Shown here: positions 1 through 64,000 of the stretch, one piece after another | How the letters are laid out: each line of letters begins with the position of its first letter | Position numbering within the stretch: the first letter of the stretch is position 1 | IMG/VR virus record: IMGVR_UViG_3300035675_000001 | From: a virus | Taxonomy: Duplodnaviria; Caudoviricetes | Length of the DNA: 64,000 nucleotides | Reading direction: 5' to 3' (one strand) | Notes under the pieces: generated by a model | Seen by the model: only the letters and a program-made list of their open reading frames with translations | Database searches by the model: none | Told to the model about the DNA's origin: nothing | Translations under genes and position numbers: made by a program

Positions 1-1
1 C

Positions 2-295
2 AACTGCCGGGCCAACTGCCATCGCTGGTGCCGCCAGGGCGGACTGCTCTACTTCATGAATCCGAAGACGGGCCACTGGCCCAAGCACGGGTTCCACTAC
101 TTCACGATGGCCCATTACCACAAGTTGGCCGAAGCCTGCGGCTATCTGGTATTGGAGATTTCAGAGAACCCATCGCTGGGCAACTACAGGGACGGCTGGC
201 AAGTTCACGCTGCCTTCCAAAAGATGACCTCCACGCCCTTTATCTCGCTGGAAAAGTTCAGTGAGATTTACGCGAACACCGTCTTCGCGGCTTAG
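2..295 (+). CDS. Partial (5'-truncated) ORF, probable C-terminus of a SAM-dependent methyltransferase
   Basis: Frame open from the window edge: NCHRWCRQGGLLYFMNPKTGHWPKHG resembles the 'N.H..C..GG....P' post-motif region of class I methyltransferases; the catalytic N-terminus is outside the window. Confidence 0.35.
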   Translation, partial: NCRANCHRWCRQGGLLYFMNPKTGHWPKHGFHYFTMAHYHKLAEACGYLVLEISENPSLGNYRDGWQVHAAFQKMTSTPFISLEKFSEIYANTVFAA

Positions 296-915
296 ACTGC
301 AAACCAGCACTTGTCGCAGGGTGGATGGCAGCGCGAGATTTCCTCGCGCCAATTTTCCGTCAGCGGAATACCGTGCTCCGGCAGGCCAGGACCGACACAG
401 CAGGGATACAGCAAACCCCTGGCATAAGCCACGCTGAGCTGACCCCGGTAGCACATCTCTGTTCCCCTTTGGGTGCGCGGTGTGAACTCGATGGTGCCGA
501 CGACGAGTTTCTTTAAGCCCATCCCTGACAGCGTGCGGAGCGCATCCAGGTTATTGGGGCAACCTGGGAAACTTGCCTCAGTATAGGTGCTGAAATAGAC
601 CTCATCAAACAGGCGGAAGACCTCCGGGAACTTGCGTGCGCCGTAGCCATTGGTCTCAATCGTCAAGAGCTTACATCCGAATAGCTGCTTGAACTTCGCA
701 GCGAACTCCGGGAATTGGGGATGGACCGTAGGTTCACCGCCTGTGCAGTGGATTTGCTCGATGCCGTAAAAGTATCGAGCCGCGTGCTCGAAATACTCCC
801 AGGAGTGATGCTCGCGCTCGACCGCCTTTTTATCCGGGATGCCGCAGGCGCAATCCGGGCACCGCATGGAGCAGTGGCTTGTGACCTCCAAGCTGACTGC
901 CGCGATCTTCCTCAT
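292..915 (-). CDS. Radical SAM protein
   Basis: CSMRCPDC (CxxxCxxC), TGGEP and IETNG motifs; ATG at 915 overlaps the upstream stop (ATGA). Confidence 0.85.
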   Translation of the reverse strand: MRKIAAVSLEVTSHCSMRCPDCACGIPDKKAVEREHHSWEYFEHAARYFYGIEQIHCTGGEPTVHPQFPEFAAKFKQLFGCKLLTIETNGYGARKFPEVFRLFDEVYFSTYTEASFPGCPNNLDALRTLSGMGLKKLVVGTIEFTPRTQRGTEMCYRGQLSVAYARGLLYPCCVGPGLPEHGIPLTENWREEISRCHPPCDKCWFAV

Positions 916-1700
916 GAACAGCCGGTCGTCTCCCCGCAGTTCGGGCAGACATGGCACTTCCCGGCAGGCCGGGTGATCGTGCCGCACTTCGGGCACGGTG
1001 GACCGTCATTCCGCACTTCCTTCTCATGAGGCGGGGCCACAGCGGCAGTGATTTCCTTCGGCGGTTCAGCCGTGGGAGGAGACAGCTTGGTCGGCTCAGC
1101 CGGGAGCACGGGGGTATTCTGGACGAAGTAAATCCGCATCCACCGGAACACGTAGTCGATGATCGAGGAAGCCTGGCGAATCTCCGGGTTGCCCGTCCAC
1201 CCGGATGGCTCAAATCGCTGGTAGCTGAACTTGGTGGAAAGGGTGTCGATGTCCACGCCAAACTGGAGCGCAATGCTCGTCAGGCACCCAATGGTGTCCA
1301 TCAGCCCGCCGATGGTCGAGCCTTCCTTGGCCATCGTAATGAACAACTCGCCGGGAGCGCCATCGTCATACATGCCCACCGTCAGGTAGCCCTCGTGGCC
1401 CCCGACCGTGAACTTGTGGGTCACGGCGCGTCGGGTATCCGGCAGGCGCTTTCGCACCGGCGCACCAACCTTGGAGTGGAGCTGTTCGTTGTGCCGGACA
1501 AGATCGAGACAGCGGACGTTCAGCTCGTTGATCTGGCGGACGAAATCCGCGTTTTGGACAAGGAGCTGGGCGTGCTGGCCCTGGACCTCATCGAGCCGGG
1601 ATTGGACTTCGGCCCGGCCTTTTTGGTAGGCAGCTTCGAGCTGCGCGGAAACGTCAACTTTTTGAGTCTTCTTCGACATATCCTTGAAGAACGAAATCAA
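912..1700 (-). CDS. Stand-alone TSCPD domain plus Zn ribbon (C-terminal part of class II ribonucleotide reductase NrdJ) with N-terminal coiled coil
   Basis: RLPDTRRAVTHKFTVGGHEGYLTVG..DG.PGELFI.MAKEGST..G...SIIDYVFRW, then DGPPCPKCG...CHVCPNCGETTGCS; alternative start at ATG 1679. Confidence 0.85.
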   Translation of the reverse strand: MISFFKDMSKKTQKVDVSAQLEAAYQKGRAEVQSRLDEVQGQHAQLLVQNADFVRQINELNVRCLDLVRHNEQLHSKVGAPVRKRLPDTRRAVTHKFTVGGHEGYLTVGMYDDGAPGELFITMAKEGSTIGGLMDTIGCLTSIALQFGVDIDTLSTKFSYQRFEPSGWTGNPEIRQASSIIDYVFRWMRIYFVQNTPVLPAEPTKLSPPTAEPPKEITAAVAPPHEKEVRNDGPPCPKCGTITRPAGKCHVCPNCGETTGCS

Positions 1701-4027
1701 TCGACTTCGTTGTTCAGGATAACGTCGCCGATGCGAAGAAGTTCAGTTTCGACCGCTGACAGCATCTTGGTCGTATTGCCGGGGGTGTCGAGGGCCACAC
1801 GGTTGACGCCGACCACGCCGCTGATTGCCGCGATGACCTCAGTGATATTGGACTTGGAACCGACGATGCCGGATACCTCGCTGGCATAAATCGGAGAGCC
1901 GATTTGGAGGCCGTCGCCCCAGGCGCGAATCGCGGAACGAATCTCCCGGCGCTTGCTCTGAGACGTGTCGCCGGTGTAGCCCACGTAAATGTTTACAGTT
2001 TTGTCCGAAGCGTAGCCGACGATGGGAATGAGCTTCATGCTCAAGTCGCCGGGCACGCCCTTGATCCAAAGCGTGATCTGGCCGGTGAGCAGGTTGATCG
2101 TCGAGGGATAGTCGAGCGTGCCGCTCAGGTTGTCGCCAAACACTTGGGCGGTGCCGGGGATGATGCCGGGCACGACCGTCAATTCTTGGATGCCCAGGAA
2201 CAGGCGCACGGACCAGGCCGAAATCGGATAGATCACGAGCTGCGCGGAATACTGGCTCACCGTCACCTGGTCGTAGGTGCTGTAAACCGGAGTGCCGACC
2301 GACTGCTTGCTGAGCGCGTAAACAAACTCCTGGTCGGGTCGCGTCCACAGCTCCAGCGAGTTGGACGGATACAGGTCCGAAGTCGGCGTGGACATGTTGA
2401 TCGTATCGACGCCGTAAACCTCGTCGAGCGCCCGGACCAGGTTGGAGTAGAGCACCGGCTGGCCGGGCCGGAGCACGTCCACAAAGCTGTTGAGCGTGTC
2501 CTGAACCAGCAGCCCAGTATCGGTGACGCTGAACCCGGTGAAGACCTTGTAGCGCACGCTGACCGGGATGGGCCTGGCGGTGCCGTCGCCCAGGCGGACC
2601 AGATCGGTGCCGATGGCCTTCGTCTGCATGTAGTTCTCCAGGTCGATCTTTTGCGAAGCTGTCAAGTTGACCAGTGTGCCATTGGGTCCGCTCGTCCAGG
2701 CGTAGATGAAGACGAGATTGCCCTCCAAGAGCGAGTTCTCCGTCCGCACTGTGGCGCGGGCAAAGGTGACGCCCGGATACATCATGGCGATGGTCTGGTA
2801 ATCTTCTAAGGTTACCGCCCGGTCGTTGGCCCGTGTGGCGGCGGGGATGTTGACCCGCGCTTCCTCCAGGGTTTCAGCCTCGCGCCCGCCCGATCCGGCG
2901 TTTGTCCGGTTCGTAATCGCAATGGTGATCGGGTTGTTTGTGGAGCTAATCAGCCCGGTAATGGACGTGCTGATGGCGTTGATCTCGACGTTGCCTGCGG
3001 ACCCGCCGCCCACCCGGTAAGTGACGTTGATAGTCGCATCCGTAGGGATGACGGCTCCCAGGGTGCCGTCTCCAAAGATGATGAGCGGCTGGCCGGAAGC
3101 GGTGGTTTTGAAGACGAAATCGGTGGAGTCGCCGGTGGACTTGGCAAAGCTGGTAACCTGGTTCCAGATCGCACCGTTGACTACGACCTGAACAGAGCCT
3201 TCGATGACGGGGGTGGTGCTCAGCTTGACGACAAAAGAGGGAGTGGAATCCGAAGGCGACACGAAGCTATCGACCACGGTCAATCCCTGGACGCAGTTGA
3301 TGCGCTGGTCGTAGATCGTCGCCGTCACGGACGCCTGGATGCTGCCCTCGTAGGGGGTGGACAGAATCAGCCTGTTGTTCGTGATGGCCCCCGGCGATGC
3401 CTGGATGTCCTGGATCAAGTAGGTGTCCAGCTCGCCTGACACCTTGAAAACCTGGCCCGGTTGGACGAAATCAGCCAGGTTGATGGTGGTGTCGAGCAGA
3501 TCGACGTTCGACGAACCGGGTGTCACCAGGGCGAAGGTTGACAGCACGCTGGCACCTGTGGCCGAAGGGGAAATCGTGACGATGGGCGTGACCGGCGTCG
3601 TGTTGCCCGGCAGAATGAAATAGTCCTTCTCGACCTCGAACGGGATGGAATCCTGGGAGGAACTGCGGATGACGGTGCCCTTGGAAATGGTCACGGTCGC
3701 GCTCTCCAGGGCTGCCGTGATGGTCGCTTCGCAAGACACCGATGCGGCGGTCGGCCCGCGCAACTCGTATCCGGTCAGGCTGCCGATGTTCACGGCAGAC
3801 TCCCGCAGGGTCATCGTGTTGATGTAGTTCTCGCCCGCCGCCCGGTTGACCAGGAAGGCCATCGTGGCGGTTGACCAGGCGATCAGATCGACCAGAACGA
3901 TCCCGAAAGAGTTGTTCAGGAAGTCGTTCCAGACGCGGGGATACCGAGCGCGAACGCGCTGGAGGAGCGCGTCCTTGTGCGCCTGGTAATCGACGCGGAT
4001 AAATCGTAGCGTATTCTCTGTCGCCAT
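1697..4027 (-). CDS. Baseplate wedge protein (baseplate J / T4 gp6-like)
   Basis: DYQAHKDALLQRVR..YPRVWNDF, IIFGDGTLG..P, YRVGGGSAGNV, GSGGREAETLEEAR, RAVTLEDY. Confidence 0.9.
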   Translation of the reverse strand: MATENTLRFIRVDYQAHKDALLQRVRARYPRVWNDFLNNSFGIVLVDLIAWSTATMAFLVNRAAGENYINTMTLRESAVNIGSLTGYELRGPTAASVSCEATITAALESATVTISKGTVIRSSSQDSIPFEVEKDYFILPGNTTPVTPIVTISPSATGASVLSTFALVTPGSSNVDLLDTTINLADFVQPGQVFKVSGELDTYLIQDIQASPGAITNNRLILSTPYEGSIQASVTATIYDQRINCVQGLTVVDSFVSPSDSTPSFVVKLSTTPVIEGSVQVVVNGAIWNQVTSFAKSTGDSTDFVFKTTASGQPLIIFGDGTLGAVIPTDATINVTYRVGGGSAGNVEINAISTSITGLISSTNNPITIAITNRTNAGSGGREAETLEEARVNIPAATRANDRAVTLEDYQTIAMMYPGVTFARATVRTENSLLEGNLVFIYAWTSGPNGTLVNLTASQKIDLENYMQTKAIGTDLVRLGDGTARPIPVSVRYKVFTGFSVTDTGLLVQDTLNSFVDVLRPGQPVLYSNLVRALDEVYGVDTINMSTPTSDLYPSNSLELWTRPDQEFVYALSKQSVGTPVYSTYDQVTVSQYSAQLVIYPISAWSVRLFLGIQELTVVPGIIPGTAQVFGDNLSGTLDYPSTINLLTGQITLWIKGVPGDLSMKLIPIVGYASDKTVNIYVGYTGDTSQSKRREIRSAIRAWGDGLQIGSPIYASEVSGIVGSKSNITEVIAAISGVVGVNRVALDTPGNTTKMLSAVETELLRIGDVILNNEVD

Positions 4028-4031
4028 AGCC

Positions 4032-4226
4032 TTAACTACCCGTCACCAAATCGGCCATGATCGCCGCTACCTTTTCATCGTCCGGGTCTTCCTTGAGGCA
4101 TTCCACGGCGATCTTTGACACCTGCGCCAAAGTGTAAATCGCATCCCGCAAGGCCGGATCGTTGCTTTTTGCCGCCACTTTGGCCACAGCGGCGGCTTGT
4201 TGCCCGAAAGTCGTTCTCTTTCCCAT
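4032..4226 (-). CDS. Small hypothetical protein
   Basis: 64-aa helical ORF (MGKRTTFG...LVTGS) filling the gap between two minus-strand genes. Confidence 0.5.
   Translation of the reverse strand: MGKRTTFGQQAAAVAKVAAKSNDPALRDAIYTLAQVSKIAVECLKEDPDDEKVAAIMADLVTGS
4033..4039 (-). promoter_or_regulatory. GTAGTTA element (putative late promoter) before the baseplate gene
   Basis: GGGTAGTTAAGGCT-ATG, 5-nt spacer. Confidence 0.6.
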
Positions 4227-4242
4227 GACGGTTAGAACCGGA

Positions 4243-4650
4243 TCAGAGCTTGAAGATGCCGTTGGGACCGGTGTCCCAATGGATGCGGACCACTTCCCCC
4301 TGCGGCGTAAAGGGGAGGTCTGTCGCCGTGTCCAGGTAGCAAACCAGCTCCGACGTGTTCTCCGTCCCGGTATCGTGGTAGATGACCAACGCCGTAACGT
4401 CCTGGCCGAACACCGGCCCGATTGTGGGATCATCCGCCCGCGCTACGCCGCCCGTGGCGGTTTTGCCGCTAAGTGGATTGCTGGTAAAGACCCGCGCTGC
4501 CAGCGGGAGGTCCGCCAGCGTGTGGTGAACGTCGATCTGGACAAAGTAGTTCCGCGTGTCAACCAGCACGACCCGAAACATATCGGTGAGCCAGTTGAGC
4601 TGGCCGGACAAGAAACGCTCGTTCGCGTAGGTGTAGCGTTGATTCGCCAT
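4243..4650 (-). CDS. Conserved phage virion/tail-associated protein
   Basis: KTATGGVARADD...VTALVIYHDTG...S.LVCYLD...LP.TPQG....WD.GPNGIFKL pattern recalled from many phage structural modules. Confidence 0.6.
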   Translation of the reverse strand: MANQRYTYANERFLSGQLNWLTDMFRVVLVDTRNYFVQIDVHHTLADLPLAARVFTSNPLSGKTATGGVARADDPTIGPVFGQDVTALVIYHDTGTENTSELVCYLDTATDLPFTPQGEVVRIHWDTGPNGIFKL

Positions 4651-4694
4651 GCCATAGATACGAAGTAGAAATTGCTTACAATTTTGAGTTCTGC

Positions 4695-6356
4695 TTGAAT
4701 GTGAATGTGACCGACGAAAAACCAGTGGCGGAAATCATGGGGCACTTTGTGCTCCAGGAGGCCCGCGCCAAACAAGTCACTGCCCTGGAATACATTGAAC
4801 GCAAGTATTATGAGGGCTTTAAGGACATTGTGATCGCCGCTCCCACGGGCATTGGCAAGTCCGCGATTGGGGCGACCGCCTGCATGTGGTCGAACAGTCT
4901 CGACGAGGATGGCGACAACGGGGGCTACTACCTGGTCACGCAGAAGATGCTCCAGGACCAGCTCCAGCGGGACATCCCCAAATACCGGATGACCGACGCC
5001 GCCCGGCAGTGCTGCTCGATCAAGTCAGCCTCCGAATACTCCTGCCCGAAGCACGGCAACTGCGCCTTCGGCATGAGCCGAAAGACCAAGTGCGCCTGCG
5101 TCGGCCAGGGCACCTGCGCCTACGTCCGCGCCCGGATGGCGTTTGGCAGGGCGAAGATGGCGGTAACCAACTACCCCTACCTGTTCACCGAGCATCAGCT
5201 CGTCAACAAACTCTTGCCCAGGAAGGTGCTGGTCCTGGACGAGTGCCACAGCCTGGAGCGCCAGATTCTCAAGTTCGTCGAAATCAACATCACCCAGGAA
5301 AGCCTCCGAAAGTGGGCCAGAACCATCAAGCAGGTGCCCCACTTTGATGACGTGGTGGAGTTCGCTAACTACTTGTTGAACACCTACTTGCCGACCATCA
5401 AGCCGCGCCTGGAAGCCTTGATCGAGTGGGAGTCAACCTCCGACTCGGAACAAGACCGCCAGTTGAACCAGGAGAAGCTGGACCTGCAAAAGCACTACGG
5501 CCAGGTCTTGTCCGGGGCCAAGCTGGTCATCAACGACCCCAAAAACTGGGTGTTCTGGCAAGAGGAAGACCGGCACGGCAACCTCGAAGCTCTCGCCAAA
5601 CCTCTTGACGCTTCTCCGTTTGGTCAAGAGTTGATCTTCGAGATGGGCCGCGTCCGCATCTTCATGTCCGCTTACCCCGGCAGCAAGAAGGTGTTCTGCG
5701 ACAGCCTGGGCCTGGACAGCAACCGCGTAGCCTGGCTGAACCTGAACAGCACCTTCCCCGTCGAGAACCGGCAGATTTTCCTGACCACGATTGGCTCGAT
5801 GAGCCGGAGGAACCGGGATGACACCATGCCCGCCTTCCTGCGGTTCACGGCGAAAATCATGGAAACCCACTACGACACCAAGGGGATCATCCACTGCAAC
5901 AGCTACGAGCTGGGCAAAGCCATCTACGATGCCTTCCGTGGCACCGAGCACGGTGCCCGGCTGCTCTTTCCCCAGTCTTCCGATGAACGCGACCCGACGT
6001 TCGCCCGGCACAAAGTGACCCCCGCGCCGACCGTCATCATCAGCCCATCCATGACCGAAGGGTTCGACTTTGCCGAAGACCTGGCCCGCTGGCAGATCAT
6101 CGCCAAGGTGCCCTACCCTTACCTGGGGGACCGCCAGGTCGCCGCCAAGAAAGACATCAACGCCGACTGGTATGACCTCCAGGCGGTCATGTCGATCATC
6201 CAGGCGTGCGGGCGCATCGTCCGGTCGGATACGGATATAGGCCAGACCTACATCCTGGACAGCGATTTTCTCCAGCTTTACGAGCGGCAGAGTCACATGT
6301 TTCCCCGGTGGTGGACGGATGCCCTGGTATGGCCTAAACGGAAGGGTAGTCGGTAA
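4695..6356 (+). CDS. dinG: DinG/YoaA-family (XPD-like) SF2 DNA helicase
   Basis: APTGIGKS Walker A, Cys-rich Fe-S region, LVLDECH, SPSMTEGFDF, IIQACGRIVRS..D.G..YILD. Confidence 0.9.
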   Translation: MNVNVTDEKPVAEIMGHFVLQEARAKQVTALEYIERKYYEGFKDIVIAAPTGIGKSAIGATACMWSNSLDEDGDNGGYYLVTQKMLQDQLQRDIPKYRMTDAARQCCSIKSASEYSCPKHGNCAFGMSRKTKCACVGQGTCAYVRARMAFGRAKMAVTNYPYLFTEHQLVNKLLPRKVLVLDECHSLERQILKFVEINITQESLRKWARTIKQVPHFDDVVEFANYLLNTYLPTIKPRLEALIEWESTSDSEQDRQLNQEKLDLQKHYGQVLSGAKLVINDPKNWVFWQEEDRHGNLEALAKPLDASPFGQELIFEMGRVRIFMSAYPGSKKVFCDSLGLDSNRVAWLNLNSTFPVENRQIFLTTIGSMSRRNRDDTMPAFLRFTAKIMETHYDTKGIIHCNSYELGKAIYDAFRGTEHGARLLFPQSSDERDPTFARHKVTPAPTVIISPSMTEGFDFAEDLARWQIIAKVPYPYLGDRQVAAKKDINADWYDLQAVMSIIQACGRIVRSDTDIGQTYILDSDFLQLYERQSHMFPRWWTDALVWPKRKGSR

Positions 6357-6398
6357 ATGTTTACAAAACTACTCGTGAGAAGGGCCGAAACTGGGGGC

Positions 6399-6405
6399 GT
6401 AGTTA
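6399..6405 (+). promoter_or_regulatory. GTAGTTA element before the head-like gene cluster
   Basis: Intergenic, 7 nt before TTG 6413. Confidence 0.55.
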
Positions 6406-6412
6406 GGTCGAA

Positions 6413-7273
6413 TTGAACGGCATGAAAAAGAATTTGCTAAGCTTCCTGTTCCTGGAGTCGGCTGAGGCTGATGCCGCAGACGCGGAACGCCGCGATTTGA
6501 GCATCGCTGAGAACCTGGAACAACTGTTCGAGGCCGCAGCCGACATCGAAATGGGCGAGCTGGAGTCCAAGAAGACGCCTCTGGCCAAAGCCCTTGGCGA
6601 GTTCGGTATTTCCGATGCCGACCTCCAGATGGACCCGGAGGGATTCTGCCTTTGCACCGATAATCGGGACCGCTACACCGACATTCTTGCTGTGTTGGGT
6701 GATGCCGACGCCATGCACAAGCTGGCTCAGATGGGCTGGGTTGTGACCAAGCCTGGCGACGCCGCAATGACCAACGAACCCCCTGAGTTCCGCATCCGCT
6801 TCCTTGAGATCACCACCGTTGACACTGGTGACTCGGACAAGCCCGATGAAAAGGTCAAAGCCATCACTAAAGCGGCCCGCGAGTTCGCTACCACGCCGCT
6901 CGACCGGGATGACAAAGACAACCCGGTGGAAACGGATACCGGTAAAATGGGGAAGAAGCAGACGGGAGTGGGTAAGCCTAAAGAGGGTGAAGACCCCGAA
7001 AAGGCCATCCACGACAGCCTGCAAGAAATGACCTCGACCGGGAGCATGGGCACCGTCGAAGGCGGTCCCCAGGGTATCGCCGGAGCGGGCATCATCAAGA
7101 AGCCCAAGCCCTACGGCAAGGGCACCAAGTTCGCCATGCCCGGCCAGTGGACCGTGAAGCAGCCGGTCGTCAAACAGCAGATCAAGCGGAAGGTCCGCAC
7201 CGAATCTGCCGAAGAATTTCTGAGCGAACCTCTGCCCGGCGCGGCAAAACCCAACCCTGAAAAGGCATCGTAA
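6413..7273 (+). CDS. Acidic hypothetical protein, probable head/prohead core component
   Basis: Acidic, with several LxE sites (FLESAEA, LQEMTST, RTESAEE); GTAGTTA element upstream; probable ATG at 6422. Confidence 0.45.
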   Translation: MNGMKKNLLSFLFLESAEADAADAERRDLSIAENLEQLFEAAADIEMGELESKKTPLAKALGEFGISDADLQMDPEGFCLCTDNRDRYTDILAVLGDADAMHKLAQMGWVVTKPGDAAMTNEPPEFRIRFLEITTVDTGDSDKPDEKVKAITKAAREFATTPLDRDDKDNPVETDTGKMGKKQTGVGKPKEGEDPEKAIHDSLQEMTSTGSMGTVEGGPQGIAGAGIIKKPKPYGKGTKFAMPGQWTVKQPVVKQQIKRKVRTESAEEFLSEPLPGAAKPNPEKAS

Positions 7274-7860
7274 TGGCCAAAATCTTTCATGATTACGAGA
7301 GCATGGGCACAGTAGGCCCCCTCGAAGTCTTGGAGCCGCCTCTGCTCGAAGCCTTTCGCGGTAGCGACATCGTGGGCTGGTATAGCATGATCGAAGATCA
7401 GCTCCAGCGGATGCTCGACGACCAGGAAGCTTCCCGCAATTTCGAGAATGCTGACCGCATTCGCTCGTTCCTGAACACCTGGCGCGAGAACGAAATCACC
7501 GGCTCGATGAACATTGACGAGATCAAGCCGCTCAAGGCAGCCGCCGAGCAGCAGGCATCCGTCAAGTGGCCCCTTCGGAATTACTTTAGCAGCCTCAAAG
7601 GCAAGCTTCGCAAACTCGAAGCGACCGAAGTTGAACTGCCTCGCGGCATCGACACCAACCAGGTTGACCCGATGGCGGGCGGACTGGGCGCTGGCGCTCC
7701 GCCGATGAGTCCCGACTTCGGGCCGGAGGAAGAAGCTCCTGGTGACCTCGGTGCCGAGGAGGAACTGGGGCCGGAGGCCGGAGCTGGATTGGAACAGCCT
7801 GGCGAAGATGAAAAACTCGACAAAGAAATCGCCTTTGCTGAGTCCAAAACACGCAAATAA
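7273..7860 (+). CDS. Hypothetical protein with UVR-like helix pair and acidic low-complexity tail (scaffold-like)
   Basis: EASRNFENADRIR; C-terminal GPEEEAPGDLGAEEELGPE; start overlaps the upstream stop. Confidence 0.45.
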   Translation: MAKIFHDYESMGTVGPLEVLEPPLLEAFRGSDIVGWYSMIEDQLQRMLDDQEASRNFENADRIRSFLNTWRENEITGSMNIDEIKPLKAAAEQQASVKWPLRNYFSSLKGKLRKLEATEVELPRGIDTNQVDPMAGGLGAGAPPMSPDFGPEEEAPGDLGAEEELGPEAGAGLEQPGEDEKLDKEIAFAESKTRK

Positions 7861-7866
7861 TTCGTT

Positions 7867-8505
7867 ATGAGCAAGACACATCCTGAAATCGCAAAAGCAC
7901 TCCTGGAACGCCGCAACAGGATGACCCACGTCATTCTGCCTGGCGAAATCACCGCCGAGATCGGTCCCGATGGGGTCGCCGAGGCGCTGAAACAACGCTG
8001 GCTCGTGCCCGACGTGGAGGAGTCTGGCTACCTGTGCGTCAGCAAAGACCTGGGTGTCATCGCTGAAATGCGCCGGTTGGCCGAGATGAAGCCGGAGGAA
8101 TACAAGCCCGAAGCGATGCCCGTCGCCGAGAGCCACGACATCTCCTTGCTCCACACCAAGCGCAACCACCGTCTCCAGGAGGTTGCCGCCCCCATGACGG
8201 GTGCGCCGTCGCCTGGTTTGTCCAGCATGGCACAGCCGCAGGCTCCCGTCTCCCCCACTGCCCCCAGGGGAACGCCGGGAGCGGACATGCCAGTGAGCAC
8301 CAAGGTCATGGTGTCGCGCCAAGGCAAGTCTTTCAACGGTGTGATCGAGAAGCTTCTGCCCGATGGTCGTTTCCAAGTTGGTTTCCCTGACAACGAGAGG
8401 CCACAAGGTGAGCATGTTTTCTCCAAGGATGAAGTGAGCGTCGTCCCGACGAGTCCTCAGCGTCCTGGCGGAAGCGTGGCGACTGTTGGTGCGGCAGCTT
8501 CATGA
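7867..8505 (+). CDS. Hypothetical protein with C-terminal SH3/Tudor-like domain, probable head protein
   Basis: LQEVAAP site, Pro-rich linker, TKVMVSRQGKSFNGVIEKLLPDGRFQVGF. Confidence 0.45.
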   Translation: MSKTHPEIAKALLERRNRMTHVILPGEITAEIGPDGVAEALKQRWLVPDVEESGYLCVSKDLGVIAEMRRLAEMKPEEYKPEAMPVAESHDISLLHTKRNHRLQEVAAPMTGAPSPGLSSMAQPQAPVSPTAPRGTPGADMPVSTKVMVSRQGKSFNGVIEKLLPDGRFQVGFPDNERPQGEHVFSKDEVSVVPTSPQRPGGSVATVGAAAS

Positions 8506-9002
8506 ACACGTTACTGCTACGCCGAATCCTGGAGGCCGACGACGAGGATACGATTAAGGACATCCTCGGCGCGGACTATCAAGAGCCAGAACAAGCTCCC
8601 GAACAGGGCGAAGTCGAGCGGCACGACCGCTGGGCTGACGTGAAGATGGGAGACTGGAACTGGTGCGTTTCCTACCTCACCCCGGTCGCTTTTTACGAGC
8701 CGGGCGCGGGCATTACCGTGACCCAAAAGCGGTGGTCGAACGCCACGCTCAACCACATCAAGAAGTGGGCGGACCACATCGGTTTTGGCGGCGGCTTCCG
8801 CCGTTACGCCGACCTGGAAGCTCGTGCCAAGACGATGCCCCAGGAGGAGATGATCGAGCTGTTCAGGATGCGGGCTGGCCGCGTGCGCTGGACAAAGCGC
8901 CACGCCCGAAAACTGTCGGCGGTCCCCTACAACAAGATTCAAACCGGCCTCAAAGGTGACCGCGAAGATCGCGTCGAAATCGAACCTCACCGTGAGCAAT
9001 GA
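8502..9002 (+). CDS. Tagged putative internal head protein (SYxTPVA family)
   Basis: N-terminal ILEADDEDTIKDI tag; SYLTPVAFY...WSNATLNHI; paralog of the next gene. Confidence 0.6.
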   Translation: MNTLLLRRILEADDEDTIKDILGADYQEPEQAPEQGEVERHDRWADVKMGDWNWCVSYLTPVAFYEPGAGITVTQKRWSNATLNHIKKWADHIGFGGGFRRYADLEARAKTMPQEEMIELFRMRAGRVRWTKRHARKLSAVPYNKIQTGLKGDREDRVEIEPHREQ

Positions 9003-9706
9003 ACGAAGTCAAATCCATTCTCGCGCACCTGCTCGAAGCCGAGGAGGAAGACTTCGGGATCAAGGATGTTGAGCCGACAGAGCCGGTAGCAGGCCAGGCC
9101 AAGGTCACACGTCACGGGCGCTGGAAGGTTGTGGACATGCCCCACTACACCTTCCTGATTTCCTACCTCACTCCTGTCGCCTACTACGACAAGCTGCTCG
9201 ACGCCTTCTACCAAACGCGCAAACAGTGGTCGCCCACGACCAACGGCCACATCCAGCAGTGGATCAGCCAGGTTTACAAGTCGCCGGAATGGCAAAACCG
9301 CGAGGACAACAAAGAGTGGGAACCTCCCACGGAGTGGAGGCCGGAAGGCTACTTCCGGGTGAAGTATCCCCAGCTTGCCTACAAGAAGCAGGACGAGATT
9401 TCAGGCTTGTTCAAGAAGCTGATGGCGACGATGGAATTGAAGCCCCGCGAAAAGAAACGGCTCTACCACGTTGCTCCCGTGATGCGAGCGGGCAGTGAAG
9501 CAGCTCGCCGGGCAAGCCAATGGGTTTCGGGCCACGGCAAGCACCACGATACCGGCGAACAAGGCTTGCCCCGACCTGGATCGACCTGGCGCAGAGAAGA
9601 CCCGGACCTCGGTAAGTTCTTCGCTGACTTCGAGCCGGATGAAGCTGAAATGTGGGACTGGCAACAGAGTGAGCGCCGGAGCCAAGAACCCCATGAGCCA
9701 GAGTGA
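8999..9706 (+). CDS. Tagged putative internal head protein (SYxTPVA family)
   Basis: LLEAEEEDFGIKDV tag; SYLTPVAYY...WSPTTNGHI. Confidence 0.6.
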   Translation: MNEVKSILAHLLEAEEEDFGIKDVEPTEPVAGQAKVTRHGRWKVVDMPHYTFLISYLTPVAYYDKLLDAFYQTRKQWSPTTNGHIQQWISQVYKSPEWQNREDNKEWEPPTEWRPEGYFRVKYPQLAYKKQDEISGLFKKLMATMELKPREKKRLYHVAPVMRAGSEAARRASQWVSGHGKHHDTGEQGLPRPGSTWRREDPDLGKFFADFEPDEAEMWDWQQSERRSQEPHEPE

Positions 9707-10484
9707 TGAAATCCTTCGAGCACTGCTTGAGTCCGACGCCGATGACGAATCGGGCGTGAAGGACTTCCTGGGTATTCCCCAGGAGATTCTGGACCGCCAG
9801 TTGAAGGAGCTGTTGCCCGCCGCCATTGATCGCAAGTCCAAATACCTGGGCTACCCGTGCGTTTGGGTGGGCAAGCCATTCACCAATCCCCAGGGCGAGA
9901 CCTTCATCTTCGGCAAGTTCGGCAAGAAGCAGCCTCACTCCACCATGTCCACGCTGCTCTACCTGAACCCTGACACGGGCTGGCAGCTCGCGGAGAGCTT
10001 GAACGAGGACGAGGAGGACGAGTTCAAAGAAGTTTACGGTGGAGTCGAGCCGACCGCCTACCTGCCCCTGGGCACGGTGATCCACCACACCATGCGCCCG
10101 GAAGACCTGATCCCGGCCTTCCTGGACGCCCTGGAAAGCGTGGCCCCGGACGAAGCCGCTGAGATTCGAGCCGGTTACGCGGAGGAGATTGCCAACGACG
10201 ACGAGGAGTTCCTGAACGAAACCCTCTGGAACGTGCTGAACAGGCACACGCCTCCCTACACCTACTTCGGATCACATCCCGGCGACGGCAGCGATTACGG
10301 CGTGTGGGTGAACACCGAGGCCATCGACGATGACATCCGTTACGAGGAAACCGACAAGCTCCTGCCGATGCGGAAGGGCGAACGGATGCCCCAGGGCAGC
10401 CAATACGTCATCGTCATGGATCACGCGGGCAACTACGAGGAGCTGATCGACGGCTTAACCGGTCGGCAGATTTGGGTCCAATGA
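9693..10484 (+). CDS. Two-module tagged protein
   Basis: Tags LLESDADDESGVKDF and LNEDEEDEFKEV; second module GTVIHHTMRPEDLIPAFL...YFGSHPGDGSDYGVW resembles a conserved phage domain of unknown function. Confidence 0.6.
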   Translation: MSQSDEILRALLESDADDESGVKDFLGIPQEILDRQLKELLPAAIDRKSKYLGYPCVWVGKPFTNPQGETFIFGKFGKKQPHSTMSTLLYLNPDTGWQLAESLNEDEEDEFKEVYGGVEPTAYLPLGTVIHHTMRPEDLIPAFLDALESVAPDEAAEIRAGYAEEIANDDEEFLNETLWNVLNRHTPPYTYFGSHPGDGSDYGVWVNTEAIDDDIRYEETDKLLPMRKGERMPQGSQYVIVMDHAGNYEELIDGLTGRQIWVQ

Positions 10485-11434
10485 CAACTACCGACCTCAT
10501 CCTCACCGGCCTGCTGTCTGAAAAAGGGACCGGCATCTTCGTGAAGCAGCTCCGCACCGGGCCGATCTACACCTGCAAATGCCCCACCTGCGGCACGCTC
10601 CACGGCGCGTTCAGGAGTTACCCCGAAGCCGAAGCCAACCTGAAATGCCGCCAGTGCAACCGCACTGCCGTTGACAAGCTCAAGAAGGACGTGGCCAAGG
10701 TGGAGGAGCCGGAGAAGCCGCAGAAGAACATCTTCCAGAATCCGCTCAAGAAACCGACCGTGATCGGCGAAGCAGAGGACGATGACTTCCAGGTGAAGGA
10801 CGTGGGCCTGCCGGTGCAGGATCACATCCGCTACGAGATTTTCGATGGTCGTGAATACTACCCGCTGACCAACACCGGCCTGATCGGTCGCCAGGGCTGG
10901 AAAGACCTCGGCCAGTTCAGCGGCCAGTGGCGCTTCATGGGGATCAAGCCCAACGCCGCCGACCGGCGCTTCATCCCCTGGGCGGAAGTCGTGAAGGAGC
11001 TGGAGAGCGGCCAGTCCATCAGCGGCCACATCGTGGATTTCGACCACGGCAGCTACCGGCAGTGGGGCGCAATGGCAAAAGTTTACAGATTAACTGTAAA
11101 CGAATCCTTCGAGGACGATGAGATCGAGGATGTGAAGTCGATCTTGGGCGACATCCCGCTGGACCCCGATGCTCCCACGGAGCCAGGTCAGGTAAATAAG
11201 TGGGTGTGCGTGAACGCGCACCACGGGCAAGAATTTTACAGCCGCAGCGAGTTTCACGCGAATGGGTATCCCAAGCGCGTGCGCGTGAGCGGGAAATGCA
11301 AAACCTGGAAGACACGACCAAATGAATTTAAGCTCCCCGTCAAGTATGGACTCAATAAGAACCTTTATATCACCGATGCTGACGCGAGCGACTGGAGCAC
11401 AGTCGCCATTGGTCGAGACGGCAGGCCGATATGA
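10481..11434 (+). CDS. Three-module tagged protein with N-terminal Zn finger
   Basis: CKCPTC...CRQC; internal tags IGEAEDDDFQVKDV and VNESFEDDEIEDVKSI. Confidence 0.6.
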   Translation: MTTTDLILTGLLSEKGTGIFVKQLRTGPIYTCKCPTCGTLHGAFRSYPEAEANLKCRQCNRTAVDKLKKDVAKVEEPEKPQKNIFQNPLKKPTVIGEAEDDDFQVKDVGLPVQDHIRYEIFDGREYYPLTNTGLIGRQGWKDLGQFSGQWRFMGIKPNAADRRFIPWAEVVKELESGQSISGHIVDFDHGSYRQWGAMAKVYRLTVNESFEDDEIEDVKSILGDIPLDPDAPTEPGQVNKWVCVNAHHGQEFYSRSEFHANGYPKRVRVSGKCKTWKTRPNEFKLPVKYGLNKNLYITDADASDWSTVAIGRDGRPI

Positions 11435-11438
11435 CGGT

Positions 11439-12107
11439 TTGATCCAGGAGGCTTCGGCACTCCTGAAAGACGGCCCGATCAGCGAGCTGACGCACATCCA
11501 GCGCATGTGGGCCGACGTGACCTGGAACAAGGTGGAAGACCAGCGCGTGTCCACTGACGCCGAAGTTGCCCGCGACGGTTCACACCGAATCGCCCTTTAC
11601 CCATCGCTCACGCAGAAGCCCAAACAGCTCGCGTGCTCCATTCTGATCCGGGAGTTCGGTCACCTGCTCTACCGCAAAGCCCCGGAAGCATTGAAGCGCC
11701 GGTGGACGAACAAGCTCTGCCTGCCCGCCAGCGCACAGATCGACGCAGTTCAGCGCAAGCTCACGCCGGAGTTCAAGAGCTACCGCAGCCTGGTTGAGTC
11801 CTTCAAGACGGCGATGGACCGCTACGTCGCCCTGAATCTGGCCAACGCGCTGATCGCCAAGGGTGTCCCCTACGCCCAAGTCCAAAATGTAAACTTGCGG
11901 CAATGGGGTGCCACGCAGGAATACGCCAACCGCAGGCGCTACCACGTCCTGATCCCGCTGGTCTCGGCCTACAGCTCGAAGGACATCTTCGAGGACTTTG
12001 GGACGGCCTTGGCGGATTGGGTGTGCGGCACCAACGGGATCACGGAGTCCAGCGTCGCCGAAGCCACGCACGGGATCATCAAAGACATTCTGGAAGGGAT
12101 GCGCTAA
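11439..12107 (+). CDS. Zincin-like protein with degenerate HExxH
   Basis: ILIREFGHLL and EDFG..LA; start uncertain (TTG at 11439). Confidence 0.45.
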   Translation: MIQEASALLKDGPISELTHIQRMWADVTWNKVEDQRVSTDAEVARDGSHRIALYPSLTQKPKQLACSILIREFGHLLYRKAPEALKRRWTNKLCLPASAQIDAVQRKLTPEFKSYRSLVESFKTAMDRYVALNLANALIAKGVPYAQVQNVNLRQWGATQEYANRRRYHVLIPLVSAYSSKDIFEDFGTALADWVCGTNGITESSVAEATHGIIKDILEGMR

Positions 12108-12766
12108 ATCCGCTGCCCAAGCGCCTGCTCGGCCTCGCGCTTCGACATCTCGAACTTGTGGCCCAGCTCGTCCACGCCGACGTAGCGCGTCAGCTCGCAG
12201 AGCTGGTTTTGCAGCGGCCATGATCGAAACTCCTCCACGGTCTGACCCATCGCCTGGGCAGCCCCTTCGGCGTGTTGCTCCAGCCAGGAGTCCAACTTGC
12301 CGTCGTCGCTGACGTGGATTTCATACCAGGGGAACCGCTTGCGCTCATTCAGGAAGGCGGCACGGGCCGTCTGATACTGGCTGACGAGCTGTTCGCGCTC
12401 GCGCTCATTGTCGTCCCGCGTGCGCTGCTGCCATTCCAGGTCTCCGTCCGGGTCCAGGTAATTGGAGGGGAACCGATGCTCTATATTGGCCATGACCTGG
12501 GGCGGAACCTCCACGTCTTCGGGCTGGATTTCGTGGATGCCCAACTGATCCATCACATCCATGCCCTCGAAATACCAGATGATCCGCTTGATCGGGTTGT
12601 AGAAGTAGCCGCCGTAGTCCCACGCGCTGCCGAAGTCGCCGTCGATCTGCTCCCACCACCCATCCTCACTTTGGGGGTCATCAACCTCCTTCACGTCAAA
12701 GTCATCCTCGTCTTCCAGCAGATGGCGGACGATTTCCGGCGCGGTCAACAGGGCTTCTTCTCTCAT
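12104..12766 (-). CDS. Tagged putative internal head protein
   Basis: APEIVRHLLEDEDDFDVKEV at the N-terminus; typical codon usage. Confidence 0.6.
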   Translation of the reverse strand: MREEALLTAPEIVRHLLEDEDDFDVKEVDDPQSEDGWWEQIDGDFGSAWDYGGYFYNPIKRIIWYFEGMDVMDQLGIHEIQPEDVEVPPQVMANIEHRFPSNYLDPDGDLEWQQRTRDDNEREREQLVSQYQTARAAFLNERKRFPWYEIHVSDDGKLDSWLEQHAEGAAQAMGQTVEEFRSWPLQNQLCELTRYVGVDELGHKFEMSKREAEQALGQRI

Positions 12767-14490
12767 TGCAGCAAGAGGGTGACGAGCTGGGCGGCACGCT
12801 CCTCGATCTGCTCGCGCAGACCGCGCTTCTGCCCCATGCGCTCTTTGTGATAGGCGGCTGGATCGGCGATGATGTTCGACGGGTCAAAGCCTTCGCCCCA
12901 CTCACGGATCGTGCGAAAAGCCCGATTGAAGCTCCGGGCCAGGGCTTGAAATTCAGCGGGCTGGAGCCTCTGCCGCCAGTCCTGAATGATGTCAGCCCAG
13001 GTTGCCCTTTCCTCGGATTGGCCACGGCGGAAAACAACGCCCTGGTAAGGCGGTCTCAGCTCCACGAGGTCATCAATGCTCACCACGGCCAGAATTTTCT
13101 CAGGCTGCCCGGTCTTGACGTGGAACATGATCGGGATTTTCTTGAACGGCCTGATACCCGCATCGCCGCTGTAATCGTAAGCGTCAATGCCCGCCTGGAA
13201 CTGCGACCAGGGCGTCAAACTGTGCCGGGAGCCGGTCGTGACCTGGGTAAGCTGCTCAGGGTCGGAAATATCCCACTCCTTCTGCCCGGCCCGCACGGCT
13301 GCCGCCAGGGTGAGCGGGACATAGACATCAACATTGGCGTCAGAATACAGACGCTCATTCCGGCCCACCTTCCCCTTGGCCCCGGCATAGCGCACATCAC
13401 CCAGGATGCGCTCGCGCATGGGCAGATTGGAGATGGCTTCATTCGCCTTGTTGACTTCCTGGATCGTCGGATATGGACCCTTGTAAACCAGGTCGCCGCC
13501 CTTGCTGAGCGTGACCTTGCCGATCTCCAGGTTGATGTCGATAGGCTCGCGGGGAGGGATTTGCTGCTCCGGGGGTAACCCCTGATTCTTCTGTGCCAGG
13601 CTGGCGTTGTAGGCGTCGAGCTGCGAGTTCCGGCGCTCCACGCGCTCCTTGTTGATGAGGAACTGGCGCATCGCGTTGTAAACGATCTCGTAGCGCCCCT
13701 CCTTGCCGCCCGGCCAGTGCCGCCAAAAGCCGAACAGCGTGTAGTGCTTGGAATCTTCGTCGCCGAACAGATACTCGCGGCGGCGATCCGGCTCAACCGA
13801 CTTCCACTCCTGCTCCGCCGCCTCACGGTCGATACCGCGCATGAGCTTGCTGTAAACGAACAGGGCATGAACGCGGTCACGGACCTTGGTTTCGAGCTGA
13901 TTCTTGATCCACTTCTTGATCTTGCCGCTGACCAGCGCCATCGCCACTTTCTCCTCCTTGCCGGGCGCGACATTGTTGGTCCGCAGGACGTTGAGGATGC
14001 CAGTAAACCGCGCACCCACGTCAGGAGAAGATGTAGCCGAAGCCAGGGCGGTAGTCAGGCTGGTGAGCTGCTGCAACCCGGTGGTGCGGGCGTAGTCGCT
14101 GATTTCCTGAGTCGTCAAACGGGTGTTCGGCGCTTCTGCCTGGAACTTTCGGAAGAAGTCCTCCGGCGTCTTTTCCGGGAACCCATCGCCCCACTGCTTC
14201 TTGGCCTTCTCGAATGCCTCCGAGCCGCCGCCCGCCTGGTAGAGCATCCAGTCCAGGTAGCGTTTGTCCGGGGTGCTATCGAGTTCGGCAAACTTGTTGA
14301 AGACCTCCGGGTCCAGGAGCGGTCCTTTGCCCAGCGGGCGGTTATCAGGGCCAACCGCATTGATCGAGACCGTATCATCAAGCCGATACTTCTTTTTCAG
14401 CTTGTTGAGCGTGGCCTCTGGACTCTTGCGAGTCTTGGGCTTCGGAGCTTCCTCCGGGGCCTGCCCTGGTTGTTCGACTGGTTCCGGCAT
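12763..14490 (-). CDS. Large hypothetical phage protein
   Basis: ELDSTPDKRYLDWML and VYVPLTLAAAVRAG..W patterns recalled from large-phage proteins; ATG at 14490 preferred over the track start, which overlaps rusA. Confidence 0.6.
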   Translation of the reverse strand: MPEPVEQPGQAPEEAPKPKTRKSPEATLNKLKKKYRLDDTVSINAVGPDNRPLGKGPLLDPEVFNKFAELDSTPDKRYLDWMLYQAGGGSEAFEKAKKQWGDGFPEKTPEDFFRKFQAEAPNTRLTTQEISDYARTTGLQQLTSLTTALASATSSPDVGARFTGILNVLRTNNVAPGKEEKVAMALVSGKIKKWIKNQLETKVRDRVHALFVYSKLMRGIDREAAEQEWKSVEPDRRREYLFGDEDSKHYTLFGFWRHWPGGKEGRYEIVYNAMRQFLINKERVERRNSQLDAYNASLAQKNQGLPPEQQIPPREPIDINLEIGKVTLSKGGDLVYKGPYPTIQEVNKANEAISNLPMRERILGDVRYAGAKGKVGRNERLYSDANVDVYVPLTLAAAVRAGQKEWDISDPEQLTQVTTGSRHSLTPWSQFQAGIDAYDYSGDAGIRPFKKIPIMFHVKTGQPEKILAVVSIDDLVELRPPYQGVVFRRGQSEERATWADIIQDWRQRLQPAEFQALARSFNRAFRTIREWGEGFDPSNIIADPAAYHKERMGQKRGLREQIEERAAQLVTLLLQ

Positions 14491-14560
14491 ATCAGACCTA
14501 AATACGTTCTCTACAGTGCAGAACGGCATGATTGTCGGCTGAACGATTGAAAATGTAAAC

Positions 14561-15103
14561 ATGGGCATCACCCCTGAACAATTTCGTGAGATGGAAGCGC
14601 GGAACGACGCCAACCGAAAGAAGGGCCTGGCGACTCGTCCGGCTCCCGTCCCAGCCACGGCTACGGCTGCGCCGATGGTGGGTTGGCCCTGGCCCCTGCT
14701 ACCCTTCCCGGCATTCGACACCAGGGAGTTCACCTACCACGGGTCGCCCATCGGCAAACCCAGGATGACCCGAAGTGACAAGTGGAAGAAGCGCCCCCGC
14801 GTTCTCAAATACCGCGCCTTCTGCGACTCCCTCCGGGCCGCATCGGGCGTATTGCCGGAAAAGGCAGACATGGTGCTGGTCACCGCCTACTGCCCCATGC
14901 CGCTGTCCTGGTCGGGTAAAAAGAAAGCCGCCCTGAACGGCAAGCCCTGCCGGTCCAAACCAGACTGGGACAACATCGGCAAGGCCGTGTGCGACGCGCT
15001 CTTTGACGAGGACTGCTGTATCTGGCTCGGCCTGACCATCAAATACTGGTGCTTCACGGGCGAGGAACGACTGAACGTAAAGGTGCTCTATGCTAAATCC
15101 TAA
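14561..15103 (+). CDS. rusA: RusA-family Holliday junction resolvase
   Basis: PIGKPRMT...KPDWDNIGKAVCDALF.ED..IW. Confidence 0.85.
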   Translation: MGITPEQFREMEARNDANRKKGLATRPAPVPATATAAPMVGWPWPLLPFPAFDTREFTYHGSPIGKPRMTRSDKWKKRPRVLKYRAFCDSLRAASGVLPEKADMVLVTAYCPMPLSWSGKKKAALNGKPCRSKPDWDNIGKAVCDALFDEDCCIWLGLTIKYWCFTGEERLNVKVLYAKS

Positions 15104-15449
15104 CGAAATCAACCCCAAGCACATCCACTCGCTCCAGGCGACGCTCATGAAGTATCGCTCGAAGCTGGATGAGCGGAAGATCACGAACCTCTACAAAGCG
15201 GCCAAAACGCTGTTTTTCCAGAGCAACCCATCGGCGAGCTTGCTCCAGGACCAGACCATGTGGCGGTCCCGCATCGCCAACAACGCCGTCGTGATCTCGA
15301 CCTGCACCGACGTAGAAACGGGCCTGTTCATCCAGCTCGCCGGTGACCCCAACTCCCACGAGGACGCCCTGCTCCTGACCTTCGGCCAGAAGTATTGCGT
15401 CGAGTGGAAAGACGCCATGCGGAACAACGTGGCAACCAAGATTTGGTAG
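15090..15449 (+). CDS. Hypothetical protein
   Basis: 119-aa ORF coupled to rusA; typical codon usage. Confidence 0.5.
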   Translation: MLNPNEINPKHIHSLQATLMKYRSKLDERKITNLYKAAKTLFFQSNPSASLLQDQTMWRSRIANNAVVISTCTDVETGLFIQLAGDPNSHEDALLLTFGQKYCVEWKDAMRNNVATKIW

Positions 15450-15475
15450 CCTTGAATAATGTAAACATTTCCCAC

Positions 15476-15504
15476 TTGACCCGGTGGACGCTTTTGTTTA
15501 CATT
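15476..15504 (+). promoter_or_regulatory. Sigma-70-type promoter (TTGACC-N17-TACATT), probably near-leaderless
   Basis: -35 at 15476-81, 17-nt spacer, -10 at 15499-504; ATG 8 nt downstream; TGTAAACA at 15460 and TGTTTACA at 15495. Confidence 0.7.
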
Positions 15505-15512
15505 TATTCCGT

Positions 15513-16136
15513 ATGGACGATACCAGTAAGCAATTACGGGACACGAACCTGAGATTTCACGGCCTTTGCCAAAAGGCGCGTGAATGGCTCCTGACGCAGC
15601 TTGCGACCAGGGGCTTCAACAGCAAGGCAGACGGGCACAAGATCACTACCACTGTCGAGGACGAAGCTACCGGTATCACCGCTGATGCCACGATCTGCAT
15701 TTGGCCAAAGGTGCGAGATTTTTCAAAGCTCGCTGAGGGGATCAAAGTTAGGGTAGAGCGCGACCGCCACGCGGTCAACTACGCGAGGGCGACCGAGAAG
15801 TGGGAGGACTTCCCGTGGGAGAAAATCATCGAAGCCCATGTCGAGGAGCTGAAACGACGCCTCAAGTCGAGGCTCCAATACCGGGCCGAGGAGAATGAGC
15901 GCGAGCGCCTTGAAACGCTCGCCAAGGAAGAAGTTCCACTGCCGTTGAACCCCGATCACTTCCGGGGTGAATACCTGTCCGGGTATGAGAGACGGCGCAA
16001 CCGAGACGGCACGTATCACGTTCAGGTGAACTGTCACCGTCTTACCGCAGAGCAAGCCCGCATCGTTCGGGATTTCGTTCTTGCGGCTAACCAGATCACT
16101 ACTCATGAAAAAACAACAGACACCGACCCGACCTAA
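15513..16136 (+). CDS. Hypothetical protein
   Basis: 207-aa ORF directly downstream of the promoter. Confidence 0.55.
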   Translation: MDDTSKQLRDTNLRFHGLCQKAREWLLTQLATRGFNSKADGHKITTTVEDEATGITADATICIWPKVRDFSKLAEGIKVRVERDRHAVNYARATEKWEDFPWEKIIEAHVEELKRRLKSRLQYRAEENERERLETLAKEEVPLPLNPDHFRGEYLSGYERRRNRDGTYHVQVNCHRLTAEQARIVRDFVLAANQITTHEKTTDTDPT

Positions 16137-16563
16137 GAAACGTGAGCCACGGACGCACATCGTGTCCTTCCGCCTGCGCGAAACCGAAGCCGACATGCTG
16201 CTCCAACACCTGGAGAAGCACCCTATCGCCGGATTCAAGTCCTTGAAGCAGTTCTGCCGCAAACTCAGCGTGGACTACGCGCTGGAACGGCTCATCTACA
16301 TCAATCCCATCGACTGCGAAATCAACTTCGACTCGCGGGAGTTTCTGCCGATTGAGCCGCCCAACTGCAAAATGTCCGACAAGAAGTTCATCAAGGCCCT
16401 CCGCGATTTCATCACGGTGCCGGAGAACTGGAACAAACTCCGCCTGTTCATGCTGCGGGCAGGCTGGCCGGAAAAACTCAAGAACGAGTGCCGCGATGCC
16501 GACAGTCAGGAACGTCTGCTGCTCGCGCAGCGCGTGCTCACCGAAATGCTAATCAAACCATGA
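16105..16563 (+). CDS. Ribbon-helix-helix (MobC/CopG-like) DNA-binding protein
   Basis: REPRTHIVSFRLRETEADML...G...LKQFCR alternating beta-strand followed by two helices. Confidence 0.55.
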   Translation: MKKQQTPTRPKKREPRTHIVSFRLRETEADMLLQHLEKHPIAGFKSLKQFCRKLSVDYALERLIYINPIDCEINFDSREFLPIEPPNCKMSDKKFIKALRDFITVPENWNKLRLFMLRAGWPEKLKNECRDADSQERLLLAQRVLTEMLIKP

Positions 16564-16745
16564 ATTACACACTCACCAAAGGCAAGGTCAGGGTCCAAAT
16601 CCGGTTTCTCGCTGAAACCGCCGAGGTCTCGAAAACTGTCGGGGGCAACCTCGACACCAACAAAACCGTCATCACCCACCAGGAAGCCAACCGTAAGGTC
16701 AACGAGCTGGTTCGGGAGGGTTACAAGGCGACAAAGCACTCCTGA
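16560..16745 (+). CDS. Small hypothetical protein (WGR-like ending)
   Basis: ATGA coupling; EANRKVNELVREGY. Confidence 0.45.
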   Translation: MNYTLTKGKVRVQIRFLAETAEVSKTVGGNLDTNKTVITHQEANRKVNELVREGYKATKHS

Positions 16746-16746
16746 C

Positions 16747-17445
16747 ATGGATGCCGAGGAGTTCAAAGAGCTTGCCCTGGAGATGACCGATTGTGCGGAC
16801 GAGTCGCTGGAAAGTGTTCGACGCCTCATAGGTCTTCTCAAGGGCAGTCCCCTGGTGGTGATATGCGGCGGGCGTGCCTGTGGAAAAACCGCCCTGCTCG
16901 CCGCTATCACCAAGCTCCTCGATGGCGACTGCTACTACCTGGACGAAGGGGCGCACTGCCAGCTCGATCCGCACGACCTGAACAACCGGGCGCAGTGGAT
17001 GCGGGACCGGGCCAGGCAAAGCCAGAAGTCTGCCTTCCTGACGGTCAGTATGCACCGGAACGTCGGCCCCAACGATGACTTCCTGGCGGACTTCACGCTC
17101 CAGCACCCGCCGCCCGCGCACGTCGCCTTCATCGCCGACGCCGCCGTTTACATGAACCGGACAGGCTGGAAGATCGTCAAGAGCCGCCTGGGGCCTGCGG
17201 GCGACCACGGACGCTTTGAGCTGGAACATCTGCTGTCCGACCGCACGGCTTACGACAGCGTGCTTTACCGCAGCAACCAGCGCCCCTGCAAAACCGACCA
17301 GCAGACGGAGCGGGAGGAGCGGATTGTCAACCGGGGCTGGAGGCACATGGTTCACCTGGTTCACGGCATTGACCTGGCGGCTGGACCCGACCGAACAGGC
17401 TACCAAATCGTCGGCACGCGCACCGGGCGCATCGCATACGCATGA
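16747..17445 (+). CDS. P-loop-containing protein
   Basis: VICGGRACGKT Walker A, followed by YYLDEG. Confidence 0.5.
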   Translation: MDAEEFKELALEMTDCADESLESVRRLIGLLKGSPLVVICGGRACGKTALLAAITKLLDGDCYYLDEGAHCQLDPHDLNNRAQWMRDRARQSQKSAFLTVSMHRNVGPNDDFLADFTLQHPPPAHVAFIADAAVYMNRTGWKIVKSRLGPAGDHGRFELEHLLSDRTAYDSVLYRSNQRPCKTDQQTEREERIVNRGWRHMVHLVHGIDLAAGPDRTGYQIVGTRTGRIAYA

Positions 17446-18131
17446 ACCCCTCGCGCATAGGCACCCCAGTCCAGAAGGAAATCGACGAGTGGCATTTCCG
17501 GTTCAACCACAAGATCATCGTCTTTAAGGTCTTCATCCACCGCGCCCGCGACCCCCAGCGCAGCGAGGACCACCCCGATCCCTGGATCAAGTTCAGCGCC
17601 GAAGTGGATAGCCGGTCAATGGAGAAGGCCAAGATCGACCCCAAGGAATTTGCCCTGGTCACGATCAAGGAGGACACCATCCAGAAGCTCCGCGACCGCT
17701 GCCAGGCCCATGTCGAGGCCATGCTGCGGCTCAACTGGAAGAAGGTCATCATCGTCGGCTTCCAGCCGGAGCACGAGAAGGAGCTGTTCATGGGCCGCGA
17801 ACGCCGCGATCCTGCGGTCCAGCTCCAGTTCGACTACGCGACCGGCGAGCAGGCCGGAGAGTTCTTCCGGCGCGAGGACGAAGATGAGTCCAAATGCTAC
17901 TTCCTCAAGGAAGCAGCCAACCTGCTCAACGGCTATTCCTGGGAGAAGAAATTTGTCCACGTTTTTGACTATGACGAAAGCCTGATGGCGACCCTGGCGC
18001 TGCTCAAAACCAAGTATGAGGAGCTGAACAACCGAGTCGCTGAACTGGTCAAGCCCGGCAAACTGGAGCTGCTGGGCGCGGCCTTAAATCGAATGCTCCC
18101 ACCACCCCCACCCGATGCACATACTCCGTAA
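17442..18131 (+). CDS. Hypothetical protein
   Basis: 229-aa ORF with ATGA coupling. Confidence 0.55.
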   Translation: MNPSRIGTPVQKEIDEWHFRFNHKIIVFKVFIHRARDPQRSEDHPDPWIKFSAEVDSRSMEKAKIDPKEFALVTIKEDTIQKLRDRCQAHVEAMLRLNWKKVIIVGFQPEHEKELFMGRERRDPAVQLQFDYATGEQAGEFFRREDEDESKCYFLKEAANLLNGYSWEKKFVHVFDYDESLMATLALLKTKYEELNNRVAELVKPGKLELLGAALNRMLPPPPPDAHTP

Positions 18132-18501
18132 ACACGTTGCCCACCTGGGCTTCAAGGGCATCAGCCCGTTCGACAGCTCCTTCCAGTCCGTCTGGTATAA
18201 GGTCATCCCGGAGAAGAACGTCGTCATCGGCATCAGCAACACGATCCCCAGGGGTGTTTTTCGGTTCGACCTGACGCCGCAGCAGATGAAAGCTTTCCAG
18301 AACGGCAAGCTCTCGCTGACGCCGCCCGGCCACTGCCACGTCACCGGAGGTCCGAACGTGGAGGACTGCTCCTGGGTCTTCCAGGGCGAGTTCGAGCGCA
18401 TCAAAGAGCTTTACGAAATCCTCAAGCTGACCCGCGTGTTCCCGGCAGGAACGCTCAAACCTTTACCCCGAAAGAAACCCAATGCCTGTATCGCCGCATG
18501 A
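18115..18501 (+). CDS. Hypothetical protein
   Basis: 128-aa ORF in a co-directional run. Confidence 0.5.
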   Translation: MHILRKHVAHLGFKGISPFDSSFQSVWYKVIPEKNVVIGISNTIPRGVFRFDLTPQQMKAFQNGKLSLTPPGHCHVTGGPNVEDCSWVFQGEFERIKELYEILKLTRVFPAGTLKPLPRKKPNACIAA

Positions 18502-18691
18502 GTTCATGGAATGGGTCGTCCTGACCCTGGTCTTTATCGTCGCCGGAAACTTCGGCGCTATCGCGCTTTCCAGGCTGCTCAAGCTGGAGAAGGACGCCAA
18601 AACCGTCGCCAGAGCTGTGCTCGTCATGGCCCTGATCGGCAACCTGATCGCCCTCCTTTTCGCCCTTACCGGCCTCGCCATCGCTCGCTGA
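18482..18691 (+). CDS. Small two-TM membrane protein
   Basis: Two hydrophobic stretches separated by KLEKDAKT. Confidence 0.55.
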   Translation: MPVSPHEFMEWVVLTLVFIVAGNFGAIALSRLLKLEKDAKTVARAVLVMALIGNLIALLFALTGLAIAR

Positions 18692-18707
18692 TTCCGTTCT
18701 ATCCGGC

Positions 18708-19157
18708 ATGAGCGACTACATCGGGTTTTTGGTGGTAAGTAGGAAAGACGGCTACTTGCTGGAAGGCAAAGATCATGCAGCGAAGGTTTTTGAACGACGG
18801 GCAGACGCACAAAGCGCGTGCGGGGCTTTGCAGAACCGAGAGGTTGTGCGGCTTCGATACGACGTGGCCGTGCAATCGCTCATGGAGGGTTCCGCATTCA
18901 GCTTTGACTGCCAGGAGGGCCTGGAGCGGTTTCAAAAGAAGGTGCGAAACGACATGGCGCACAAGCCCTACCTCGCCAAGAGCCAGGACCACACCCTGGT
19001 CCGATGGAAAGAGTCCGATGCACGACCTGCTGAAAACGATAGCCCTGGTGCCCGTATGGTTTCTGACGCTGCTGCTCAAGCCGCTGCTGCCAGCCAGCCA
19101 TCCGTGGAAACACCAAAGTTTAACCCTGCAATCCTGGTGCCGGAACGGAACCAGTAA
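18708..19157 (+). CDS. Hypothetical protein
   Basis: 149-aa ORF with GTTCTAT 5 nt upstream. Confidence 0.5.
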   Translation: MSDYIGFLVVSRKDGYLLEGKDHAAKVFERRADAQSACGALQNREVVRLRYDVAVQSLMEGSAFSFDCQEGLERFQKKVRNDMAHKPYLAKSQDHTLVRWKESDARPAENDSPGARMVSDAAAQAAAASQPSVETPKFNPAILVPERNQ

Positions 19158-19223
19158 CGCCATCCAGTTTGGTGTGACGTTTTGGATTCTTGGCCTGTGC
19201 CAGTGTGCGCTAATCTACCTGCT

Positions 19224-19424
19224 ATGCCGAAAGTGAAAAAGAAAGCCAAGGCGCAAGCCAAGGCCGGAGACATCTGTGAGTTTTGCTCTGGCGTCCTGAT
19301 CGAAGTCCAGGGGAATCTCTGCTGCCAAAGGTGCCATCGCGTGCCCGGCCAGGTTGACCCGGAGGTCAAGGCCCCCGAAGTCATCCACCCACCCGTGGGT
19401 CCACGCCGGAGCATGAGACCATGA
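19224..19424 (+). CDS. Small Zn-ribbon protein
   Basis: CEFC...CQRC. Confidence 0.5.
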   Translation: MPKVKKKAKAQAKAGDICEFCSGVLIEVQGNLCCQRCHRVPGQVDPEVKAPEVIHPPVGPRRSMRP

Positions 19425-19846
19425 AAGCCGTTCCCATTGACCTGCTCCAGCAGATCGCTGATCGCAAGCTGGAGGTCACCGGCAAGAACATCTGGAACGC
19501 GCTCCGCTACCGCGCCCATATCCAGTTGATCGGCCACGACGGCGACGTGCTCACTGGCGTCCCTGGCACGGACAAGGTTGCCTCCATCCGGTTAACCAAG
19601 CGCGGGGAGGAAGCCCTGGCCAGCGCCGGAGCCAAGGCCATGTTCAACAAGGACGACCTTCCGATGGACGTGCGCCTGTGGGTCAGCTCCTTCCGCCGCT
19701 GGTGCCGGAACTGCCCGAAGCACGTCCACCTGGCCTACTCTGACGGCCAGCTTCACGTCCTGGGCGAAGACAGCAGCGGCCAGGTCAAGGATGATGACGG
19801 GCATCGGCTTTCGTCGATGAAAGTGCCGTGGGTAGTTAAGGCGTGA
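19421..19846 (+). CDS. Hypothetical protein
   Basis: 141-aa ORF with coupled start and stop. Confidence 0.5.
   Translation: MKAVPIDLLQQIADRKLEVTGKNIWNALRYRAHIQLIGHDGDVLTGVPGTDKVASIRLTKRGEEALASAGAKAMFNKDDLPMDVRLWVSSFRRWCRNCPKHVHLAYSDGQLHVLGEDSSGQVKDDDGHRLSSMKVPWVVKA
19832..19838 (+). promoter_or_regulatory. GTAGTTA element
   Basis: GGGTAGTTAAGGC-GTG, 4-nt spacer. Confidence 0.6.
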
Positions 19847-20415
19847 ACGACGCCGTTCAGGACATCATAGACTTTCTCTTGGAAGACGATCCGGTTCGCC
19901 GCGAGCGAGCCGCCTACGTCGCCCGGCTGCGGAAGCGCCACGTCCCTTTCTCCAAGATCGGCAAGACGATGCACGTCAGCCGCCAGCGTGCCCACCAACT
20001 CTACCGGTCCTTTGCCGAAACCGAAGAAGACTTCGAGGCGAAGGACTTGGCCAGCCCCTCCAGCCCGGAGGAAGCCCAGCAGAAGATCGCGGAGTGGATG
20101 AACGCCCACCAGATGCGCGGGGAGTTCAAGCTTTGGCCCAAGGGCACCTATCGCGGTCCCTACCCGGAATACGCCCAAAACGCCGAGTTCTCCATGACCC
20201 TGAGCGGCCTCCTGGCCGACGAATGGGAGGAGAACTTCCGCATCCAGGACGAGTTCGATCTGGTCTGCAAAAGCCTGGGCTACCACTACGAGCACGGCAC
20301 CCGCAGCTCCCTCCACTTCTATCTCAACCCGCCGATGGAAGCCAGCGAACTAGGGGAACCTCCGCCTGAGCGCGAACCGCTGCCGCCGCCCAATCTCCGA
20401 GACATCGAATTTTAG
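19843..20415 (+). CDS. Tagged protein with sigma-70 region 4-like HTH
   Basis: IIDFLLEDD; VPFSKIGKTMHVSRQRAHQL; tag FAETEEDFEAKDL. Confidence 0.55.
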   Translation: MNDAVQDIIDFLLEDDPVRRERAAYVARLRKRHVPFSKIGKTMHVSRQRAHQLYRSFAETEEDFEAKDLASPSSPEEAQQKIAEWMNAHQMRGEFKLWPKGTYRGPYPEYAQNAEFSMTLSGLLADEWEENFRIQDEFDLVCKSLGYHYEHGTRSSLHFYLNPPMEASELGEPPPEREPLPPPNLRDIEF

Positions 20416-20483
20416 TTCTACCTGGTGCGAATTGGGGGCCTTCACTGATGGTCCTTGAATTTGTTTACAAAATTTAGCACCGT

Positions 20484-20804
20484 GTGGAATCAATGAATCG
20501 GCGCGGCTTTTTCAAAATCCTGGCGTCCGGTCTGGTCATAGCGACCGGCCCGACAATCTTCATTCCGAAGATCATCAAACCCGTCTGGAAGCCACTGGTG
20601 GTGCCCCGCGCCAGCATCGGCAACTTCGACCGCTGGATTTTTCCGATCATCGCCAACATGTCCGAGACGGACGTGATCGACCAGCTCGTTAAGGTTCAGC
20701 CAATGAGCCTGCCAACCGGCGCTACCTTCTACATGGACTTCAAGTATGGCCCGCCGCGACGGCGACCTTTCCTGGAACGGCTATTCCCCTGGCTTCCCGC
20801 ATGA
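20484..20804 (+). CDS. Small protein: twin-arginine-like signal fused to a T4 gp23-like capsid fragment
   Basis: MNRRGFFKILASG...; FPII....VIDQLVKVQPMSLPTGATFYMDFKYG. Confidence 0.55.
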   Translation: MESMNRRGFFKILASGLVIATGPTIFIPKIIKPVWKPLVVPRASIGNFDRWIFPIIANMSETDVIDQLVKVQPMSLPTGATFYMDFKYGPPRRRPFLERLFPWLPA

Positions 20805-21430
20805 TCCCGAAAATCATTCATCAGATTTGGTTTAACGTCCACGAGCTGCCGCCGCGCTACGTGGCCTACCAGGAGACTTGGAAAAAGCACCACCCCGGCT
20901 GGGAATACCGATTGTGGACGAAAGACAATCTGCCGGGCATGGCCAACCGGCACATCTTCGATCATTTGAACAACTATGGAGCCAGGGCCGACGTGCTGCG
21001 CTACGAACTGATCTACCAGTTTGGCGGCTGGTATTGCGACATGGACACCCAGTGCTTCCGCGCCATCGACCCCGTGCTCGAAGGCAAGCGAGTCGCGCTC
21101 TGCTACGAAAGCCCGCCGCCCCGCACGGACATGATCTGCAACTGCTACCTGGGAGCCGAACCGCGCCATCCGCTGTTCGAGGCTCTGCTGCGCGAGCTAC
21201 CTGACAGCGCCTTCAAGCAGGACTGGCCCGTAGTTGGAGCAACCGGACCTGGTTTCCTCACTCGTGTCGCCAAACAGGTCGGCGTCGAACCGGACTTGCC
21301 TTACTACCAGTTCGTGCCGTTCCTGTGGAACGAGCGAGAAAAAGCCAGCAATCTGCCGCCCGGCATCTACGCCGCGCACTACTGGGACATGGGCTGGCGC
21401 GACAAAGACTCAAACCCAACCGTCTCATGA
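20801..21430 (+). CDS. Glycosyltransferase family 32 (OCH1-like, DxD)
   Basis: IPKIIHQIW, ADVLRYELIYQFGGWYCDMD, ATGPGFLT, YAAHYW. Confidence 0.9.
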   Translation: MIPKIIHQIWFNVHELPPRYVAYQETWKKHHPGWEYRLWTKDNLPGMANRHIFDHLNNYGARADVLRYELIYQFGGWYCDMDTQCFRAIDPVLEGKRVALCYESPPPRTDMICNCYLGAEPRHPLFEALLRELPDSAFKQDWPVVGATGPGFLTRVAKQVGVEPDLPYYQFVPFLWNEREKASNLPPGIYAAHYWDMGWRDKDSNPTVS

Positions 21431-21717
21431 AAGAGCAAACCAGCCGAGGCACCACCAACCGTTTGATCTGCGCGGTCGCCTACTGGTTTTGGGAAAGCCA
21501 CGCGGCATGGCCGCACCGCATCATCCGGGTGTATGGGTTCAGCGAATACCAGACCAACCACGGCAGCCACGTTTGGGTGGAGCACTACAAGTTCTGGCAC
21601 ACGCTCTGGCGGGCCACAGGCATGATCTTCCCAGCCTGCAAAAAGGTGTGGGACAAAATCGAGCAGAAGGTCTGGCTTAGGAATGTGGACAAAGATGAGT
21701 TCCGAGGCGGTATGTGA
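21427..21717 (+). CDS. Hypothetical protein
   Basis: ATGA-coupled 96-aa ORF. Confidence 0.4.
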   Translation: MKEQTSRGTTNRLICAVAYWFWESHAAWPHRIIRVYGFSEYQTNHGSHVWVEHYKFWHTLWRATGMIFPACKKVWDKIEQKVWLRNVDKDEFRGGM

Positions 21718-21922
21718 TCTGAAAGAGCTGGCGCTCGACATGACCTGGCTGACCTGCGAACGATGCGAGGTCGTGGCCCCGGATGTCACTGTGCGTCCCT
21801 GCATGACCGCCTACGCTGACCCGAAAGAGAACGTCAGGCCGGTCCTCTGCGACCAGTGCGCGGGGGAGTATTTTGACTACTGGGATTCGCTCTGGAAAGA
21901 ATACAACTCGTCACGCGGATGA
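21683..21922 (+). CDS. Small Zn-binding protein
   Basis: CERC...LCDQC. Confidence 0.5.
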   Translation: MWTKMSSEAVCDLKELALDMTWLTCERCEVVAPDVTVRPCMTAYADPKENVRPVLCDQCAGEYFDYWDSLWKEYNSSRG

Positions 21923-22101
21923 AACCGTTAACGCTCAAAGAACCAGCCAAGTGCTGCGGGTCGCCAACCTTGCTCTGGATACCGGCCAAGGGCTTCTACA
22001 TGTGCCCCTGCGGCGAAACCAGGGCAGACCTCGACGGCCAGCTCATTGGCAAACGTAAACCTTTCGGATACGGTCGCAGAAAGAATGAACGACGGCCTTG
22101 A
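21919..22101 (+). CDS. Small Cys-rich protein
   Basis: KCCG...YMCPCG. Confidence 0.45.
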   Translation: MKPLTLKEPAKCCGSPTLLWIPAKGFYMCPCGETRADLDGQLIGKRKPFGYGRRKNERRP

Positions 22102-22321
22102 ACTGATGTCGGACGCCGACATGCCGGACGACCCGCCGATCCCCGGTGGTCACTCGCGGGCCTGGATAGAGCAGATGCTTGGCCTCACCCGCGCCCCGGA
22201 GCACATCGTCCTGGACTTCACCATTACCCCGGAAGGGGCGCAGATGGCCGAAGACGTTCAACGGCTTGCGGATACTGTGCGCCAGGGGGTCGGCATCCCG
22301 CGTGAGTTCTTCGGCCCGTAG
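22046..22321 (+). CDS. Hypothetical protein
   Basis: Acidic ORF of about 80-90 aa; start uncertain. Confidence 0.4.
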   Translation: MANVNLSDTVAERMNDGLELMSDADMPDDPPIPGGHSRAWIEQMLGLTRAPEHIVLDFTITPEGAQMAEDVQRLADTVRQGVGIPREFFGP

Positions 22322-22324
22322 TTA
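22318..22324 (+). promoter_or_regulatory. GTAGTTA element before the lipoprotein gene
   Basis: Abuts ATG 22325; second ATG at 22334. Confidence 0.5.
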
Positions 22325-22804
22325 ATGGCGGTCATGAAAAACTTCGTCGTTGTTCTCGTCGTCGCTGCACTGGCCGGATGTTCAACTCCGCCCGTGTCAA
22401 AACCCGCTACCACCACGGCGGTTGTGATGCCGCCATTGCCGCCCATGCCGCCCCTGCCTTCGGCAGCGCCAAAAGCTCGCATTGCCAGGATGGCCCTGGC
22501 AGCAGCGGGCGCACCGGCTGCCGCCCCACAGTCGTTTACATTTTCGGCCACGGACCCCTGTGCTCCCCGTGCCTGGGTGCAAGGGACCAACGTCCACCTG
22601 GAGTGGCCCTGCTTTACCAATGCGTGTTTCAGGATCGACAGCAGCACGAACCTGTTCACCTGGGAAACTATCGGGACCAGCATCAACTACGACACAGAGC
22701 CAGTGACGAATACCATTGTCGTCATTGACTTCACCGCTGGTCTCCGCTCGTGTCGATACTACCGCGTCGTGCCTGTGGACACCAACGGCGTCCGGTTACC
22801 CTGA
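22325..22804 (+). CDS. Lipoprotein with Pro/Ala linker and a Verrucomicrobia-type C-terminal 'STNL..W...YYRV' domain
   Basis: Lipobox LAGC; FRIDSSTNLFTWETI...CRYYRVV. Confidence 0.7.
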   Translation: MAVMKNFVVVLVVAALAGCSTPPVSKPATTTAVVMPPLPPMPPLPSAAPKARIARMALAAAGAPAAAPQSFTFSATDPCAPRAWVQGTNVHLEWPCFTNACFRIDSSTNLFTWETIGTSINYDTEPVTNTIVVIDFTAGLRSCRYYRVVPVDTNGVRLP

Positions 22805-23565
22805 TGTTGTCCACAGCCACAAAGAAGATGAAGAAAATCCTGGTCATGGGACTCTCCGGGAGCGGCAAAAGCACGCTCACCGGCGAGCTGGCTCCGCTCC
22901 TGGGAGCAGTCGTGTTCAACAACGATGAGGTCCGCAAAAACATCAATCGAGACCTTGGGTTCACGATGACCGACCGCATCACGCAGGCCGAGCGCATGGG
23001 CTGGCTCTGCGAACAGGTGGTCAAGGCCGGTCACTTCGCCATTGCCGATTTCATCTGCCCGACCGAGCAAACGCGGATCGCGTTCGGCCCATGCTTCACC
23101 ATTTTCATGGATACCGTGAAGCACAGCCGCTTCCCGGACACCGACAAAATCTTCGAGCGGCCACAGCAGCCCGACCTGGTGATCGACAACTTCCGGCAGC
23201 CACGGCTGCTCGCGCTCCAGATCAGGGACCGACTGGTAGGCACCACAGCCAAGAGCATGTTCATCGGTCGCTACCAGCCACTCCACGAAGGCCACATCAA
23301 GCTGATCCAAAAGGTGCTCGACGAAGGCCGCGAAGTTGTAGTTGCCCTGCGCGATACCACGCTCAACGAATCGAACCCATATACGCTGGCGGAGCGCCGG
23401 GAGATGTTCAGAAAAGCTTTCGGCAGCCGGGTGCAGGTCGTCTCGATTCCAGACATCACTGAGGTATGTTACGGTAGAGGCGTCGGCTGGGGCGTGCGCG
23501 AGATACGCCTGGATGCTGAGACCGAGGCCATCAGCGCCACAGCCATCCGATCCGCCTGTAGTTAG
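22804..23565 (+). CDS. Adenylylsulfate kinase-like domain fused to a HxGH nucleotidyltransferase
   Basis: MGLSGSGKST, NDEVRK..N.DLGFT..DR, DFICP; FIGRYQPLHEGH. Confidence 0.8.
   Translation: MLSTATKKMKKILVMGLSGSGKSTLTGELAPLLGAVVFNNDEVRKNINRDLGFTMTDRITQAERMGWLCEQVVKAGHFAIADFICPTEQTRIAFGPCFTIFMDTVKHSRFPDTDKIFERPQQPDLVIDNFRQPRLLALQIRDRLVGTTAKSMFIGRYQPLHEGHIKLIQKVLDEGREVVVALRDTTLNESNPYTLAERREMFRKAFGSRVQVVSIPDITEVCYGRGVGWGVREIRLDAETEAISATAIRSACS
23558..23564 (+). promoter_or_regulatory. GTAGTTA element
   Basis: 7 nt before GTG 23572. Confidence 0.5.
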
Positions 23566-23571
23566 CTTGGC

Positions 23572-23934
23572 GTGAATGAAATATCGACCATGCAGACACG
23601 CATCAAGACCCAAGTTGCCCGATGCGAAAGAAGACAACACGCGGCCAACGTGATGGTCTTGCTGTCTGTCGTTTTCGGATCAATCGCGCTACTCCTGGTG
23701 TTCCAGGACGAGCTTGTCTATCCACTTCTGATTGGAGGCTGGATCGTCCACTTAGTGGCCGCAGCCTACTGCCATAAGCTGTGGGTAGGCAGGAAGTTGT
23801 GCTGGATGGCCCTGGGCAAATGGTGCGCCATAATGGACGACATTACGGCTTCCATAGCCGGTCCAGGATCGCTTTTACCAGCACCGGAAGACAGATTAGC
23901 AGAAATGCGGCAACCACTGCCCATTTTGAGCTGA
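23572..23934 (+). CDS. Two-TM membrane protein
   Basis: Two hydrophobic helices; GTAGTTA upstream. Confidence 0.5.
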   Translation: MNEISTMQTRIKTQVARCERRQHAANVMVLLSVVFGSIALLLVFQDELVYPLLIGGWIVHLVAAAYCHKLWVGRKLCWMALGKWCAIMDDITASIAGPGSLLPAPEDRLAEMRQPLPILS

Positions 23935-24190
23935 CCATTGATTTCCAGTCCTGTAACTCTTGGACGCGCAGATCGGTCTCGATGGCGCTACGGTTGCCCT
24001 CAAGGACGGCCTTGATAAGCCATTCATTCTGAGCCTCCATCCGAGAAAGAGTCTCAACGAGATACTTCTCCTGCTCCGACAACTTGTTCACCAAGTGCGG
24101 AGGGATCGCGGACTTGAACTCAGGCTTTTCGAGTTCCTGGTATCTCGGAATGCGTTGATCGGCCATTCTGCGCTTAACTACGTGCGCCAT
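23843..24190 (-). CDS. Coiled-coil protein with C-terminal membrane anchor
   Basis: Heptad-like core followed by WAVVAAFLLICLPVLV. Confidence 0.55.
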   Translation of the reverse strand: MAHVVKRRMADQRIPRYQELEKPEFKSAIPPHLVNKLSEQEKYLVETLSRMEAQNEWLIKAVLEGNRSAIETDLRVQELQDWKSMVSSKWAVVAAFLLICLPVLVKAILDRLWKP

Positions 24191-24237
24191 CGTCCTTAGA
24201 CGCAGGAGGCAGCCCAAAAATAAATGCACTTCCACTC

Positions 24238-24266
24238 TTGACACCGGAATCGAAATCGTTTACACT
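24238..24266 (+). promoter_or_regulatory. Sigma-70-type promoter (TTGACA-N17-TACACT)
   Basis: Perfect -35, 17-nt spacer, TAnnnT -10 preceded by GTT; heads the run of small genes at 24324-26635. Confidence 0.8.
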
Positions 24267-24323
24267 TCTTTCCAGAATGAAAGACGGCCAGGCTCGTAGC
24301 CCGGCCAAAACGAACGGAACATT

Positions 24324-24776
24324 ATGATCGAGATTGGAAAGAGCAAGACCATCAAGGTCCGCACCAAGAAGCACGGCAAGCTCGTGTTCAAGACGGACGC
24401 GGACGGAAACCCGGAGACCAAGGTCGTTTGCGCCGAAGTCGTCCGATGCACACGCGGCGAACTCGACGGCCACTACGGCAGAGACCGTGGCCGCAAGCTG
24501 GTTGTCCGGCTCAAGGCCGGTGACGTAATCGAGATTTGGCCGATGGGCACCCGGCAGCGTTACACCGCCGAGATCAAGTCGGTGTTCTCCTGGATGCTCA
24601 GGAACGCCGCCAACAAGGCGCAACTGGAGAAGGCCCGCGAGCGCAAGGTCAAGGTCGAGCAACGCCGCTCCGTCCGCCGCCAGGAAGCCCGCGACCGCCG
24701 CTTCCGCGAAGGCTGCCGGGCGCAGACCCTCAAGTCCCTCGCCGGTCAGGAAATCAAAAGCCTTGGCCAAGCCTGA
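24324..24776 (+). CDS. Hypothetical protein with basic C-terminus
   Basis: 150-aa ORF after the promoter. Confidence 0.55.
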   Translation: MIEIGKSKTIKVRTKKHGKLVFKTDADGNPETKVVCAEVVRCTRGELDGHYGRDRGRKLVVRLKAGDVIEIWPMGTRQRYTAEIKSVFSWMLRNAANKAQLEKARERKVKVEQRRSVRRQEARDRRFREGCRAQTLKSLAGQEIKSLGQA

Positions 24777-25126
24777 TGAAACTGGCACCCGCAACCTACC
24801 TGGGGATGAGCGCGTCCGAGCGCGAGCAATGGCACCGCGACCATCCCCAGGGTTTGCCTAAACCCAAAACCGGACTCCCTATGAACGCTCCCACGCCTGC
24901 CCAACTGGTCTGCATGACCACCATCCAGGAAGCTCTGAACCACGTCGTGTGGCTCGACCCACACGTCACCTACGAAGCCCTGGGCGACCGCGTATTCTGC
25001 ACCGCCCACTGCCGCACACCCCAGGAACAGAAAGAAGTCCTCCTGGCTTTTTCCGCCATCCCCAACGTCGGGATGTCGAGCACCCAAAACCCGCCAACCG
25101 TAACCGTCGTCATCCAACAGTCATGA
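24776..25126 (+). CDS. Hypothetical protein
   Basis: TGATG coupling. Confidence 0.45.
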   Translation: MKLAPATYLGMSASEREQWHRDHPQGLPKPKTGLPMNAPTPAQLVCMTTIQEALNHVVWLDPHVTYEALGDRVFCTAHCRTPQEQKEVLLAFSAIPNVGMSSTQNPPTVTVVIQQS

Positions 25127-25473
25127 AACTCAAACAAATCCGCTGCGAGATCACCCTGGAGGAAGCCAGGAAGCACGAGCAGTATCGCAAGATTCCCGAC
25201 CACATCCTCCAAAGCATCTTCCTCTACGTTCACGAAGGCCGTCACCCCGGCCACTTCCTGAGCGCCGTGCTCTGCAACGATCTGTTCGAGGCCGTGGGCC
25301 GCGCCGACAAAGAGGCCCTGGTCTCGCTGCCGGAGCTGGTCATCTTCATCCACAACCGAGTGCCGACCTGCGCCTACAAAATTCACGGCGTCCCCGGACC
25401 CAAAGCGATGAACCGCTGGGTGAAGTGGCACCGGGATCAGGTCGAAGAAATCGACACCGACCAGGAGGAATAA
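25123..25473 (+). CDS. Conserved hypothetical phage protein
   Basis: YV.EGR.PGHFLSAVL.NDLFEAVGRAD..A...L..LV.FI.N..P..A pattern recalled from phage genomes. Confidence 0.6.
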   Translation: MKLKQIRCEITLEEARKHEQYRKIPDHILQSIFLYVHEGRHPGHFLSAVLCNDLFEAVGRADKEALVSLPELVIFIHNRVPTCAYKIHGVPGPKAMNRWVKWHRDQVEEIDTDQEE

Positions 25474-25474
25474 C

Positions 25475-25774
25475 ATGGCCAAAAAAGTCCGCATCACCCT
25501 GGAGCTGGAAAACGGCTTCATCAAACTGCTCAACGCGAAGTGCCAGCTCGACGGCGCAATCCATTCCGCCATGAAGGGCGACCCGTCGCGGCAGCTCGAT
25601 CCCGCCGAAGTGCTGGCCATGCTGGTCCTGGCCGAAGCACGCGGAGGAACCGAGGAGCAGATTCACGCCATGACGCCGCACGAGTGGCGATCCGAGATCA
25701 ACCTGATTCATGAGGAGCGCCGGGTTTATGAAGGCGGCAAACAGATCGCCGGTCCAAAATTTTCAGCCTCGTAG
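25475..25774 (+). CDS. Hypothetical protein
   Basis: 99-aa ORF preceded by AGGAGG. Confidence 0.5.
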   Translation: MAKKVRITLELENGFIKLLNAKCQLDGAIHSAMKGDPSRQLDPAEVLAMLVLAEARGGTEEQIHAMTPHEWRSEINLIHEERRVYEGGKQIAGPKFSAS

Positions 25775-25830
25775 GGAATTTCGTTTACATTTTCGAGGCA
25801 ACCCCGTAAAGTGGGTGAGCAGCGTTGGCT

Positions 25831-26067
25831 ATGTCACTCACTTTATCAAAACTATCGAAGCCGGACCTGAGCGTATCTTCCGCCCCCTACCGGGTTACGC
25901 TCAAGTCCGGCAAACAATTCTTCTACAGCACCCTGCGGGAAATAGTTCATGACTTCCCGGTCAGCAGGATTGAGCAAATCTACGACCGCCACAAGCGGCG
26001 GGTCGTGGACCTGCTCAAGATCGGGCGTCGAGAAAGAAAACGTAAACATGAGCAGAAAAACGATTGA
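25831..26067 (+). CDS. Small basic hypothetical protein
   Basis: 78-aa ORF. Confidence 0.4.
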   Translation: MSLTLSKLSKPDLSVSSAPYRVTLKSGKQFFYSTLREIVHDFPVSRIEQIYDRHKRRVVDLLKIGRRERKRKHEQKND

Positions 26068-26635
26068 GCACCCCAGTTTCGGACACGTAACCATTGGCAG
26101 GCAGTCCAGCAACCGCGACCGGCTTTTCGGAGCCGCTGGCTCCAACCACAACTGCATAAGCATCGAAATCAGCGACGCGACTGTGGACGTGGATGAGGCC
26201 GAAGGCAGCTACTTCATCAACGCCAGGAAGCGCATCCTGGAGATCGCCATGACCCCGCTCCAGTTCGCCGAGGCGATTGCTTCGCTGAACTGCTCGGAAG
26301 GGTCGCCTTGCACGATCACCTGGCGGGACGGCAAGTTTCTGTCCGCGCCCGACGAACCGCCGACCACGCGCCTGGAGCACGTCGAAAAGCAGTTCCAGCA
26401 CGAGATGATCGAGCTGGGCAAAGAGTGCGACGAGTTTCTGGCCACGGCCAGGGCGCTCCGGGAGAAAGCAAATGTAAACAAAGGTGACCGGGAACAGTTC
26501 GTCAAGCTGGCCGAGGGGCTGGTCAACAAGATCACCGCCACGACCCCCTACCTCATGAAGCGGTTCACCGAGTGCGTCGAAGACCTGATGTGCGAGATCA
26601 AGGTCGATTCCAGTGCCAAGCCTCCCGGTAGTTAA
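26048..26635 (+). CDS. Hypothetical protein
   Basis: HPSFGHV.I.R...LFG...H...I.I.I.A...I.E.AMT..QFAE.I.S.N..EG.PCTI pattern recalled from phage proteins. Confidence 0.55.
   Translation: MSRKTIEHPSFGHVTIGRQSSNRDRLFGAAGSNHNCISIEISDATVDVDEAEGSYFINARKRILEIAMTPLQFAEAIASLNCSEGSPCTITWRDGKFLSAPDEPPTTRLEHVEKQFQHEMIELGKECDEFLATARALREKANVNKGDREQFVKLAEGLVNKITATTPYLMKRFTECVEDLMCEIKVDSSAKPPGS
26628..26634 (+). promoter_or_regulatory. GTAGTTA element before tail fibre 1
   Basis: GGTAGTTAAGGC-GTG, 4-nt spacer. Confidence 0.6.
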
Positions 26636-26638
26636 GGC

Positions 26639-28810
26639 GTGGCAGTCTATGCTTACTACGACCTGAACCGGGTCACCCGGTATCTGAGCGACGCCGAGTT
26701 GAACTGGCGCGGAACCTGGGCGGCGGGAACGACCTACCTGCCCGCCTCCAATGGAACGCCCGGCGACGCTGTGACCTACGCCGGGGCGATGTGGCTCGCA
26801 CTGACCACCAACACCGGCATCACCCCCACGGCGATTATGCGCCAACGGGTTTGGGCGCAGCTCGTTTACTACAAGGAGGGTTCCGTCCCGGACTACACCC
26901 CTCTGGCCCAAGCCGCTTACGACATCGCCGTCACCGGGACCAATCTCGGTTGGGACGCTCTCCACACCGCCTGGGCAGCCGGATCGCTCGCCCAAGACGC
27001 TTACGACATCGCCGTGGCGGGCACCAACCTGGCTCAAGCCGCTTACGATCTGGCCGTCACCGGGACCAACCTCGCCCTGACGGCCATCGACACCGCCAAC
27101 GGAGCCGTGGACATCGCCACGGACGCTTTGACCACGGCCTGGAACGGCACGGCGGGCGTCGATCAAGTGCTCCAGATCGCGGCCAGCGGAACCTCTGGTG
27201 CAAATTCTGCACTCCAGATCGCGGTCCAGGGGACATCTGGCGTCAATCAGCTCTATCCGATTGCTGTCGCGGGCACCAACCTGGCCCAAGCCGCTTACAA
27301 TCTCGCCGCCATCGGCACCAATGTCGGGACGAATGCCCTGAACTTGGCGACCGCAGGCAGCAACCTGGCCTGGCAGTCCTACCTGCTGGCCTCCGAAGCC
27401 AGCTTCCCGCAGATCGCCGAGGACGCCTGGAGCCTGGCCAACATCGGCACCAATGTCGGGACGAATGCCCTGAACTTGGCAACAACCGGCTCGAATCTCG
27501 CCTGGCAAGCCTACCTCCTGGCTGCTACTCCCCAGCCAAGCGACGGGCCGGTTGCCCAAGCCGCCTACAGCCTGGCTGCCATCGGCACCAACGTCGGCAC
27601 CAACGCACTGAATCTGGCCACAGCAGGCAGCAACGTCGCCTGGCAGGCCCTCGTGACCGCTCAGACGGGCACCAACGGCCTCCAGGTCATCACCCTGGAC
27701 CTGGCCGACACGGACAGCCTCGCGCAGTCGGCCTACCAGATCGCAGGCATCGGGACGAACCAGGCGCAACAGGCTTACGCCCTCGCGGCCATCGGCACCA
27801 ACGTCGGCACCAATGCCCTGACCCTCGCGCAGTCGGCCTACAACCTGGCTGCCATCGGCACCAACGTCGGGACGAACGCCCTGAACCTCGCGCAGCAGGC
27901 TTACGACATCGCCGTGGCCGGGACCAGCGCCGGGGCTGCTTTTGCGATGGCCGAAGCCGCCTACCTGCTCGCCCAGCGCGGCACGAACGCGGCCAATGAC
28001 GCCTACGCCATCGCCGTGGCCGGGACCAACGTGGCCAACGACGCCTACGCGATGGCCCAAAACGGCACCACGGTCGCCCAGGTCGCATACGAACTGGCTG
28101 TCTTCGGCACCGAAGGGGTCCAGCAGCTTTACCCGATTGCAAACGCCGGAACAGCCGGTGTCAACCAGCTCTACCCCATCGCCACGGCAGGCACGGCAGG
28201 CGTGAACCAGCTCTACCCGATTGTCGTGGCTGGGACCAACCGCGCCGATGCCGCCTACGCCTTGGCCATCAACGGAACCGAAGGTGTCCAGCAGCTCTAC
28301 GCCATCGCCAATGCGGGCACGGACCTGGCACTCCTGGCCATGACCTGGACCGGCACCAACGCCAGCCTGGCCCAAGCTGCTTACGATCTGGCCGCGATTG
28401 GCACCAACGTCGGAACCAATGCCTACACCCTGGCGACCAGCGCCAACGGGCTGGCCCAGGTCGCCTACAACCAAGCGATCAACGGGACGATTTCCACGAC
28501 CGGCACGTTGCCCACCGCGCAGGCCGTCAGCGGCACGCTCTATTTCGACTTCGCCGGATCAGCGGCTTCTTACCAAACAACCACGGTCGATCAGAACGTC
28601 TGGATCAGCGCCAAAAACCTGCAAGCTGGCCGCGAGATCGGTGTGATCCTGGTTCCCGACAACACGAATCACTGGCTGGGCTATTCCTCTTTCAAGTGGT
28701 TTGGGACGTATCCGCCCGGCACGATCTCGACGAAGGAAATTCTGATCGCCATGACCGCTTTCGACGGGAACCTCGGCAGCATCCGGGCAGCGGCCAGCGT
28801 TCAGATATGA
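26639..28810 (+). CDS. Tail fibre 1: CBM5/12-like N-terminus, long Ala-rich G-T-x repeat stalk, C-terminal beta domain
   Basis: WAAGTTY...GDAVTYAGAMW; dozens of ~14-aa AQAAYDLAVTGTN-type repeats. Confidence 0.75.
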   Translation: MAVYAYYDLNRVTRYLSDAELNWRGTWAAGTTYLPASNGTPGDAVTYAGAMWLALTTNTGITPTAIMRQRVWAQLVYYKEGSVPDYTPLAQAAYDIAVTGTNLGWDALHTAWAAGSLAQDAYDIAVAGTNLAQAAYDLAVTGTNLALTAIDTANGAVDIATDALTTAWNGTAGVDQVLQIAASGTSGANSALQIAVQGTSGVNQLYPIAVAGTNLAQAAYNLAAIGTNVGTNALNLATAGSNLAWQSYLLASEASFPQIAEDAWSLANIGTNVGTNALNLATTGSNLAWQAYLLAATPQPSDGPVAQAAYSLAAIGTNVGTNALNLATAGSNVAWQALVTAQTGTNGLQVITLDLADTDSLAQSAYQIAGIGTNQAQQAYALAAIGTNVGTNALTLAQSAYNLAAIGTNVGTNALNLAQQAYDIAVAGTSAGAAFAMAEAAYLLAQRGTNAANDAYAIAVAGTNVANDAYAMAQNGTTVAQVAYELAVFGTEGVQQLYPIANAGTAGVNQLYPIATAGTAGVNQLYPIVVAGTNRADAAYALAINGTEGVQQLYAIANAGTDLALLAMTWTGTNASLAQAAYDLAAIGTNVGTNAYTLATSANGLAQVAYNQAINGTISTTGTLPTAQAVSGTLYFDFAGSAASYQTTTVDQNVWISAKNLQAGREIGVILVPDNTNHWLGYSSFKWFGTYPPGTISTKEILIAMTAFDGNLGSIRAAASVQI

Positions 28811-29775
28811 GATTAGGACTCCGCAACTTTCAATACATCGGCGGTCTTTGGAGACCTGCTGCTGCCGGTCCTGCCGCTGTGAGCCGAGGTTACGAGTTCA
28901 ACGGTTCCACGTATGTCCGGTTCACCGGAGGAGGCGTAACCCTGGCCCACCAAGCCTACACGATTTCTGCGTGGCTGCGCCCGTCCATTCCTGGAAACAC
29001 AGGTGTTACCGTCAGAAGTGACGGCGGGCCTATGGGTTCCTGGTCGCACTCCTTAAAGCAAAGTGGATCAGTCTGGCAAAACTACACCTACGGCGGATCA
29101 GGCGGAACCACCGTCAACAGCATCACCGCTCCGATTGTTGGCACCTGGCAGCACGTCACCGCGTCCGCCACAGCCAATGGCCTGCAAAAGATTTACGTCA
29201 ACGGACAGCCGGAAGGTTCGTATCCAGTTTCGAGTCTTTGGGCGGGCGGCAATGACTATTGGCTCGCTGCTGCTTTTCCAGGTGGCAACACTCCTTTTAC
29301 CGGCCAGATGTGTGAATACGCCATCTGGAGCAGCCAGCTCAGCGACGCCGAAGTTGAACAACTGGCCACAGGCCAGCGCGGCTTGCCGCCCACCATCCAA
29401 CCCGGCACCCTGATTGTTTACATTCCGATGCAAGACACGGCAGAAGGCGTTACCGTGCCAGGCAACTACGACGAAACCCAGGGAGTGACGCAAACCAGGA
29501 CCGGAGCGCCCATCGGAAGAAACGTCACCCTTCCCTCCAATACTCCCCTTGTTCGCGTAAGCGAAGATTTCGAGTCTTACGCAGCGGGAGCTGTTGGAGA
29601 CGGCTCCGGCTTGACCGGTGGAACCGAATGGAGCGGAGCACCTGTCGTCTTCGACTGGGTTCCGACCACATCGTCAGAAGATTTCGAGTCTTACGGAGAG
29701 GGAGCTGTTGGAGACGGCTCCAGCTTGACCGCAGGAGCAAACTGGAACGGAGCACCCGTGGTAACCTCATACTGA
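28807..29775 (+). CDS. LamG/concanavalin A-like lectin domain virion protein with two C-terminal EDFESY repeats
   Basis: GTWQHVT......KIYVNG, FTGQMCEYAIWSSQLSDAEVEQL. Confidence 0.75.
   Translation: MRLGLRNFQYIGGLWRPAAAGPAAVSRGYEFNGSTYVRFTGGGVTLAHQAYTISAWLRPSIPGNTGVTVRSDGGPMGSWSHSLKQSGSVWQNYTYGGSGGTTVNSITAPIVGTWQHVTASATANGLQKIYVNGQPEGSYPVSSLWAGGNDYWLAAAFPGGNTPFTGQMCEYAIWSSQLSDAEVEQLATGQRGLPPTIQPGTLIVYIPMQDTAEGVTVPGNYDETQGVTQTRTGAPIGRNVTLPSNTPLVRVSEDFESYAAGAVGDGSGLTGGTEWSGAPVVFDWVPTTSSEDFESYGEGAVGDGSSLTAGANWNGAPVVTSY
29563..29763 (+). repeat. Two coding direct repeats, period 114 bp
   Basis: gaagatttcgagtcttac...gagctgttggagacggctcc at 29563 and 29677. Confidence 0.85.
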
Positions 29776-29777
29776 TT

Positions 29778-30473
29778 ATGGCCGCATCAATCGTTTCAAC
29801 AGCTTATGGACTGGCGCTGAATCCAGACAAGGTTCTCACGCTCGGCAACGAGGAATACGTCCGCACCTTTTCTTTCGGCTCTGCCTGGACAAAGATTCGC
29901 CTCGGCATCTGCTACTCGATTCGCTCAACCACGAGCATTGGCAGCGCCTCTTTTGTCCTGGGAGTCTGTTCTGGAAAAACCAATCCGTATGCAGCCGCTA
30001 CCACGACCAATTTCGTCGGTGTAAACTTAACGTCCTCAAACTCTTTGACCGGAACGATTACGGCAAATTACGGCCCTCCGTGGTATGCAAGCATGAGCGG
30101 AACGGTCGTCATCAAACGATCCGGGAGCACCACAACTATCGGCAATGGCAGCGGGTCCATTCTCTACGGCCACTACACGGCTGCCTCCCTTCGAGCCTTC
30201 ATGATTGTGGACATCACCAAAGGAAGTCCGAACTACACACTCAGCGTTTTCCGATACGTCAACGTCTTTAACCCCTACTTGGACACGGCGATGTTCACTG
30301 CCGCCCTGAACTCAATTTCAGACCCACCGACCAACGCACTCGCTCAGATGAGCGGAGTGACCATTGCCTGCGACGAGTCTGCGGGAGCTTTTGACTGCTT
30401 CGACCTCTTTTGGAACGATTCGCCCAACCCGCTGGATGTCGGATACCTGGGCGCAACCCGCCTCGTTATCTGA
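29778..30473 (+). CDS. Tail-associated paralog family, member 1
   Basis: LTLGNEEYVRTFSFGSAWTKIRLG ... FDCFDLFWND. Confidence 0.65.
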   Translation: MAASIVSTAYGLALNPDKVLTLGNEEYVRTFSFGSAWTKIRLGICYSIRSTTSIGSASFVLGVCSGKTNPYAAATTTNFVGVNLTSSNSLTGTITANYGPPWYASMSGTVVIKRSGSTTTIGNGSGSILYGHYTAASLRAFMIVDITKGSPNYTLSVFRYVNVFNPYLDTAMFTAALNSISDPPTNALAQMSGVTIACDESAGAFDCFDLFWNDSPNPLDVGYLGATRLVI

Positions 30474-30513
30474 AATCGCCTTTGTCAACATTCTCAATGG
30501 GCTGGATCAGGGT

Positions 30514-30520
30514 GTAGTTA
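30514..30520 (+). promoter_or_regulatory. GTAGTTA element before tail fibre 2
   Basis: GTAGTTATGGC-GTG, 4-nt spacer. Confidence 0.6.
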
Positions 30521-30524
30521 TGGC

Positions 30525-32648
30525 GTGGCGACGCAGACGCAATATGCTTACGCCGATAGCTCATTCCGGCGAGTTGTAATCGCGGAAGCGGAACTCCATC
30601 TACGGGGAACCTATTCCGGGACAACGAATTATGGGCCGCTTGACGCCATCGACTACGGCGGTGCCAGATACAACTGCCTGGTTTCAGTTTCCGGGACCGC
30701 ACCGGAGGGAAACCACTCAGATTTTTGGTCGATCCTGAGCCTTATCAACCAAGGCCCAGTCGATCCCTACGCCCAACTCCGAGAGGAGATTGACGCAGCC
30801 CAAAGCACGGCGAACAGCGCGATTTCTGGAGCTGATTCCGCCTTCGATCTGGCCTGCATCGGGACCAACGTCGGCAGCAACGCCTACAGCCTCGCCCAGC
30901 AGGCTTACGACTACGCCCTCCAGGGCACGGCGGCGGGGGCCGCTTTGGCGCTCGCCCAGGTCGCCACGAACACAGCAGACCTCGCCCTGGCCATCGCCTG
31001 CTCCGGGACCAACGGCGTCGTCCAGGTCAGCTACATCGCTGAATCTGGCACGGCAGGGGCCAACCAGGCTTTCCAGCTCGCCACGCAAGGCACTGCCGGT
31101 GCGGACCAGGCTTACTACCTGGCGATGCAGGGCACCAACGGGGCCAACTTCGGAATTTCTCTCGCGGGCGTGGGCACCAACCTCGCCCTGCTCGCCCTGG
31201 AGTGGCTGGGCACGAACGAGCAGATGGACGCCTCGATCCGCGAGGCAGCCTGGAGCGGCACGGCAGGGGTCCAGCAGGTCTATCCCATCGCCAACGCCGG
31301 AACGGCAGGCGTCAACCAGGTTTACCCGATTGCCAACAAGGGCACCGAGCTGGCGATCCTGGCCCTCTCCTGGCTCGGCACCCTCAGCCCGGTTGACCAG
31401 GGCGCTCGTGACGCCGCCTGGTCGGGCACGGCTGGCGTCGAACAGCTCTACCCCATCGCCAACAGCGGCACGGCAGGGGCCAACCAAGCCTTCTACCTGG
31501 CCACGCAGGGAACGAACGGGGCGAACTTTGGCATCTACCTCGCCTCCCAGGGGACCAGCGGTGCCAACGACGCCTACTACCTGGCGACCCAGGGCACCAA
31601 CGGCGCGAACTTCGGCATCTTCCTGGCCGGGCAAGGAACAGCAGGGGTGAACCAGGTTTACCCGATTGCCAACAGCGGAACAGCCGGAGTCAACCAGCTC
31701 TACCCCATTGCGAACAGTGGAACGGCTGGCGCGGAGCAGGCGTTCTACCTGGCGACCCAGGGCACGAACGGAGCCAACTTTGCGATCTACTTGGCAGGCG
31801 TCGGCACCGACGCAGCGGCTTACGCGCTCCAGATCGCCATGATGGGGACGGAGAGCGCGGCGGGCGGAGGAGCCTTGGCCTACACGGCATACCTGATCGC
31901 CGTCAACGGCACCAACGGCATCTTCCAGGTCTATCCGATTGCGAACAGCGGGACAGCCGGGGTCAACCAGGTCTTTCCCATCGCCAACTCAGGAACGGCA
32001 GGCGTCGAGCAGGTCTTCCCGATTGCCGTCAACGGCACCGCAGGCATCCCGCAAGTCAGCTACATCGCGGAGTCGGGCACATCCGGGGCCAATGCCGCCT
32101 TCGCTTTGGCCGTCGCGGGCACGGTCCTGAACGCCTACGTCCTGACCTGGCTGGGCACGACCATCGGCCTCACGGGCACCGGCACGCGCTCGATGTTCAT
32201 TTCGCAGGTGCAGAACGCCCGCACTGACGTAAAAATCACGATCCAAAACGGTCTCGTCACGTCGTTTGGAGAATCCTCGGCGAGCGTCGAAACTTTCGAC
32301 AATTACACCCCAGGCCCGCTCACCAATGGTCCGGGAGAGCTGAACCTGATGAGCTACTGGTATGGCACCGGCAACATCAACGGCGGCTACCTGCAAGCGA
32401 CAGTCTCCAACGATGCTTATGTCTCCAGGGACAGCATCCAGAGCTACGCCGTTTTTGGAACGGTCATCGGCCCCATCCCCGGACCTGGCACCTTGGCTGG
32501 AGGCACGTATTGGTCGAGTTCATGGAACGCCGGGAGCGTAGCCATGAATTACACTGAGGACACCCTGGCTACTTATGCTGCGGGCACGATCACAGTCGGC
32601 CAGATTAACGGCGGTGTCGGCTGGGGCAGCGATGGAATTGTGAACTGA
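30525..32648 (+). CDS. Tail fibre 2 with G-T-x repeat stalk and C-terminal (D/E)xFxxY repeats
   Basis: DAIDYGGARYNC; repeated QVYPIANSGTAG and AFYLATQGTNGA. Confidence 0.75.
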   Translation: MATQTQYAYADSSFRRVVIAEAELHLRGTYSGTTNYGPLDAIDYGGARYNCLVSVSGTAPEGNHSDFWSILSLINQGPVDPYAQLREEIDAAQSTANSAISGADSAFDLACIGTNVGSNAYSLAQQAYDYALQGTAAGAALALAQVATNTADLALAIACSGTNGVVQVSYIAESGTAGANQAFQLATQGTAGADQAYYLAMQGTNGANFGISLAGVGTNLALLALEWLGTNEQMDASIREAAWSGTAGVQQVYPIANAGTAGVNQVYPIANKGTELAILALSWLGTLSPVDQGARDAAWSGTAGVEQLYPIANSGTAGANQAFYLATQGTNGANFGIYLASQGTSGANDAYYLATQGTNGANFGIFLAGQGTAGVNQVYPIANSGTAGVNQLYPIANSGTAGAEQAFYLATQGTNGANFAIYLAGVGTDAAAYALQIAMMGTESAAGGGALAYTAYLIAVNGTNGIFQVYPIANSGTAGVNQVFPIANSGTAGVEQVFPIAVNGTAGIPQVSYIAESGTSGANAAFALAVAGTVLNAYVLTWLGTTIGLTGTGTRSMFISQVQNARTDVKITIQNGLVTSFGESSASVETFDNYTPGPLTNGPGELNLMSYWYGTGNINGGYLQATVSNDAYVSRDSIQSYAVFGTVIGPIPGPGTLAGGTYWSSSWNAGSVAMNYTEDTLATYAAGTITVGQINGGVGWGSDGIVN

Positions 32649-32649
32649 T

Positions 32650-33387
32650 ATGGCAGTCATTAGCAGCAGAGTTTATGGCGACGGAACCAGCGTTCTGATG
32701 CGGTTGCAGAACGAGGAGTTCATCCGCCAGTTTTCCTGGCTGAACGGCTGGCAGCGATTGCGGATTGGCGTGCTGTGGTCGGTCCAAGGCAGCGGCACTT
32801 TCACTTTGAACAACGCAGGGGTCGGCATCGCCAGCTCGGCCAGCCCGTTCTCAGCGACGCTGGGATTCAAGTCGTCCTCCTGCAAAAACGCCATGATCCA
32901 GGCCGTCTCCCTGGATGATGTTTACAGCCCGACCAGCTACGTTTACAACGCGGGCGGCGGCATCCCCTACTACAGCATGACCTTCACGGGAGCTTCACGA
33001 AAAGTTGGAGCGACCTGGGCGGGTGGAGGAGGAAACGGCACCCAATACTTCATGGCCGTGGCTGGCGCTGCGCGGGGATTCTTCTTTGCTGATTTCTGGA
33101 AAAGCGGACTCAGTGGCATGGGCGGGTATTCCTACCTCCCCACCAGCGCGGCGTTGGCGCAGACCAACTGGACGATGAACGACATCTACTACGGGTGCCA
33201 GCAAGCCAACATGGACAGCCTGATCTTGAGAGGAACAACCATCACGCGAACTGCGGGAGGGCAGGGCGACAGCAGCGCCCTTGAAACTGCCGGAGTTTAC
33301 GATTGCCTGAGTATTTGGTGGGATAACGCCGCCGTGCCGCTTGAAATTTACGGCATCGCCGCTTTTGGAGTCCCACTCACATCATAG
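32650..33387 (+). CDS. Tail-associated paralog family, member 2
   Basis: MRLQNEEFIRQFSWLNGWQRLRIG ... YDCLSIWWD. Confidence 0.65.
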   Translation: MAVISSRVYGDGTSVLMRLQNEEFIRQFSWLNGWQRLRIGVLWSVQGSGTFTLNNAGVGIASSASPFSATLGFKSSSCKNAMIQAVSLDDVYSPTSYVYNAGGGIPYYSMTFTGASRKVGATWAGGGGNGTQYFMAVAGAARGFFFADFWKSGLSGMGGYSYLPTSAALAQTNWTMNDIYYGCQQANMDSLILRGTTITRTAGGQGDSSALETAGVYDCLSIWWDNAAVPLEIYGIAAFGVPLTS

Positions 33388-33389
33388 CT

Positions 33390-34106
33390 ATGTCAGCCGT
33401 TATTGGACAACGAGTTTTTGCGGTTGGCGGCAACCAGGTTTACCTGTCGTTGCGCCAGGACGAATACATCCGCCCGCTGGCCATTGGCTCGGACTGGACT
33501 TGGCTCAAAATCGGCCTTCTGTTCAACATCGTTGGACCGCCCGGAACCCTCGCCTACTCTGATTTCGGCATCGGCGTCTGCAACTACAGCCTGCTCGGAC
33601 CCCAGGGGCTTTTATCCTGGTCGTGCCCAAACTGGTATGGCCGAACATTCAACGCCACGGCTGGAGGCATTGTCACCTACACCGGAGGAGCCAATCCTTA
33701 CTACAACATGAGCGGAACGTATCGCTCTTACCGGCAGTTCAAATCTCGCGGCTGGTGGGGAGGCAATGTGACCACCAAGGCGATGGCCGCAGGCGGAACC
33801 GGCGCACTCCAGCGCCGAAGTATGCACGTTGTTGAAATCGTCAAAGGCACAGACGGAACGCGGGGCTACGGCACGACAACAGCAGGGCTGGTGGTTCAAG
33901 ACTGGACCTTCGACAACCTGCTCGAAATCACCGAAATGTATAACCAGACCCCCTACGTCGGAGCAACCGCCATGCAAGGCGATGAAGCCAGCGGCACGGG
34001 CGCACAGAACGACAACGCAGGGCCGTTGGACGCGATCTCTGTCGCCTGGGCCGCAGCCAACGCGACCCTCGATATTTACGGTATCGTGGTCTATCGAGTA
34101 TATTAA
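33390..34106 (+). CDS. Tail-associated paralog family, member 3
   Basis: LSLRQDEYIRPLAIGSDWTWLKIG ... LDAISVAW...YRVY. Confidence 0.65.
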   Translation: MSAVIGQRVFAVGGNQVYLSLRQDEYIRPLAIGSDWTWLKIGLLFNIVGPPGTLAYSDFGIGVCNYSLLGPQGLLSWSCPNWYGRTFNATAGGIVTYTGGANPYYNMSGTYRSYRQFKSRGWWGGNVTTKAMAAGGTGALQRRSMHVVEIVKGTDGTRGYGTTTAGLVVQDWTFDNLLEITEMYNQTPYVGATAMQGDEASGTGAQNDNAGPLDAISVAWAAANATLDIYGIVVYRVY

Positions 34107-34108
34107 CT

Positions 34109-35755
34109 ATGGCCCAAATCGCTATAAGGCTATTTAATTACATTCCCGACCACTACGTGTTGTTGGGTGGAGAGGAATGGCTTCGGCCCCTGGGTCGGCT
34201 GGGCGACTGGAATCGCATCCGGCTGGGATGTCTCGTCGCCATCCGGCCCAACAGCACAGCCTCGATTTACAATGCAACTTTCACGGTCGGTTTGACCAGC
34301 GGGCGCTACGGCACGACTTCGGGCCACATCGCAGACAATGCCATCGGCATGTGCCTGTGTGGAAATCCCACTCCGCCAAACCTGCGGAATTGGAGCTACA
34401 ACGCCAACTCTGGCTACCCTTACTACGACGTAAACCAAACCGGCCAGTTCTTCCACCGCTACACCAATCCGGTCACCAACGCTCAGACGTATGTGCTCGC
34501 GGCCTCATCGAGCAATAATTTCGGCATCCCGGTCGCTGGAATCGGCTACCGCAAACGCCGATACCCCTTCGTCCTGGACATCCAGCGCACAGGTTCGCTC
34601 TACTCATTCAGGATGCACTTCCCAGGCAACAGTGCCACGATTCTGGCACAAGACTGGGACGCTGGAAAACTGATGGACGCGGTGATGCAGACGAGCGCCA
34701 CGATCATCACCGACAACGATACCTGGTCCTCATCAGCCAACTCGCTCCAAGCCAGCGAAATCAACGGCGCATTCGACACGTTCAGCATCTACTGGAGCCG
34801 TGCAACTTATCCGCTGGAGCTTTACGCCGCGTGCGCCTGCCTGCTCTCCGACAACAACACGCCGCAGAGCACCTACAACCCATTCACGCCAGGCGGATAC
34901 GACTACTACACCGGAGCGCCGGTGGGTAATGCCGCAGGCGTCAACAGCGGCAAAGGCTGGGTCTCCGGCTACAGCTTCCAAGGGACGAGTAACAGCACGC
35001 CTGCTTTCGGCATGGCAGGCACTTCGACCGGCCTCGACGATCCATTCGAGCAGTATGCTTCCGGCACGGCGCTAAGCCTGGCTCTGGCGGCGGGCACCAA
35101 CTGGCCGACAGGTTTCGTCATCGCAGGCACCTATCCCAACCTCAACCCGATCACAGGAATCGGAACTCAATTCTATGGGACCACGGTCGGGATGGACGAC
35201 CAGTTTGACCAATACACCAACGGCACTGTCCTGACCGGAGCCACTTACTACGGAACCAACTGGAACAGCGCCCTCCTCATCGCGGGCACTTACCCCAACC
35301 TCAGCCCGATCACCGGCATTGGAACGCAGTTCTACGGAACCACAGTCGGGATGGACGACCAGTTTGACCAGTATGCCACTGGAACTGTCCTGACCGGGGT
35401 GATGAACGGAGGAACAAACTGGGGCGGTGCGTTCCTGATCGCAGGCACCTACCCCAACCTCGTTCCCTACACCGGCACCGCGTTCTACGGAACCCAAGTG
35501 TTCCCCTCCGATACCTTCGAGACTTACCAGGTCGGCAGCATCGCGGTCATGGCTAATGGCTCGAACTGGGGCGGAAATTTCAATGCCCTCTGGTATGCGG
35601 GCACGACCTATGGAAATACGTCGGCCCAACTCGACATGGGCGGCACGAGCGTCGGGTCACCCTGGGACAGCATGGAGCAGTATTCGCTGGGCACCATCAC
35701 GCAGCTCAACCAGGGCACCGGCTGGGGAAGCTATGGAACCTTTTTCTCTTACTGA
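34109..35755 (+). CDS. Tail-associated paralog family, member 4, extended by five D.FEQY repeats
   Basis: LLGGEEWLRPLGRLGDWNRIRLG ... FDTFSIYWS, then DDPFEQY / DDQFDQY repeats. Confidence 0.65.
   Translation: MAQIAIRLFNYIPDHYVLLGGEEWLRPLGRLGDWNRIRLGCLVAIRPNSTASIYNATFTVGLTSGRYGTTSGHIADNAIGMCLCGNPTPPNLRNWSYNANSGYPYYDVNQTGQFFHRYTNPVTNAQTYVLAASSSNNFGIPVAGIGYRKRRYPFVLDIQRTGSLYSFRMHFPGNSATILAQDWDAGKLMDAVMQTSATIITDNDTWSSSANSLQASEINGAFDTFSIYWSRATYPLELYAACACLLSDNNTPQSTYNPFTPGGYDYYTGAPVGNAAGVNSGKGWVSGYSFQGTSNSTPAFGMAGTSTGLDDPFEQYASGTALSLALAAGTNWPTGFVIAGTYPNLNPITGIGTQFYGTTVGMDDQFDQYTNGTVLTGATYYGTNWNSALLIAGTYPNLSPITGIGTQFYGTTVGMDDQFDQYATGTVLTGVMNGGTNWGGAFLIAGTYPNLVPYTGTAFYGTQVFPSDTFETYQVGSIAVMANGSNWGGNFNALWYAGTTYGNTSAQLDMGGTSVGSPWDSMEQYSLGTITQLNQGTGWGSYGTFFSY
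35120..35500 (+). repeat. Coding tandem repeats, period 159 bp
   Basis: atcgc(a/g)ggcac(c/t)ta(t/c)cccaacctc at 35120, 35279 and 35438. Confidence 0.85.
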
Positions 35756-35758
35756 GCA

Positions 35759-36436
35759 ATGGCCATCATCGTCAACACTATCGTTGGAGAGCAGCAGCTC
35801 GAACTGAGAAACGAGGAGCTGCTGCGGCAGATGCCCTGGGGCAACGACTGGCGCTTTATCCGCCTGGGCTTGCGCTGGAGCGCCCAAATGTCAGCCACGC
35901 TGACGAACTTCAACATGATGATGGGGTTCAACGCAGGGACCACCTACGGCTATCGCAGCGCCAACACGGTGGAGTTCATCGGAACCTGCGTCGGCGGCGT
36001 GTCCAAAAGCACCTGGACCTACGCGGCTGGACCGCCTGCCTACTGGTCGTCAAACTGGTATCGCTACTCATATAAAGTCGGAGCAACTGAGTCGATTACC
36101 CAATCAAGCTCTCAGACCTCCTATGGCCCCATCGCTCCCAAGCGCGGGCTGATGTATTTCGATCTGCAAAAGGGCAGCGGCAACACGCTCAATCTGGTCT
36201 GGCAGACTCCGACCAATCCGACAACCGCTCAAACTGACTTCACGGTCGATCAGTTTTATCGAATGATGGAAGTGGATTACGCTCCAACCTTTATCTCAGG
36301 CTGGGCTATAAGCACAAACGCCATGACCTCCTGGGCTTACGCGGGCACCTACCCGTTCGATTCCGTCTCAGTCTCCTGGGACAACGCCATCAACCCGATC
36401 CTGATTTCCGACATGGCGGTAACCCGGTTTTATTGA
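35759..36436 (+). CDS. Tail-associated paralog family, member 5
   Basis: LELRNEELLRQMPWGNDWRFIRLG ... FDSVSVSWD...VTRFY. Confidence 0.65.
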   Translation: MAIIVNTIVGEQQLELRNEELLRQMPWGNDWRFIRLGLRWSAQMSATLTNFNMMMGFNAGTTYGYRSANTVEFIGTCVGGVSKSTWTYAAGPPAYWSSNWYRYSYKVGATESITQSSSQTSYGPIAPKRGLMYFDLQKGSGNTLNLVWQTPTNPTTAQTDFTVDQFYRMMEVDYAPTFISGWAISTNAMTSWAYAGTYPFDSVSVSWDNAINPILISDMAVTRFY

Positions 36437-36437
36437 T

Positions 36438-37124
36438 ATGGCTTTCATCACCCAAACTTACGTCGGAGACAACACCCTCCAGCTTGGCATGGAGGAGTTC
36501 GTGCGCCCGATGGCATTTGGTGCCCAGTGGCGTAAAATTCGCATCGGCTTGCTCTTTGGCGTTTACGGAAATCCTGGCGTGAACACCAGCGTTTATGCTG
36601 GAAGCAACGTCAATCTCTATGTCGGAGTTTGCCAGGGTGTGAACAGCGGATTCAGCAATCCCACTCCCACGGACGCCATTGTTCTCGCCCCTTTCACTTC
36701 TAATTCGGCCCTGAACTATGCCACTACGACTTACTGGTCCGCTGGCTTGAACCCTGGCCGTCTGATTTGGAAATATGGCAGCAGCACTACGACGGTCACA
36801 GGCGGTTCCAACAGCATCTATGGATTTATTCCTCCTAACCGAATAGCCTGGTTTTTCGACTTCGCCATGAATCCCCGCAACGCCTCCTCGGCGCTGCTGA
36901 CTCCCTCGACGTGGATCACCTACACCACACCGTCGAACGTGAGCCGATCCCAATTCCTGGCCTCCATGCAAAACGAAGCTGATCCTGCTCTGAACACGAG
37001 CAACCTGCTATCCGCCTCGCTGACTTACGCTGGAAACTTTTTGCTCGATTCGGTCTGCGTTTGGTGGACGCGCTCAATCCCAACCTTGCTGATAAGCGAA
37101 ATCAGCGTAACTCGTTTTTACTAA
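36438..37124 (+). CDS. Tail-associated paralog family, member 6
   Basis: LQLGMEEFVRPMAFGAQWRKIRIG ... LDSVCVWW...VTRFY. Confidence 0.65.
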   Translation: MAFITQTYVGDNTLQLGMEEFVRPMAFGAQWRKIRIGLLFGVYGNPGVNTSVYAGSNVNLYVGVCQGVNSGFSNPTPTDAIVLAPFTSNSALNYATTTYWSAGLNPGRLIWKYGSSTTTVTGGSNSIYGFIPPNRIAWFFDFAMNPRNASSALLTPSTWITYTTPSNVSRSQFLASMQNEADPALNTSNLLSASLTYAGNFLLDSVCVWWTRSIPTLLISEISVTRFY

Positions 37125-37125
37125 T

Positions 37126-37815
37126 ATGGCATACATCGTTCAAAATCTGCTCGTGCCTGACACCCGGCTCCAACTGGGCTGCGAAGAAATTCTCCGCACC
37201 ATGAATTTCGGCATCCAGTGGACTAAAGTTCGCCTGGGCATCCGGTTTTTTGTCCAAGGTGGATCAGCGTTCAACGGAGGCAGCCTTTACGGCGGCGTGT
37301 GCCAAGGCAACAAAGGCTACTCCGCCGTGGACTGCACAGACGTTCTGGCTGCCTGGTTTGGCGCTTCTTCCAACATGCCGAGCGTAGGCTGGATTTACGG
37401 CACAAACACCTTCACCGTCAATTCCGGCGTGAATTTTGTCAGGAAAGTTGGAGCCGTGTGGACCGCAAATCAAGCCACCGGCAGCTATCCCGTCACCTTG
37501 GCCGCGCAGCCCGCCACCAATGTCCTGAACTCAGTTTACTGGGATTTCACTAAACTCTCAGCTTCGACCGTGCAGTGCAGCCAGTGGGCACCTTACAGCA
37601 CATCCGCCAGCGTCAACATGACCCGATACAACCACCTGGCTTCGATGGAAAATGAGCTGTCTCCGGGGACGTTTTCTTCTGCCTACTATCAAAACACAAC
37701 ACCTGCCATGAGCGTTGCCGGAAGCTCCCAGCTATGGGACACTGTTTTTGTGGGCTGGGGAAGAACATGCCCCAACGTCGAGATTCACGACATCACCGTT
37801 CTTCGCTTCTATTAA
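37126..37815 (+). CDS. Tail-associated paralog family, member 7
   Basis: LQLGCEEILRTMNFGIQWTKVRLG ... WDTVFVGW...VLRFY. Confidence 0.65.
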   Translation: MAYIVQNLLVPDTRLQLGCEEILRTMNFGIQWTKVRLGIRFFVQGGSAFNGGSLYGGVCQGNKGYSAVDCTDVLAAWFGASSNMPSVGWIYGTNTFTVNSGVNFVRKVGAVWTANQATGSYPVTLAAQPATNVLNSVYWDFTKLSASTVQCSQWAPYSTSASVNMTRYNHLASMENELSPGTFSSAYYQNTTPAMSVAGSSQLWDTVFVGWGRTCPNVEIHDITVLRFY

Positions 37816-37816
37816 C

Positions 37817-38545
37817 ATGGCCTTTATTGTCCAACGCCTGACGCTCAGTAACCGGCTCCAACTGGCCAAGGAGGACATGATCCGCCCCCTGTCCTTCGGC
37901 ACAAATTGGAACTCGCTGCGGATCGCGGTGCTCATTCAGATCAACCACGCTACAAGCTGGCAGACTGCCACAGGCTATCCGTTCCTGGCACTGGGCGTGT
38001 GCTTGGGCAATAGCCCCATCTTCGCCGGTGACACCACGGTCGATGCTTTTGGATGGGGAGCGGGCAACACCGGACCTACCTGGACAAGCGGGCTAGTCAC
38101 TTGGAGCGCGACTTACAACAGCTTTGCCTCGCCCGCTGGCGGAGGAACTGCTTTCCAGAAAATCGGCTCGTCTATCGTTGCCAGCAATCCAGTAACCGGG
38201 AGCGGCTATACCCTGCAAATGGGAGGCATGAGTTCCCCTGGAGGCACCACTTACCTGAATCGAACTCCCATTTACCTGGACATCACGCGGGGCTACCCAG
38301 CTACCCCCGCGATGAACAACTACACCCTGCTCTGCAATGCCCCATACTCCAACCAAGGAGTTGACCTCGACCCCGGCACTTTTTACGACCGGTTGCAGAC
38401 CTCGACCTTGACCGGCACTCAGATTCAATACAATTCCACGCTGACCGTAACCGGCAACATGCTTTGGGATTCGGTGTTCTTCTCCTGGCCGCGCTTGACG
38501 CCCACTGTTGAAATCGTTGAGCTGGCAGTCGTGCGCTGGGGTTAA
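37817..38545 (+). CDS. Tail-associated paralog family, member 8
   Basis: LQLAKEDMIRPLSFGTNWNSLRIA ... WDSVFFSW...VVRWG. Confidence 0.65.
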   Translation: MAFIVQRLTLSNRLQLAKEDMIRPLSFGTNWNSLRIAVLIQINHATSWQTATGYPFLALGVCLGNSPIFAGDTTVDAFGWGAGNTGPTWTSGLVTWSATYNSFASPAGGGTAFQKIGSSIVASNPVTGSGYTLQMGGMSSPGGTTYLNRTPIYLDITRGYPATPAMNNYTLLCNAPYSNQGVDLDPGTFYDRLQTSTLTGTQIQYNSTLTVTGNMLWDSVFFSWPRLTPTVEIVELAVVRWG

Positions 38546-39007
38546 TCACCACAGCCCAACCGGGCAGTATTCCGTGGCCAGACCCGCCTTGGTGTAGCAG
38601 ACACACTTGCAGTATTGGCAGTAGTAGCCCTTGAACTGTCCACACTTGTTACTCTGGCAGACCTGGTAGCGTTGCGCGTGGTCCGCCTTGGACATGACCG
38701 GCATCCCCGCCGCGATCCACCGAGCCATTGACTCCTCAAAATTCTTGACGACCTGCGGCCAGGTGAGCACCGGCAGCGCATTGGGGTCCACTGGCGCACC
38801 GCAGCCCGCGCACCCGCCCGTCCCTTTTGGTTTGACGACCCTGCCGTTGTCCGGCGCGTAATCTGCCGACAGGATCGGCTCGAACTTACGCATGGGGCAC
38901 CCAGCGGAACTCTGGAGCGCGTGCCCGCGCAGACAGACGCCATCCCACTCGGAACAGACCTTGCAATGCTGCTCCAAACGAAAGTAGAAGATTTCTCTCG
39001 GAATCAT
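38546..39007 (-). CDS. Cys-rich protein (DUF6171-like C-terminus)
   Basis: CKVC, CAGC, CQSNKC...CQYCKC..K.....CP.G.W. Confidence 0.6.
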   Translation of the reverse strand: MIPREIFYFRLEQHCKVCSEWDGVCLRGHALQSSAGCPMRKFEPILSADYAPDNGRVVKPKGTGGCAGCGAPVDPNALPVLTWPQVVKNFEESMARWIAAGMPVMSKADHAQRYQVCQSNKCGQFKGYYCQYCKCVCYTKAGLATEYCPVGLW

Positions 39008-39090
39008 AAATGTTTACAAACAAATTCTTAACTTTTTCTTGGCCTTGAATCCTTTTTGTCCACCTTGGTCAAGTAGGTAGCGCAGAGATT

Positions 39091-40065
39091 ATGGCCTGGA
39101 TTATCGAAAGCCCGGCAATGCGCCGTGTGCATGAACTGACGAAGCAAATCGGACCTTCCACGGCTCCTGTGCTGATCTCTGGTGAGACAGGCACAGGCAA
39201 GGAAGTGATCGCCGAGATGATCCAGTTTTATAGTGAACGGAAGAACAGTCCCTTCATTCGCGTCAACTGCGCGGCCATCCCCAAAGACCTCCTGGAGTCC
39301 GAACTGTTCGGCTCGGTGCGCGGTGCCTACACCGGGTCCATTGTGGACCGGCGCGGGCTGTTCCAGGCAGCGGACACGGGCACGATCTACCTCGACGAGC
39401 TTTCCGAGATGACGTTCGACTTGCAGGCCAAGCTGCTTCGCGTCGTCGAGAACCAGATGATCCGGCGCGTGGGCGACACGGTGTGGAACAAGGTGGACGT
39501 GCGGATCATTTCGTCGATCAACCGGCCTCCCGATCTGTGCGTCGAACTCAAAGTCCTGCGCGACGATCTCTACTACCGCATCGGCACGTTTCACATCCGG
39601 GTTCCCGCGATGCGGCAGCGCGTGCCCGACATCCTGCCGCTCTGCCGCGCCTACCTGGAGAAGTATAGCGCCGAACAAAAGCGCGTGCCGCCTGTCCTCA
39701 GCCCGGAAGTCGTGGCCATCCTCCAGGGCTACCACTGGCCCGGCAACGTCCGCCAGATCGTCAACGAAATGCACCGGCTTGCCGTCATCAGCAAGGCCAC
39801 TGCGCTCCCGGAGGACATCGACTTTCATCTGCAAAAAGAACCTGATTTCAACACGCCGCTGAGCCGCATGGAGCTGATGGAGAAGACCACCATCGAGAAC
39901 GTCCTGATCGAAACCAACGGCAACAAGCTCGAAGCCGCCAAGCGACTGGGCATCGGAAGACAAACGCTCTATAACAAGCTTCACCGCTACAACATCGAAA
40001 CGATCAAAGAAAAACCGCCAGGCGACGAATCACCTGGCGGCAACCAACCCTTCCCTTTGCCGTAA
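39091..40065 (+). CDS. Sigma-54 enhancer-binding protein (AAA+ plus Fis-type HTH, no regulatory domain)
   Basis: GETGTGKE, VNCAAIP..LLESELFG, GAYTGS, IYLDE, DLYYRI, WPGNVRQ, GNKLEAAKRLGIGRQTLYNKL. Confidence 0.92.
   Translation: MAWIIESPAMRRVHELTKQIGPSTAPVLISGETGTGKEVIAEMIQFYSERKNSPFIRVNCAAIPKDLLESELFGSVRGAYTGSIVDRRGLFQAADTGTIYLDELSEMTFDLQAKLLRVVENQMIRRVGDTVWNKVDVRIISSINRPPDLCVELKVLRDDLYYRIGTFHIRVPAMRQRVPDILPLCRAYLEKYSAEQKRVPPVLSPEVVAILQGYHWPGNVRQIVNEMHRLAVISKATALPEDIDFHLQKEPDFNTPLSRMELMEKTTIENVLIETNGNKLEAAKRLGIGRQTLYNKLHRYNIETIKEKPPGDESPGGNQPFPLP
40006..40040 (-). terminator. Probable intrinsic terminator for the minus-strand lipoprotein/holin-like operon, embedded in the bEBP 3' end
   Basis: CCGCCAGG-N10-CCTGGCGG followed on the minus strand by TTTTTCTTT. 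Confidence 0.65.
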
Positions 40066-40485
40066 TTACGTGGTCGGAGCTGCCGGTTTGGCAGCCGGTG
40101 GTTCCTCACCGCCGCCGAATCCCGTCAACACCAATACCTGCTTGGACGCTTCGCGCAGGCCGACGCCTGCCGCACCGCAGAGCGCACCAAGTTCCCACGA
40201 ACTGTGGGGAATGACGCCCGACTTCGCCAAGAGCCAGTCCGCACCTACACCGATAACCGCAGCCAGAAACGGCCAGGTTACCTTGGGCAAGGACGGAAGC
40301 ACCTTTTTGATGCCAAGCACCACCAGCGGCACCACCAGGACAATCAGCCCGTTCCAGATGTTGACCAGGACGGGGTTGACCGGGGTTGACGCCGCAGGCA
40401 CGGCATTGGTGACTTGGGCGAGGGCCACAAGCGTAAATGCCAGCAGGACGGCGCAGGCCACTGTGATTTGCTTTAGTGTCTTCAT
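40066..40485 (-). CDS. Multi-TM membrane protein, holin-like
   Basis: N-terminal signal/TM plus 3 short TMs (IWNGLIVLVVPLVVLGIKK..., WPFLAAVIGVGA, GALCGAAGVGLRE) and a polar tail. Confidence 0.55.
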   Translation of the reverse strand: MKTLKQITVACAVLLAFTLVALAQVTNAVPAASTPVNPVLVNIWNGLIVLVVPLVVLGIKKVLPSLPKVTWPFLAAVIGVGADWLLAKSGVIPHSSWELGALCGAAGVGLREASKQVLVLTGFGGGEEPPAAKPAAPTT

Positions 40486-40486
40486 A

Positions 40487-40530
40487 GTAGTTTACTCGTT
40501 GCCCCACACCGTGGGGCCGAGAGTAACTAC
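40487..40530 (-). promoter_or_regulatory. Long hairpin overlapping a GTAGTTA element and the translation start region
   Basis: mRNA GUAGUUACUC-UCG-GCCCCAC-GGU-GUGGGGC-AAC-GAGUAAACUAC-U-AUG. Confidence 0.7.
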
Positions 40531-40532
40531 GA

Positions 40533-41024
40533 TTACTGTGCCCCCTGTTTGATCTGGTCGATGCCCTTGAGGCCATCGCTCACACCGTCAACCAGGGCTT
40601 GAGCCAGCATCTTCCACCCGACCTGTTCCTCCAGCCCGGCCTGAACGTATTGCTGGCCAAAGGCAGCGTAGGCTGAAAGCAGAGGCGTGATAATCAACTG
40701 AGCCTCCGGGGTCTTCAACTCCTTCACAGGCAAGGCGTAAATCTTGGCCTGGAGTGCGGACGGCGACATGTTTGTGGACAGGACGAACTCCTGGAGAGCC
40801 GTCTGAACGACGCTGATCCAGGTCACGGAGTTCTTGTCCTTCGTGTAACCATAAACCACTGCGCCAGCGACAGATGTTCGCAGGATCGGGGCGAGCTTTT
40901 CAGCCGCAGCCGGATCGAGCACTTTCTTGCCGGAGGACGTGGTTGTGCAACCTGTAAACACCACCGGTGAGCCAATCGCCAGGATTGCGGTGAGTGCCAA
41001 TGCGAACAGTCTGTTCTTCTTCAT
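40533..41024 (-). CDS. Lipoprotein (possible lysis/spanin-like or surface protein)
   Basis: Signal peptide with lipobox FTGC, followed by an all-helical body. Confidence 0.65.
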   Translation of the reverse strand: MKKNRLFALALTAILAIGSPVVFTGCTTTSSGKKVLDPAAAEKLAPILRTSVAGAVVYGYTKDKNSVTWISVVQTALQEFVLSTNMSPSALQAKIYALPVKELKTPEAQLIITPLLSAYAAFGQQYVQAGLEEQVGWKMLAQALVDGVSDGLKGIDQIKQGAQ

Positions 41025-41071
41025 AGTTTTGATGTTTGTTTTCGCGGATCATCCGCCCTGTAATTACTCTG

Positions 41072-41539
41072 ATGGCGAGCACGCTGATACCGAAGCTCAA
41101 GGCCGAGATCGAGGCGCTTGAGGCGCAATACCAAGCTGCCGAGGACCGGATCGAGCGGTCAGGCGGCGTGGACTATCGCGGGGAGCTGGTCACGCTCCGA
41201 AGAAAATTGGACGACAAGCGGCATAAGCTGGAGATGTGGTCGAAACTCTGGCAGGCCGCTGAGTCCAACAGCCGCACCAACGCTGCCAAGCTCATGGTGG
41301 AAGTCCTTCTCGCTGATGACGATGTTGACACCATCGAGGACATCGCCGCCGACTTCGTGGAAGACATCGGGGTGGGTCGGCATGACTGGATGACCAACTG
41401 GGCGCTTTTGCAGGACAAGGGAGAGGCTTTGCCCAGGGTCCAGGCTTACCTGGACGAGTATGGCATCGCCGCCGACGCGCAAAAAGTTGTAAACTTTATC
41501 GACCACATGCTGGTCAAGCGGCCTGGCCGCTGGAAATAA
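41072..41539 (+). CDS. Coiled-coil protein with a variant acidic tag
   Basis: AAKLMVEVLLADDDVDTIEDIA. Confidence 0.5.
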   Translation: MASTLIPKLKAEIEALEAQYQAAEDRIERSGGVDYRGELVTLRRKLDDKRHKLEMWSKLWQAAESNSRTNAAKLMVEVLLADDDVDTIEDIAADFVEDIGVGRHDWMTNWALLQDKGEALPRVQAYLDEYGIAADAQKVVNFIDHMLVKRPGRWK

Positions 41540-41551
41540 TTTGTAAACATT

Positions 41552-42274
41552 ATGCCTGTAAATCCCTGTGCCATTACCGACATACTGGCCAACGATTACA
41601 ACGAGGCCCTAAAGACGATCAATCGAAAGTTCGCCGCCCTCCAGCGTCTCTCCCAACTCCTGGAACAGATCGGCGACATCAGCGGTTTCATCCCCAACAT
41701 CGGGGCGCTCATCCCGATCTACCTGATCGACCTCAGCTCCTACGCAACCCTGGTCGCCGCGTGCCCCTTCCTGAACTTGCCGAAGTCGCCGAGCACCGAA
41801 GACATCGGCAAGCTCCAAAGCCAGGTCGCTGCCGCCTACGGCAACCTGGTCAGCAAGCTCTACCAGCATCCCTGGCTTCGGATGGGCAGACTCCAGGACC
41901 AGATGAACAAGGTCCAGGGTAAGGTCAACGAAGTGCTCAACCAGGGCACGCAGTTCATGCAGTGTCTCCAAGCCGCGTGCGCCGGTGTGGACGCCGCAAC
42001 CAATTTCGTAAACGAAATCTCGCAGACCGACTTCCAGGAGAACTTCGACACCTACACGCGGCAGTTCCTTGGCAGCAACGGCCAGATCATGAATGACGCC
42101 ATGCAACAGAAGTTTGACCAGGTGCAGGGCGGCATCAACCAGATCAACGAGCTGATGTCACCGCAGCCCCTCGCGGGCGCGGTCGGCAGCCCCGGTGCCA
42201 CGGGTCCGACGATCCCGGACATTGGTCGCGCTCCGCAGATACCCCAACTTCCTCCAAATCCGCCCTCAACCTAA
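41552..42274 (+). CDS. Hypothetical helical protein, probably virion-associated
   Basis: 240-aa Q/N-rich ORF with a Pro-rich tail. Confidence 0.5.
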   Translation: MPVNPCAITDILANDYNEALKTINRKFAALQRLSQLLEQIGDISGFIPNIGALIPIYLIDLSSYATLVAACPFLNLPKSPSTEDIGKLQSQVAAAYGNLVSKLYQHPWLRMGRLQDQMNKVQGKVNEVLNQGTQFMQCLQAACAGVDAATNFVNEISQTDFQENFDTYTRQFLGSNGQIMNDAMQQKFDQVQGGINQINELMSPQPLAGAVGSPGATGPTIPDIGRAPQIPQLPPNPPST

Positions 42275-42295
42275 AACAGAAAGGTGGTGAGAAAC

Positions 42296-42541
42296 ATGAC
42301 AGAAACCAAACTGACAGTCGGTGGTAAGGTGGTGTTCGTTGACCCTGTGGCTGTGGCGCACGACGCGCTCATCACGGCCATTTGGGGCGACCCCAACGCC
42401 ACGCCCGCTATCAACATCGTTTACGTGAGTGACGATGAGAAGCGCACCGATCAGTATGGACGGCAGACCGTCCACTACACCAGCGTTGTCCACGAGTCGA
42501 TGCAGTCGGCTCACGGCAACTTCTGGCGTCACGCGGTCTAA
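42296..42541 (+). CDS. Small hypothetical protein
   Basis: LTVGGKVVFVDP...ALITAIW.......IN.VYV...TSV.H pattern. Confidence 0.55.
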   Translation: MTETKLTVGGKVVFVDPVAVAHDALITAIWGDPNATPAINIVYVSDDEKRTDQYGRQTVHYTSVVHESMQSAHGNFWRHAV

Positions 42542-42594
42542 GCCGCGCCCGCAAGCGGAACCCAAAAGGAACCTCCAGAGGCGCGGACCCAACT

Positions 42595-44028
42595 ATGGAT
42601 GACGATTTCAAAGAGCTGTATGTGCCGGACGCCGAAGCGATCCCTGAGAAGGATATTCGCTGGTGGTCCCGCTACATGTCGCGGCGGAAGTTCCAGACGG
42701 AAGCCGAAGCCAGGGAGGAGATTTTTCGCATCCTCCAGCACAACGACACGCAGAGCTGGGCGCACATCTTCGGCCCGCAGGGCGAGCCTAAGAACCGCTG
42801 GGAAGCCGACAACATGCCCCTTTACCAAAACAAATGGGGGCACTGGAAGGTTGGCCGTCCCCTCAGCCACTACCGCCGCCTGGAGCTGCCGGGCGACGCA
42901 GAGGAGCGCGAGCGCCAGAAACAGGTCCAGCAGATTCTCCGGCAGCACCAGCTTCGGGAATACCTCTCGAACAACACCAGCGATTTCTCTGACGGCACCA
43001 ACGGCGAGCCGTCCGCCCAAGCCTCGTTCGCGGGCGATGGCGGCACCAATGTCGGCCTGCCGGACTACAAGTATGCGGAGCGCAAGGAGCGCAGGCACGC
43101 CAAGCTGCGTGCGCTCATCAAACGCCGCGATCCCACGCACCGGTCCAACGTGGACTGGGATGTCCGGGCGCGGGCCGGTATGCGCGAGAGCGAGGAAGAA
43201 GACATGATGAAGGAAGTCTCGGAGCCGCCGCCCACGCTCCAGGCTGTCCCTACCCATCGCACCGAGGAATACCTCGTCACCCGCTACGACGGCCAACACC
43301 TGGGCGCAATTTTCCTGGAGCCGGAGGAGCACATGCCGAAGGTTCCGGTCCTGCTCAAGCTCCATCAGATGTATCCCTGGGTCGCCTGGTGGGGGATGGA
43401 GACCGCCCGCTTCAAGACCAAGGAGCAGGCCGTGGCCCACCTGGTAGCGATTGCCAAGGGCGAGTTCCCCGACAAGCACCACCCTGACCGCCAAGGCCGG
43501 GCCTACATGCAGTCGATGAGGAACCGGGCGCTGGGTGAGATGCCCAGGGAAGTCGAGGAAGCCCACGAGGAGCTGGCCGACGCCGGAGCTTACCCGGACA
43601 ATCCCTTCTCGACCTGGATGACGCTCGACCACACCAACCCGGACGGTGAAGCCGTCTATGAGGCCACACACGAAGTGCGCGTCAACGGCGCTCCCTACTA
43701 TGCCAGCGCCAAGATCACTATTGGCCTGCCGGGCGGACACTGCTGGCTTTACACGCACTGGGCCTTTGAAGATTTCGACCGCTGGACCGACATCCCTCGC
43801 GGCGGCATGAACCAGCAGCCCTACTGCCCGACGATGGAGGACTTGCAGGCGCTCTCCGATGACCTCCAAGCGTTCCTCAAGTCCGTCGAGACCAGGGACG
43901 AGGAGCAGGTTCGTGCGGCCAACGACCTGATCGGATCGAAGATTTACAGCGGCAGGCGCACCGGCTACAGCAAAGGCGTAGTCGAATCCCATGCCGCCGA
44001 GATTGTGAAGAACCTGTTGGAAGCGTAA
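42595..44028 (+). CDS. Multi-module tagged protein
   Basis: Starts MDDDFKELY; internal MRESEEEDMMKEV; ends AAEIVKNLLEA. Confidence 0.6.
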   Translation: MDDDFKELYVPDAEAIPEKDIRWWSRYMSRRKFQTEAEAREEIFRILQHNDTQSWAHIFGPQGEPKNRWEADNMPLYQNKWGHWKVGRPLSHYRRLELPGDAEERERQKQVQQILRQHQLREYLSNNTSDFSDGTNGEPSAQASFAGDGGTNVGLPDYKYAERKERRHAKLRALIKRRDPTHRSNVDWDVRARAGMRESEEEDMMKEVSEPPPTLQAVPTHRTEEYLVTRYDGQHLGAIFLEPEEHMPKVPVLLKLHQMYPWVAWWGMETARFKTKEQAVAHLVAIAKGEFPDKHHPDRQGRAYMQSMRNRALGEMPREVEEAHEELADAGAYPDNPFSTWMTLDHTNPDGEAVYEATHEVRVNGAPYYASAKITIGLPGGHCWLYTHWAFEDFDRWTDIPRGGMNQQPYCPTMEDLQALSDDLQAFLKSVETRDEEQVRAANDLIGSKIYSGRRTGYSKGVVESHAAEIVKNLLEA

Positions 44029-44043
44029 TCTGTTCTATTGAGT

Positions 44044-44235
44044 ATGGCACATCCAGACGATGGCAAGTTCGTGGTGGTTCAGAACGGGCAGAGAGTGTCC
44101 GGTCAGCTCCACGAGAAGCAAGACACCGCGCAGGCGGAAGCCGCGAAGGTCGAGAAGAAGCGCCCAGTCAACGAGACTGGACAACCCGTGGCCGAATCCG
44201 GCCCGATCAAAGTTGTCCAGAATCTCTATGGCTGA
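44044..44235 (+). CDS. Small hypothetical protein, possibly head core
   Basis: 63-aa ORF with VNE and VAE sites; GTTCTAT 5 nt upstream. Confidence 0.55.
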   Translation: MAHPDDGKFVVVQNGQRVSGQLHEKQDTAQAEAAKVEKKRPVNETGQPVAESGPIKVVQNLYG

Positions 44236-45187
44236 GCTGAAACAACTGCGGCCTATCGACGCGCCGGTCACGACAGCGCCTTGGCGAAAGCCAAAGGCGG
44301 ATGTCAAAGATTTACCCGCGCCCCCATCCGCCCCCAAGCCTCCGGCGCAGCCCCCGTCTCCCCCTGCGCCGGAGGCCCAGGCGGAACCCAAGAAAAAGAA
44401 GGGCAAGGCCAAAGCTCAGGCCGAGGCTCCCCCGCCGCCCCCGCCGCCCAAACAGCCGGTGGAGGCACCCCAAATCGACGCGCCCAAGGCCGCGCCCGTT
44501 GAAGTCGAAGTTGTAAACAACGGCAGCCACATCCCGATCCCGATGCCCTACCAGCCGGTCCCGCTGCTGGAAGCCCTGGCGTCGCAGAACCCCATAGTCG
44601 CGGGCGTCATGATCCGGCAGCTCCGCGATCTCCAGGGACCACCCCCAAACACCAGCGACGGAGTGCTGGTGACGATGGGCAAGCTGGCCGATGGCTTCAA
44701 AAACGGTAGGGACGTGTCCGACCAGATGGAAGCCGTGGCGCTCCACCTGACCGGGCGAGGCGACCGGCGTGAACTCCAAGCAGAGCTGGCCGACGTGCTG
44801 GACGACGAGCGTGTGATCGAGATATTCAGGAGCCGGTCCAAGTTTGAGGACTTCCTCCACGGCTGCCTCCGGCGCTCCGACATCAGCGTCACCGAGGGCA
44901 TCGCGGTCCAGGCTTACTTCAATGCCGAACTGGACAAGATTTTCAGCCGCCGATCCAAGCGGGGTTCGGGAGATTTGGTCAGCGGGCGCGAGCCGCATGA
45001 ACTCGTCACCAAGTCCAATCTGCCTGCCCAGCTCCACCGGAAGGAGCTTCAACACAAGTTCAATGACGCTTCACCCCAGGAACGTGAAATTCTGCGGAAG
45101 CTTGGGTTCAAAGTGCAGACAATGGTCGCCGCCAGGCTGACGCGGACCACGACTGAAACTGTCGAACTTGTTGAACCAGAAACGTGA
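44228..45187 (+). CDS. Hypothetical protein with Pro/Lys-rich N-terminus
   Basis: ATG at 44228 overlaps the previous stop; helical C-terminal domain. Confidence 0.55.
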   Translation: MAELKQLRPIDAPVTTAPWRKPKADVKDLPAPPSAPKPPAQPPSPPAPEAQAEPKKKKGKAKAQAEAPPPPPPPKQPVEAPQIDAPKAAPVEVEVVNNGSHIPIPMPYQPVPLLEALASQNPIVAGVMIRQLRDLQGPPPNTSDGVLVTMGKLADGFKNGRDVSDQMEAVALHLTGRGDRRELQAELADVLDDERVIEIFRSRSKFEDFLHGCLRRSDISVTEGIAVQAYFNAELDKIFSRRSKRGSGDLVSGREPHELVTKSNLPAQLHRKELQHKFNDASPQEREILRKLGFKVQTMVAARLTRTTTETVELVEPET

Positions 45188-45891
45188 CTCTGAAACCGAT
45201 CAAGGGAATCTTCGACGCCGCCCTCGCAGATGATCCGAGAATCACCAAGGCAGGCAGCTACGCGCTCAATACGACAGGCGGCTGCCAGCAGACCTACGTC
45301 CTGAGCCGCACCGTGCTGGAACGCCGCATCCCAGGCGTCTTTGTCGAATGCGGCACAGCCTACGGCGCTCAGTTGGCGATCATGGCGATGGCGATGGAAA
45401 GGCTTAACGACCGCCGAGAAATTCACGGCTACGACTCATTCGCTGGTATTCCTTGTGCCGGGCCAAAAGACAGTCTCCAGCCAGGCTTGGGTGGGTTTCA
45501 GATGGACCGCAACTTGCCCCTGGAAAAACGCCTGGTCGGAACAAAGTCAATGGTCGCCGACCACGACACCTGCCGGGAGATGTTCTACGCCTGGAAAATC
45601 CCCGGCGTCACGCTTGAGCTGCACAAGGGCTGGTTTCAGCACACTCTGCCAGACAACAAGCTTGGCACCATCGCCTTCCTCCGCCTGGACGGCGACCTCT
45701 ACGAATCCACGGAAATCTGCCTGCGCTACCTCTACGACAAAGTGGCTCCTGGAGGAATAGTCTATGTGGACGACTGGTGCCTGAGCGGACCCGCCAGCGC
45801 CGTTGAAGAACTGTTCGAGGAGCGCAAACTCACCGCGCCGATATACCAAGACAAAGGAGGGTGCGTCGGAGCGGCCTACTGGTTCAAATGA
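45184..45891 (+). CDS. TylF/MycF/NovP-family O-methyltransferase
   Basis: PGVFVECGT..G, GYDSFAG, KGWFQHTLP, IAFLRLDGDLYEST, PGGIVYVDDW. Confidence 0.9.
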   Translation: MTLKPIKGIFDAALADDPRITKAGSYALNTTGGCQQTYVLSRTVLERRIPGVFVECGTAYGAQLAIMAMAMERLNDRREIHGYDSFAGIPCAGPKDSLQPGLGGFQMDRNLPLEKRLVGTKSMVADHDTCREMFYAWKIPGVTLELHKGWFQHTLPDNKLGTIAFLRLDGDLYESTEICLRYLYDKVAPGGIVYVDDWCLSGPASAVEELFEERKLTAPIYQDKGGCVGAAYWFK

Positions 45892-46244
45892 TCGCCATAA
45901 TCGGAACTCCTGACAGCACGACCACCTACATGGCCAACGCCCTGGCCCGGTCGGAAACCAGCTACATCATCGTCTGCAACTCCTCCGACTACACCTACGA
46001 GCCGCCCAAGCCGCCCGACCTCTCCGCGCTCGTTCACGCCTTCAAGCTTCATCAGGTCATGACCGAAGCCGAGGTCGCACTGATGAGGATGTGGAACGAC
46101 CAGCCCACCCGCGAAGGCATCCAGACCTGCCGCGAGCGGCATCGGAATCTGTATTCGTCGATCAAGTCTTTACCGCACTTCCGGTCAAGGTCTGATCGGC
46201 GAATCCCGTGCTGGCGCTCCACCCGCTGGAAAAGCCTGACTTAG
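45888..46244 (+). CDS. Hypothetical protein
   Basis: ATGA-coupled ORF with a basic C-terminus. Confidence 0.4.
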   Translation: MIAIIGTPDSTTTYMANALARSETSYIIVCNSSDYTYEPPKPPDLSALVHAFKLHQVMTEAEVALMRMWNDQPTREGIQTCRERHRNLYSSIKSLPHFRSRSDRRIPCWRSTRWKSLT

Positions 46245-46747
46245 AATGGCTCGTTATCTGAGACCGGCTGCTCGTAGTCAGGCACAGGCCCTTCGTAGCC
46301 GTAGTCCACGCAGTCAGGCTTCGAGTCGTTTTGCATGGTCTCCTGGCCAGGAACGACGTGCCCGTTCTCACTGTTCTCCGCGTGAGATAGGGGCTGGATG
46401 TTCCAGATATGGTAACCCTTATCGTGGTCGATCCGGTCCACGGTCATCGAGTCGGGGTTCTGCCCGCGCTTATCCATATAGCCCGTCTCCTGGCACCACT
46501 TTTTGAACTCAGCCAGGGTGATGGTGAAAGCCAGCTTGCGCTTCTTGGCCTTTTGCCGGATCGCGTTCAGGACGTAGGTTTCAGGATGGCGCTCCTTGAG
46601 CTGGCGGGACCGGCACTTCCAACAAAGCCTCAGCCTGCGACCAGTGTTGTTGATCGCGGCCTTATTACGGCACCATTTGGCAGCACACTTCTCCGCCTTG
46701 CTGGAGGCTTTGGGTGCCTTGCGAGTTCGTTTCTTCCGACGCCACAC
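46241..46747 (-). CDS. HNH-like endonuclease with N-terminal Zn finger
   Basis: CAAKWC...CWKC; MTVDRIDHDKGYHIWNIQPLSHAEN. Confidence 0.75.
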   Translation of the reverse strand: MWRRKKRTRKAPKASSKAEKCAAKWCRNKAAINNTGRRLRLCWKCRSRQLKERHPETYVLNAIRQKAKKRKLAFTITLAEFKKWCQETGYMDKRGQNPDSMTVDRIDHDKGYHIWNIQPLSHAENSENGHVVPGQETMQNDSKPDCVDYGYEGPVPDYEQPVSDNEPF

Positions 46748-46765
46748 GCCTATAAGAACGGAGCG

Positions 46766-47371
46766 TCATTCGATGTGATACTTGCGCTTCATCTCCCGTT
46801 TCCAGTTGGCAAACTCACCCGCCAACTTGTCTTCGTCAACAATGAGCGCGTTCTCCAGATCACCGATGGCCATGACGAGGGTTGTGAAGGTCAGCCCCTC
46901 GACGGTGCGGACGATGAAGAAGCGGTGCTTGCCGGGCACAACCTCCGAAAGATTGCGCTGCTCCAGCCACTCGACCAGCTCCATGTGGAGGTCGTCGAAA
47001 ATCTCCTGCTCCTCGTCGTCCCCTGGCGGGCCGTAAAGCTCCTCCAGGACGGTCTGATGGGCGTCCCACTCGAACCACATCATCACGTCGGCCTCGCGGT
47101 CGTCCGGGCGGAAGGCGGCGTCGAGGCCGCTGTCGCTCCAGGGGTAAGAAGTCGGTCGGCTTTGGACCTTGAACTCGTAGCCCCGGTCCCACAGCGACTC
47201 CATTTCCGCGAACTCCCTGGGGGCCTTGCGCTGCCAGTCTTGCTCATGGCTATTCCAGAGGGAGTCCTTCATCCTGATCTCGACAGTAACCGGCTGATAC
47301 CCGGCGTCTTTCACCAGGTCTTCGTCATCGGTTTCGAGCAAAAACCGGAGGATTGGCTGCGTGCGGTCCAC
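46766..47371 (-). CDS. Tagged putative internal head protein
   Basis: ILRFLLETDDEDLVKDA near GTG 47371. Confidence 0.6.
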   Translation of the reverse strand: MDRTQPILRFLLETDDEDLVKDAGYQPVTVEIRMKDSLWNSHEQDWQRKAPREFAEMESLWDRGYEFKVQSRPTSYPWSDSGLDAAFRPDDREADVMMWFEWDAHQTVLEELYGPPGDDEEQEIFDDLHMELVEWLEQRNLSEVVPGKHRFFIVRTVEGLTFTTLVMAIGDLENALIVDEDKLAGEFANWKREMKRKYHIE

Positions 47372-47393
47372 AGTTCGTTCTTCCTTGATAGGT

Positions 47394-49457
47394 ATGCCTG
47401 TCGGAAAGGTAAACAAAAAGACGCTCACTGAGCAGGTCGAAGACATTCTGGCCAAAGGGTTACAGGGCGAGAATATCAACGCCATGCTTGCCTCTCTTTC
47501 TCCTTACGCGAGAAAGGTATGGGAGGACATGCTGACCCAGTTCCGTGAGTCCGGCGATTCTGAGCTTTTGGAACAGCTCAAGGTCGCCGACTACACCGAG
47601 AAGCCGCCCACGATGGATGAGTTCCTGACCGATCCTTTCTACCTGGGGTCGCTGATGGTCAAAAGCCAGGACTCCGAGGGCTTGTTCCCCACCTGGAAGG
47701 ACATCCTGGTCAGCGACTTCAACTACGACAGCGCGATCCACAACTGCGTCATCACCGGGTCGCTGGGCATCGGCAAGACCTTCGTGATGGTCACGATCCT
47801 CCTCTACCGGATGCTCCTGGCCACGCTCCTGCGGAACCCCCACAACTTCTTCGGCCTGACTCGCGGCACCAAGATCATCTTCAACCTCCTGTCCGTCACC
47901 AAGGCAGCAGTCACGGAAACGGCGTTCGGCGACGCGCAGAACTTCATGTCGAACTGCCCCTACTTCCTGGAGGAATGCGGCTACGACCCGGACAACAGCT
48001 ACACCAACTTCCGCATCCCGCTGAAAAACTCGCTGATGCTCACAGCCGGGTCCAAGGGCCAGCACTTGCTGGGTCGTAACGTGATCGGCGTGGGCCTGGA
48101 CGAAGGCAACTGGCGCTTGGAAGCGGAGCCGGACACCAAGGCTTACGAGCTGTTCAACGAAGTCCGAAATCGTATCAACAACCGCTTCCGCAAAGTCGCG
48201 GGCTACCTCCCGGCCATCTCGATCCTGGCGTCGTCGGCCAAGGACGAATCGAGCTTCACGGAAACGATCATCAAGGAAATCGACGCGGCCAAAGACCCGG
48301 ACACGCAGAAGGTCTATCGCAACAGCGTTTACAAAATCAAGCGGCACGCCCTCCAGCTTGGACCGCGCTGGTTCAAAGTCGCCTACGGCCTCAAGAACAT
48401 CCCGCCCATGATGCTGGCGGGCTGGTATGACGAGCAAGGCACTCCCACCGGCCAGGACACTCACGAGTCCCCCGCGCCGGGCGCGAGCACTGAGCTGGTG
48501 CCGGAGCTTTACTTCTCCGAGTTCAAGCGCCGACCGCTCAACGCGCTGCGCGACGTGTGCGGTATCAGCACGGGCGGCGTCAACCGCTGGTTCGGCTCAA
48601 TGGTGGATTTCGAGCGTTGCGTCGAGCTGGCCGAGAAAGACGGCGTGCTCTGCCCGGTCACATCCGCCCTGGAGATGATCCCGGTCTCGATGGAGGACGG
48701 CAAAAACATTTGGGACTACCTCGATCACCGCACCTTCCTGACCCGCGTCCAGTCGCAGATCATCCCCAAGCGGCACCCTTACTCCCAGCGTTACGCCCAC
48801 ATCGACTTGGCCACGCAGAACATGGCGGGCCTGGCCGTCTGTCACCTGGTCGGCAAACAACTGATCGAGGGCATGGTTTCGTCCTCCAACCCCGGCGTGC
48901 CCTTCTCCGACTACCGGCTGATCGTGGAGTATGACTTCATCCTGACCCTGACGGCAGGCCAGGTGAAGCCCATCAGCCTGGAGAAGATTCAGAACTTCCT
49001 GCTCTGGCTGGCGACCAAGTGCGGCTACAACTTCGGCCTGGTCACGTTCGACCAGTTCCAGTCGGAGATGAGCCTCCAGATGCTCGAAGCTCGCGGCTTC
49101 AAGGTAGATAAACAGAGCGTTGACCGGAACAAGGACGCCTACATCAACTGGCGCATGGCCGTTGAGGAATTGAGGCTCCGGCCCTACCGGCACCGCCACA
49201 TGATGATGGAAGCCGAAAACCTGCTGGACACCGACAAGAAGGTGGATCACCCGCCCAACGGGTCCAAGGACACGACCGACGCCTGCGCGGGGGCCTACAA
49301 CAACGCCGTCAACAGCGAGGAGAAGGTCACCATCATGAACCCCAACAACCCGCGCATCCACTCCACGCGCAATCTGGAGGGGCTGATCCAGGAGAAACCG
49401 CCTATCGAGATCAACATGCCCCCTGGCTACACCCGCGTTAAGAGCTTCAAAGTCTGA
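47394..49457 (+). CDS. terL: Terminase large subunit
   Basis: ITGSLGIGKT Walker A, VGLDEG Walker B, HIDLA, TFDQFQS, VDHPPNGSKDTTDA RNase H-like nuclease. Confidence 0.93.
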   Translation: MPVGKVNKKTLTEQVEDILAKGLQGENINAMLASLSPYARKVWEDMLTQFRESGDSELLEQLKVADYTEKPPTMDEFLTDPFYLGSLMVKSQDSEGLFPTWKDILVSDFNYDSAIHNCVITGSLGIGKTFVMVTILLYRMLLATLLRNPHNFFGLTRGTKIIFNLLSVTKAAVTETAFGDAQNFMSNCPYFLEECGYDPDNSYTNFRIPLKNSLMLTAGSKGQHLLGRNVIGVGLDEGNWRLEAEPDTKAYELFNEVRNRINNRFRKVAGYLPAISILASSAKDESSFTETIIKEIDAAKDPDTQKVYRNSVYKIKRHALQLGPRWFKVAYGLKNIPPMMLAGWYDEQGTPTGQDTHESPAPGASTELVPELYFSEFKRRPLNALRDVCGISTGGVNRWFGSMVDFERCVELAEKDGVLCPVTSALEMIPVSMEDGKNIWDYLDHRTFLTRVQSQIIPKRHPYSQRYAHIDLATQNMAGLAVCHLVGKQLIEGMVSSSNPGVPFSDYRLIVEYDFILTLTAGQVKPISLEKIQNFLLWLATKCGYNFGLVTFDQFQSEMSLQMLEARGFKVDKQSVDRNKDAYINWRMAVEELRLRPYRHRHMMMEAENLLDTDKKVDHPPNGSKDTTDACAGAYNNAVNSEEKVTIMNPNNPRIHSTRNLEGLIQEKPPIEINMPPGYTRVKSFKV

Positions 49458-49476
49458 AATCCGTTCTATTGGGAGT

Positions 49477-49869
49477 ATGAAAAACGAACAAGTTGATCGA
49501 CCGCCGCTCGACCCGGAGGCGCTACGCCAGGAGATCGAGGATGTGTTTACGTTCGGCATTCCCGTCACCCCGGAGCAACATCACGCATGTCAACAAATTC
49601 AAAACGCCTGCAAAACCCTGGCTCACGGCATCATGCAGCTCGTGCCAGAGGGCAAGGAACAGACCATCGCCATCAACAACCTGCTGGGAGTGGCCCTGTG
49701 GAGCCGCCACGGGATCACGCGCCGGAGCATCATTGTTGCGGCGGGGGTGCCGTGGGAGGAGGCTGCGCCTGTAGCCACGGAAGTTCACCTGGGGCCGGAG
49801 CCGACGATTCAGGACCAGGTGGAAGCCCTCCAGAAGAAGCAGCAGGGCATCCCCGGCGACAATACCTGA
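49477..49869 (+). CDS. Acb2/Tad1-like helical hairpin protein (divergent)
   Basis: IEDVFTF..P...EQ.....I...K.LA..I..L.P.G.E.T.A...L.....W....I.R. Confidence 0.55.
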   Translation: MKNEQVDRPPLDPEALRQEIEDVFTFGIPVTPEQHHACQQIQNACKTLAHGIMQLVPEGKEQTIAINNLLGVALWSRHGITRRSIIVAAGVPWEEAAPVATEVHLGPEPTIQDQVEALQKKQQGIPGDNT

Positions 49870-49984
49870 TCTCCGAGGACCGAATCCTCCAGATCAGCAA
49901 TGACATCTCGGAGGACATGTGTTCGGCCAAGGCCAGTGAACTGGTCGAGGTCGTTAAGTATTTCAGAGATGAGTTCGATGACCT

Positions 49985-51142
49985 ATGGAATCAGACACAA
50001 GAGCTAAAGATGACAGTGGGCGGAACGCTCGTGGAGACCGGCCTAAAGCTGATGCAGTCAAGACTGTGTTCGTCTCCGGGTGCTTCGACCTCCTCCACGG
50101 CGGGCACATCGAGTTCCTTACGCAAGCCAAAGCCCTCGGCCAAAAGCTCGTCGTCTGCGTCCCCACGGACGAAGTGATCCAGCGGCACAAGCAGCGCCCC
50201 GCTGCCATGCCCTTGGATCACCGGATGGACGTGCTCAAGTCGCTTTCGATGGTGGACGAGGTTGTCGTCGGCGATGACCCGGACGCGGGGCTGAACTTCA
50301 AAACCAAGTTCGGCGAAATCAAGCCCGCGATCCTGGCCGTCACCGAAGATGACAAATTCGAGGCCGGGAAGCGGAAGCTCTGTAAACGGTTTGGAGCCGA
50401 ATATGTGAAGCTCCCCAAAACCCTCAAATACGAGCCTGTCAGCACAACTGACCTCCGCAACTCTCTCAAAGCCCCGGAATACGTTCCCGTGCGCGTGGAC
50501 TTCGGCGGCGGCTGGCTGGACGTGCCCCGGTTTGCCCGGCCTGACAGCTTCGTAGTCAACTGCGCCGTCACCCCGATGGTCAGCCTCAAGAACTGGGGCT
50601 ACGAGCGCAACGGCGGGCTGGGCGGGTCCGCCGCCTACAACGTCCTGATGGGCAATAACGCCGTCAACACCGAGCTGGAGCTGGGCGTTGGCTGGCAAGA
50701 CCCCGCCGTCATCACCGAGACCGGCCTGTGCTCCTGGGTCTCCGGGCCACGCCCGGTCCTGGACATGAAGACCTCCGGCGACTGGCTGGCGGGCATGATG
50801 GCGCTGGCCTGGACCGGCAAGCCCCACAACACGCCCAGCTTGGTCTCGAACTCACGCAACTGGGACATGATTGCCGAGGCAGGTAAAGTTTGCCGCAATG
50901 CCGTCCGCAGCGGGTCGTTCATGACCCTGGTGACGGGCATCAACCTGAGCTACACGGTTCAGCGTCAAGAGGGAATGGACGAATTGCCCTCTGTCGGCGA
51001 GATCGCCAAAAAGTATTGCGGGGGAGGATTTGGCGGATACGCATTATATTTGTTTACAAATTCGACTAACCGCGAGAGCTTCGTCGCGGCTGGGAGCGGA
51101 CGCATCGCAATCGAGCCGTTCATCCGCCAGCCTGGAAGCTGA
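49985..51142 (+). CDS. Cytidylyltransferase (RfaE/TagD-like) fused to a GHMP sugar kinase (HddA-like)
   Basis: FVSGCFDLLHGGH; PVRVDFGGGWLDVP, GGLGGSAA, GWQDP, KYCGGGFGGY. Confidence 0.85.
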   Translation: MESDTRAKDDSGRNARGDRPKADAVKTVFVSGCFDLLHGGHIEFLTQAKALGQKLVVCVPTDEVIQRHKQRPAAMPLDHRMDVLKSLSMVDEVVVGDDPDAGLNFKTKFGEIKPAILAVTEDDKFEAGKRKLCKRFGAEYVKLPKTLKYEPVSTTDLRNSLKAPEYVPVRVDFGGGWLDVPRFARPDSFVVNCAVTPMVSLKNWGYERNGGLGGSAAYNVLMGNNAVNTELELGVGWQDPAVITETGLCSWVSGPRPVLDMKTSGDWLAGMMALAWTGKPHNTPSLVSNSRNWDMIAEAGKVCRNAVRSGSFMTLVTGINLSYTVQRQEGMDELPSVGEIAKKYCGGGFGGYALYLFTNSTNRESFVAAGSGRIAIEPFIRQPGS

Positions 51143-51172
51143 GATTTCCACGGGCGGAGTGCGTTCGTCCTG

Positions 51173-51179
51173 GTAGTTA
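51173..51179 (+). promoter_or_regulatory. GTAGTTA element before the gp53-like gene
   Basis: GGTAGTTATGAC-ATG, 4-nt spacer. Confidence 0.6.
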
Positions 51180-51183
51180 TGAC

Positions 51184-51543
51184 ATGGCAGATAATGAGCC
51201 AGCAGCAGTCCGTGTTGAGCTGGTGCCGTATTCGATGTTTGCGGCAACCCCGGCTTATCAGATTGACGCTGAACTCGATACCGGCAAAGAGTCGGTAATC
51301 GTGTTCGGCCTCAAGCGCGACCCTGTTGTCCCCGATCCCACCGACATCCTGTTCACCGTTCCGACCGGAGGCGGCGGACGGTTTGACCTCATCTCGCAAA
51401 AGTTCTACGGCACCCCGGAGCTATGGTGGGCCATCTCGCGCTGCAATGTTGACCTCGACCCGATGATCGGGCCAGAGGTTGGCAGCATCATCCGGGTTCC
51501 AACCCGCCTGCGACTGGCCAGCCTGGGGGTGCTGAATGTCTGA
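51184..51543 (+). CDS. Baseplate wedge/tail protein (gp53 / P2 gpX / LysM-like)
   Basis: RFDLISQKFYGTPELWWAI...N..LDP....VG..IRVP. Confidence 0.75.
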   Translation: MADNEPAAVRVELVPYSMFAATPAYQIDAELDTGKESVIVFGLKRDPVVPDPTDILFTVPTGGGGRFDLISQKFYGTPELWWAISRCNVDLDPMIGPEVGSIIRVPTRLRLASLGVLNV

Positions 51544-53284
51544 GGCCCTGGCCATCCTCGCCCGCGTGCTGGAGTCCGACGAAGATTTCGTCGGCAAGGA
51601 CATGGACATCCACATGCCCTACGGCATCGGCAGCCGCGTGAAGGTCACCGATGGTGACTACACCGGCGAGCCAGGCACGGTCATGGGCATGGGGAACCTG
51701 GGCAACAACGTGCGCGGCTTTTGGGTCCACCTGGACGGGGCTGACGACGACATCAACAGCGCGATCCTCTACCCCGCCGACCGCCTGGCTCCCGCCCACG
51801 ACCTCAAGTATCCTCCCGGCATCCTCTGGCGCATCACCCAGGGCGAGTTCGCCGGGCGCAAGGCCATCCTGACCGGCACCAACAAGGCCGGAAGCATGTT
51901 CGTTCACGTCGAGGGGCACCCGGACGACTGGCAGATGATTTCCATGCGCCAGAACGAGTTGGAGCCGCTGGCCGAATCCGAGCTGATGGGCGACGAGGAC
52001 GACGTAAAAGCTGTGGCGGGCTACGTCACGCCGGAGTTGCAGCTCGACACCGATCCCAAGTCGAAGAACCAGCAGACTTTTGTTTACGCCTACGGCGAGT
52101 TCATTGGGACCGTTTCCGAAGACCTGGCCACGCCGGGCGACTGGGTGGTGACCTTCGTGCCCAACAAGGGCTACATCTGGAAGCGCGGGTTCAGGACCAG
52201 AGAGGATGCCGCAATGGCGATCTGGCAGGACCGCATCGGCATGAAGAAGCTGCGCGAGGAGGTCGAAGATGACGAGGGCTTCAAGGACGTTTACAGCGGC
52301 GAATACCCGACGTTCAACTTCCTGGTGAAGCGCGATCCGCAGGGCCGGGAGCAGTGGGGCAGCGGGGTGTGGAATGTTTACATCGACGGCTCAGAGCTGG
52401 GCATGGAGCACGTCCCCCACATGTGGATCGGCGAGATCGAAGCCGTGCGCGGCGAGGGCAACCAGCTCCAAGGCTGGCGCATCAGCAACCTGCCCTACCC
52501 GTCATCGCCCAAAGCCATCCCTGAGCTTTTTCCGCAGCAGCTCGACGCCGCCCGCTACATTTGGGGCGAGCGCCTGCGCCCGCGCAACGAGGCCAAGGAC
52601 CATCAGCGAGTTCGCCGCCTGGTCGGCAAGCTGATTGACGAAGCCGATGAGGACGAGCCTGACTTCAAGGAGTTCGCCTTCGATCCCGTGGCCAGCGCCG
52701 TAAGCGCCCTGGAGGGAGCCGGGTTCAAGATCGAGCGAGCCGACCGTGAGGGCGACGACATCTTCCTGCGGTTCACCTGGCCCGCGTTCAACGCCGTCGC
52801 CTACATCAATGGGGCCAAGCGGGCGCTGGAAGCCATCCGGCCTTTCATCAACGTGAGGCACGGCGACTACCGCGTGGACCGGGAGCTGGACGAGCAGGGC
52901 CAGAAGATCGCCCGCATGTTCATCCGCCGAAAGGATGACCAGGCACCCTGGCTCTGGAAGATCGAGCGCATCCCCAACTATTACGACCACAATGTCGCGC
53001 CGGGGGACGTGGTGAACACGTCGGCGGAATACAAGATTTTCTTCAATGGCCAGGAAGCAGGACTGTTCTTGGCACCGAACTATGACGTAGCGGAGCGCGT
53101 CCGGGAGGAGATGGCCCAACTGCACAAGGTGCATGGGTTTTACCCTCCTGGATGGGACGCGCCCGGTAACGCATGGGGCAAGGGCCACGCCATTGAGTGG
53201 TGGAGACGCAACCGTAAAAAGTTAGGCAACGTCGCCAGAAGCAACGAACCGTTTTTTGATCGGGGCCTCCTGGCGACCCGATAA
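51536..53284 (+). CDS. Four-tag polyprotein-like protein with two KOW/SH3-like units
   Basis: Tags VLESDEDFVGKDM, LAESELMGDEDDVKAV, LREEVEDDEGFKDV, LIDEADEDEPDFKEF; RVKVTDGDYTG..G and WRITQGEFAG..A. Confidence 0.65.
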   Translation: MSEALAILARVLESDEDFVGKDMDIHMPYGIGSRVKVTDGDYTGEPGTVMGMGNLGNNVRGFWVHLDGADDDINSAILYPADRLAPAHDLKYPPGILWRITQGEFAGRKAILTGTNKAGSMFVHVEGHPDDWQMISMRQNELEPLAESELMGDEDDVKAVAGYVTPELQLDTDPKSKNQQTFVYAYGEFIGTVSEDLATPGDWVVTFVPNKGYIWKRGFRTREDAAMAIWQDRIGMKKLREEVEDDEGFKDVYSGEYPTFNFLVKRDPQGREQWGSGVWNVYIDGSELGMEHVPHMWIGEIEAVRGEGNQLQGWRISNLPYPSSPKAIPELFPQQLDAARYIWGERLRPRNEAKDHQRVRRLVGKLIDEADEDEPDFKEFAFDPVASAVSALEGAGFKIERADREGDDIFLRFTWPAFNAVAYINGAKRALEAIRPFINVRHGDYRVDRELDEQGQKIARMFIRRKDDQAPWLWKIERIPNYYDHNVAPGDVVNTSAEYKIFFNGQEAGLFLAPNYDVAERVREEMAQLHKVHGFYPPGWDAPGNAWGKGHAIEWWRRNRKKLGNVARSNEPFFDRGLLATR

Positions 53285-53285
53285 C

Positions 53286-53435
53286 ATGACCGAAAGAGAT
53301 GAACAACTTTGGAAAGAAAGAGTAAGCAGGGAACACCCGGAACGCGGGCTGGCTATCATCATACTTGGTAGCACCCTGCTCTACGGAACGCTGACAGTAT
53401 TTTTGTTGATTAAACTTTTTAACTACTTGCTATGA
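53286..53435 (+). CDS. Small membrane protein (49 aa; below the ORF track cutoff)
   Basis: MTERDEQLWKE...GLAIIILGSTLLYGTLTVFLLIKLFNYLL; stop overlaps the next ATG. Confidence 0.5.
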   Translation: MTERDEQLWKERVSREHPERGLAIIILGSTLLYGTLTVFLLIKLFNYLL

Positions 53436-53917
53436 GCTTTTTAACTGAACGCAAGATGGCGAACACGCTGGACGTGCCCATCGCCCTGCCCGCCACGGAA
53501 CTCAAGATGTCCGATTGGCTGGTGATCGCCACGATCAAGCTGACCGCACCTTCGCGCCTCGCGGTGCGGATGCTCCACTTCAACTTCATCAGCTCGACCG
53601 TGGACTTGCAGAACATCAAAACGGTCAACTACATCAACTCCAGCATGGGCTTGTGCTACGTGGGGCTGTTCCTGAACTACACGAACGGCGACCCCTCGCA
53701 GCTCACCAAGCTCGACAAGGTGAGCGCCAGCAGCCTGGGCGTCTTCACCCGCCTTGGCAATCCGCTCATCATCAGCACGCCCGGCACCTACACCTGGCTG
53801 GCCGTCAACAACGTCCAATACAGCAACCAGAACCCCTACCTCACGGTGACGGACAGCGCGGACTTCCGCGTGAGTTGCACCGGCCAGTGGCGCATTGAAC
53901 TCGACCCGACGCAATGA
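53432..53917 (+). CDS. Beta-rich virion protein, paralog of 57927..58352
   Basis: LDVPIALPATELK...PGTY.....NN...D..V..TG. Confidence 0.55.
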   Translation: MSFLTERKMANTLDVPIALPATELKMSDWLVIATIKLTAPSRLAVRMLHFNFISSTVDLQNIKTVNYINSSMGLCYVGLFLNYTNGDPSQLTKLDKVSASSLGVFTRLGNPLIISTPGTYTWLAVNNVQYSNQNPYLTVTDSADFRVSCTGQWRIELDPTQ

Positions 53918-56900
53918 AGGAAGTGGATGACATCCTGGCCGCGCTCCTGGAGGATGAGGATGACCTCAGCTCCAAGGACGTGTTCTTCCCCAATGACCCC
54001 AAGGCTGTGGACTTCTCCGAGCCGCTGGCGGGCAATGAGGCGAAGCTGCGCCGGGTGTTCACCTGGCTCACGCGCCTGGGGATGACGCCCGCCTTTGGCA
54101 GCGTGCCCATCGGCTGGTATCAACAGGCCCAGTTCGAGGCCATCGACCGGCTGCGGGCGCTGGCCAAGCTCAAGGGCATTGACCTGCGCTGGGTCAAAAA
54201 GAAGAACGAGCACATCCTGGCCTATCACCAGGACCGCTGGGTGCCCATCGCCAAGTTCGGCTGGCGAGATGAGCTGGTCGCCGAAGCGATGGACGACGAC
54301 TTCGACATGAAGGAAGTCACGGGCGGGGCCTTCGATGAGCTGGCCCAGCTTGTAGCCAGCGGCGTCCTGGACCTGAGCGGCAAGGTCGAGCGTGGCAGTT
54401 CCCGCTACGTCCACGAGCGCAGCACCACCTTCGAGCTTTACAACAGCTACAACTGGCCGGACGACATGCCGCAGGAGGAGCGCGAGGCCGAAGAAGTCCG
54501 CATCGACAAGCTCATCAGCGAGCTGGAGAAGTATGTCAGCGAGCGCATCGTTGCCTGGAACCACAAGATTTACCAGGAGTTGGAGAAGGACTACGAGTGG
54601 GCTTACGAGGACGAGAACATCGCCGACACTCTGGAAGCAAACGACTACCACTTCACCGAGGATGGTGAGCGGGATGATGAAGGCCCATTCACCTACCAGC
54701 AACTCCAGCCCGACGCCCAAGAGGCTGCCCGCCAGTGGTGGAAGGACGCCAACGAGCAGGACAACTGGTGGAGCGAATCGACCATTGCCGAGTGGAAGTG
54801 GCTGCTCGACCAGAAGGGATTCCTTGGCGTGGAGATCGCCTTTAGCGGCTTCTGGAGCCAGGGCGATGGCGCTTCCTTCGAGGCCAAGCGGTTTGACGCG
54901 GCCCAGTTCTTCAAGGGCGTCGATCCCCTCGACTTCCCGGAGCAGGACCGCGAGCAGATGAGCGAGTCCCAGGAAGATGACATCCATCCCAAAGACCTGG
55001 CGACCACCAACCCGGAGGACGTGGCTTCCGAAATCCTCCGCCTGGTCACCGCCATTCCGGGCGTGACCGACGTGACCATGACCAGGGGCGCGGTCAACCC
55101 GGAGCACGTCATCATCAACGGCAAGATCAACCTCGACCACTGGGACGCGGGCTACGCCATCGACAAGGCGATCTTCCCGGTCATGGAGAACCCTGCCGTC
55201 GAGATTACTCGCCACACCGCCTTCGCCGCCCCGATGGACAAATATCCGCGTGGCTTCGCCGTGGTGGTCAAGCCCGCGCTGCGCGAGTCACTGCTGGAGC
55301 GTTACGGCGGGGCCGAGAAAGAGCGCCAGATTTTCTACCACGGCACGACCTCCACCCTGCTGCCCAAGATTCTCGCCCAGGGCTTGATTCCCAATCCCAA
55401 GGTCCGCTCCTGGTCCGACGATCCGCACAAGGGCCTCATCCAGCCCTCGCGCCAAAGCCTGGAGGGCATCTACGTCACGACCAACCTGATGACTGCCGTC
55501 TCCGCCGCTGGCCGCGTGGCCCGGCGCGACAAGGCCCACCGGCTGATCGTGGTGATGGAGCTGCAACCCCGCGACCTCCTGGCCGACGAGGATGACATCG
55601 GCGGCACGATCAACGCACTGGCCAACCACATCAGCGACCACGTTTACTCGCACATCTGGCCCTACTTCGCCGAAGTCTATCGAGACCGAATGCGCTACGC
55701 GGAGGAATACGCGCCCCGCGCCGACCAGGCCAAGGCCAAATGGGTGGACGACGCCGCCAAGCAGATGCTCTACAAGTTCGGCCAGAACAGGCCGGAGCTG
55801 GAGACCCGCCTGCGCGAGCTGCTGGCCAACGAGGGCTACCGCATCATGCTGACCCGCATGGCCTCCTATGCGGGCGACTGGGAGAAGGGCTACTGGCACA
55901 GCGAATGGCGGCACCTGTTTGGGACCGACGAGGACGCTCCTCCGGTGCCGGACAAGAACCAGGCCGAAGCAGACTTTCTCGCTTTCAAGGACAAGCTGAC
56001 GCGCACGCTCAAGGGCAAAGCCCGCCCGCTGATGCAGAAGGACTGGAAGCTCAACGTCAGTGGCCGGTCCATGAAGCCCATCGGTTTCGACGGCAGCGAC
56101 CGCATCATCTGCATCGTCGAGGAGATCGACCACTCCGGGCCGGAGTATTACACCGGCATGATCGTCCACTACGGCAAGCCGCCCGAACAGCTCATCAAGG
56201 ACTGGACCGAATCCCACGGCCCCCTGGACAAGCCAGACAGCATTGTTTACAAAAACGCGCAGCAGGAAGCTTTCGAGACGCACGGCCAGGCTTTGGCCCG
56301 CACCGGCGAGTGGGGCACCCAGGCGGCAGGCGGCGTCTATATCGCCCAGGACACCGGGCGCGTGCTCATCGGCTTTCGCTCCAGCGATGTTCTCAAGCCG
56401 CACACCTGGGGCACCTTCGGCGGAGCAATGGACGAAGGCGAAGACGCGGCCACGGCTGCCCAGCGCGAGATGAAGGAGGAGACCGGCTACAGCGGGCCGA
56501 TGGAGATGAAGCTCGTTTACGTTTTCGAGAAGGGCACGTTCAAGTATCACAACTTCGCCGTCATCGTGCCCGCCGAGTTCAAGCCGCGCCTCAACTGGGA
56601 GAACGATGACGCCGAGTGGTTCGAGCCGGGCAAGTGGCCAAGCCCGCTTCACCCTGGCATGGATCAGCTTCTTTCGCGCCTGGGCGCGGTCCAGGAGTCC
56701 GAGGATGACGACTTCGACGTGAAAGAAGTGGCCAAGGTCGATGACGGAATCTTCGTCAACTACACCTACGACTCGCACGACCCCGATGGCCAATACGAGC
56801 AGGTGTGGGAAGACGAGGGACCGTTCGTGTCCATGCAGAGCGCCTACGAGTGGGCGCAGAAAAACCTGTCCCGCGACAAGATCGCCGAGCTGAACATCAC

Positions 56901-57930
56901 CCGCGAAGTCCTGGGCAGCGTGACCGACAAGATCATCGTCGATCAGTTTTGGGGAACCTGGGAGAAGCGCGGCGAGCAAACGGTTCCTGTAAACATTTCC
57001 GAGGCAGCCGATGACGACTTTGAAACCAAGGAGATCGCCGAGTTTGACCCGGACCCGTTGACGTTGACGCGCAACTTCATGGAGACGGCCTACACGACGC
57101 ACGGCGATCTGGACCGCTTCATGACCAAGCTCTCCGAGGTCGTGGACTGGCCCCAGCTCTACGCCGCCTATCCGCGCATGGCTGACATGCCGGTCAAGCT
57201 TTACGGCGGCGTGCCCATGCAGATCGGCTGGGCTGTGAGCAGACCCGGCACGGTTGCAGGCGTCAACCTGGAGCCAGGGCAGACTGTGTTCCTTGTTGGT
57301 CGCCAGGCATTCGATGATGCGCCCAAGCGCCTGGAGCGCCGGTTCGCGTGGGCCATCAAGTGTGCCCTCGACGTGCTCGATGGCCGCAACCCGGACAAAG
57401 AAGCCGCCAAAGAGTGGGCCGCGAGAAAGACCAAGAGCCGCTGGCCCGACGACTACCAGTATGGGTTTGAAAGCCGTGATCCCGACGCCGTAGTGGAAAC
57501 TGCCGAAGACGACTTTGAGGTCAAGGATGTGGGGCTGCCCGGCCAGAACTGGACCTACCACATCTTCCGCTTCCCCACCGCAGCGGCCATCAACTACTTC
57601 GTGGTCGAAGACCCGGCCTTCAAACACGAGCCGTTTGTGACCGACCGCACCGGCGATGAGCTGGAACGCGGCATCCGCCCTCGCTGGCCCAACTGGGACA
57701 AGCTGGGCAAGACGGTGGGCGGTCACACCTTCCCCCGGCGAATGCCGGACAAGGAGCTTCACCAGATCGCCCAGGCGCAGATCAGGCAGTTCTTGAGAGC
57801 GGGCGAATTTCCGCGCCAGGGCTACCGCGACGTGTGGGAATGGATGCGGGATGTGCGCGACACCGGCAAGCCCCATGATCCGCTCCCGTGGGACATCCGC
57901 AGGCGCGGCAATACTTACAGACAGATATGA
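53914..57930 (+). CDS. 1338-aa tagged polyprotein containing ART-like and NUDIX domains
   Basis: Six tags; FYHGTTS.LLPKILAQGLIP...GIYVTT; GGAMDEGEDAATAAQREMKEETG Nudix box; FSGFWSQGDGASF domain. Confidence 0.8.
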   Translation: MKEVDDILAALLEDEDDLSSKDVFFPNDPKAVDFSEPLAGNEAKLRRVFTWLTRLGMTPAFGSVPIGWYQQAQFEAIDRLRALAKLKGIDLRWVKKKNEHILAYHQDRWVPIAKFGWRDELVAEAMDDDFDMKEVTGGAFDELAQLVASGVLDLSGKVERGSSRYVHERSTTFELYNSYNWPDDMPQEEREAEEVRIDKLISELEKYVSERIVAWNHKIYQELEKDYEWAYEDENIADTLEANDYHFTEDGERDDEGPFTYQQLQPDAQEAARQWWKDANEQDNWWSESTIAEWKWLLDQKGFLGVEIAFSGFWSQGDGASFEAKRFDAAQFFKGVDPLDFPEQDREQMSESQEDDIHPKDLATTNPEDVASEILRLVTAIPGVTDVTMTRGAVNPEHVIINGKINLDHWDAGYAIDKAIFPVMENPAVEITRHTAFAAPMDKYPRGFAVVVKPALRESLLERYGGAEKERQIFYHGTTSTLLPKILAQGLIPNPKVRSWSDDPHKGLIQPSRQSLEGIYVTTNLMTAVSAAGRVARRDKAHRLIVVMELQPRDLLADEDDIGGTINALANHISDHVYSHIWPYFAEVYRDRMRYAEEYAPRADQAKAKWVDDAAKQMLYKFGQNRPELETRLRELLANEGYRIMLTRMASYAGDWEKGYWHSEWRHLFGTDEDAPPVPDKNQAEADFLAFKDKLTRTLKGKARPLMQKDWKLNVSGRSMKPIGFDGSDRIICIVEEIDHSGPEYYTGMIVHYGKPPEQLIKDWTESHGPLDKPDSIVYKNAQQEAFETHGQALARTGEWGTQAAGGVYIAQDTGRVLIGFRSSDVLKPHTWGTFGGAMDEGEDAATAAQREMKEETGYSGPMEMKLVYVFEKGTFKYHNFAVIVPAEFKPRLNWENDDAEWFEPGKWPSPLHPGMDQLLSRLGAVQESEDDDFDVKEVAKVDDGIFVNYTYDSHDPDGQYEQVWEDEGPFVSMQSAYEWAQKNLSRDKIAELNITREVLGSVTDKIIVDQFWGTWEKRGEQTVPVNISEAADDDFETKEIAEFDPDPLTLTRNFMETAYTTHGDLDRFMTKLSEVVDWPQLYAAYPRMADMPVKLYGGVPMQIGWAVSRPGTVAGVNLEPGQTVFLVGRQAFDDAPKRLERRFAWAIKCALDVLDGRNPDKEAAKEWAARKTKSRWPDDYQYGFESRDPDAVVETAEDDFEVKDVGLPGQNWTYHIFRFPTAAAINYFVVEDPAFKHEPFVTDRTGDELERGIRPRWPNWDKLGKTVGGHTFPRRMPDKELHQIAQAQIRQFLRAGEFPRQGYRDVWEWMRDVRDTGKPHDPLPWDIRRRGNTYRQI

Positions 57931-58352
57931 ACGGCTTTGTCACAACTCAGCGTTACGGGACCACATTTGATGTGCCCATCAGCCTGCCGCAGACTGAACT
58001 CCGGCGCGGGCGCTACATCAACTGCGGCCAAATCCGGCTGACGCTGGGCCAGGTCTTGCGGATTCGCTGCCTGAACCTGCACCTGGTCAACATCATCACG
58101 GCCACGGCGCTGCCCGACATTTTCAGCACGCCCCTGGGCATCGTGAGCGCAGGCGTCTATCTCTCGCCGATGATGTGCTCGTCGTCCTGTCTGCTGACCG
58201 CTCAGTCGCCTGGGATCATTTCTGTAAACAGTTTCGCCTACAAGGAATACCGGTCGCCTGGCCTCTATTACTTCACCGTCAGCAACAACACGACGAACGT
58301 GGACGTGAGCGTCGCCCTGACGGGGGTCATCAAGCTGCTCAACTACGCATGA
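57927..58352 (+). CDS. Beta-rich virion protein, paralog of 53432..53917
   Basis: FDVPISLPQTELR...PGLY...SNN..NVDVSVALTG. Confidence 0.55.
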   Translation: MNGFVTTQRYGTTFDVPISLPQTELRRGRYINCGQIRLTLGQVLRIRCLNLHLVNIITATALPDIFSTPLGIVSAGVYLSPMMCSSSCLLTAQSPGIISVNSFAYKEYRSPGLYYFTVSNNTTNVDVSVALTGVIKLLNYA

Positions 58353-58365
58353 AGTTCTATCCCCT

Positions 58366-61281
58366 ATGAGTGACGCACTCGAATCTGCCCTTATCATTCA
58401 GCTCCAGGAGGCGATCAAATGGGGTTCGCCGCTGCCTGCCCCGGAGATCGTGACCGGGCGCATGACCCAAGTCGATCCTGGCCTGCCGTTCAACGTCGTG
58501 GACTACTCCAAGCGCGACCGCGAGTTGCAGCAGCGCGACAACATCATTGCCGCCGCCGTCTGCAAGGTCTCGCTCCATGCCCGCACCGTCTGGAGCGGCA
58601 CCGTGGTCTATCCCCGGCTCCAGGGCGTCCAGGGTGTCACCGACTACACCGGCACCAACATCTTCCTGGGCGTGGACCCGCAAGAGCTGAACTATCCGCT
58701 CCCGGTGAACTACACCAGCGTCATGTATGTCGGCAATGGCAGCGTGCCCTACGACGCAGTGCTCACGACCGACAAAGACCTCTATGGCCGAGACCTGCTG
58801 CTCTACGAGACACTGGCCCGCGCTGCCTCCATCTTCCCCATCGAACCCATCCAGGAGAAAGACCCTGCCGGTGCGGTCATCGGCTCCACCAGCATTTGGG
58901 CCACGGCCAGCGGCACCGACCGCAACGTCACGCCCAACTCCGCGCAAGCGATGGACGTGGCCATGCTCAAGGAGCCGGACATGTATCTGGCCGAGCGCGA
59001 CAATCAGAACGCGGCCTACGTGTCGCGGGTCGCCCAGGCGCTCAAGAACCCGTTCGAGTATGCCTCGCGCATCTACGTGGAAGTCGTCGGGCCTGCCGAG
59101 CGCGAGACTGAGACCTACGTCCTGAGCGAAGCCGTCTTCATTTACGGCCAGGTTTACGCCGCCAACGAGGAGGTCAAATACACCAGGCCGACCATCGACT
59201 CCGGCGCGGACACGGTGACCATCGCTGCGGACGGGACTGCCACGATCTCGACCACCGGCTACCTGTTCGGCAACGGCAACGACGTGGGGCGCATCTTCGT
59301 CCTGGACTCCGACAACCTGCCCTACACGATCACCAACTTCATCAGCACCACCCAGTGCGTGGTCACGACGGACGGTGCCAAGACGGCCACGGGTTTCACC
59401 ATCACCAACACGATCTCGCAGTGGTATCGAGCCAACTACACCACCGGCGACATCCCCTACGGCAGCCCCGCCTGGACGCAGATCAGCGCCCCCAACCTGC
59501 GACAGTTCCTCTCGGAACCGGCGCTCTCCAGCCGCAACCGGATCATCTACAACGTCTCGGCCAAGACCCTCCAGTGGCTCCGGGAAAACCTGGACCTGGT
59601 TCACGTCCCGCAGATCGTCGGCTTCATGATCCCCGGCGTGCTGCCCGGCCAGACCGTGGAGACGGTCCCGCAGGTGCCAGAGACGAAGGACTCCCAGTTC
59701 TGGCGGCAGAAGTCAGGCCGCGTATCGCTCCAGAGCGGCACCTGGCAAAACTTGGCCTCCATCTATCCCACGGCGGGAGCAGCCACAACGGGCGGCATCG
59801 ACACGATGTTTCAGAGCGCCAAGGCGCTCACCCTGATGATGCCCGATACCGCCGCGATCCAGTTCAGCGCCCCCATCTGCCCGCCCGGCACCTATGCCAT
59901 GACGGCGCTGATCCGACCAGCCTCCACCGTTTACATCGCGGGCATCGACCGCGTGGTGGGCGGCACAAGCGTCCCAGCCAACAGTGGCGTCAACTTCAAC
60001 GGGCTGAACGAAGTCATCCAATACAACATCAAGCTGCCCTATGGCACCTGGACGCTGCGGATCGAATACACCAACGACGTGACCGCGCTCACGGACAGCG
60101 TGGGGTTTGGTGTCATTGTCAGCATCCCCGGCCAGATTCTCTTGGGCGACGCCACGCCGCTTTACTTCGCCGATACCAACGGCAATCCGCTGCCCAAGGG
60201 CCTGCTTGTGACCAGCAGTGGACTTGACATCAACGCCCAGGGCCAAGCCTACCCGCTCTCGATCCAATGGACTGCCGGGTCCGGCAAGCTCCACATCCGC
60301 CGCCTCATCTTCTCGTCCACGACCAACCAGACCAGCCATTACATCGTGGACACATCCTGGCGCGGCAAGAACTACACGGCCAAGCTGGACGTGATGGGCG
60401 AACGCGACTGCCCCGACGTGATGCCCTTCCGGTTCTACCTGGCGACAGGCGACAGCAACCCCACCTTCGACCTGACCTGGAAGATTGCCAAAGGCGCACC
60501 CTACGACGCCACACGGACGTATTATCCCGGCGACCAAGTGCTCTATAACGGCATCTACTGGCAAGCGACGGACATCATCAGTCCCGGCGTCTATCCAGGC
60601 AGCTCGACGGACTGGAATCCGCTCAGCCGCGAGCCACAGATTCCGCTCCTGGTCGAAAGCCTGAACCTCCAGTATCTCCGCACCACGGAGGTCACACCGA
60701 TGACCAGCGGCAACCTGGGCTTCCGCCAGGACATGGTTGAGCGGTCGCTGCGCTGCGACCAGGATGCCTACCGGGCCAGCATCAGCAGCGTCGGCAGCAA
60801 CTTTCCTGAGTTTCGCGTCGCCAACGCGACGGGCTACTCCTGGGAGCGTGAATCCACCGAAGCGTGGATGGGCTTCCAGGAGAGCTATAACCCGCGCCTG
60901 CGCGAGTTCCAAGCTGTCAGCGGTGCGATCCTGGAGGGGCGCTACTACGAAGTGCGCGGCACCACCGGGAGCCTCATCTACAACTCTGTCGTCTATGCCC
61001 CCAACCAACGCTTCTACGGCGTGGCCGGGGTGACCACTTTCACGCCTGGTGGTGATTGCACGCTCTGGCAAGTCGGAGCTTACCGGGTTTCTCTCCCAGG
61101 GGATGTGGGACAGCCAGCTTACGTGCCGGACGGGCTGGAGTTCGTTTTGTCAGCGGGAACCGTGGCCGGTTGGTATGCGTCGTATGCGTCCTACCCCACC
61201 ATCCAGACCCTTCAACCGTGGATGGTGGAGAAAGGTATTTATGTGGCGCAGCCGGAGTTCTGGTCGCCGCCGACAATGTAA
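58366..61281 (+). CDS. Large virion structural protein (tail/baseplate-associated) with a CBM5/12-like module
   Basis: T/G/Y-rich beta composition; YDATRTYYPGDQVLYNGIYWQAT....PG..P...W. Confidence 0.6.
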   Translation: MSDALESALIIQLQEAIKWGSPLPAPEIVTGRMTQVDPGLPFNVVDYSKRDRELQQRDNIIAAAVCKVSLHARTVWSGTVVYPRLQGVQGVTDYTGTNIFLGVDPQELNYPLPVNYTSVMYVGNGSVPYDAVLTTDKDLYGRDLLLYETLARAASIFPIEPIQEKDPAGAVIGSTSIWATASGTDRNVTPNSAQAMDVAMLKEPDMYLAERDNQNAAYVSRVAQALKNPFEYASRIYVEVVGPAERETETYVLSEAVFIYGQVYAANEEVKYTRPTIDSGADTVTIAADGTATISTTGYLFGNGNDVGRIFVLDSDNLPYTITNFISTTQCVVTTDGAKTATGFTITNTISQWYRANYTTGDIPYGSPAWTQISAPNLRQFLSEPALSSRNRIIYNVSAKTLQWLRENLDLVHVPQIVGFMIPGVLPGQTVETVPQVPETKDSQFWRQKSGRVSLQSGTWQNLASIYPTAGAATTGGIDTMFQSAKALTLMMPDTAAIQFSAPICPPGTYAMTALIRPASTVYIAGIDRVVGGTSVPANSGVNFNGLNEVIQYNIKLPYGTWTLRIEYTNDVTALTDSVGFGVIVSIPGQILLGDATPLYFADTNGNPLPKGLLVTSSGLDINAQGQAYPLSIQWTAGSGKLHIRRLIFSSTTNQTSHYIVDTSWRGKNYTAKLDVMGERDCPDVMPFRFYLATGDSNPTFDLTWKIAKGAPYDATRTYYPGDQVLYNGIYWQATDIISPGVYPGSSTDWNPLSREPQIPLLVESLNLQYLRTTEVTPMTSGNLGFRQDMVERSLRCDQDAYRASISSVGSNFPEFRVANATGYSWERESTEAWMGFQESYNPRLREFQAVSGAILEGRYYEVRGTTGSLIYNSVVYAPNQRFYGVAGVTTFTPGGDCTLWQVGAYRVSLPGDVGQPAYVPDGLEFVLSAGTVAGWYASYASYPTIQTLQPWMVEKGIYVAQPEFWSPPTM

Positions 61282-61292
61282 AACGTAAACAA

Positions 61293-61976
61293 ATGAAAAA
61301 GCTAACATTATTGCTGGTAACAGCGTTCCTATTCGTTCAAGCCGCGATGGTTCAAGCGGCCTCCTCCGTCACCCTCGCGTGGGACGCAAGTCCTGACGTG
61401 GGCGTGACCAACTACAACCTCTACTGGGGTCTCATGTCGGGCACCAATCACGCGACGACCAACACGGTGCTCACCGGCAACGTGACAGTCTATACGCTGA
61501 CCAATGCTTTAACCCAGCCCAACACCTACTGGTTCTACGTGACCGCCCTGGGCAGCGGGCTGGAGAGCGTGCCCTCCAACGAAATCCGCTACGCCCCGCC
61601 GTATCCGTCGCCGGACCAGATGGCTGGCTTCCGCTACACGACGTTCTGGCAAGGCAGAAATCCGTGGGTGCTGCAACTGGACTGGTTCGCGGTGACCAAC
61701 ATCCCGCTGGCCAACTACCGCATCTACTGGGGCCTGATGAACACCAACAACGGCACCCATACGACCACCAACATCTTGCCGGTCTCCGCGTCGCAGACCA
61801 CCTGCACCGTGAGCAACCTTATCACCGGCAACACCTATTGGTTCAGCGGAGCCGCCGTCTCGACCGACATGGTTCAAGGACCATACTCGGATGAGATTCG
61901 CTACTTCGTTTATCCGATTGCGCCAAGAGGCCCTGGGTCTTTCCGCCAGGTCATCACTGTGCAGCCCGGACAGTAA
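61293..61976 (+). CDS. Secreted protein with two fibronectin type III domains
   Basis: Sec signal; SVTLAWDASPDVGVTNYNLYWG...Y.FYVTAL...ES.PSNE; second copy LDW...NYRIYWG...YWFSGAA. Confidence 0.8.
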   Translation: MKKLTLLLVTAFLFVQAAMVQAASSVTLAWDASPDVGVTNYNLYWGLMSGTNHATTNTVLTGNVTVYTLTNALTQPNTYWFYVTALGSGLESVPSNEIRYAPPYPSPDQMAGFRYTTFWQGRNPWVLQLDWFAVTNIPLANYRIYWGLMNTNNGTHTTTNILPVSASQTTCTVSNLITGNTYWFSGAAVSTDMVQGPYSDEIRYFVYPIAPRGPGSFRQVITVQPGQ

Positions 61977-62674
61977 TGTGCCGGGATCAAATTCCAGTCT
62001 GCATCCAGTCCTGCTCGAAGGAGTTCGCCTTCGAGCGGCGAATGGCTTGCCTGGACACTTGGGTTCCGACGTTATCGTCGAAATTCTACCCCATCTTCCT
62101 GGTCGGCAACCCCGACCAGGAAGTTGATTACATCTTCAAGGAGCTAGGCCCTGGCTGCGGCAATTACCTCAGCGTCCGCTTCTGCGACGAGTGGTATGCG
62201 CTCTCCGGCAAGATGAGGCGCTGGTGGGTGTGGGCGCTGGAGCACTTCGACGCGCCCTGGTTTTTCAAGTGCGACGACGACAGCTACGTCAACGGCAGGC
62301 TGTTCAACGATTTCCCCTTTGAGCGTTACGACTACACCGGCCATTTCTACACCGAAACTTACGCCTGGAAGCAGAAACGTCCGCTGGTTGGCAGCGAGAT
62401 TCAATACAAGGCCCACGGCGCGGGCTACAGCCTTTCCCGGCGCTGCGCCAAGCTCGTGTCCGAGAAGCTGGGCGACTGGGAGCCTGGCGGCGAAGACGTG
62501 AGCACGGCCAGGACCATCTTCAACGGCATCCCCGACGTGGTGATCCACGACATGTGGGAACCGCGAGTCGCGCCCTGGGCCAGACTGAACATGCAGCCCG
62601 ACTGGTTGGTCGGCCACGAGATTCGGGGCATGGACATGATGCGCCAGGTTCACCGGAAGGTAGTTAATCCGTGA
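61976..62674 (+). CDS. GT31/Fringe-like galactosyltransferase
   Basis: WFFKCDDDSYVN, GAGYSLSR, EDV. Confidence 0.8.
   Translation: MCRDQIPVCIQSCSKEFAFERRMACLDTWVPTLSSKFYPIFLVGNPDQEVDYIFKELGPGCGNYLSVRFCDEWYALSGKMRRWWVWALEHFDAPWFFKCDDDSYVNGRLFNDFPFERYDYTGHFYTETYAWKQKRPLVGSEIQYKAHGAGYSLSRRCAKLVSEKLGDWEPGGEDVSTARTIFNGIPDVVIHDMWEPRVAPWARLNMQPDWLVGHEIRGMDMMRQVHRKVVNP
62660..62666 (+). promoter_or_regulatory. GTAGTTA element before the terminal polyprotein
   Basis: GGTAGTTAATCC-GTG, 4-nt spacer. Confidence 0.6.
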
Positions 62675-64000
62675 GACTAAAGACGACCTCGCTCAAGCGC
62701 GGCCTGCTCCTCTATCACGGCACCAGCTCGCCGGATTTTGACGAGCGGGCTGGCAGCCTCGCTTTCCCTGCCTGGTTCAGCGAGAAGGAGCGCGTCGCCC
62801 GCTACTTCGTCAACTGGCATGGTGAGCCGGAGCCTTACCCCTACAACGAGGAGCTGCCAAGCTCCGCCCGCATTATTGTTTACAAAGTCTCTCAGCCCAT
62901 CAAGGTGCTCCTCATCCCGGACGGCGAGACGATGGATTACATCCGCGACGAGATGGCGATGGCCGACGACGTTGAAACCCTGGCCGACTGGTGCTGCTCC
63001 AACGGCTACAACGGCTGGGTCATCCCCAACAACTACCCCGCCGAGGGCGGCAGCGACATCATGCTCTGCCGAGACGAGGGCCTGGAGTATGTTGAGACCA
63101 AGGCCCTCAACGAGAGCGCCGAAGACTTCGACAGCAAGGATGTCAGCGAGCCGGACCCGGTGGGGCTGGTTCACAGCATCATCCAGAACGCCGGGATCAC
63201 CGACATCAACGTGAAGCGCACAGGCCGGTCCATGATATTCGACGGCATCCTGGGCCGGTATCCCACGCACACCAGGGACGGCACCAAGATCGAGGTCGCC
63301 GACCTGTGCTACGCCCAGCAAATCTCCTGGAAGATCGCGGAGCTGCCCCAGGTCGAGAAGTGTAACGCGACCACCAACCGGCTGCCGGACGGGCGCAAGA
63401 CGGCTCACTTTTGGGTGCTCTGGCGCGAGGAGACCAACGCGCAAATCCAGATGGAGGCAGAAGAAATTGTAAACAATCTCATCGAGGCCAACAGCGCCCA
63501 CCTGGAGATGGCCACGCGAGCAGCCCGCTGGATTTACCAGCACGACCCTGACTTCTTCGAGGGCGGCTGCGGCGATGTCAACCACGTCATCAAGAAGTTC
63601 CTGGAGACCCAGCAGGTGCCCGTTCGCCTGCTCACCGGCTATGCCGTCTTCGCCCGCGAGAAGGTGCCTCATGCCTGGCTAGAGATTGACGGCCAACAGT
63701 TTGACCCGGTTTACACGCTCCAGCGCATCGTGCCCAAGAGCTACGTGCCCAAGCCAATGGACCTGGGCGACTTCGGGGTGGACGAGGAAAGCGGCTACCA
63801 CGACGAATTAGTCCAGCAGCTCCAGCAGGCCGTGACCCTGGGCGAGAGCGAGGAGGAAGACGACTTCAAGGATGCCTGGAAGGAGCCGGACGCCTGGGAA
63901 TGGATGCGCGACACCTTGCCCGGCCTGGGCTTCCAGTATGAAGACATGGGCATCAAACACTGGTGGAAGAAGGCCAAAGGCGGCAAGCGCGTGCGGGTAT
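62671..64000 (+). CDS. 3'-truncated tagged polyprotein: ART-like domain, unknown module, transglutaminase/papain-like domain (absent from the ORF track)
   Basis: GTG overlaps the upstream TGA and the frame stays open to the window end; LLYHGT...AWFS; tags LNESAEDFDSKDV and LGESEEEDDFKDA; GGCGDV...HAW...FDP. Confidence 0.7.
   Translation, partial: MRLKTTSLKRGLLLYHGTSSPDFDERAGSLAFPAWFSEKERVARYFVNWHGEPEPYPYNEELPSSARIIVYKVSQPIKVLLIPDGETMDYIRDEMAMADDVETLADWCCSNGYNGWVIPNNYPAEGGSDIMLCRDEGLEYVETKALNESAEDFDSKDVSEPDPVGLVHSIIQNAGITDINVKRTGRSMIFDGILGRYPTHTRDGTKIEVADLCYAQQISWKIAELPQVEKCNATTNRLPDGRKTAHFWVLWREETNAQIQMEAEEIVNNLIEANSAHLEMATRAARWIYQHDPDFFEGGCGDVNHVIKKFLETQQVPVRLLTGYAVFAREKVPHAWLEIDGQQFDPVYTLQRIVPKSYVPKPMDLGDFGVDEESGYHDELVQQLQQAVTLGESEEEDDFKDAWKEPDAWEWMRDTLPGLGFQYEDMGIKHWWKKAKGGKRVRV

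What the first reader, a model, noticed from the sequence alone, without database searches (positions are those of the whole stretch)
1990..63475. Highly iterated AT-rich pseudo-palindrome TGTAAACA/TGTTTACA in a GC-rich genome
Seen: at least 20 perfect copies, at 1990, 6358, 14554, 15460, 15495, 20462, 26473, 29415, 32919, 39011, 40953, 41542, 44512, 51051, 52375, 56244, 56988, 58223, 62877 and 63468. There are many one-mismatch copies too (e.g. 4674, 24257, 25782, 26041, 47409, 61284). Fewer than one copy is expected in 64 kb at about 61% GC. Copies occupy most non-coding gaps, including the divergent junction near 14550 and a 39011 site. In coding regions they coincide with rare codons (GTA AAC for Val-Asn although GTC AAC is freely used) and A/T-rich flanks such as ATTGTAAACAAT. 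Inference: a genome-wide binding site for a dimeric protein (TGT-WW-ACA), roughly one per 3 kb. It could be an operator network or a genome-organising/segregation/packaging signal. GTTTAC is partly explained by restriction-site avoidance, but GTAAAC and the flanks are not.
Basis: partly seen in the sequence, partly recalled or inferred. Interest (0 to 1): 0.8.

Follow-up and report, generated by a model that had tools for sequence, protein, structure and literature searches.

The report
Clade-wide dispersed DNA word in jumbo phages
An uncultured wetland jumbo phage keeps about one copy per 2-3 kb of the A/T-flanked word TGTAAACA, in genes and at promoters, and its relatives keep one-letter variants (TGTA-N-ACA), so it is most likely the recognition site of an unidentified DNA-binding protein, with the middle letter forced to A here because the other three letters would create restriction sites that this phage has eliminated.

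Summary
All 20 exact copies lie at the stated coordinates, against 0.4-1.4 expected, and this is the most over-represented 8-mer in the window.

- Synonymous-codon shuffle that forbids GTAC/GTMKAC: 13 coding copies against 2.0, maximum 6 in 300 shuffles.
- Test conditional on the in-frame dicodons: GTA-AAC p = 1e-6, GTT-TAC p = 0.003.
- The bare 6-mer GTAAAC, however, is mostly explained by restriction-site avoidance (51 against 38.6).

New here:
- The word belongs to a clade-wide family, TGTA-N-ACA, enriched 5-14 fold in most of about 30 related metagenomic jumbo-phage loci. N is lineage-specific: A, T (the perfect palindrome TGTATACA), G, or all four.
- Some sites are conserved at homologous positions. 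Others turn over, with synonymous A/T shifts in their flanks.
- Orientation relative to transcription is neutral (57 same, 53 opposite).
- Coding copies are spread uniformly within genes.
- Intergenic copies mark all six divergent junctions and several gene starts.

Best reading: the binding site of an unidentified, probably phage-encoded, symmetric DNA-binding protein, acting as operator plus dispersed sites. Other first-stage notes record the same word elsewhere in this genome. No binder, transcript or methylation data were available.

The parts
1990..1997 (-). Exact copy inside the baseplate-wedge gene (1697-4027, minus strand), in the same sense as the gene
   Evidence: The homologous position holds TGTTTACA in L006, TGTTTACG in L012 and CGTTTACA in L013.
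4673..4680 (-). One-mismatch copy (TGCTTACA on the + strand) in the divergent junction, 7 nt upstream of AGTTCT in the helicase promoter region
   Evidence: Orthologous TGTTTAC(A/G) or TGTATAC sits at the same place in L006 and L010-L013.
6358..6365 (-). Exact copy 1 nt after the helicase stop codon and 34 nt upstream of a GTAGTTA element
   Evidence: Conserved in L011 and L012; L006 has AGTTTACA.
11080..11102 (.). Inverted pair of 7-mer cores (GTTTACAG-ATTAA-CTGTAAAC) inside a gene
   Evidence: Both halves are partly conserved in L011 and L012.
14554..14561 (+). Exact copy whose last A is the A of the RusA start codon, in a divergent junction
   Evidence: TGTAAAC-ATGGGCATC is conserved in L005 and L006; L011 has AGTAAACA.
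15460..15502 (.). Inverted pair of exact copies (15460 on +, 15495 on -) separated by 27 nt, between two co-directional genes
   Evidence: Folds into a 14-bp A/T stem, -16.3 kcal/mol, z -4.1.
20462..20469 (-). Exact copy in the gap upstream of the 20484/20493 gene
22533..22540 (-). One-mismatch copy (CGTTTACA on the + strand) with A/T flanks, intergenic
24257..24264 (-). One-mismatch copy in the divergent junction 24166/24324
25782..25789 (-). One-mismatch copy 8 nt after the stop codon of 25475-25774
26041..26048 (+). One-mismatch copy (CGTAAACA) whose last A is the A of the 26048 start codon
26473..26480 (+). Exact coding copy (Val-Asn frame)
29415..29422 (-). Exact coding copy (Val-Tyr frame)
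32919..32947 (-). Exact coding copy, with a second 7-mer core (TGTAAACG at 32940) 21 nt away in the same orientation
39011..39018 (-). Exact copy 3 nt before the ATG of the minus-strand gene 38546-39007, in the divergent junction shared with the bEBP gene
40953..40960 (+). Exact copy 64 nt inside the minus-strand gene 40533-41024, beside the divergent junction 41024/41036-41072
41542..41549 (+). Exact copy filling the 12-nt spacer between a stop codon (41539) and the next start codon (41552)
44512..44519 (+). Exact coding copy
47408..47415 (+). One-mismatch copy (GGTAAACA) 14 nt inside the gene that starts at 47394, at the divergent junction 47371/47394
51051..51058 (-). Exact coding copy within an 18-nt A/T island
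   Evidence: Conserved together with its flanks in relative L004.
52375..52382 (-). Exact coding copy, specific to this lineage
   Evidence: L004 has AGTTTATG here and carries its own copy 64 nt away in the alignment.
56244..56251 (-). Exact coding copy in the 1338-aa gene
   Evidence: ATTGTTTACAAAAA is conserved in L004, where the protein is 59% identical.
56988..56995 (+). Exact coding copy, specific to this lineage
58223..58230 (+). Exact coding copy, specific to this lineage
61284..61291 (+). One-mismatch copy (CGTAAACA) 1 nt before the ATG at 61293. A further degenerate copy overlaps the upstream stop codon.
   Evidence: L004 has TGTAAACG overlapping the orthologous stop codon.
62877..62884 (-). 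Exact coding copy, specific to this lineage
   Evidence: The window reads ATTGTTTACAAA where L004 reads ATCACCTACCGA.
63468..63475 (+). Exact coding copy
   Evidence: AAATTGTAAACA is conserved in L004, where the protein is 56% identical.
16105..16563 (+). Candidate binder only: ORF with an N-terminal ribbon-helix-helix-like segment
   Evidence: No Pfam or PDB hit. Weak language-model and structure leads to RHH_1, MetJ, CopG and NikR clusters. Not shown to bind anything.
19843..20415 (+). Candidate binder only: ORF with a segment that I read by eye as a sigma region-4-like helix-turn-helix
   Evidence: Sequence. No Pfam, PDB or Atlas hit.
39091..40065 (+). Candidate binder only: phage bEBP (AAA+ sigma-54 activator domain plus a C-terminal HTH_8)
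   Evidence: The loop reads GAYTGS. An exact copy lies 73 nt upstream of its start.

Best explanation
TGTAAACA is this lineage's version of a recognition word shared by a large clade of uncultured jumbo phages: TGTA-N-ACA with A/T flanks, that is, the palindrome TGTATACA with one free centre letter. Selection on the DNA itself maintains it at about 0.3-0.9 copies per kb. It is most likely the binding site of a sequence-specific, two-fold symmetric (dimeric) double-strand DNA-binding protein encoded by the phage. Copies at divergent junctions, next to the -10-like CGTTCT element and abutting start codons probably act as operators. Copies spread uniformly through genes probably act as additional dispersed sites, either as stoperator-like roadblocks or reservoirs, or as bridging points. 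In this phage the centre letter is locked to A. N=C would create GTAC, and N=G or T would create GTMKAC, and both words have been purged completely from this genome, presumably under host restriction. Shown: the enrichment, DNA-level selection, the clade-wide family, the centre-letter logic, and where the sites lie. Inferred: that a protein binds the word, that this protein is phage-encoded, and what binding does.
For: Enrichment. There are 20 copies against 0.42-1.36 expected, and this is the top 8-mer. Coding copies number 13 against 0.9 in a plain codon shuffle and against 1.96, maximum 6 of 300, when GTAC/GTMKAC are forbidden. Conditional on the dicodon, T..A flanks occur at 6 of 13 GTA-AAC (p = 1e-6) and 5 of 32 GTT-TAC (p = 0.003), but at 0 of 44 GTC-AAC.

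Extended two-fold pattern. The sites read roughly AAA-TGTAAACA-TTT.

Clade-wide family. TGTA-N-ACA is 5-14 fold over Markov expectation in most loci whose helicase is at least 46% identical, and it is not enriched in outgroups or in the nearest cultured phage. N is lineage-specific. It is A here and in L016, L019 and L025; T in L008, L047 and L023; G in L030, L027, L039 and L074; and all four letters in L068 and L087.

Centre lock. The window has 0 GTAC, 0 GTMKAC and 0 of the other three family members. N=C appears only in loci where GTAC is not purged.

Conservation with turnover. Three of 7 window sites and 3 of 4 L004 sites are shared at 56-81% protein identity. Gains coincide with synonymous A/T shifts, for example ATCATCTACAAC against ATTGTTTACAAT. 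Further sites are shared with L005, L006 and L011-L013.

Double-strand, symmetric use. Orientation relative to transcription is 57 same and 53 opposite.

Regulatory placement. Exact plus flanked one-mismatch sites are about 5-fold enriched in non-coding DNA (13 of 35 sites in about 7% of the DNA). A site lies in or within 75 nt of all 6 divergent junctions and of none of the 6 convergent ones. TGTTTAC(A/G)-N7-GTTCT is conserved upstream of the helicase gene, while L016, L019, L025 and L032 have the same promoter without the word. It is therefore an add-on, not a core promoter element. TGTAAAC-ATG at the RusA start is conserved in L005 and L006, and as AGTAAAC-ATG in L011.
Against: No binding protein has been identified, and no binding, expression or methylation data exist. 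No RNA run holds this phage.

An 8-bp site whose TGT and ACA arms are centred only 5 bp apart does not suit a classical helix-turn-helix dimer. It suits ribbon-helix-helix proteins or enzyme-like readers, and the only RHH lead is weak.

About two thirds of copies are intragenic and uniformly placed. An operator model explains these only by analogy.

The phage looks lytic, whereas stoperator systems belong to temperate phages.

L016, L019 and L025 prefer N=A although they do not avoid GTAC/GTMKAC, so restriction avoidance is not the only reason for an A centre.

Start-adjacent copies are all in the sense orientation, which a purely symmetric reader does not explain.

Gene calls are from my own crude script, so the non-coding fractions are approximate.
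Confidence: 0.55

Rival explanations
1. The sites are purely architectural or self-marking. A phage nucleoid-type protein binds or bridges the dispersed words to compact, organise, package or mark the 240-kb chromosome. This would resemble Noc, SlmA, MatP or ParB sites on bacterial chromosomes. The promoter-proximal copies would be incidental.
For: Coding copies are placed uniformly within genes. Orientation is neutral. Density is kept while individual sites turn over. The word is (pseudo)palindromic and most copies are intragenic.
Against: Non-coding DNA is about 3-5 fold enriched for sites. All 6 divergent junctions carry a site and none of the 6 convergent junctions does. The positions next to CGTTCT and at the RusA start are conserved. 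The density, one site per 1-3 kb, is 20-50 times that of known chromosome-organising sites (from my knowledge of those systems).
Confidence: 0.2
2. The word is a promoter element read by RNA polymerase with a phage factor. It would be either a MotA-box-like or -35-like box for the CGTTCT class, or a third promoter class that gives leaderless mRNAs where the word abuts ATG.
For: The word lies 7-8 nt upstream of (A/C)GTTCT at the helicase promoter in six relatives. Five window genes and one L027 gene have the word -1 to +3 nt from the start codon, always in the sense orientation, with no Shine-Dalgarno sequence. The A/T-flanked form resembles the T4 MotA box wwwTGCTTtA (from memory).
Against: Coding copies show no orientation bias relative to transcription (57/53). 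They are not concentrated upstream of the next gene. None of the 40 TGTAAAC cores has GTTCT or TAGTTA at a fixed distance. The spacing to CGTTCT varies between 8 and 11 nt and occurs in both orientations (first-stage note e1-5339803). Relatives keep the same promoter without the word. At the RusA gene the coding sequence begins at the last A of the word, leaving no room for a -10 to +1 distance.
Confidence: 0.1
3. The word is the target of an enzyme acting on DNA rather than of a regulator. Possibilities are a site-specific nickase, a primase or replication initiation site, a Chi-like recombination signal, or an orphan methyltransferase or other base-modifying enzyme.
For: A compact 8-bp (pseudo)palindrome with a free centre letter is typical of sites read by type II restriction or modification enzymes. 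The word belongs to the GTNNAC group of restriction sites (AccI, HincII). Density is uniform, orientation is neutral, and the word sits within genes. L008 and L009 carry an N6/N4 methyltransferase gene close by.
Against: Over-representation of a methylation or cleavage site is unusual, and it would not explain the excess at promoters. The methyltransferase gene is absent from the other 50-odd loci, including all of the window's close relatives. Chi and nick sites are strand-specific in the known systems (my knowledge). No data on nicks or modified bases exist.
Confidence: 0.1
4. There is no function. The excess is a side-effect of purging GTAC, GTMKAC and GTGCAC, together with codon-pair preferences.
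For: The 6-mer GTAAAC/GTTTAC is largely explained this way: 51 observed against 38.6 under the constrained shuffle. GTT-TAC is the forced Val-Tyr pair, 32 of 54.
Against: The 8-mer stays 6.6-fold enriched in coding DNA under the same constrained shuffle. On the sense strand it is 6 against 0.25. The dicodon-conditional test is significant. Non-coding copies, A/T flanks and positional conservation cannot come from codon effects. Relatives that avoid nothing carry the family at even higher density.
Confidence: 0.03

Closest known systems
Stoperators and operators of Cluster A mycobacteriophages (L5, Bxb1, Trixie; PMC6550527)
   Same: One short site occurs in up to about 30 copies throughout a phage genome. 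A few copies lie in promoters and most do not. The consensus differs between lineages, with both site conservation and turnover. A phage-encoded protein reads the site and blocks transcription (paper text read).
   Different: [quoted passage not shown] Here the word is an 8-bp pseudo-palindrome, neutral in orientation (57/53), about 70% intragenic and uniformly placed. The phage is an apparently lytic jumbo phage, and no repressor is known.
MotA boxes of T4 middle promoters (consensus wwwTGCTTtA about 12 bp upstream of the -10; from memory)
   Same: Both are A/T-flanked 8-9-bp words in a phage that has T4-like virion modules. At the helicase promoter the word, here in the form TGCTTACA, sits just upstream of a -10-like element.
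   Different: MotA boxes are directional and occur only at promoters at a fixed distance. Here orientation and spacing vary, most copies are intragenic, and relatives keep the promoter without the word. I did not search for a MotA or AsiA homologue.
Bacterial chromosome-organising palindromes (Noc NBS, SlmA SBS, MatP matS, ParB parS; from memory)
   Same: These are dispersed, orientation-neutral palindromes lying mostly inside genes and read by dimeric proteins.
   Different: They are 12-16 bp long and tens of kb apart. Here the word is 8 bp plus flanks and occurs every 1-3 kb, with a clear excess at promoters.
Uptake signal sequences (USS/DUS) and Chi sites (from memory)
   Same: These are 8-10-mers over-represented genome-wide and embedded in coding sequence at a cost in codon choice. 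Inverted pairs occur between genes, like the pair at 15460/15495.
   Different: They are host-cell systems that read one strand and show polarity. Here there is no polarity along the window, and the word is specific to a phage clade.
MetJ met-box and other ribbon-helix-helix operators (8-bp palindrome AGACGTCT per dimer; from memory)
   Same: One dimer reads a compact 8-bp palindrome. This geometry fits TGTATACA better than a helix-turn-helix dimer would.
   Different: Met-boxes work as tandem arrays at a few promoters. The RHH assignment of the 16105 ORF rests on weak leads only.
Start-associated sequences (SAS) of Cluster K mycobacteriophages (from memory)
   Same: A conserved short word lies immediately upstream of the start codons of a subset of phage genes. 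This matches the five start-adjacent copies here.
   Different: SAS are 13 bp, include the ribosome-binding site and are confined to gene starts. Here start-adjacent copies are a minority of all copies.

Membership tests
Stoperator-type dispersed phage operator | Many copies of one short site throughout the phage genome, far more than chance gives | tested here: met
   20 exact copies against 0.4-1.4 expected, plus 15 flanked one-mismatch copies in 64 kb.
Stoperator-type dispersed phage operator | [quoted passage not shown] | tested here: not met
   6 same and 7 opposite in the window. 57 same and 53 opposite across 32 loci.
Stoperator-type dispersed phage operator | A phage repressor that binds the site | not testable with these tools
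   No binder identified. Candidates have no Pfam or PDB match, and one has weak RHH leads.
Stoperator-type dispersed phage operator | The consensus varies between related phages | tested here: met
   The centre letter N of TGTA-N-ACA is lineage-specific.
Stoperator-type dispersed phage operator | Temperate life style (immunity system) | not tested
   None of the roughly 30 window proteins scanned matched an integrase or repressor family. I did not read the rest of the genome.
T4 MotA-box middle promoter | Box at a fixed distance upstream of a -10 element and in a single orientation | tested here: not met
   Only the helicase promoter shows a fixed geometry. None of the 40 cores has GTTCT or TAGTTA at a set distance. 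Orientation is neutral.
T4 MotA-box middle promoter | MotA and AsiA homologues encoded by the phage | not tested
   Not searched. Only 64 kb of the genome was available.
Promoter for leaderless mRNA | The element lies upstream of gene starts, in the sense orientation | tested here: inconclusive
   Five window starts and one L027 start have a sense copy at -1 to +3 nt. However, 13 of 20 copies are intragenic and uniformly placed.
Restriction or modification recognition site | Short palindrome that is depleted (if restricted) or neutral (if protected) in the genome | tested here: not met
   The word is enriched 15-45 fold. The neighbouring words GTAC, GTMKAC and GTGCAC are the depleted ones.
bEBP upstream activating sequence | Paired sites about 80-150 bp upstream of a sigma-54 promoter (GG-N10-GC) | tested here: not met
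   A regular-expression search found no credible TGGCAC-N5-TTGC-type site in the window. The sites are single and dispersed.
Chi / USS-type host signal | One-strand recognition with polarity along the replicon | tested here: not met
   Strand order along the window shows no polarity, 9 on + and 11 on - interleaved. The word is confined to a phage clade.

The most novel reading that the evidence does not exclude
A large, uncultured clade of 200-260-kb phages carries a dedicated genome-wide code. About 100 A/T-flanked TGTA-N-ACA sites per genome would be read by a still unknown phage protein that both gates promoters and organises or marks the whole chromosome. The free centre letter would let the code survive host restriction by shifting to whichever letter is still allowed. 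This would be a visible case of a binding-site vocabulary reshaped by restriction avoidance.
Probability: 0.3. Interest if true: 0.8.

Novelty: new variant of a known kind. Interest (0 to 1): 0.62.

Why it matters
Dispersed operator-like words are known from a few temperate phage groups. Full-text searches for TGTAAACA or TGTTTACA with 'phage' or 'bacteriophage', and for TGTATACA alone, returned nothing relevant, and I know of none described for jumbo phages.

Here the word is conserved across a deep, environmentally widespread clade (wetland, soil, rhizosphere and lake metagenomes). It is imposed on coding sequence at a cost in codon choice, and it marks every divergent promoter junction. It therefore points to a central, unknown regulator or organiser of these genomes.

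The comparative series gives a rare natural experiment on how a protein-binding vocabulary and restriction avoidance constrain each other. The series runs from all four centre letters, to one preferred letter, to the single letter that the purge of GTAC and GTMKAC leaves available.

Practically, the word is a ready bait for identifying the binder by DNA pull-down or DAP-seq. It is also a marker for recognising members of this clade in metagenomes.

Tried and rejected
- **Whole genome:** none is held for this window, and the records behind the loci are not searchable. Statistics therefore rest on the 64-kb window plus about 50 loci of 11-22 kb.
- **Viral contigs:** a scan with the helicase found nothing.
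- **Megablast against cultured phages:** no match. The nearest cultured phage by helicase is Tunturi_5 at 32% identity. It lacks the word and has its own iterated word.
- **Host inference:** the genome-contig scan gave a single 8.8-kb contig in a Flavobacteriales MAG, which is uninformative.
- **Sigma-54 idea:** CTGCAAAA, another enriched 8-mer, turned out to be a Leu-Gln-Lys codon context on the coding strand. No sigma-54-type promoter was found.
- **Fixed geometry with other upstream motifs:** no fixed spacing to GTTCT or TAGTTA except at the helicase promoter.
- **Methyltransferase link:** I tested whether a nearby N6/N4 methyltransferase explains which relatives do not avoid GTAC/GTMKAC. 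It is present only in L008 and L009, so there is no general correlation.
- **Expression data:** no RNA run holds the phage, so I did not use read laying.
- **Candidate binders:** Pfam, PDB-sequence and Atlas searches gave at most weak RHH leads. I did not fold them because no alignment depth was available.
- **Literature:** searches for TGTAAACA, TGTTTACA and TGTATACA with phage terms returned nothing relevant.
- **RNA-level reading:** a PUF-like UGUA-N-AUA resemblance was rejected because both orientations are equally frequent in coding DNA.

Full report
**1. Observation**

Dinucleotide-preserving shuffles expect 0.42, with a maximum of 3. The window is 60% GC throughout.

Under an order-3 Markov model the expectation is 1.36, and the word is the most over-represented 8-mer of the window. 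Its 7-mer core TGTAAAC occurs 40 times against 6.3 expected.

Aligned copies show A/T-rich flanks, 75-90% A/T over 4 nt upstream and 3 nt downstream. A predominates on the left and T on the right, so the full site is a roughly two-fold symmetric 15-mer.

Of 36 one-mismatch copies, 15 have at least 5 of 7 A/T flank positions, against 9% for background. That gives about 35 sites in 64 kb.

**2. Is it more than coding and restriction avoidance?**

I called genes with a codon-usage script trained on the long ORFs with high third-position GC. This is crude, but it agrees with the gene tables of public contigs over 32.6-47.8 kb. By these calls, 13 exact copies are coding and 7 are non-coding, although only about 7% of the window is non-coding.

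The window contains no GTAC (231 expected), no GTMKAC (58 expected) and no GTGCAC (21 expected). This matters for the null model. Val-Tyr can then hardly be written except as GTT-TAC, which accounts for 32 of 54 pairs.

| Test | Word | Observed | Expected |
|---|---|---|---|
| Plain synonymous shuffle | 8-mer, coding | 13 | 0.9 |
| Shuffle forbidding GTAC/GTMKAC | 6-mer GTAAAC | 51 | 38.6 |
| Same | 7-mer TGTAAAC | 30 | 11.3 |
| Same | 8-mer | 13 | 1.96 (max 6 of 300) |
| Same, sense strand only | 8-mer | 6 | 0.25 |

The 7-mer and 8-mer excesses are not.

Conditional on the in-frame dicodon, the T..A flanks are present as follows:
- GTA-AAC: 6 of 13 (0.39 expected, p = 1e-6).
- GTT-TAC: 5 of 32 (0.97 expected, p = 0.003).
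- GTC-AAC (control): 0 of 44.

The word is selected at the DNA level.

**3. Relatives**

A 59%-identical homologue of the 582-aa protein lies on a 21.7-kb contig, L004. L004 also has 4 exact copies in 12.9 kb and no GTAC or GTMKAC. Codon alignments of nine syntenic genes (56-86% amino-acid identity) gave the following:
- Three window sites (51051, 56244, 63468) are conserved together with their flanks.
- Other sites are lineage-specific.
- Where one phage has the site and the other does not, the protein is nearly unchanged but the DNA is rewritten. Examples are ATCATCTACAAC against ATTGTTTACAAT, and ATTGTTTACAAA against ATCACCTACCGA.

This is the signature of selection on a stretch of about 12 bp of DNA.

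The helicase (4701-6356) has more than 400 homologues on contigs of up to 260 kb. I fetched five such neighbourhoods and 80 more from the metagenome scan.

The iterated word is a family, TGTA-N-ACA.

| Centre letter N | Loci |
|---|---|
| A only | window and its close relatives L004, L005, L006, L011, L012 |
| Mostly A | L016 (10 of 11 copies, 15.9 kb), L019, L025 |
| Mostly T (the perfect palindrome TGTATACA) | L008, L047, L023 |
| Mostly G | L030, L027, L039, L074 |
| All four letters | L068, L087 |

The family is 5-14 fold over order-3 Markov expectation in most loci whose helicase is at least 46% identical. It is not enriched in L007, L054, L055 and L065, in the more distant loci at 47-48% GC, in L082, L085 and L088, or in the nearest cultured phage. 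That phage is Tunturiibacter phage Tunturi_5, with 32% helicase identity.

Other TGT-NN-ACA words (TGTTAACA, TGTCAACA and so on) are not enriched. The site is therefore the palindrome TGTATACA with one centre position free.

**4. Why A in this phage**

- N=C creates GTAC.
- N=G creates GTAGAC, an AccI-type GTMKAC site.
- N=T creates GTATAC, also an AccI-type GTMKAC site.
- This lineage has removed every GTAC and GTMKAC, so N=A is the only member it can keep.

Across loci, N=C occurs only where GTAC is tolerated. Lineages that avoid GTMKAC (window, L004, L005, L011, L012) use only A and have lower densities, 0.14-0.31 per kb. Non-avoiders reach 0.4-0.9 per kb.

Avoidance is not the whole story. 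L016, L019 and L025 also prefer A although they do not avoid these words.

**5. Where the sites lie**

- **Orientation.** Relative to transcription it is neutral: 6/7 in the window and 57/53 over 32 non-redundant loci.
- **Reading frame.** Coding copies mostly sit in the frame that reads Val-Asn or Val-Tyr.
- **Position within genes.** Coding copies are uniformly distributed along genes, with no excess near either end. They are not internal promoters for the next gene.
- **Non-coding excess.** Non-coding DNA is enriched about 3-5 fold.
- **Junctions.** Each of the six divergent gene junctions has a site in the gap or within 75 nt. The junctions and their sites are 4650/4701 (4673), 14490/14561 (14554), 24166/24324 (24257), 39007/39091 (39011), 41024/41036-41072 (40953) and 47371/47394 (47408). 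None of the six convergent junctions has one. With 35 sites in 64 kb, a 200-nt interval holds a site with probability of about 0.1.
- **Helicase promoter.** Upstream of the helicase, the arrangement TGTTTAC(A/G)-N7-GTTCT-N8-14-ATG is shared by L006 and L010-L012. L013 has TGTATAC with one nt less, and the window has TGCTTACA. L016, L019, L025 and L032 have the same TAACTA...CGTTCT promoter region without the word. The word is thus an optional addition to a promoter, as an operator would be.
- **RusA start.** TGTAAAC-ATGGGCATC at the RusA start is conserved in L005 and L006, with AGTAAACA in L011.
- **Start-adjacent copies.** Five window genes have the word -1 to +3 nt from the ATG, always in the sense orientation. 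Most genes have no Shine-Dalgarno sequence. I cannot explain this orientation rule.
- **Inverted pair.** The copies at 15460 and 15495 can form a 14-bp A/T stem with z = -4.1.

**6. Mechanism**

The evidence is as follows:
- a two-fold symmetric site, used without regard to strand;
- selection on about 12-15 bp;
- conservation across a deep phage clade, but not outside it;
- lineage-specific centre letters;
- concentration at promoter junctions.

Together these point to a sequence-specific, dimeric double-strand DNA-binding protein encoded by these phages.

The arms TGT and ACA are centred only 5 bp apart. That fits a ribbon-helix-helix dimer or an enzyme-like reader better than a helix-turn-helix dimer (established structural knowledge; not tested here).

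I infer that promoter-proximal copies act as operators. Their position between the -10-like element and about -27, or directly on the start, would favour repression. The many intragenic copies would serve as dispersed secondary sites. The nearest precedent is the stoperator system of Cluster A mycobacteriophages. There, 13-bp asymmetric sites are spread through the genome, and a repressor binds them to block transcription elongation (PMC6550527).

The differences are real: neutral orientation, an 8-bp pseudo-palindrome, mostly intragenic sites, and an apparently lytic jumbo phage. A purely architectural role, a promoter element and an enzyme target remain as rivals. A pure by-product of avoidance is essentially excluded.

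**7. Candidate binders**

These are leads only.
- The bEBP at 39091-40065 has an AAA+ domain and an HTH_8 domain, and its loop reads GAYTGS. The sites are single and dispersed, and no sigma-54 promoter was found.
- The ORF at 16105-16563 has an N-terminal segment with weak similarity to RHH, MetJ, CopG and NikR clusters.
- The ORF at 19843-20415 has a segment that I read by eye as resembling sigma region 4, with no database match.

**8. Limits**

- Only 64 kb of this genome and 11-22-kb pieces of its relatives were available.
- Gene calls are my own.
- There are no expression, methylation or binding data.
- The host is unknown.
- Other first-stage notes report the same word at similar density elsewhere in this genome (e1-5339802) and next to CGTTCT elements (e1-5339803). 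I did not verify those windows.

Noticed in passing
window 1-64000: GTAC (0 against 231 expected), GTMKAC (0 against 58) and GTGCAC (0 against 21) are completely absent. GTTAAC occurs twice and CTAG four times. GTGCAC is missing from nearly every locus of the clade, whereas avoidance of GTAC and GTMKAC is lineage-specific.
   Followed up: partly
window, e.g. 4028-4041 (minus strand), 19830-19842, 26626-26638, 30512-30524, 62658-62670: GTAGTTA(AGGC) lies 0-8 nt before the start codons of at least 8 genes (13 copies against 2.1 expected). (C/A)GTTCT lies 7-14 nt before others. Most genes have no Shine-Dalgarno sequence. Other first-stage findings already cover these.
   Followed up: no
window 39091-40065: A phage-encoded bacterial enhancer-binding protein consists only of the AAA+ sigma-54 activator domain and HTH_8. 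Its loop reads GAYTGS instead of GAFTGA. A regular-expression search found no sigma-54-type promoter in the window.
   Followed up: partly
window, 12 places, e.g. 5484, 16365, 39829: CTGCAAAA occurs 12 times against 0.85 expected, and 11 of these are on the coding strand. It looks like a Leu-Gln-Lys codon-context preference rather than a DNA signal.
   Followed up: partly
window-wide: Further over-represented words remain unexplained: CTACACC (32 against 8), ACTACACC (15 against 1.9), GGCACCAA (27 against 5.4) and CTCGCGCA (16 against 2.1).
   Followed up: no
P0015, P0027, P0055 (helicase homologues): Some helicase homologues in the clade are 700-900 aa long and carry intein or homing-endonuclease Pfam domains (PF05203, PF14890, PF03161).
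   Followed up: no
L091 (Tunturiibacter phage Tunturi_5, PP885688.1 117090-158640): The nearest cultured jumbo phage has its own iterated word, GCTAATACC(C): CTAATACC occurs 12 times in 41.5 kb against 0.2 expected. CGTTCT occurs 43 times there.
   Followed up: no
L074 and L073: These relatives carry a heavily repeated word family: ACTACCAC 30 times, and AGTCGTGG and ACCACGAC 22 times each in 20 kb. This suggests a tandem or dispersed repeat.
   Followed up: no
window 25765-25800: The one-mismatch copy at 25782 sits in the loop of a GCCTCG...CGAGGC inverted repeat, immediately after a stop codon.
   Followed up: no

Follow-up and report, generated by a model that had tools for sequence, protein, structure and literature searches.

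GTAGTTA as a probable single-box late promoter of uncultured T4-related jumbo phages

The heptamer GTAGTTA, found just before virion genes of a clade of uncultured jumbo phages, is read here, with a probability of about 0.6 and on sequence evidence, as a single-box, phage-specific late promoter that would give leaderless or very short-leader mRNAs. This reading draws on the observed enrichment, position, orientation and conservation of the heptamer, the class of the genes downstream of it, the absence of Shine-Dalgarno (SD) sequences and a sigma-like protein that the clade encodes. We infer that the heptamer acts on DNA, as the -10-region box of a late promoter class, and that its use is late in timing. 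Host RNA polymerase together with a phage-encoded sigma-like factor would read the single box without a -35 element, and transcription would start about 5 nt downstream of the box. The mRNA 5′ end would then lie at the ATG or GTG of the virion gene, or not more than about 12 nt before it, and the late message would be translated without an SD sequence, followed by downstream cistrons that would mostly be reached by stop/start coupling.

The window is a 64,000-nt stretch of DNA of an uncultured wetland jumbo phage (IMGVR_UViG_3300035675_000001), which was compared with two related phage genomes of 200-240 kb (G001 and G002) and with 32 further related contigs; gene starts were taken from a home-made caller. 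The phage was found to be related to T4 via its baseplate genes. The clade was found to run to hundreds of members in metagenomes, many of which come from contigs some 240 kb in length, the closest relative being 83% identical in gp6 (IMG/VR, JGI metagenomes), and no near match to the window was found among cultured phages. A Verrucomicrobiota bin gives a weak hint of the host. No RNA run was found to match two stretches of the window, three metatranscriptome runs of the same study gave spurious matches of 18-30 nt only against positions 19001-39000, and a literature search on GTAGTTA as a phage promoter found primer sequences only.

The window was found to contain 13 exact copies of GTAGTTA, 8 on the plus strand and 5 on the minus strand, against an expected mean of 0.86 and maximum of 4; none of 100 dinucleotide shuffles reached 13. 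All 11 copies of the first-pass annotation were placed correctly, and those at 5366-5372 and 24175-24181, both on the minus strand, had been missed. On recount, 11 of the 13 copies were found in sense orientation upstream of an ORF, which agrees with the description of sense copies just upstream of genes, and six of these 11 were again found 4-5 nt from ATG or GTG, with a GTG at 4 nt from the copies at 19832, 26628, 30514 and 62660. The AGGC after the motif at 19832, 26628 and 4039 (minus strand) and the upstream ORF ends ...VVKA*, ...VVNP*, ...GS* and ...CS* had also been read correctly. The copies, followed by three variants, are as follows.

4033..4039, minus strand: GTAGTTA, 5 nt to ATG 4027, the start of a gene for a gp6-like baseplate wedge (1697-4027, minus strand); its final bases form the TAA stop of an upstream 64-aa ORF
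5366..5372, minus strand: GTAGTTA, antisense within the helicase gene with no start codon near; may be a chance copy or an antisense promoter
6399..6405, plus strand: GTAGTTA, in the spacer between the helicase gene and the next gene, 16 nt to ATG 6422 (283 aa)
19832..19838, plus strand: GTAGTTA, 4 nt to GTG 19843 (190 aa); read as Val-Val in the upstream ORF
22318..22324, plus strand: GTAGTTA, overlaps the upstream TAG stop, abuts ATG 22325 and lies 9 nt from ATG 22334; preceded, at a distance of 7 nt, by a GTTCTT box at 22306-22311
23558..23564, plus strand: GTAGTTA, 7 nt to GTG 23572 (120 aa); upstream TAG stop inside the box
24175..24181, minus strand: GTAGTTA, 8 nt to ATG 24166 of a 107-aa ORF (23843-24166, minus strand) with a C-terminal membrane segment, absent from the initial gene model
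26628..26634, plus strand: GTAGTTA, 4 nt to GTG 26639 (723 aa, Ala/Gly-repeat, fibre-like product); upstream TAA stop inside the box
30514..30520, plus strand: GTAGTTA, in a 51-nt spacer, 4 nt to GTG 30525 (707 aa)
40524..40530, minus strand: GTAGTTA, 2 nt past the upstream stop, 38 nt to ATG 40485 (139-aa membrane protein); serves as the 5′ arm of a hairpin, and the 3′ arm stops 1 nt short of ATG 40485
51173..51179, plus strand: GTAGTTA, in a 41-nt spacer, 4 nt to ATG 51184 (gp53-like baseplate wedge subunit)
53420..53426, minus strand: GTAGTTA, in an AT-rich spacer, directed away from the next gene, with no adjacent start
62660..62666, plus strand: GTAGTTA, 4 nt to GTG 62671, which opens an ORF longer than 442 aa that continues past the end of the window; the upstream ORF reads the box as Val-Val
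4655..4661, minus strand: variant GTATCTA, 4 nt to ATG 4650 (PHROG_644 family, 135 aa), first gene of a pair divergent with the helicase gene
14499..14505, minus strand: variant GTATTTA, 8 nt to ATG 14490 (575 aa), first gene of a divergent pair
41060..41066, plus strand: variant GTAATTA, 5 nt to ATG 41072 (155 aa), first gene of a divergent pair

In an unbiased k-mer test of hexamers in the 16 nt before candidate starts, TAGTTA was found to be the top start-proximal hexamer in every data set. The start-proximal copies were 7 of 14 in the window (p 1e-9), 22 of 37 in G002 (p 3e-28), 12 of 40 in G001 (p 1e-13) and 41 of 63 in the 32 related contigs (p 3e-58). The general form of the box was found to be G-T-A-n-n-T-A, with GTATTTA, GTAATTA and GTATCTA as the commonest variants. 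An anchored matrix of 42 sites contained no conserved -35 element, each position from -20 to -2 carrying at most 0.19 bit, and no other enriched upstream signal was found at -70 to -17. The segment past the box was found to be purine/GC-rich.

The spacer between the box and the start codon in the 42-site matrix was found to have a mode of 4 nt and a range of 4-8 nt. The 4-nt spacer was followed by the presence of 13 GTG, 7 ATG and no TTG starts, whereas the spacers of 5-8 nt were followed by nearly all ATG (Fisher p 1e-4). A leaderless mRNA must start with RTG (PMC4633059), and the ATG/GTG-only starts of the 4-nt class fit this rule. The term leaderless, applied by the first-pass annotation to the mRNAs in general, would hold at best for the class with 4-5 nt; since the spacers at orthologous sites were found to range from 4 to 16 nt and to reach as much as 38 nt, many other transcripts would carry short SD-less leaders.

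The box was found to be conserved at orthologous sites. The exact heptamer was present in 22 of 25 distinct upstream regions of the portal gene, where the flanks and the spacers (4-12 nt) drift, and the portal gene of G001 contained the box 38 nt before its start. The 16 orthologous loci of the PHROG_644 gene contained GTA[G/A/T]TTA in 12 cases and the looser GTAnnTA in 3, usually 4 nt before GTG or ATG. The box of gp6 was kept with a spacer of 4-5 nt in six related lineages, and distant relatives contained stop/start coupling instead of the box. Before the gene at 6422, three relatives were found to keep the exact heptamer at 14-16 nt and a fourth to keep it 7 nt from the start, amid flanks that have diverged, and the box was conserved 14-16 nt upstream in four lineages. 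The orthologs in G001 contained GTAGTTA 6 nt from ATG, or 3 nt from an in-frame TTG (gene at 19843), GTAGTTA 8 nt before ATG (gene of the 22318 site), GTAATTA 4 nt before ATG (26639), GTATTTA 4 nt before ATG (51184), GTATTTA 8 nt before ATG (41072), and GTAGCTA 15 nt before ATG and without a hairpin (139-aa membrane protein). The fibre genes had too few orthologs for a footprint.

The genes below the boxes in the window were matched in PHROG to a gp6-like baseplate wedge, a gp53-like baseplate wedge subunit and, weakly, a tail fibre. The functions given in the first-pass annotation were verified in part: the two baseplate assignments stood and a tail fibre was matched weakly; the product that it called holin-like is the 139-aa protein, with multiple transmembrane segments, and its head-like gene was not confirmed. 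Among annotated genes, the GTAGTTA class was found to comprise two baseplate wedge and three tail-fibre genes together with baseplate hub/lysozyme, portal and head-tail adaptor genes. Replication genes were found to be marked by a second box, CGTTCT[TA], whose annotated class contained helicase, primase, replication initiator-like, glycosyltransferase and HldE-like genes, and the two gene classes differed (Fisher p 0.003). The genes for tRNA and tmRNA were found to lack a GTAGTTA-class box directly upstream, the nearest case being a tRNA array with GTATTTA 63 nt ahead of its first gene; this weighs against the promoter reading.

Divergent gene pairs that lie 14-50 nt apart were found to contain a box beside each start, and one 14-nt gap consisted of GTTCTTA and, on the opposite strand, GTAGTTA. 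GTAGTTA-class boxes were present at 21% of first genes at divergent junctions versus 5% of translationally coupled genes, and control words, including reversed ones, were present at 0-1% with no enrichment. These counts bear on the reading that the motif is a by-product of gene ends, either as a stop cassette that serves translational coupling or as an accident of composition in AT-rich spacers, which is already disfavoured and is given hardly any weight. The motif does supply two frames with a stop codon, TAG in one and, once the next base is included, TAA/TAG in the other, the upstream stop falls inside it at 4 of 11 window sites, and A or G follows it in 34 of 42 sites, giving the second stop codon. 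It is nevertheless present in spacers without a same-strand upstream ORF, such as the divergent junctions, the upstream ORFs continue through it as Val-Val at 19832 and 62660, and it is rarest at coupled genes, with no enrichment of the reversed words.

Promoters of the form TTGACN-N16-18-TANNNT were found in the same genomes with an ATG 5-10 nt after them in 15 of 37 cases (background 8%, p 5e-8), so promoters that are beyond doubt in these genomes have their box next to the start codon. A strong terminator hairpin with a T-run in G001 was followed, after 9 nt, by GTAGTTA and, after a further 4 nt, by the GTG of a 414-aa gene. At 15 of 22 portal loci, GTTCT was followed by GTAGTTA in tandem; GUAGUUA would then be part of the leader of any transcript that starts from the first box, which makes a role at the RNA level conceivable.

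SD sequences had been described as rare, and the 20-nt upstream windows were indeed found to pair with the anti-SD tail worse than intragenic windows, with no SD usage. GUAGUUA gave +0.1 kcal/mol against the conserved 16S 3′ tail, which may not be the host's own (67th percentile of heptamers, the consensus SD giving -12). The complementarity to host 16S rRNA that the first-pass annotation had named as evidence against a promoter was thus not found with this conserved tail.

An unlikely alternative is that GUAGUUA works on RNA as an SD-independent translation-initiation element, which recruits or positions ribosomes directly or via a phage protein, the promoters of the late messages lying elsewhere. 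The motif is nearly always tied to a start codon, with 26 of 28 copies so placed in G002 and ATG or GTG within 2-16 nt, which speaks for such an element and against a promoter, a promoter needing the tie only if leaderless translation is obligatory. The spacers of 4-12 nt, which resemble the distribution of ribosome-binding sites, weigh in the same direction, another signal for start selection might be expected where SD is absent, and the tandem boxes would place the motif in a leader. Against it stand the missing complementarity to the conserved 16S tail, a spacing too short for the purine run that follows, and the sites conserved at 14-16, 15 and 38 nt, which are too distant for a ribosome-binding role. 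The first genes of divergent units 14-50 nt apart would be left without a recognisable promoter, since no other motif is enriched at -70 to -17, and the strong terminator directly before one box argues likewise. A second box of the same geometry on a different functional class fits temporal promoters better than two kinds of ribosome-binding site. Ribosomal protein S21 and IF3 of phage origin were not found in the relatives, where divergent versions could escape. A form of this alternative, to which the same low chance is assigned, holds that GUAGUUA is a new SD-independent RNA signal, the target of either a binding factor or a nuclease of the phage, that selects late messages for translation in a host not using SD pairing, possibly in addition to a promoter role of the same DNA word.

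Cleavage of MazF type has been reported to make mRNAs that begin at the start codon. The motif could accordingly be an endoribonuclease processing site, with cleavage a few bases downstream, and this would explain the link to start codons, the RTG-only starts at the 4-nt spacer and the motif inside upstream ORFs. It is held to be improbable: the divergent units with gaps of 14-50 nt would still need a promoter, the box directly after a terminator would be left unexplained, no candidate nuclease was identified, and DNA recognition by sigma factors is the more typical role for a defined 7-mer whose G-T-A..T-A core is invariant and which lacks structure context.

The sites of T4 RegA overlap the translation initiation region, as the motif does here, and the motif is common to a functional regulon of virion genes. 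An operator of a phage regulator, be it a late-gene DNA-binding repressor or activator or a RegA-like translational repressor, would account for both points. This seems quite improbable, as the late genes would again be left without a promoter signal and the element is asymmetric, strictly sense-oriented to its gene and present in single copies only, with no dyad and no repeats.

The single-box late promoter proposed by the first-pass annotation thus remains the best-supported reading, from the absence of a -35 element, the virion genes downstream, the conservation, the divergent gaps, the sigma70-type geometry and the sigma-like protein. The start-site geometry counts against it. The modal 4-nt spacer requires initiation 5 nt past the box, which is 1 base closer than in T4 and about 2 closer than for sigma70; T4 geometry (box at -13 to -6) with a 4-nt spacer would place +1 inside the start codon.

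The clade was found to encode a conserved, divergent sigma-like protein of about 340 aa (228406-229434 in G001), residues 14-125 of which, in an AF2 model, superpose on sigma region 2. The match to the Pribnow-box domain of SigC gave Z 10.1 and an rmsd of 2.3 Å over 88/89 residues, followed by the superposition on SigA with an rmsd of 2.3 Å over 98 residues. The top 50 Foldseek matches were all sigma chains, and gp55 was not among the structural matches. No Pfam, PHROG, PDB-sequence or phage tblastn match was found for the protein; Pfam Sigma70_r2 was absent from G001 and G002, and Sigma70_r4 gave sub-threshold matches elsewhere only. Going by the modelled fold, this protein is a candidate reader of the GTAGTTA box. 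The first-pass annotation had suggested a search for the phage sigma or gp55 homolog, and of these a sigma-region-2-like protein was recovered in the model and no gp55 by sequence. Homologs of gp45 were likewise not detected by sequence, the clamp Pfam DNA_PPF (PF02916) being absent from G001 and G002, where divergent clamps could be missed. The Pfam models of multisubunit RNA polymerases gave no subunit genes in three near-complete relatives, where divergent versions could be missed, and the T7-like RNA polymerase Pfam gave no match in the relatives nor in any control genome, so that its blank in the relatives says nothing.

If the promoter reading is true, a transcription map would become readable for a whole clade of uncultured jumbo phages, in which late (virion) genes would be recognised by GTAnnTA, those of replication by CGTTCT[TA] and early ones by TTGACN-N17-TANNNT. 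All three signals abut start codons, which would aid the annotation of starts and the assignment of unknown genes to time classes. The host would have to translate leaderless or short-leader mRNAs, and a T4-related phage would have exchanged the TATAAATA/gp55 system for another box and another sigma-like protein. In practice, the gain would lie in annotation and promoter parts; in concept it would be moderate, because lone -10 boxes with leaderless late mRNAs are known from phiYS40, as a summary of that work describes.

T4 late promoters contain TATAAATA at -13 to -6, where gp55 recognises it together with gp33 and the gp45 clamp (PMC2988020). The likeness lies in a single short AT-rich box of the -10 region, without a -35 element, present in dozens of copies per genome before virion genes on either strand and often within the preceding gene. 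The analogy with T4 drawn by the first-pass annotation is therefore functional and does not extend to the parts: the box here is GTAnnTA, TATAAATA being found 0 times in the window, 0 times in G002 and once in G001, and neither gp55 nor gp45 was found by sequence, the candidate in their place being the 340-aa protein with a predicted sigma-2-like fold. The box lies 4-8 nt from the start codon here, whereas the T4 box lies upstream of an SD-bearing leader, and the segment after the box is purine/GC-rich here and AT-rich in T4.

The late promoters of jumbo phages of the phiKZ and AR9 type are read by phage multisubunit RNA polymerases (PMC7598289, PMC5312081). They share with the present box very short motifs near the start site, and differ in that polymerase, for which no subunit genes were detected in the three near-complete relatives here, and, for AR9, in transcripts with leaders of 26-491 nt (PMC5312081). 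Mycobacterial leaderless genes (PMC4633059) resemble the present class in having only ATG or GTG at the 5′ end, which is predicted here, with GTG common and no SD; they belong to a cellular system read by host sigma, and nothing ties the phage to Actinobacteria.

The middle and late transcripts of phiYS40 contain a lone -10-like element near the start and are leaderless (PMC3594737, summarising Sevostyanova et al. 2007), and Deinococcus contains a TAnnnT "-10 motif adjacent to ORFs" that is read by the host primary sigma (PMC12340547). As far as these accounts go, the Deinococcus-Thermus systems and the present one share a lone -10-like element that precedes the start by a few bp, with no -35 and no SD, and leaderless mRNAs, predicted here, would be the main expression mode of the later phage genes as in phiYS40. 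Within the same accounts their box is TAnnnT, whereas TAnnnT here, together with a -35, is limited to the presumed early class; the late box here ends in A and lies about 2 nt closer to the start, and a phage sigma-like protein is its candidate reader.

The GTAGTTA heptamer is a genuine signal, strongly non-random as well as deeply conserved, and it is most probably a late promoter box giving leaderless or short-leader mRNAs. The 64-kb window was found to contain 13 copies, 8 on the plus strand and 5 on the minus strand, against a mean of 0.86 and a maximum of 4 in dinucleotide-preserving shuffles of the window. The 11 coordinates listed by the first-pass annotation were all correct, and two copies had been overlooked (5366-5372 and 24175-24181, both on the minus strand). 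Reading of the flanks confirmed the six copies with a 4-5 nt spacer to the start codon, the AGGC after the motif and the overlap of the motif with the final codons of upstream ORFs.

4039, minus strand: GTAGTTA 5 nt before ATG
5372, minus strand: antisense within the helicase gene, no start codon close by
6399, plus strand: 16 nt before ATG 6422
19832, plus strand: 4-5 nt before GTG
22318, plus strand: probably 7-9 nt before a start
23558, plus strand: 7-9 nt before a start
24181, minus strand: 7-9 nt before the start of a 107-aa ORF
26628, plus strand: 4-5 nt before GTG
30514, plus strand: 4-5 nt before GTG
40530, minus strand: 38 nt before ATG 40485
51173, plus strand: 4-5 nt before ATG
53426, minus strand: no start codon close by
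62660, plus strand: 4-5 nt before GTG

Two small minus-strand ORFs skipped by the simple gene model were found behind boxes. That at 23843-24166 (107 aa) has a membrane segment at its C terminus and follows GTAGTTA; that at 4032-4226 (64 aa) follows GGTTCTA, and its TAA stop falls within the GTAGTTA box of gp6. In a long hairpin at 40483-40535 on the minus strand, the region of the GTAGTTA box pairs with a complementary segment ending 1 nt before ATG 40485, the start of a 139-aa multi-TM protein; a perfect GC stem of 7 bp lies inside this hairpin. The ortholog in the related IMG/VR genome G001 contained GTAGCTA 15 nt before the ATG, without this hairpin.

The window was found to be tightly packed, mainly on the plus strand, with a GC content of 60% and GC3 near 0.8; it had no near match among cultured phages and contained no tRNA or Rfam matches. 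The PHROG matches included two baseplate wedge proteins (gp6-like and gp53-like), a helicase, a RusA-like resolvase and a protein of 1338 aa containing NUDIX. The syntenic G001 (238 kb, 57% GC) and a second IMG/VR relative, G002 (203 kb, 60% GC), were analysed whole. Genes were called by a home-made codon-usage model, so start positions are somewhat error-prone, and all candidate starts near the 5′ end of each ORF were taken into the motif tests to tolerate such error. At 35759-38545, four paralogous genes arranged in tandem (about 225-242 aa), each with an ATGGC start and T-rich TTnTA-like words 5-7 nt upstream, had no family match.

Every hexamer was counted in the 16-nt stretch ahead of candidate starts and compared with its genome-wide frequency. 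The enrichment relative to starts that had been proposed as a check was evident, TAGTTA being the top hexamer in the window (7/14 copies start-proximal, p 1e-9), in G002 (22/37, p 3e-28), in G001 (12/40, p 1e-13) and in 32 further related contigs gathered via the portal gene (41/63, p 3e-58). The runner-up family was CGTTCT/GTTCTA/GTTCTT, and no Shine-Dalgarno word was found among the enriched hexamers.

When 42 start-proximal sites were anchored on the motif, a G preceded TAGTTA in 36, followed by a loose R-G-R-C downstream. No conservation was found upstream of this G, and therefore no -35 element is present. The spacer to the start was 4 nt in 20 sites and 5-8 nt in 19; the starts at 4 nt were 13 GTG and 7 ATG, whereas those at 5-8 nt were nearly all ATG (Fisher p 1e-4), and TTG was nearly absent. 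A pyrimidine occupied position -1 in 78-84% of motif-linked starts, and a loose C-purine step was found 4-5 nt downstream of the box.

The box was retained at orthologous sites within diverged surroundings. Among 25 distinct portal upstream sequences (portal identity 57-100% to the G002 query), 22 contained the exact heptamer, the columns beside it being only 40-75% identical and the spacer varying from 4 to 12 nt. At 16 loci orthologous to the small PHROG_644 gene (window ATG 4650, minus strand; 37-74% identity), GTA[G/A/T]TTA was found at 12 and a looser GTAnnTA at 3 more, mostly exactly 4 nt before GTG/ATG, with an invariant G-T-A-n-n-T-A core. For gp6, the six nearer lineages retained the box together with a spacer of 4-5 nt whose sequence was unrelated, and direct stop/start coupling took its place in more distant ones. 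The same pattern with differing spacers was found between the window and G001 at 19843, 22325, 26639 and 51184.

Where divergent genes are only 14-50 nt apart, each start was found to have its own box. In the tightest example, a G002 gap of 14 nt, the plus-strand gene has GTTCTTA and the minus-strand gene GTAGTTA, and at the helicase/PHROG_644 junction two boxes stand back to back throughout the clade. Were the boxes to act in the RNA, each promoter of such a pair would have to lie in the opposite gene, and at -70 to -17 no other enriched word was found except the reverse complements of the same boxes. The share of genes preceded by a class-1 box (GTAGTTA and its variants) was 21% for the first genes of divergent junctions, 22% for those following a gap of 6-40 nt and only 5% for translationally coupled ones; with reversed control words it was 0-1%. 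In the three genomes, an ATG was found 5-10 nt past the -10 hexamer of 15/37 classical TTGACN-N16-18-TANNNT promoters (background 8%, p 5e-8), and these spacers vary as widely as those of GTAGTTA; undoubted promoters thus abut start codons here. Two with the form TTGACN-N17-TAC(A/C)(T/C)T lie in the window.

15476-15512: promoter, ATG 15513 lying 8 nt past the -10 hexamer
24238-24276: promoter, ATG 10 nt on

The second ATG starts an ORF of just 16 codons, upstream of gene 24324.

Some conserved boxes were too remote from the start for a role in ribosome binding: four lineages had one 14-16 nt ahead of the 6422 gene, the membrane-protein gene had it at 38 nt in the window and at 15 nt in G001, and the G001 portal had it at 38 nt. 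At G001 212830-212884 (stretch L024), a strong terminator-like hairpin (-23.8 kcal/mol) with a T-run directly precedes a box, 9 nt separating it from GTAGTTA and a further 4 nt leading to GTG. Complementarity to 16S rRNA, raised earlier as the opposing explanation, was not borne out, as GUAGUUA has none to the conserved tail. Anti-Shine-Dalgarno pairing was weaker in the 20 nt upstream of starts than in intragenic windows (mean -4.0 vs -4.9 kcal/mol, p 1e-7, three genomes), so SD-like sequences seem to be avoided, beyond mere disuse. Leaderless translation in mycobacteria requires an RTG start (PMC4633059), and the RTG-only starts at the shortest spacer match this requirement. The divergent gaps, box frequencies, classical promoters, distant boxes, terminator, 16S result and RTG starts favour action on DNA. 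A role of GUAGUUA in the RNA is unlikely, and is kept in consideration because the motif is near-obligatorily linked to a start codon, the 4-12 nt spacer range would suit an RNA signal too, and tandem GTTCT-GTAGTTA sites (15/22 portal loci, 0-8 nt apart) would place GUAGUUA in the leader.

Downstream of a second G001 terminator (183613-183697, stretch L023), GTATTTA lies 63 nt ahead of the tRNA array's first gene; at least 23 tRNA genes (183697-212177), most preceded by a short (A/T)TTTTA-like word, and a tmRNA gene (203211-203641; L024:3211-3641) were found in this genome.

All class-1 genes with a functional PHROG label were virion-related (gp6-like and gp53-like wedge, three tail fibres, baseplate hub/lysozyme, portal and head-tail adaptor), and the NUDIX-containing giant protein gene also belonged to this class. 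The CGTTCT class contained helicase, primase, replication-initiator-like protein, glycosyltransferase, HldE-like enzyme and RNR-like protein genes and one weak baseplate-hub match. This split (p 0.003) is what temporal promoter classes predict, and CGTTCT[TA], 5-11 nt before ATG/GTG, is a candidate middle promoter class.

1687-1693, minus strand: CGTTCT[TA] box
4233-4239, minus strand: CGTTCT[TA] box
18695-18701, plus strand: CGTTCT[TA] box
46754-46760, minus strand: CGTTCT[TA] box
47376-47382, plus strand: CGTTCT[TA] box
49462-49468, plus strand: CGTTCT[TA] box
58353-58359, plus strand: CGTTCT[TA] box

The two boxes were frequently combined (window 22306-22324; upstream of the portal in contigs L026-L059; G002 58146-58159), and in very short divergent spacers they stood back to back on opposite strands. 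A third dispersed element, GTAAAC (reverse complement GTTTAC, often in TTTGTTTACAAA-like palindromes), was found 0-3 nt from start codons, too close for a -10 box of the adjoining ATG, and in G001 5-7 nt before three tRNA genes (192298, 193598, 212102).

14555-14560, plus strand: GTAAAC
26042-26047, plus strand: GTAAAC
39012-39017, minus strand: GTAAAC
41543-41548, plus strand: GTAAAC
61285-61290, plus strand: GTAAAC

The proposed search for a phage sigma factor or gp55 homolog yielded a sigma-like fold, gp55 itself being undetectable by sequence. A conserved protein of about 340 aa was present in G001, G002 and a further relative, G003. Its metagenomic homologs numbered 296, many of them from contigs of 240-250 kb, and sequence searches of Pfam, PHROGs, PDB and cultured phages gave no match. 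With its AF2 model (pLDDT 77), the best 50 Foldseek matches were all sigma factors, at weak E-values. The N-terminal domain was superposed on sigma region 2 (rmsd 2.3-3.3 A, 85-98 residues, Z 9-10), including the 'Pribnow box recognition region' of SigC; for helical folds, a Z of 9-10 is no proof. No phage RNA polymerase was detected in the relatives searched, so redirection of the host polymerase by phage sigma-like factors is the economical model. A small contig, L091 (JBEKZM010000197.1, 5.9 kb), binned into a Verrucomicrobiota MAG from peat, has a copy of the sigma-like gene with 84% identity across the portion it covers, only a weak hint to the host phylum.

No earlier description of the GTAGTTA box was found in the searchable literature. 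The first-pass reading of a single-box late promoter with leaderless mRNAs, functionally analogous to that of T4, is partly supported by the lone -10-region box, the lack of a -35 element and the virion genes downstream. By sequence, the box is not a member of the T4 family; TATAAATA is absent, and gp55 and gp45 were not detectable. The T4 late box lies at -13 to -6 (PMC2988020), and with this geometry and a 4-nt spacer, +1 would fall on the start codon's second base; for mRNAs to be strictly leaderless, transcription would thus have to begin 5 nt past the box, with which the C-purine step and the -1 pyrimidine are compatible, without proving it. Also similar, in placing the box beside the start, are the leaderless middle and late transcription of phiYS40, a Thermus phage, and the '-10 motif adjacent to ORFs' known from Deinococcus-Thermus (PMC3594737, PMC12340547). 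Compared with the Deinococcus-Thermus type, the GTAGTTA consensus ends in A, its spacing is closer and a phage factor is its probable reader.

Follow-up and report, generated by a model that had tools for sequence, protein, structure and literature searches.

A repeated acidic peptide tag in effector-type proteins of an uncultured jumbo phage: a candidate capsid-cargo system processed by a prohead protease

A tag forming a single unit of 13 to 14 residues recurs throughout a 64-kb stretch of DNA (here called the window) from an uncultured jumbo phage, where it heads and separates the modules of effector-type proteins. With a probability of about 0.55, we read these proteins as chains of tag-joined modules that enter the capsid, are cleaved into their units, and are injected, because the start of the tag matches the cutting rule of the T4-type capsid protease. 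The system would be a variant of T4 capsid targeting and of processing by a prohead protease, united here with polyvalent effector proteins. All the computational checks suggested in the original prediction were favorable to its capsid-cargo interpretation, which is thereby partly supported; that the chains are cleaved, encapsidated, and injected, and what the acidic half of the tag does, is inferred.

The tag and its distribution in the window

Six-frame regular expression scans of the window detected 21 copies of the strict tag, [LIVM]-x-E-[SAGTD] followed by an acidic run (often DDDF) and x-x-K-[DE]-[VLI], in 11 ORFs, versus 0.48 +/- 0.71 (maximum, 5) expected when each protein of 74 crude genes was shuffled 1000 times. 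Together with two Met-initiated and two or three degenerate copies, the whole set amounts to ca. 25 in 13 ORFs, in line with the about 23 counted earlier. All the examples quoted in the prediction were recovered in the ORFs named (the earlier numbers were ORF starts), and the numbers given for 51536-53284 (four tags), 53914-57930 (six), and the terminal ORF (two) are correct. The carriers had been described as unrelated ORFs, which is slightly overstated, as some are paralogous (ORFs 8502 and 8999, which give cross-hits and belong to phrog_5643). The sites are as follows (the slash follows the tag Glu):

8526-8564, plus strand: tag ILE/ADDEDTIKDI, ORF 8502-9002, behind an 8-residue N-terminal leader
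9029-9070, plus: tag LLE/AEEEDFGIKDV, ORF 8999-9706, leader MNEVKSILAH
9723-9767, plus: tag LLE/SDADDESGVKDF, ORF 9693-10484, leader MSQSDEILRA
9987-10034, plus: internal tag LAE/SLNEDEEDEFKEV, ORF 9693-10484
10763-10804, plus: internal tag IGE/AEDDDFQVKDV, ORF 10472-11434
11096-11143, plus: internal tag VNE/SFEDDEIEDVKSI, ORF 10472-11434
12683-12721, minus: tag LLE/DEDDFDVKEV, ORF 12104-12766, leader MREEALLTAPEIVRH
12766-12795: C-terminal AAQLVTLLLQ, a variant of the helix preceding tags
16747-16773, plus: tag core MDAEEFKEL right at the start Met of ORF 16747-17445 (weak P-loop NTPase matches), without leader or x-E
19843-20415, plus: ORF with a leader-like helix ending FLLE/DD, then a tag (span 19873-20049)
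20011-20049, plus: full tag FAE/TEEDFEAKDL, ORF 19843-20415
41303-41344, plus: degenerate variant VLLADDDVDTIEDI, ORF 41036/41072-41539, without Glu or Lys
42595-42618, plus: tag core MDDDFKEL right at the start Met of ORF 42595-44028
43180-43218, plus: internal tag MRE/SEEEDMMKEV, ORF 42595-44028
43993-44025, plus: leader-like helix AAEIVKNLLEA, extreme C terminus of ORF 42595-44028
47303-47341, minus: tag LLE/TDDEDLVKDA, gene start most likely GTG at 47371 (201 aa in an external gene call), leader (M)DRTQPILRF
51566-51604, plus: tag VLE/SDEDFVGKDM, 582-aa protein, leader MSEALAILAR
51968-52015, plus: degenerate tag LAE/SELMGDEDDVKAV, 582-aa protein
52250-52291, plus: tag LRE/EVEDDEGFKDV, 582-aa protein; E, D, D, and K invariant across five orthologues
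52634-52675, plus: tag IDE/ADEDEPDFKEF, 582-aa protein
53944-53982, plus: tag LLE/DEDDLSSKDV, 1338-aa protein P0001, leader MKEVDDILAA
54277-54318, plus: tag VAE/AMDDDFDMKEV, P0001, immediately ahead of confident domain 140-343
54958-54999, plus: tag MSE/SQEDDIHPKDL, P0001, immediately behind domain 140-343
56689-56730, plus: tag VQE/SEDDDFDVKEV, P0001, immediately behind the NUDIX domain (residues 800-925)
56995-57036, plus: tag ISE/AADDDFETKEI, P0001
57490-57531, plus: tag VVE/TAEDDFEVKDV, P0001
62671-64000, plus: terminal ORF, 489 aa when complete on other contigs, beginning with a YHGT ADP-ribosyltransferase-like module
63106-63144, plus: tag LNE/SAEDFDSKDV, terminal ORF
63838-63876, plus: tag LGE/SEEEDDFKDA, terminal ORF

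Hydrophobic-x-E lies upstream of 21 of the 23 acidic-K cores in the window, and the remaining two begin at the initiator Met. Among 85 pooled tags, P3 (left unconstrained by the search) was L/V/I/M in 79% and P1' was S/A/G/T/D in 89%. In a Lys-anchored profile of 161 cores, hydrophobic residues peaked at K-11, Glu peaked at K-9/K-8, and K-8 was also a peak of small residues. The acidic half, acidic-F-x-x-K-[DE]-[VIL], has a fixed length with an aromatic residue and, in nearly all copies, a fixed distance of 8 to 9 residues from the Glu. The helix predicted to precede the tag or to end proteins was found (x-x-I-[LV]-x-x-L-[LI]-E ahead of tags, AAEIVKNLLEA and AAQLVTLLLQ at C termini). Tag proteins have an acidic, Asp/Glu-rich composition and carry up to 6 tags each (up to 12 in relatives), and their genes are dispersed and do not adjoin the head module. 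A motif equally common in non-virion proteins had been named as evidence against a packaging role, and the tag was absent from replication, tail, and glycan enzymes, with no copy found by the window scan in the baseplate wedge protein, the DinG-like helicase, the tail-fibre-like cluster, the sigma-54 activator, the methyltransferase, the cytidylyltransferase, or the highly conserved 47.4-49.5 kb protein.

Position of the tags between domains

Domain parsing of AlphaFold (AF2) models, proposed along with the original prediction, placed the tags between folded domains. All 6/6 tags of the 1338-aa protein and 4/4 of the 582-aa protein fell in segments with pLDDT<50 bordering confident domains, although the alignments were shallow (mean pLDDT of 56-57), so that low pLDDT at the tags is not proof of disorder. 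In both models, a helix reaches up to the tag Glu; in the 582-aa protein, helix 3-13 is followed by a coil with pLDDT<50, and the segment 145-178, which contains the degenerate tag at 51968-52015, also has pLDDT<50. The models predict that the tags sit in linkers between folded domains. Among the modules in the window are a NUDIX hydrolase and one that is ADP-ribosyltransferase-like, to which relatives add a 2H phosphoesterase.

Relatives and modular evolution

The 238-kb relative G001 is collinear with the window and carries the same tags. When the tag model was scanned, it was present in relatives and almost nowhere else, the profile matching just 34 of 1.84 billion representative proteins with 2 to 12 copies in each. 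Judging from these matches, the tag is restricted to this clade, which comprises phages of roughly 220-250 kb with T4-type heads, all of them uncultured. Orthologues with 45-71% identity keep the tags and gain or lose whole modules, and whole modules also occur as separate genes in relatives. The edges of large indels were ≤15 residues from a tag in 44% of cases versus 15% for random positions (about three times), a statistic that is influenced by the aligner's habit of pairing tags with each other. The start-Met arrangement of ORF 42595-44028 is repeated in its G001 orthologue (MDELDDFKEI), which has a similar C-terminal ...VVKNLLG, and in P0150 and P0154.

Prohead protease and proposed mechanism

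A search for the prohead protease, also proposed earlier, found a T4-type S77 enzyme in G001; the protease, its scaffold-like part, and the capsid protein were thus identified in this relative and not from the window's own genome. The protease (PF03420, 58.5 bits; gp21-type) is fused to a basic scaffold-like domain (pI 9.8) and aligns to T4 gp21 (5JBL) with a His at the catalytic histidine position and the serine motif SSRG/ASRG, and a gp23-type capsid protein is encoded after it. S77 proteases follow a rule of Glu at P1 and a hydrophobic residue at P3. The motif [LIVM]-x-E-[SAGT] was found 13 times in the G001 protease-scaffold protein (2.4 per 100 aa versus 0.48 genome-wide) and at a mean of 2.46 per 100 aa in 120 protease homologues, versus 0.61 after shuffling and 0.2 for D or Q variants, a 4-5 times enrichment in the protease-scaffold family. 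T4 gp21 and gp22 are enriched in the motif to the same degree, gp67 and inh also have high counts, and the scan recovers the known T4 sites gp23 E65 and gp24 E10. The P3-P1-P1' pattern of the tag matches the sites enriched in the protease-scaffold protein. Since the candidate hydrophobic-x-E-small sites in the G001 capsid and protease-scaffold proteins are devoid of the acidic-K element, the protease would not need the acidic half.

In the mechanism that we propose, precursor chains would be made late and enter the prohead together with the scaffold core. The N-terminal helix of 10 to 15 residues ending in L-L-E would act like the T4 capsid targeting sequence (CTS), and [LIVM]-x-E plus a small residue at the end of the helix would be the cut site of the phage S77 (gp21-type) prohead protease. 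A cut after every Glu would give single modules of ca. 100 to 230 residues, and those released (NUDIX hydrolase, ADP-ribosyltransferase-like, and in relatives 2H phosphoesterase) would be ejected with the DNA as early-acting effectors. The acidic half (usually DDDF and x-x-K-[DE]-[VLI]) would remain on the new N terminus as what is probably a docking element, its partner being possibly the basic scaffold part of the protease. In T4, the 10-residue CTS is enough for packaging, and its residues 8 and 10 govern processing (PMC9026906).

Alternative explanations

The acidic, Asp/Glu-rich composition of the tag proteins could suggest that the pattern arose by chance from acidic stretches of low complexity in a genome rich in GC, but this origin is refuted by composition-preserving shuffles (21 versus 0.48), by the conservation of tag positions in orthologues, and by the rarity of matches in databases, all of them multi-copy. 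A DNA-level repeat, either a recombination joint for module shuffling or a regulatory element translated by happenstance, would fit the enrichment of module gain and loss near tags. However, the fraction of identical codons among tag copies was 0.577 versus 0.585 expected, with the same codon usage as genome-wide, the mean pairwise nucleotide identity was merely 0.585 over 33 nt, and tags were located on both strands, yet in coding frames only. A DNA-level origin is thus very improbable and is largely refuted by the codon analysis; because synonymous codons are random among copies, the tag is under selection as protein.

The tag might instead be an uncleaved flexible linker doubling as a short linear motif for binding. 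In that case the chains would remain whole, and every copy would bind one common partner (for example, the capsid interior, a chaperone of the phage, or a protein of the host), thereby increasing avidity or keeping an array of enzymes together. The acidic half does resemble a docking peptide in its fixed length and aromatic residue, it is also found right after the start Met, with nothing there to cut, and the candidate protease sites of the capsid and scaffold lack it. What makes this reading unlikely is the coupling of hydrophobic-x-E-small, the pattern enriched in the protease-scaffold of the clade, to the acidic half at a fixed 8 to 9 residues in nearly all copies; besides, N-terminal copies follow a helix of 10 to 15 residues, where no linker is needed, and relatives encode whole modules as separate genes. 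Another protease, either an embedded zincin-like module or a host enzyme, could also cut at the tag and free the modules in the cytoplasm, before or after injection and independently of head maturation. Release by embedded peptidase domains has been proposed for polyvalent proteins (PMC5512222). Modules with HExxH are indeed found in P0004, P0135, P0155, and one G001 polyprotein. Nevertheless, HExxH was found in none of the 18 window proteins checked and in only 3/37 tag proteins of the clade, and no peptidase family was found among the 68 window ORFs. As the combination of a P1 Glu and a hydrophobic P3 is also the S77 rule, enriched in the S77 protein itself, we regard such a protease as decidedly improbable and prefer processing by the prohead protease.

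Comparison with known systems

T4 IPI-III and Alt, from which gp21 (MEROPS S77) removes the CTS, likewise begin with a short amphipathic peptide that ends in hydrophobic-x-Glu, with unrelated cargo behind. An S77 protease and a gp23-type capsid protein are common to both lineages (in the present clade, seen in the relative), and T4 Alt is an ADP-ribosyltransferase, as the present cargo includes an ADP-ribosyltransferase-like enzyme. However, T4 has a single leader per protein and no internal copies, compared to up to 6 tags per protein here and 12 in relatives, and it lacks both the acidic-F-x-x-K-[DE]-[VIL] after the cut and the multi-module chains of the present phage. The T4 leader, common to different proteins, has been interpreted as a means of bringing diverse proteins into heads (PMC9026906).

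The polyvalent proteins of phages and conjugative elements (Iyer, Burroughs, Anand, de Souza, and Aravind 2017; PMC5512222) are likewise chains, with 2-15 unrelated effector-type domains, shuffled architectures, and predicted capsid packaging and injection; for them, that paper, in which the word "linker" is not used, describes no repeated conserved linker. In contrast, embedded peptidase motifs are rare in the present phage and one conserved tag lies at every joint. No hallmark PolyVal Pfam family was above threshold in the window's own proteins; a relative carries an ART-PolyVal gene at a syntenic position.

At P3, the phiKZ-type motif carries a small residue (S/A/G-x-E), whereas L/I/V/M predominates at that position of the tag (77-79% of copies). 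Among the inner-body and ejection proteins of phiKZ, 201phi2-1, and SPN3US, a protease related to gp21 (gp175 or gp245) cleaves many head-internal proteins behind a Glu, and the propeptides can contain several sites (PMC9026906, PMC10052503). There, cleavage takes off N-terminal propeptides and does not separate functional modules, and no acidic-K element has been reported. Encapsulin cargo-loading peptides, short and portable, bring unrelated enzymes into an HK97-fold shell, but they have another sequence, are usually C-terminal and in single copy, and involve no protease step, so that the likeness to the tag is functional only. RNA virus polyproteins are likewise one translation product that is divided into functional units at conserved, recurring sites, but the enzyme there is an embedded viral protease that serves replication functions and not a capsid maturation protease acting on packaged cargo, and there is no homology. 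Our literature search found no description of a comparable repeated linker, in agreement with the original prediction, which knew of no described phage with one tag repeated so often as a polyprotein linker.

Operons and the GTAGTTA element

Many of the tags are encoded in two operons, in the first of which six tags are spread over the last four genes:

6413-11434, plus: seven-gene operon with overlapping start and stop codons, headed by GTAGTTA at 6399-6405; genes 6413-7273, 7273-7860, 7867-8505, 8502-9002, 8999-9706, 9693-10484, and 10472/10481-11434
51184-58352, plus: operon headed by GTAGTTA at 51173-51179; genes 51184-51543 (baseplate-wedge-like, phrog_7145), 51536-53284 (polyprotein), 53432-53917, 53914-57930 (polyprotein), and 57927-58352

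GTAGTTA was not found ahead of the capsid or protease genes of G001, and its tie to virion genes is therefore partial. In the window, it occurs 13 times versus 0.86 expected and lies 4-7 nt ahead of the starts of the wedge gene, a pair of fibre-like genes, the tag genes 19843 and 62671 (4 nt in both), and both tag operons, one of which has a baseplate-wedge-like gene in first place. In 6413-8505, the plus-strand ORFs showed 76, 73, and 60% identity to G001, and the minus-strand shadow ORFs showed 49 and 41%.

Anatomy of the tag

Six-frame regular-expression scans recovered every example of the acidic tag quoted in the original prediction. The full pattern, [LIVM]-x-E-[SAGTD] (P3 to P1', with Glu at P1) followed by an acidic run, often DDDF, and x-x-K-[DE]-[VLI], matched 21 times in 74 crude genes against 0.48 ± 0.71 in 1,000 composition-keeping within-protein shuffles, so that chance is rejected as an explanation. 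Two extra copies begin at the initiator Met (16747 and 42595), and two or three more are degenerate. When only the acidic-K core was considered, the window held 23 copies, with a hydrophobic-x-Glu upstream in all 21 that are not at a start Met. The window also encodes a sigma-54 activator, sugar and methyl transferases, and many un-annotated ORFs. The tag is absent from the wedge, helicase, fibre, transferase, and regulator proteins, the first three of which are encoded as follows:

1697-4027, minus strand: baseplate wedge protein
4695-6356: DinG-like helicase
26.6-37.8 kb: cluster of fibre-like genes

A repeat propagated at the DNA level was rejected because residues identical among tag copies have identical codons in 57.7% of pairs, compared to 58.5% expected from pooled usage, and because the codon usage of the tags is that of the genome. 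Selection on the tag thus acts on the protein and not on the DNA.

With P3 left free, a search of the window and its relatives gave 85 non-identical tags, of which 79% nevertheless had L, V, I, or M at P3, and 89% had S, A, G, T, or D at P1'. Phe stood three positions ahead of the Lys in 46%, the Lys was followed by D or E and then by V, L, or I, and the span between P3 and the last hydrophobic position peaked sharply at 13 to 14. A further 122 tags gave L, V, I, or M at P3 in 77%; in these tag sets, A or G stood there in at most 8%. The cleavage motif of the phiKZ-type inner-body proteins has a small P3 (S/A/G-x-E), and the tag falls outside this rule because its P3 is hydrophobic. In a profile anchored on the acidic-K core alone (161 cores, 37 proteins), K-11 was still a hydrophobic peak, K-9/K-8 carried Glu, and K-8 carried a small residue; therefore, the two halves of the tag lie at a fixed distance of 8 to 9 residues. 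N-terminal tags are preceded by a helix with the consensus x-x-I-[LV]-x-x-L-[LI]-E, and the corresponding propeptide, M-x(4-6)-I-[LV]-x-x-L-[LI]-E-[SADGT], that is, (L/I)-x-E plus a small residue, was found in seven window proteins and in most relatives.

Distribution among relatives

The window (60% GC) had no near match among deposited phages or in IMG/VR. Its proteins were found on several metagenome contigs, the longest among the matches listed being 222,220 bp. Megablast with the polyprotein region gave no match and no close cultured relative. Every tblastn match of the 1,338-aa protein (53914-57930) was to the NUDIX domain of another jumbo phage, the best one (BcepSauron gp099) being devoid of the tag, and the protein of ORF 8999 gave no match. 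The relative IMGVR_UViG_3300037264_008423, hereafter G001 (238,436 bp, estimated completeness 96%), is collinear with the window from 165 to 107 kb in reversed orientation, at 40 to 83% amino acid identity.

G001 contains 28 strict tag copies in 13 proteins. A profile built from 48 tags and run against 1.84 billion representative proteins gave only 34 matches at an E value of ≤0.001, each with 2 to 12 copies and many with the same N-terminal leader. The scan of relatives proposed in the original prediction found the tag in G001 and in these 34 proteins. At the DNA level, the stringent pattern DDDF[DE]xK[DE]V retrieved from IMG/VR one known relative (two stretches of a single contig) and four low-GC matches, one per contig, which we read as chance. 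On these searches, the tag is a clade-specific invention.

Tags as linkers between modules

The AlphaFold2 model of residues 1 to 1200 of the 1,338-aa protein was built from nine sequences (mean pLDDT 56.5), so shallow an alignment that low pLDDT alone is weak evidence; the informative part of such models is the sharp transitions beside confident domains. All six tags fell in segments with pLDDT of <50 directly bordering the confident domains at residues 140 to 343 and 800 to 925, the latter being a NUDIX domain (7.4e-13; fold confirmed by Foldseek). The 582-aa protein (51536-53284) had the same layout in its model, with long helices that stop at the Glu and an acidic part in coil. Thus, the domain parsing by which the original prediction was to be judged places the tags, as modeled, in linkers at the edges of confident domains. 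Foldseek with the 1,200-residue model found NUDIX folds only, and Pfam searches with single modules gave only sub-threshold matches.

Orthologues with 45 to 71% identity keep the tags and differ by whole modules. Of the edges of large indels, 44% were no more than 15 residues away from a tag, versus 15% of random positions, a soft measure because the aligner tends to pair tags with tags. The idea that tags are more conserved than domains was not upheld, conservation of tags and folded modules being about equal (0.53 versus 0.49 and 0.41 versus 0.37); these values support tags that evolve no faster than the modules, unlike ordinary linkers. Median inter-tag spacing was 138 aa in 28 further proteins. 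The window polyprotein combines NUDIX, phrog_5162, and other modules, i.e., at least two unrelated effector-type domains in one chain, and G001 polyproteins carry 2H/2'-5' RNA ligase and NUDIX domains. A zincin-like HExxH module lies between tags in G001 87573-91010 (contig L019 7573-11010) and in the relatives' proteins P0004, P0135, and P0155, and in none of the window.

Prohead protease and capsid protein

The prohead protease that the original prediction presupposes was located in the collinear relative G001, from which we infer one for the window phage. A single G001 protein, 538 residues long, matches PF03420 (Peptidase_S77; 58.5 bits, cut-off 27) and aligns to the structure of T4 gp21 (5JBL), with LEHP (His) and SSRG (Ser motif) at the catalytic positions. 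The last 276 residues form a basic, scaffold-like C-terminal part (pI 9.8), and the gene is followed by that of a gp23-type capsid protein (PF07068, 96.2 bits). At least 389 homologues of the protease-scaffold fusion were found in metagenomes; protease relatives in IMG/VR come from short contigs only, of no use for gauging breadth.

The G001 protease has 13 copies of the motif [LIVM]-x-E-[SAGT] (2.4 per 100 residues, versus 0.48 genome-wide), and 120 homologues averaged 2.46 per 100 residues versus 0.61 after shuffling, with 0.2 for variants with Asp or Gln. As a control, the T4 proteins that gp21 is known to degrade stood out (gp22, 3.7; gp21, 2.8; inh, 2.65; gp67, 2.5; others low), and the motif recovered the known T4 sites (slash, cut) LTE/A at residue 65 of gp23 and LRE/S at residue 10 of gp24. 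Given this enrichment and the T4 control, the protease of the clade most likely keeps the T4 rule, with which the first half of the tag is consistent. The prohead protease may thus cut tagged proteins behind the Glu, for which the support is indirect: the same P3-P1-P1' pattern is 4 to 5 times enriched in the protease-scaffold family, and T4, as a control, behaves alike.

Candidate sites in the G001 capsid and protease-scaffold proteins are devoid of the acidic-K half, and hence the protease can do without this half. It is also found directly after the start Met in the window, in G001, and in the relatives' proteins P0150 and P0154. This placement points to a separate function, docking for instance, for which the basic scaffold is, speculatively, one candidate partner.

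The only gp23-like piece in the window is the 106-aa ORF 20484-20804 (plus strand), whose residues 39 to 89 are 61% identical to residues about 86 to 136 of the G001 capsid protein (Pfam Gp23, 20.9 bits, under the cut-off of 24.4). It stands alone as a capsid-fragment gene.

A candidate address-and-cut cassette

The tag as described in the original prediction is confirmed, while its interpretation, a protease cut plus a packaging or ejection signal by which polyproteins are loaded into the capsid, cut, and injected, is partly supported. We propose, with a probability of about 0.35, that the tag represents a portable address-and-cut cassette made of two parts, present in 25 to 50 or more copies per genome, in a polyprotein strategy for an interchangeable, injected anti-defence arsenal. 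The helix-L-x-E half would be the cut point of the prohead protease, and the acidic DDDF-x-x-K-D-V half, at its fixed distance, would separately dock every module to the basic scaffold-protease core, so that any domain flanked by cassettes could be loaded, released, and injected. To a docking linker that is never cut we give a small, though real, chance. Embedded peptidases have been proposed for polyvalent proteins (Iyer et al. 2017, PMC5512222), in a paper that mentions no repeated linker. Cutting of the tags by embedded zincin-like modules as a general mechanism is unlikely here, as none of the 18 window proteins examined contains HExxH, 3 of 37 members of the clade do, and a search of 68 ORFs of the window gave no peptidase family.

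The address-and-cut cassette would resemble in its working the T4 system of capsid targeting sequence (CTS), internal proteins, and Alt. An S77 protease and a gp23-type capsid protein (both in G001) and an (L/I)-x-E propeptide are common to both. In T4, the first 10 residues of IPIII are enough for packaging, and positions 8 and 10 control processing (PMC9026906). The likeness to polyvalent proteins (Iyer et al. 2017, PMC5512222) lies in the several unrelated effector-type domains per chain; none of the hallmark PolyVal Pfam families (ART-PolyVal, MPTase-PolyVal, and the like) was above threshold in window proteins. The YHGT module had a PARP match at an E value of 0.026, and at the syntenic place in L008, a relative's contig, there is a stand-alone PF18760 gene (BLASTP against the window YHGT module, E value of 0.03). 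No account of a phage protein with a repeated cleavage-plus-acidic linker turned up in the literature searched, in agreement with the original prediction.

If the proposal is true, a lineage of double-stranded DNA phages would send in many enzymes along with its DNA by a polyprotein strategy, so far linked to RNA viruses, and the tag would allow the proteins that uncultured jumbo phages inject to be listed from sequence alone. This list would include NUDIX, ADP-ribosyltransferase-like, and 2H phosphoesterase modules, all plausible counter-defence enzymes. It would also account for how polyvalent proteins without embedded peptidases are resolved into active units. The T4 CTS system is already in biotechnology use, and a compact 14-residue cassette to load and release foreign proteins in T4-type capsids would extend it.

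A motif ahead of some tag and virion genes

The heptamer GTAGTTA occurs 13 times in the window versus 0.86 expected. An ORF starts close downstream in 10 of the 13 (4 to 7 nt in nine and directly adjacent at 22325):

4033-4039, minus strand: GTAGTTA
6399-6405: GTAGTTA
19832-19838: GTAGTTA
22318-22324: GTAGTTA
23558-23564: GTAGTTA
24175-24181, minus strand: GTAGTTA
26628-26634: GTAGTTA
30514-30520: GTAGTTA
51173-51179: GTAGTTA
62660-62666: GTAGTTA

At 4 to 7 nt, it precedes the wedge gene, two fibre-like genes, two tag genes (19843 and 62671), and the first genes of two operons, at 6413 and at 51184, the second of these genes being baseplate-wedge-like. Its context is often GGTAGTTA[AT]GGC, then GTG or ATG, which places it in the Shine-Dalgarno position with a sequence that is not Shine-Dalgarno-like. 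As a general marker of virion genes, it was only partly upheld: it is absent ahead of the G001 capsid and protease genes, so that it ties tag genes to some virion genes only, and where it stands before large genes of G001, these are without PHROG annotation. Being common to tag, wedge, and fibre genes, it may hint that the tagged proteins are in the head and ejected. Other starts, among them 4695, 18708, 49477, and 58366, form a second class with GTTCT[AC] ahead of them.

Other genes of the window

The plus strand carries the real genes between 6413 and 8505 (6413-7273, 7273-7860, and 7867-8505); the long minus-strand ORFs 6437-7024 and 7111-8415 were discarded as shadow frames, the plus-strand genes being far better conserved in the relative. 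The N terminus of the 6413 protein is leader-like (MKKNLLSFLFLE/SAEAD), and the 7867 protein carries PEIAKALLE/RRNR; the leader helix is therefore wider spread than the full tag. The sigma-54 activator (39091-40065, plus strand) is an enhancer-binding-protein core in which Sigma54_activat (2.8e-58) is joined by an AAA lid and by a Fis-type HTH, without a receiver domain, and its gene has no counterpart in G001. The most conserved protein of the window (47361/47490-49457, plus strand; 83% identity to G001) has a Pfam MJ0330_N match on other contigs, and its orthologue in the relative L010 (1481-5926) is 1,481 aa long, with intein, LAGLIDADG, and HNH domains.

Two small paralogous proteins without a family match, of 161 aa (53432-53917, plus strand) and 141 aa (57927-58352, plus strand), flank the 53914-57930 polyprotein, the second gene directly preceding the large gene 58366-61281. 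The pair is kept in G001, L008, and L010, and could represent chaperones or adaptors. Finally, small genes with an Acb2/Tad1-hairpin domain (precomputed Pfam PF24729) lie near polyprotein genes on contigs of this phage and its relatives (L001 8911-9162; L008 8028-8330 and 19551-19823; L010 5945-6349), a placement that fits an anti-defence neighbourhood.
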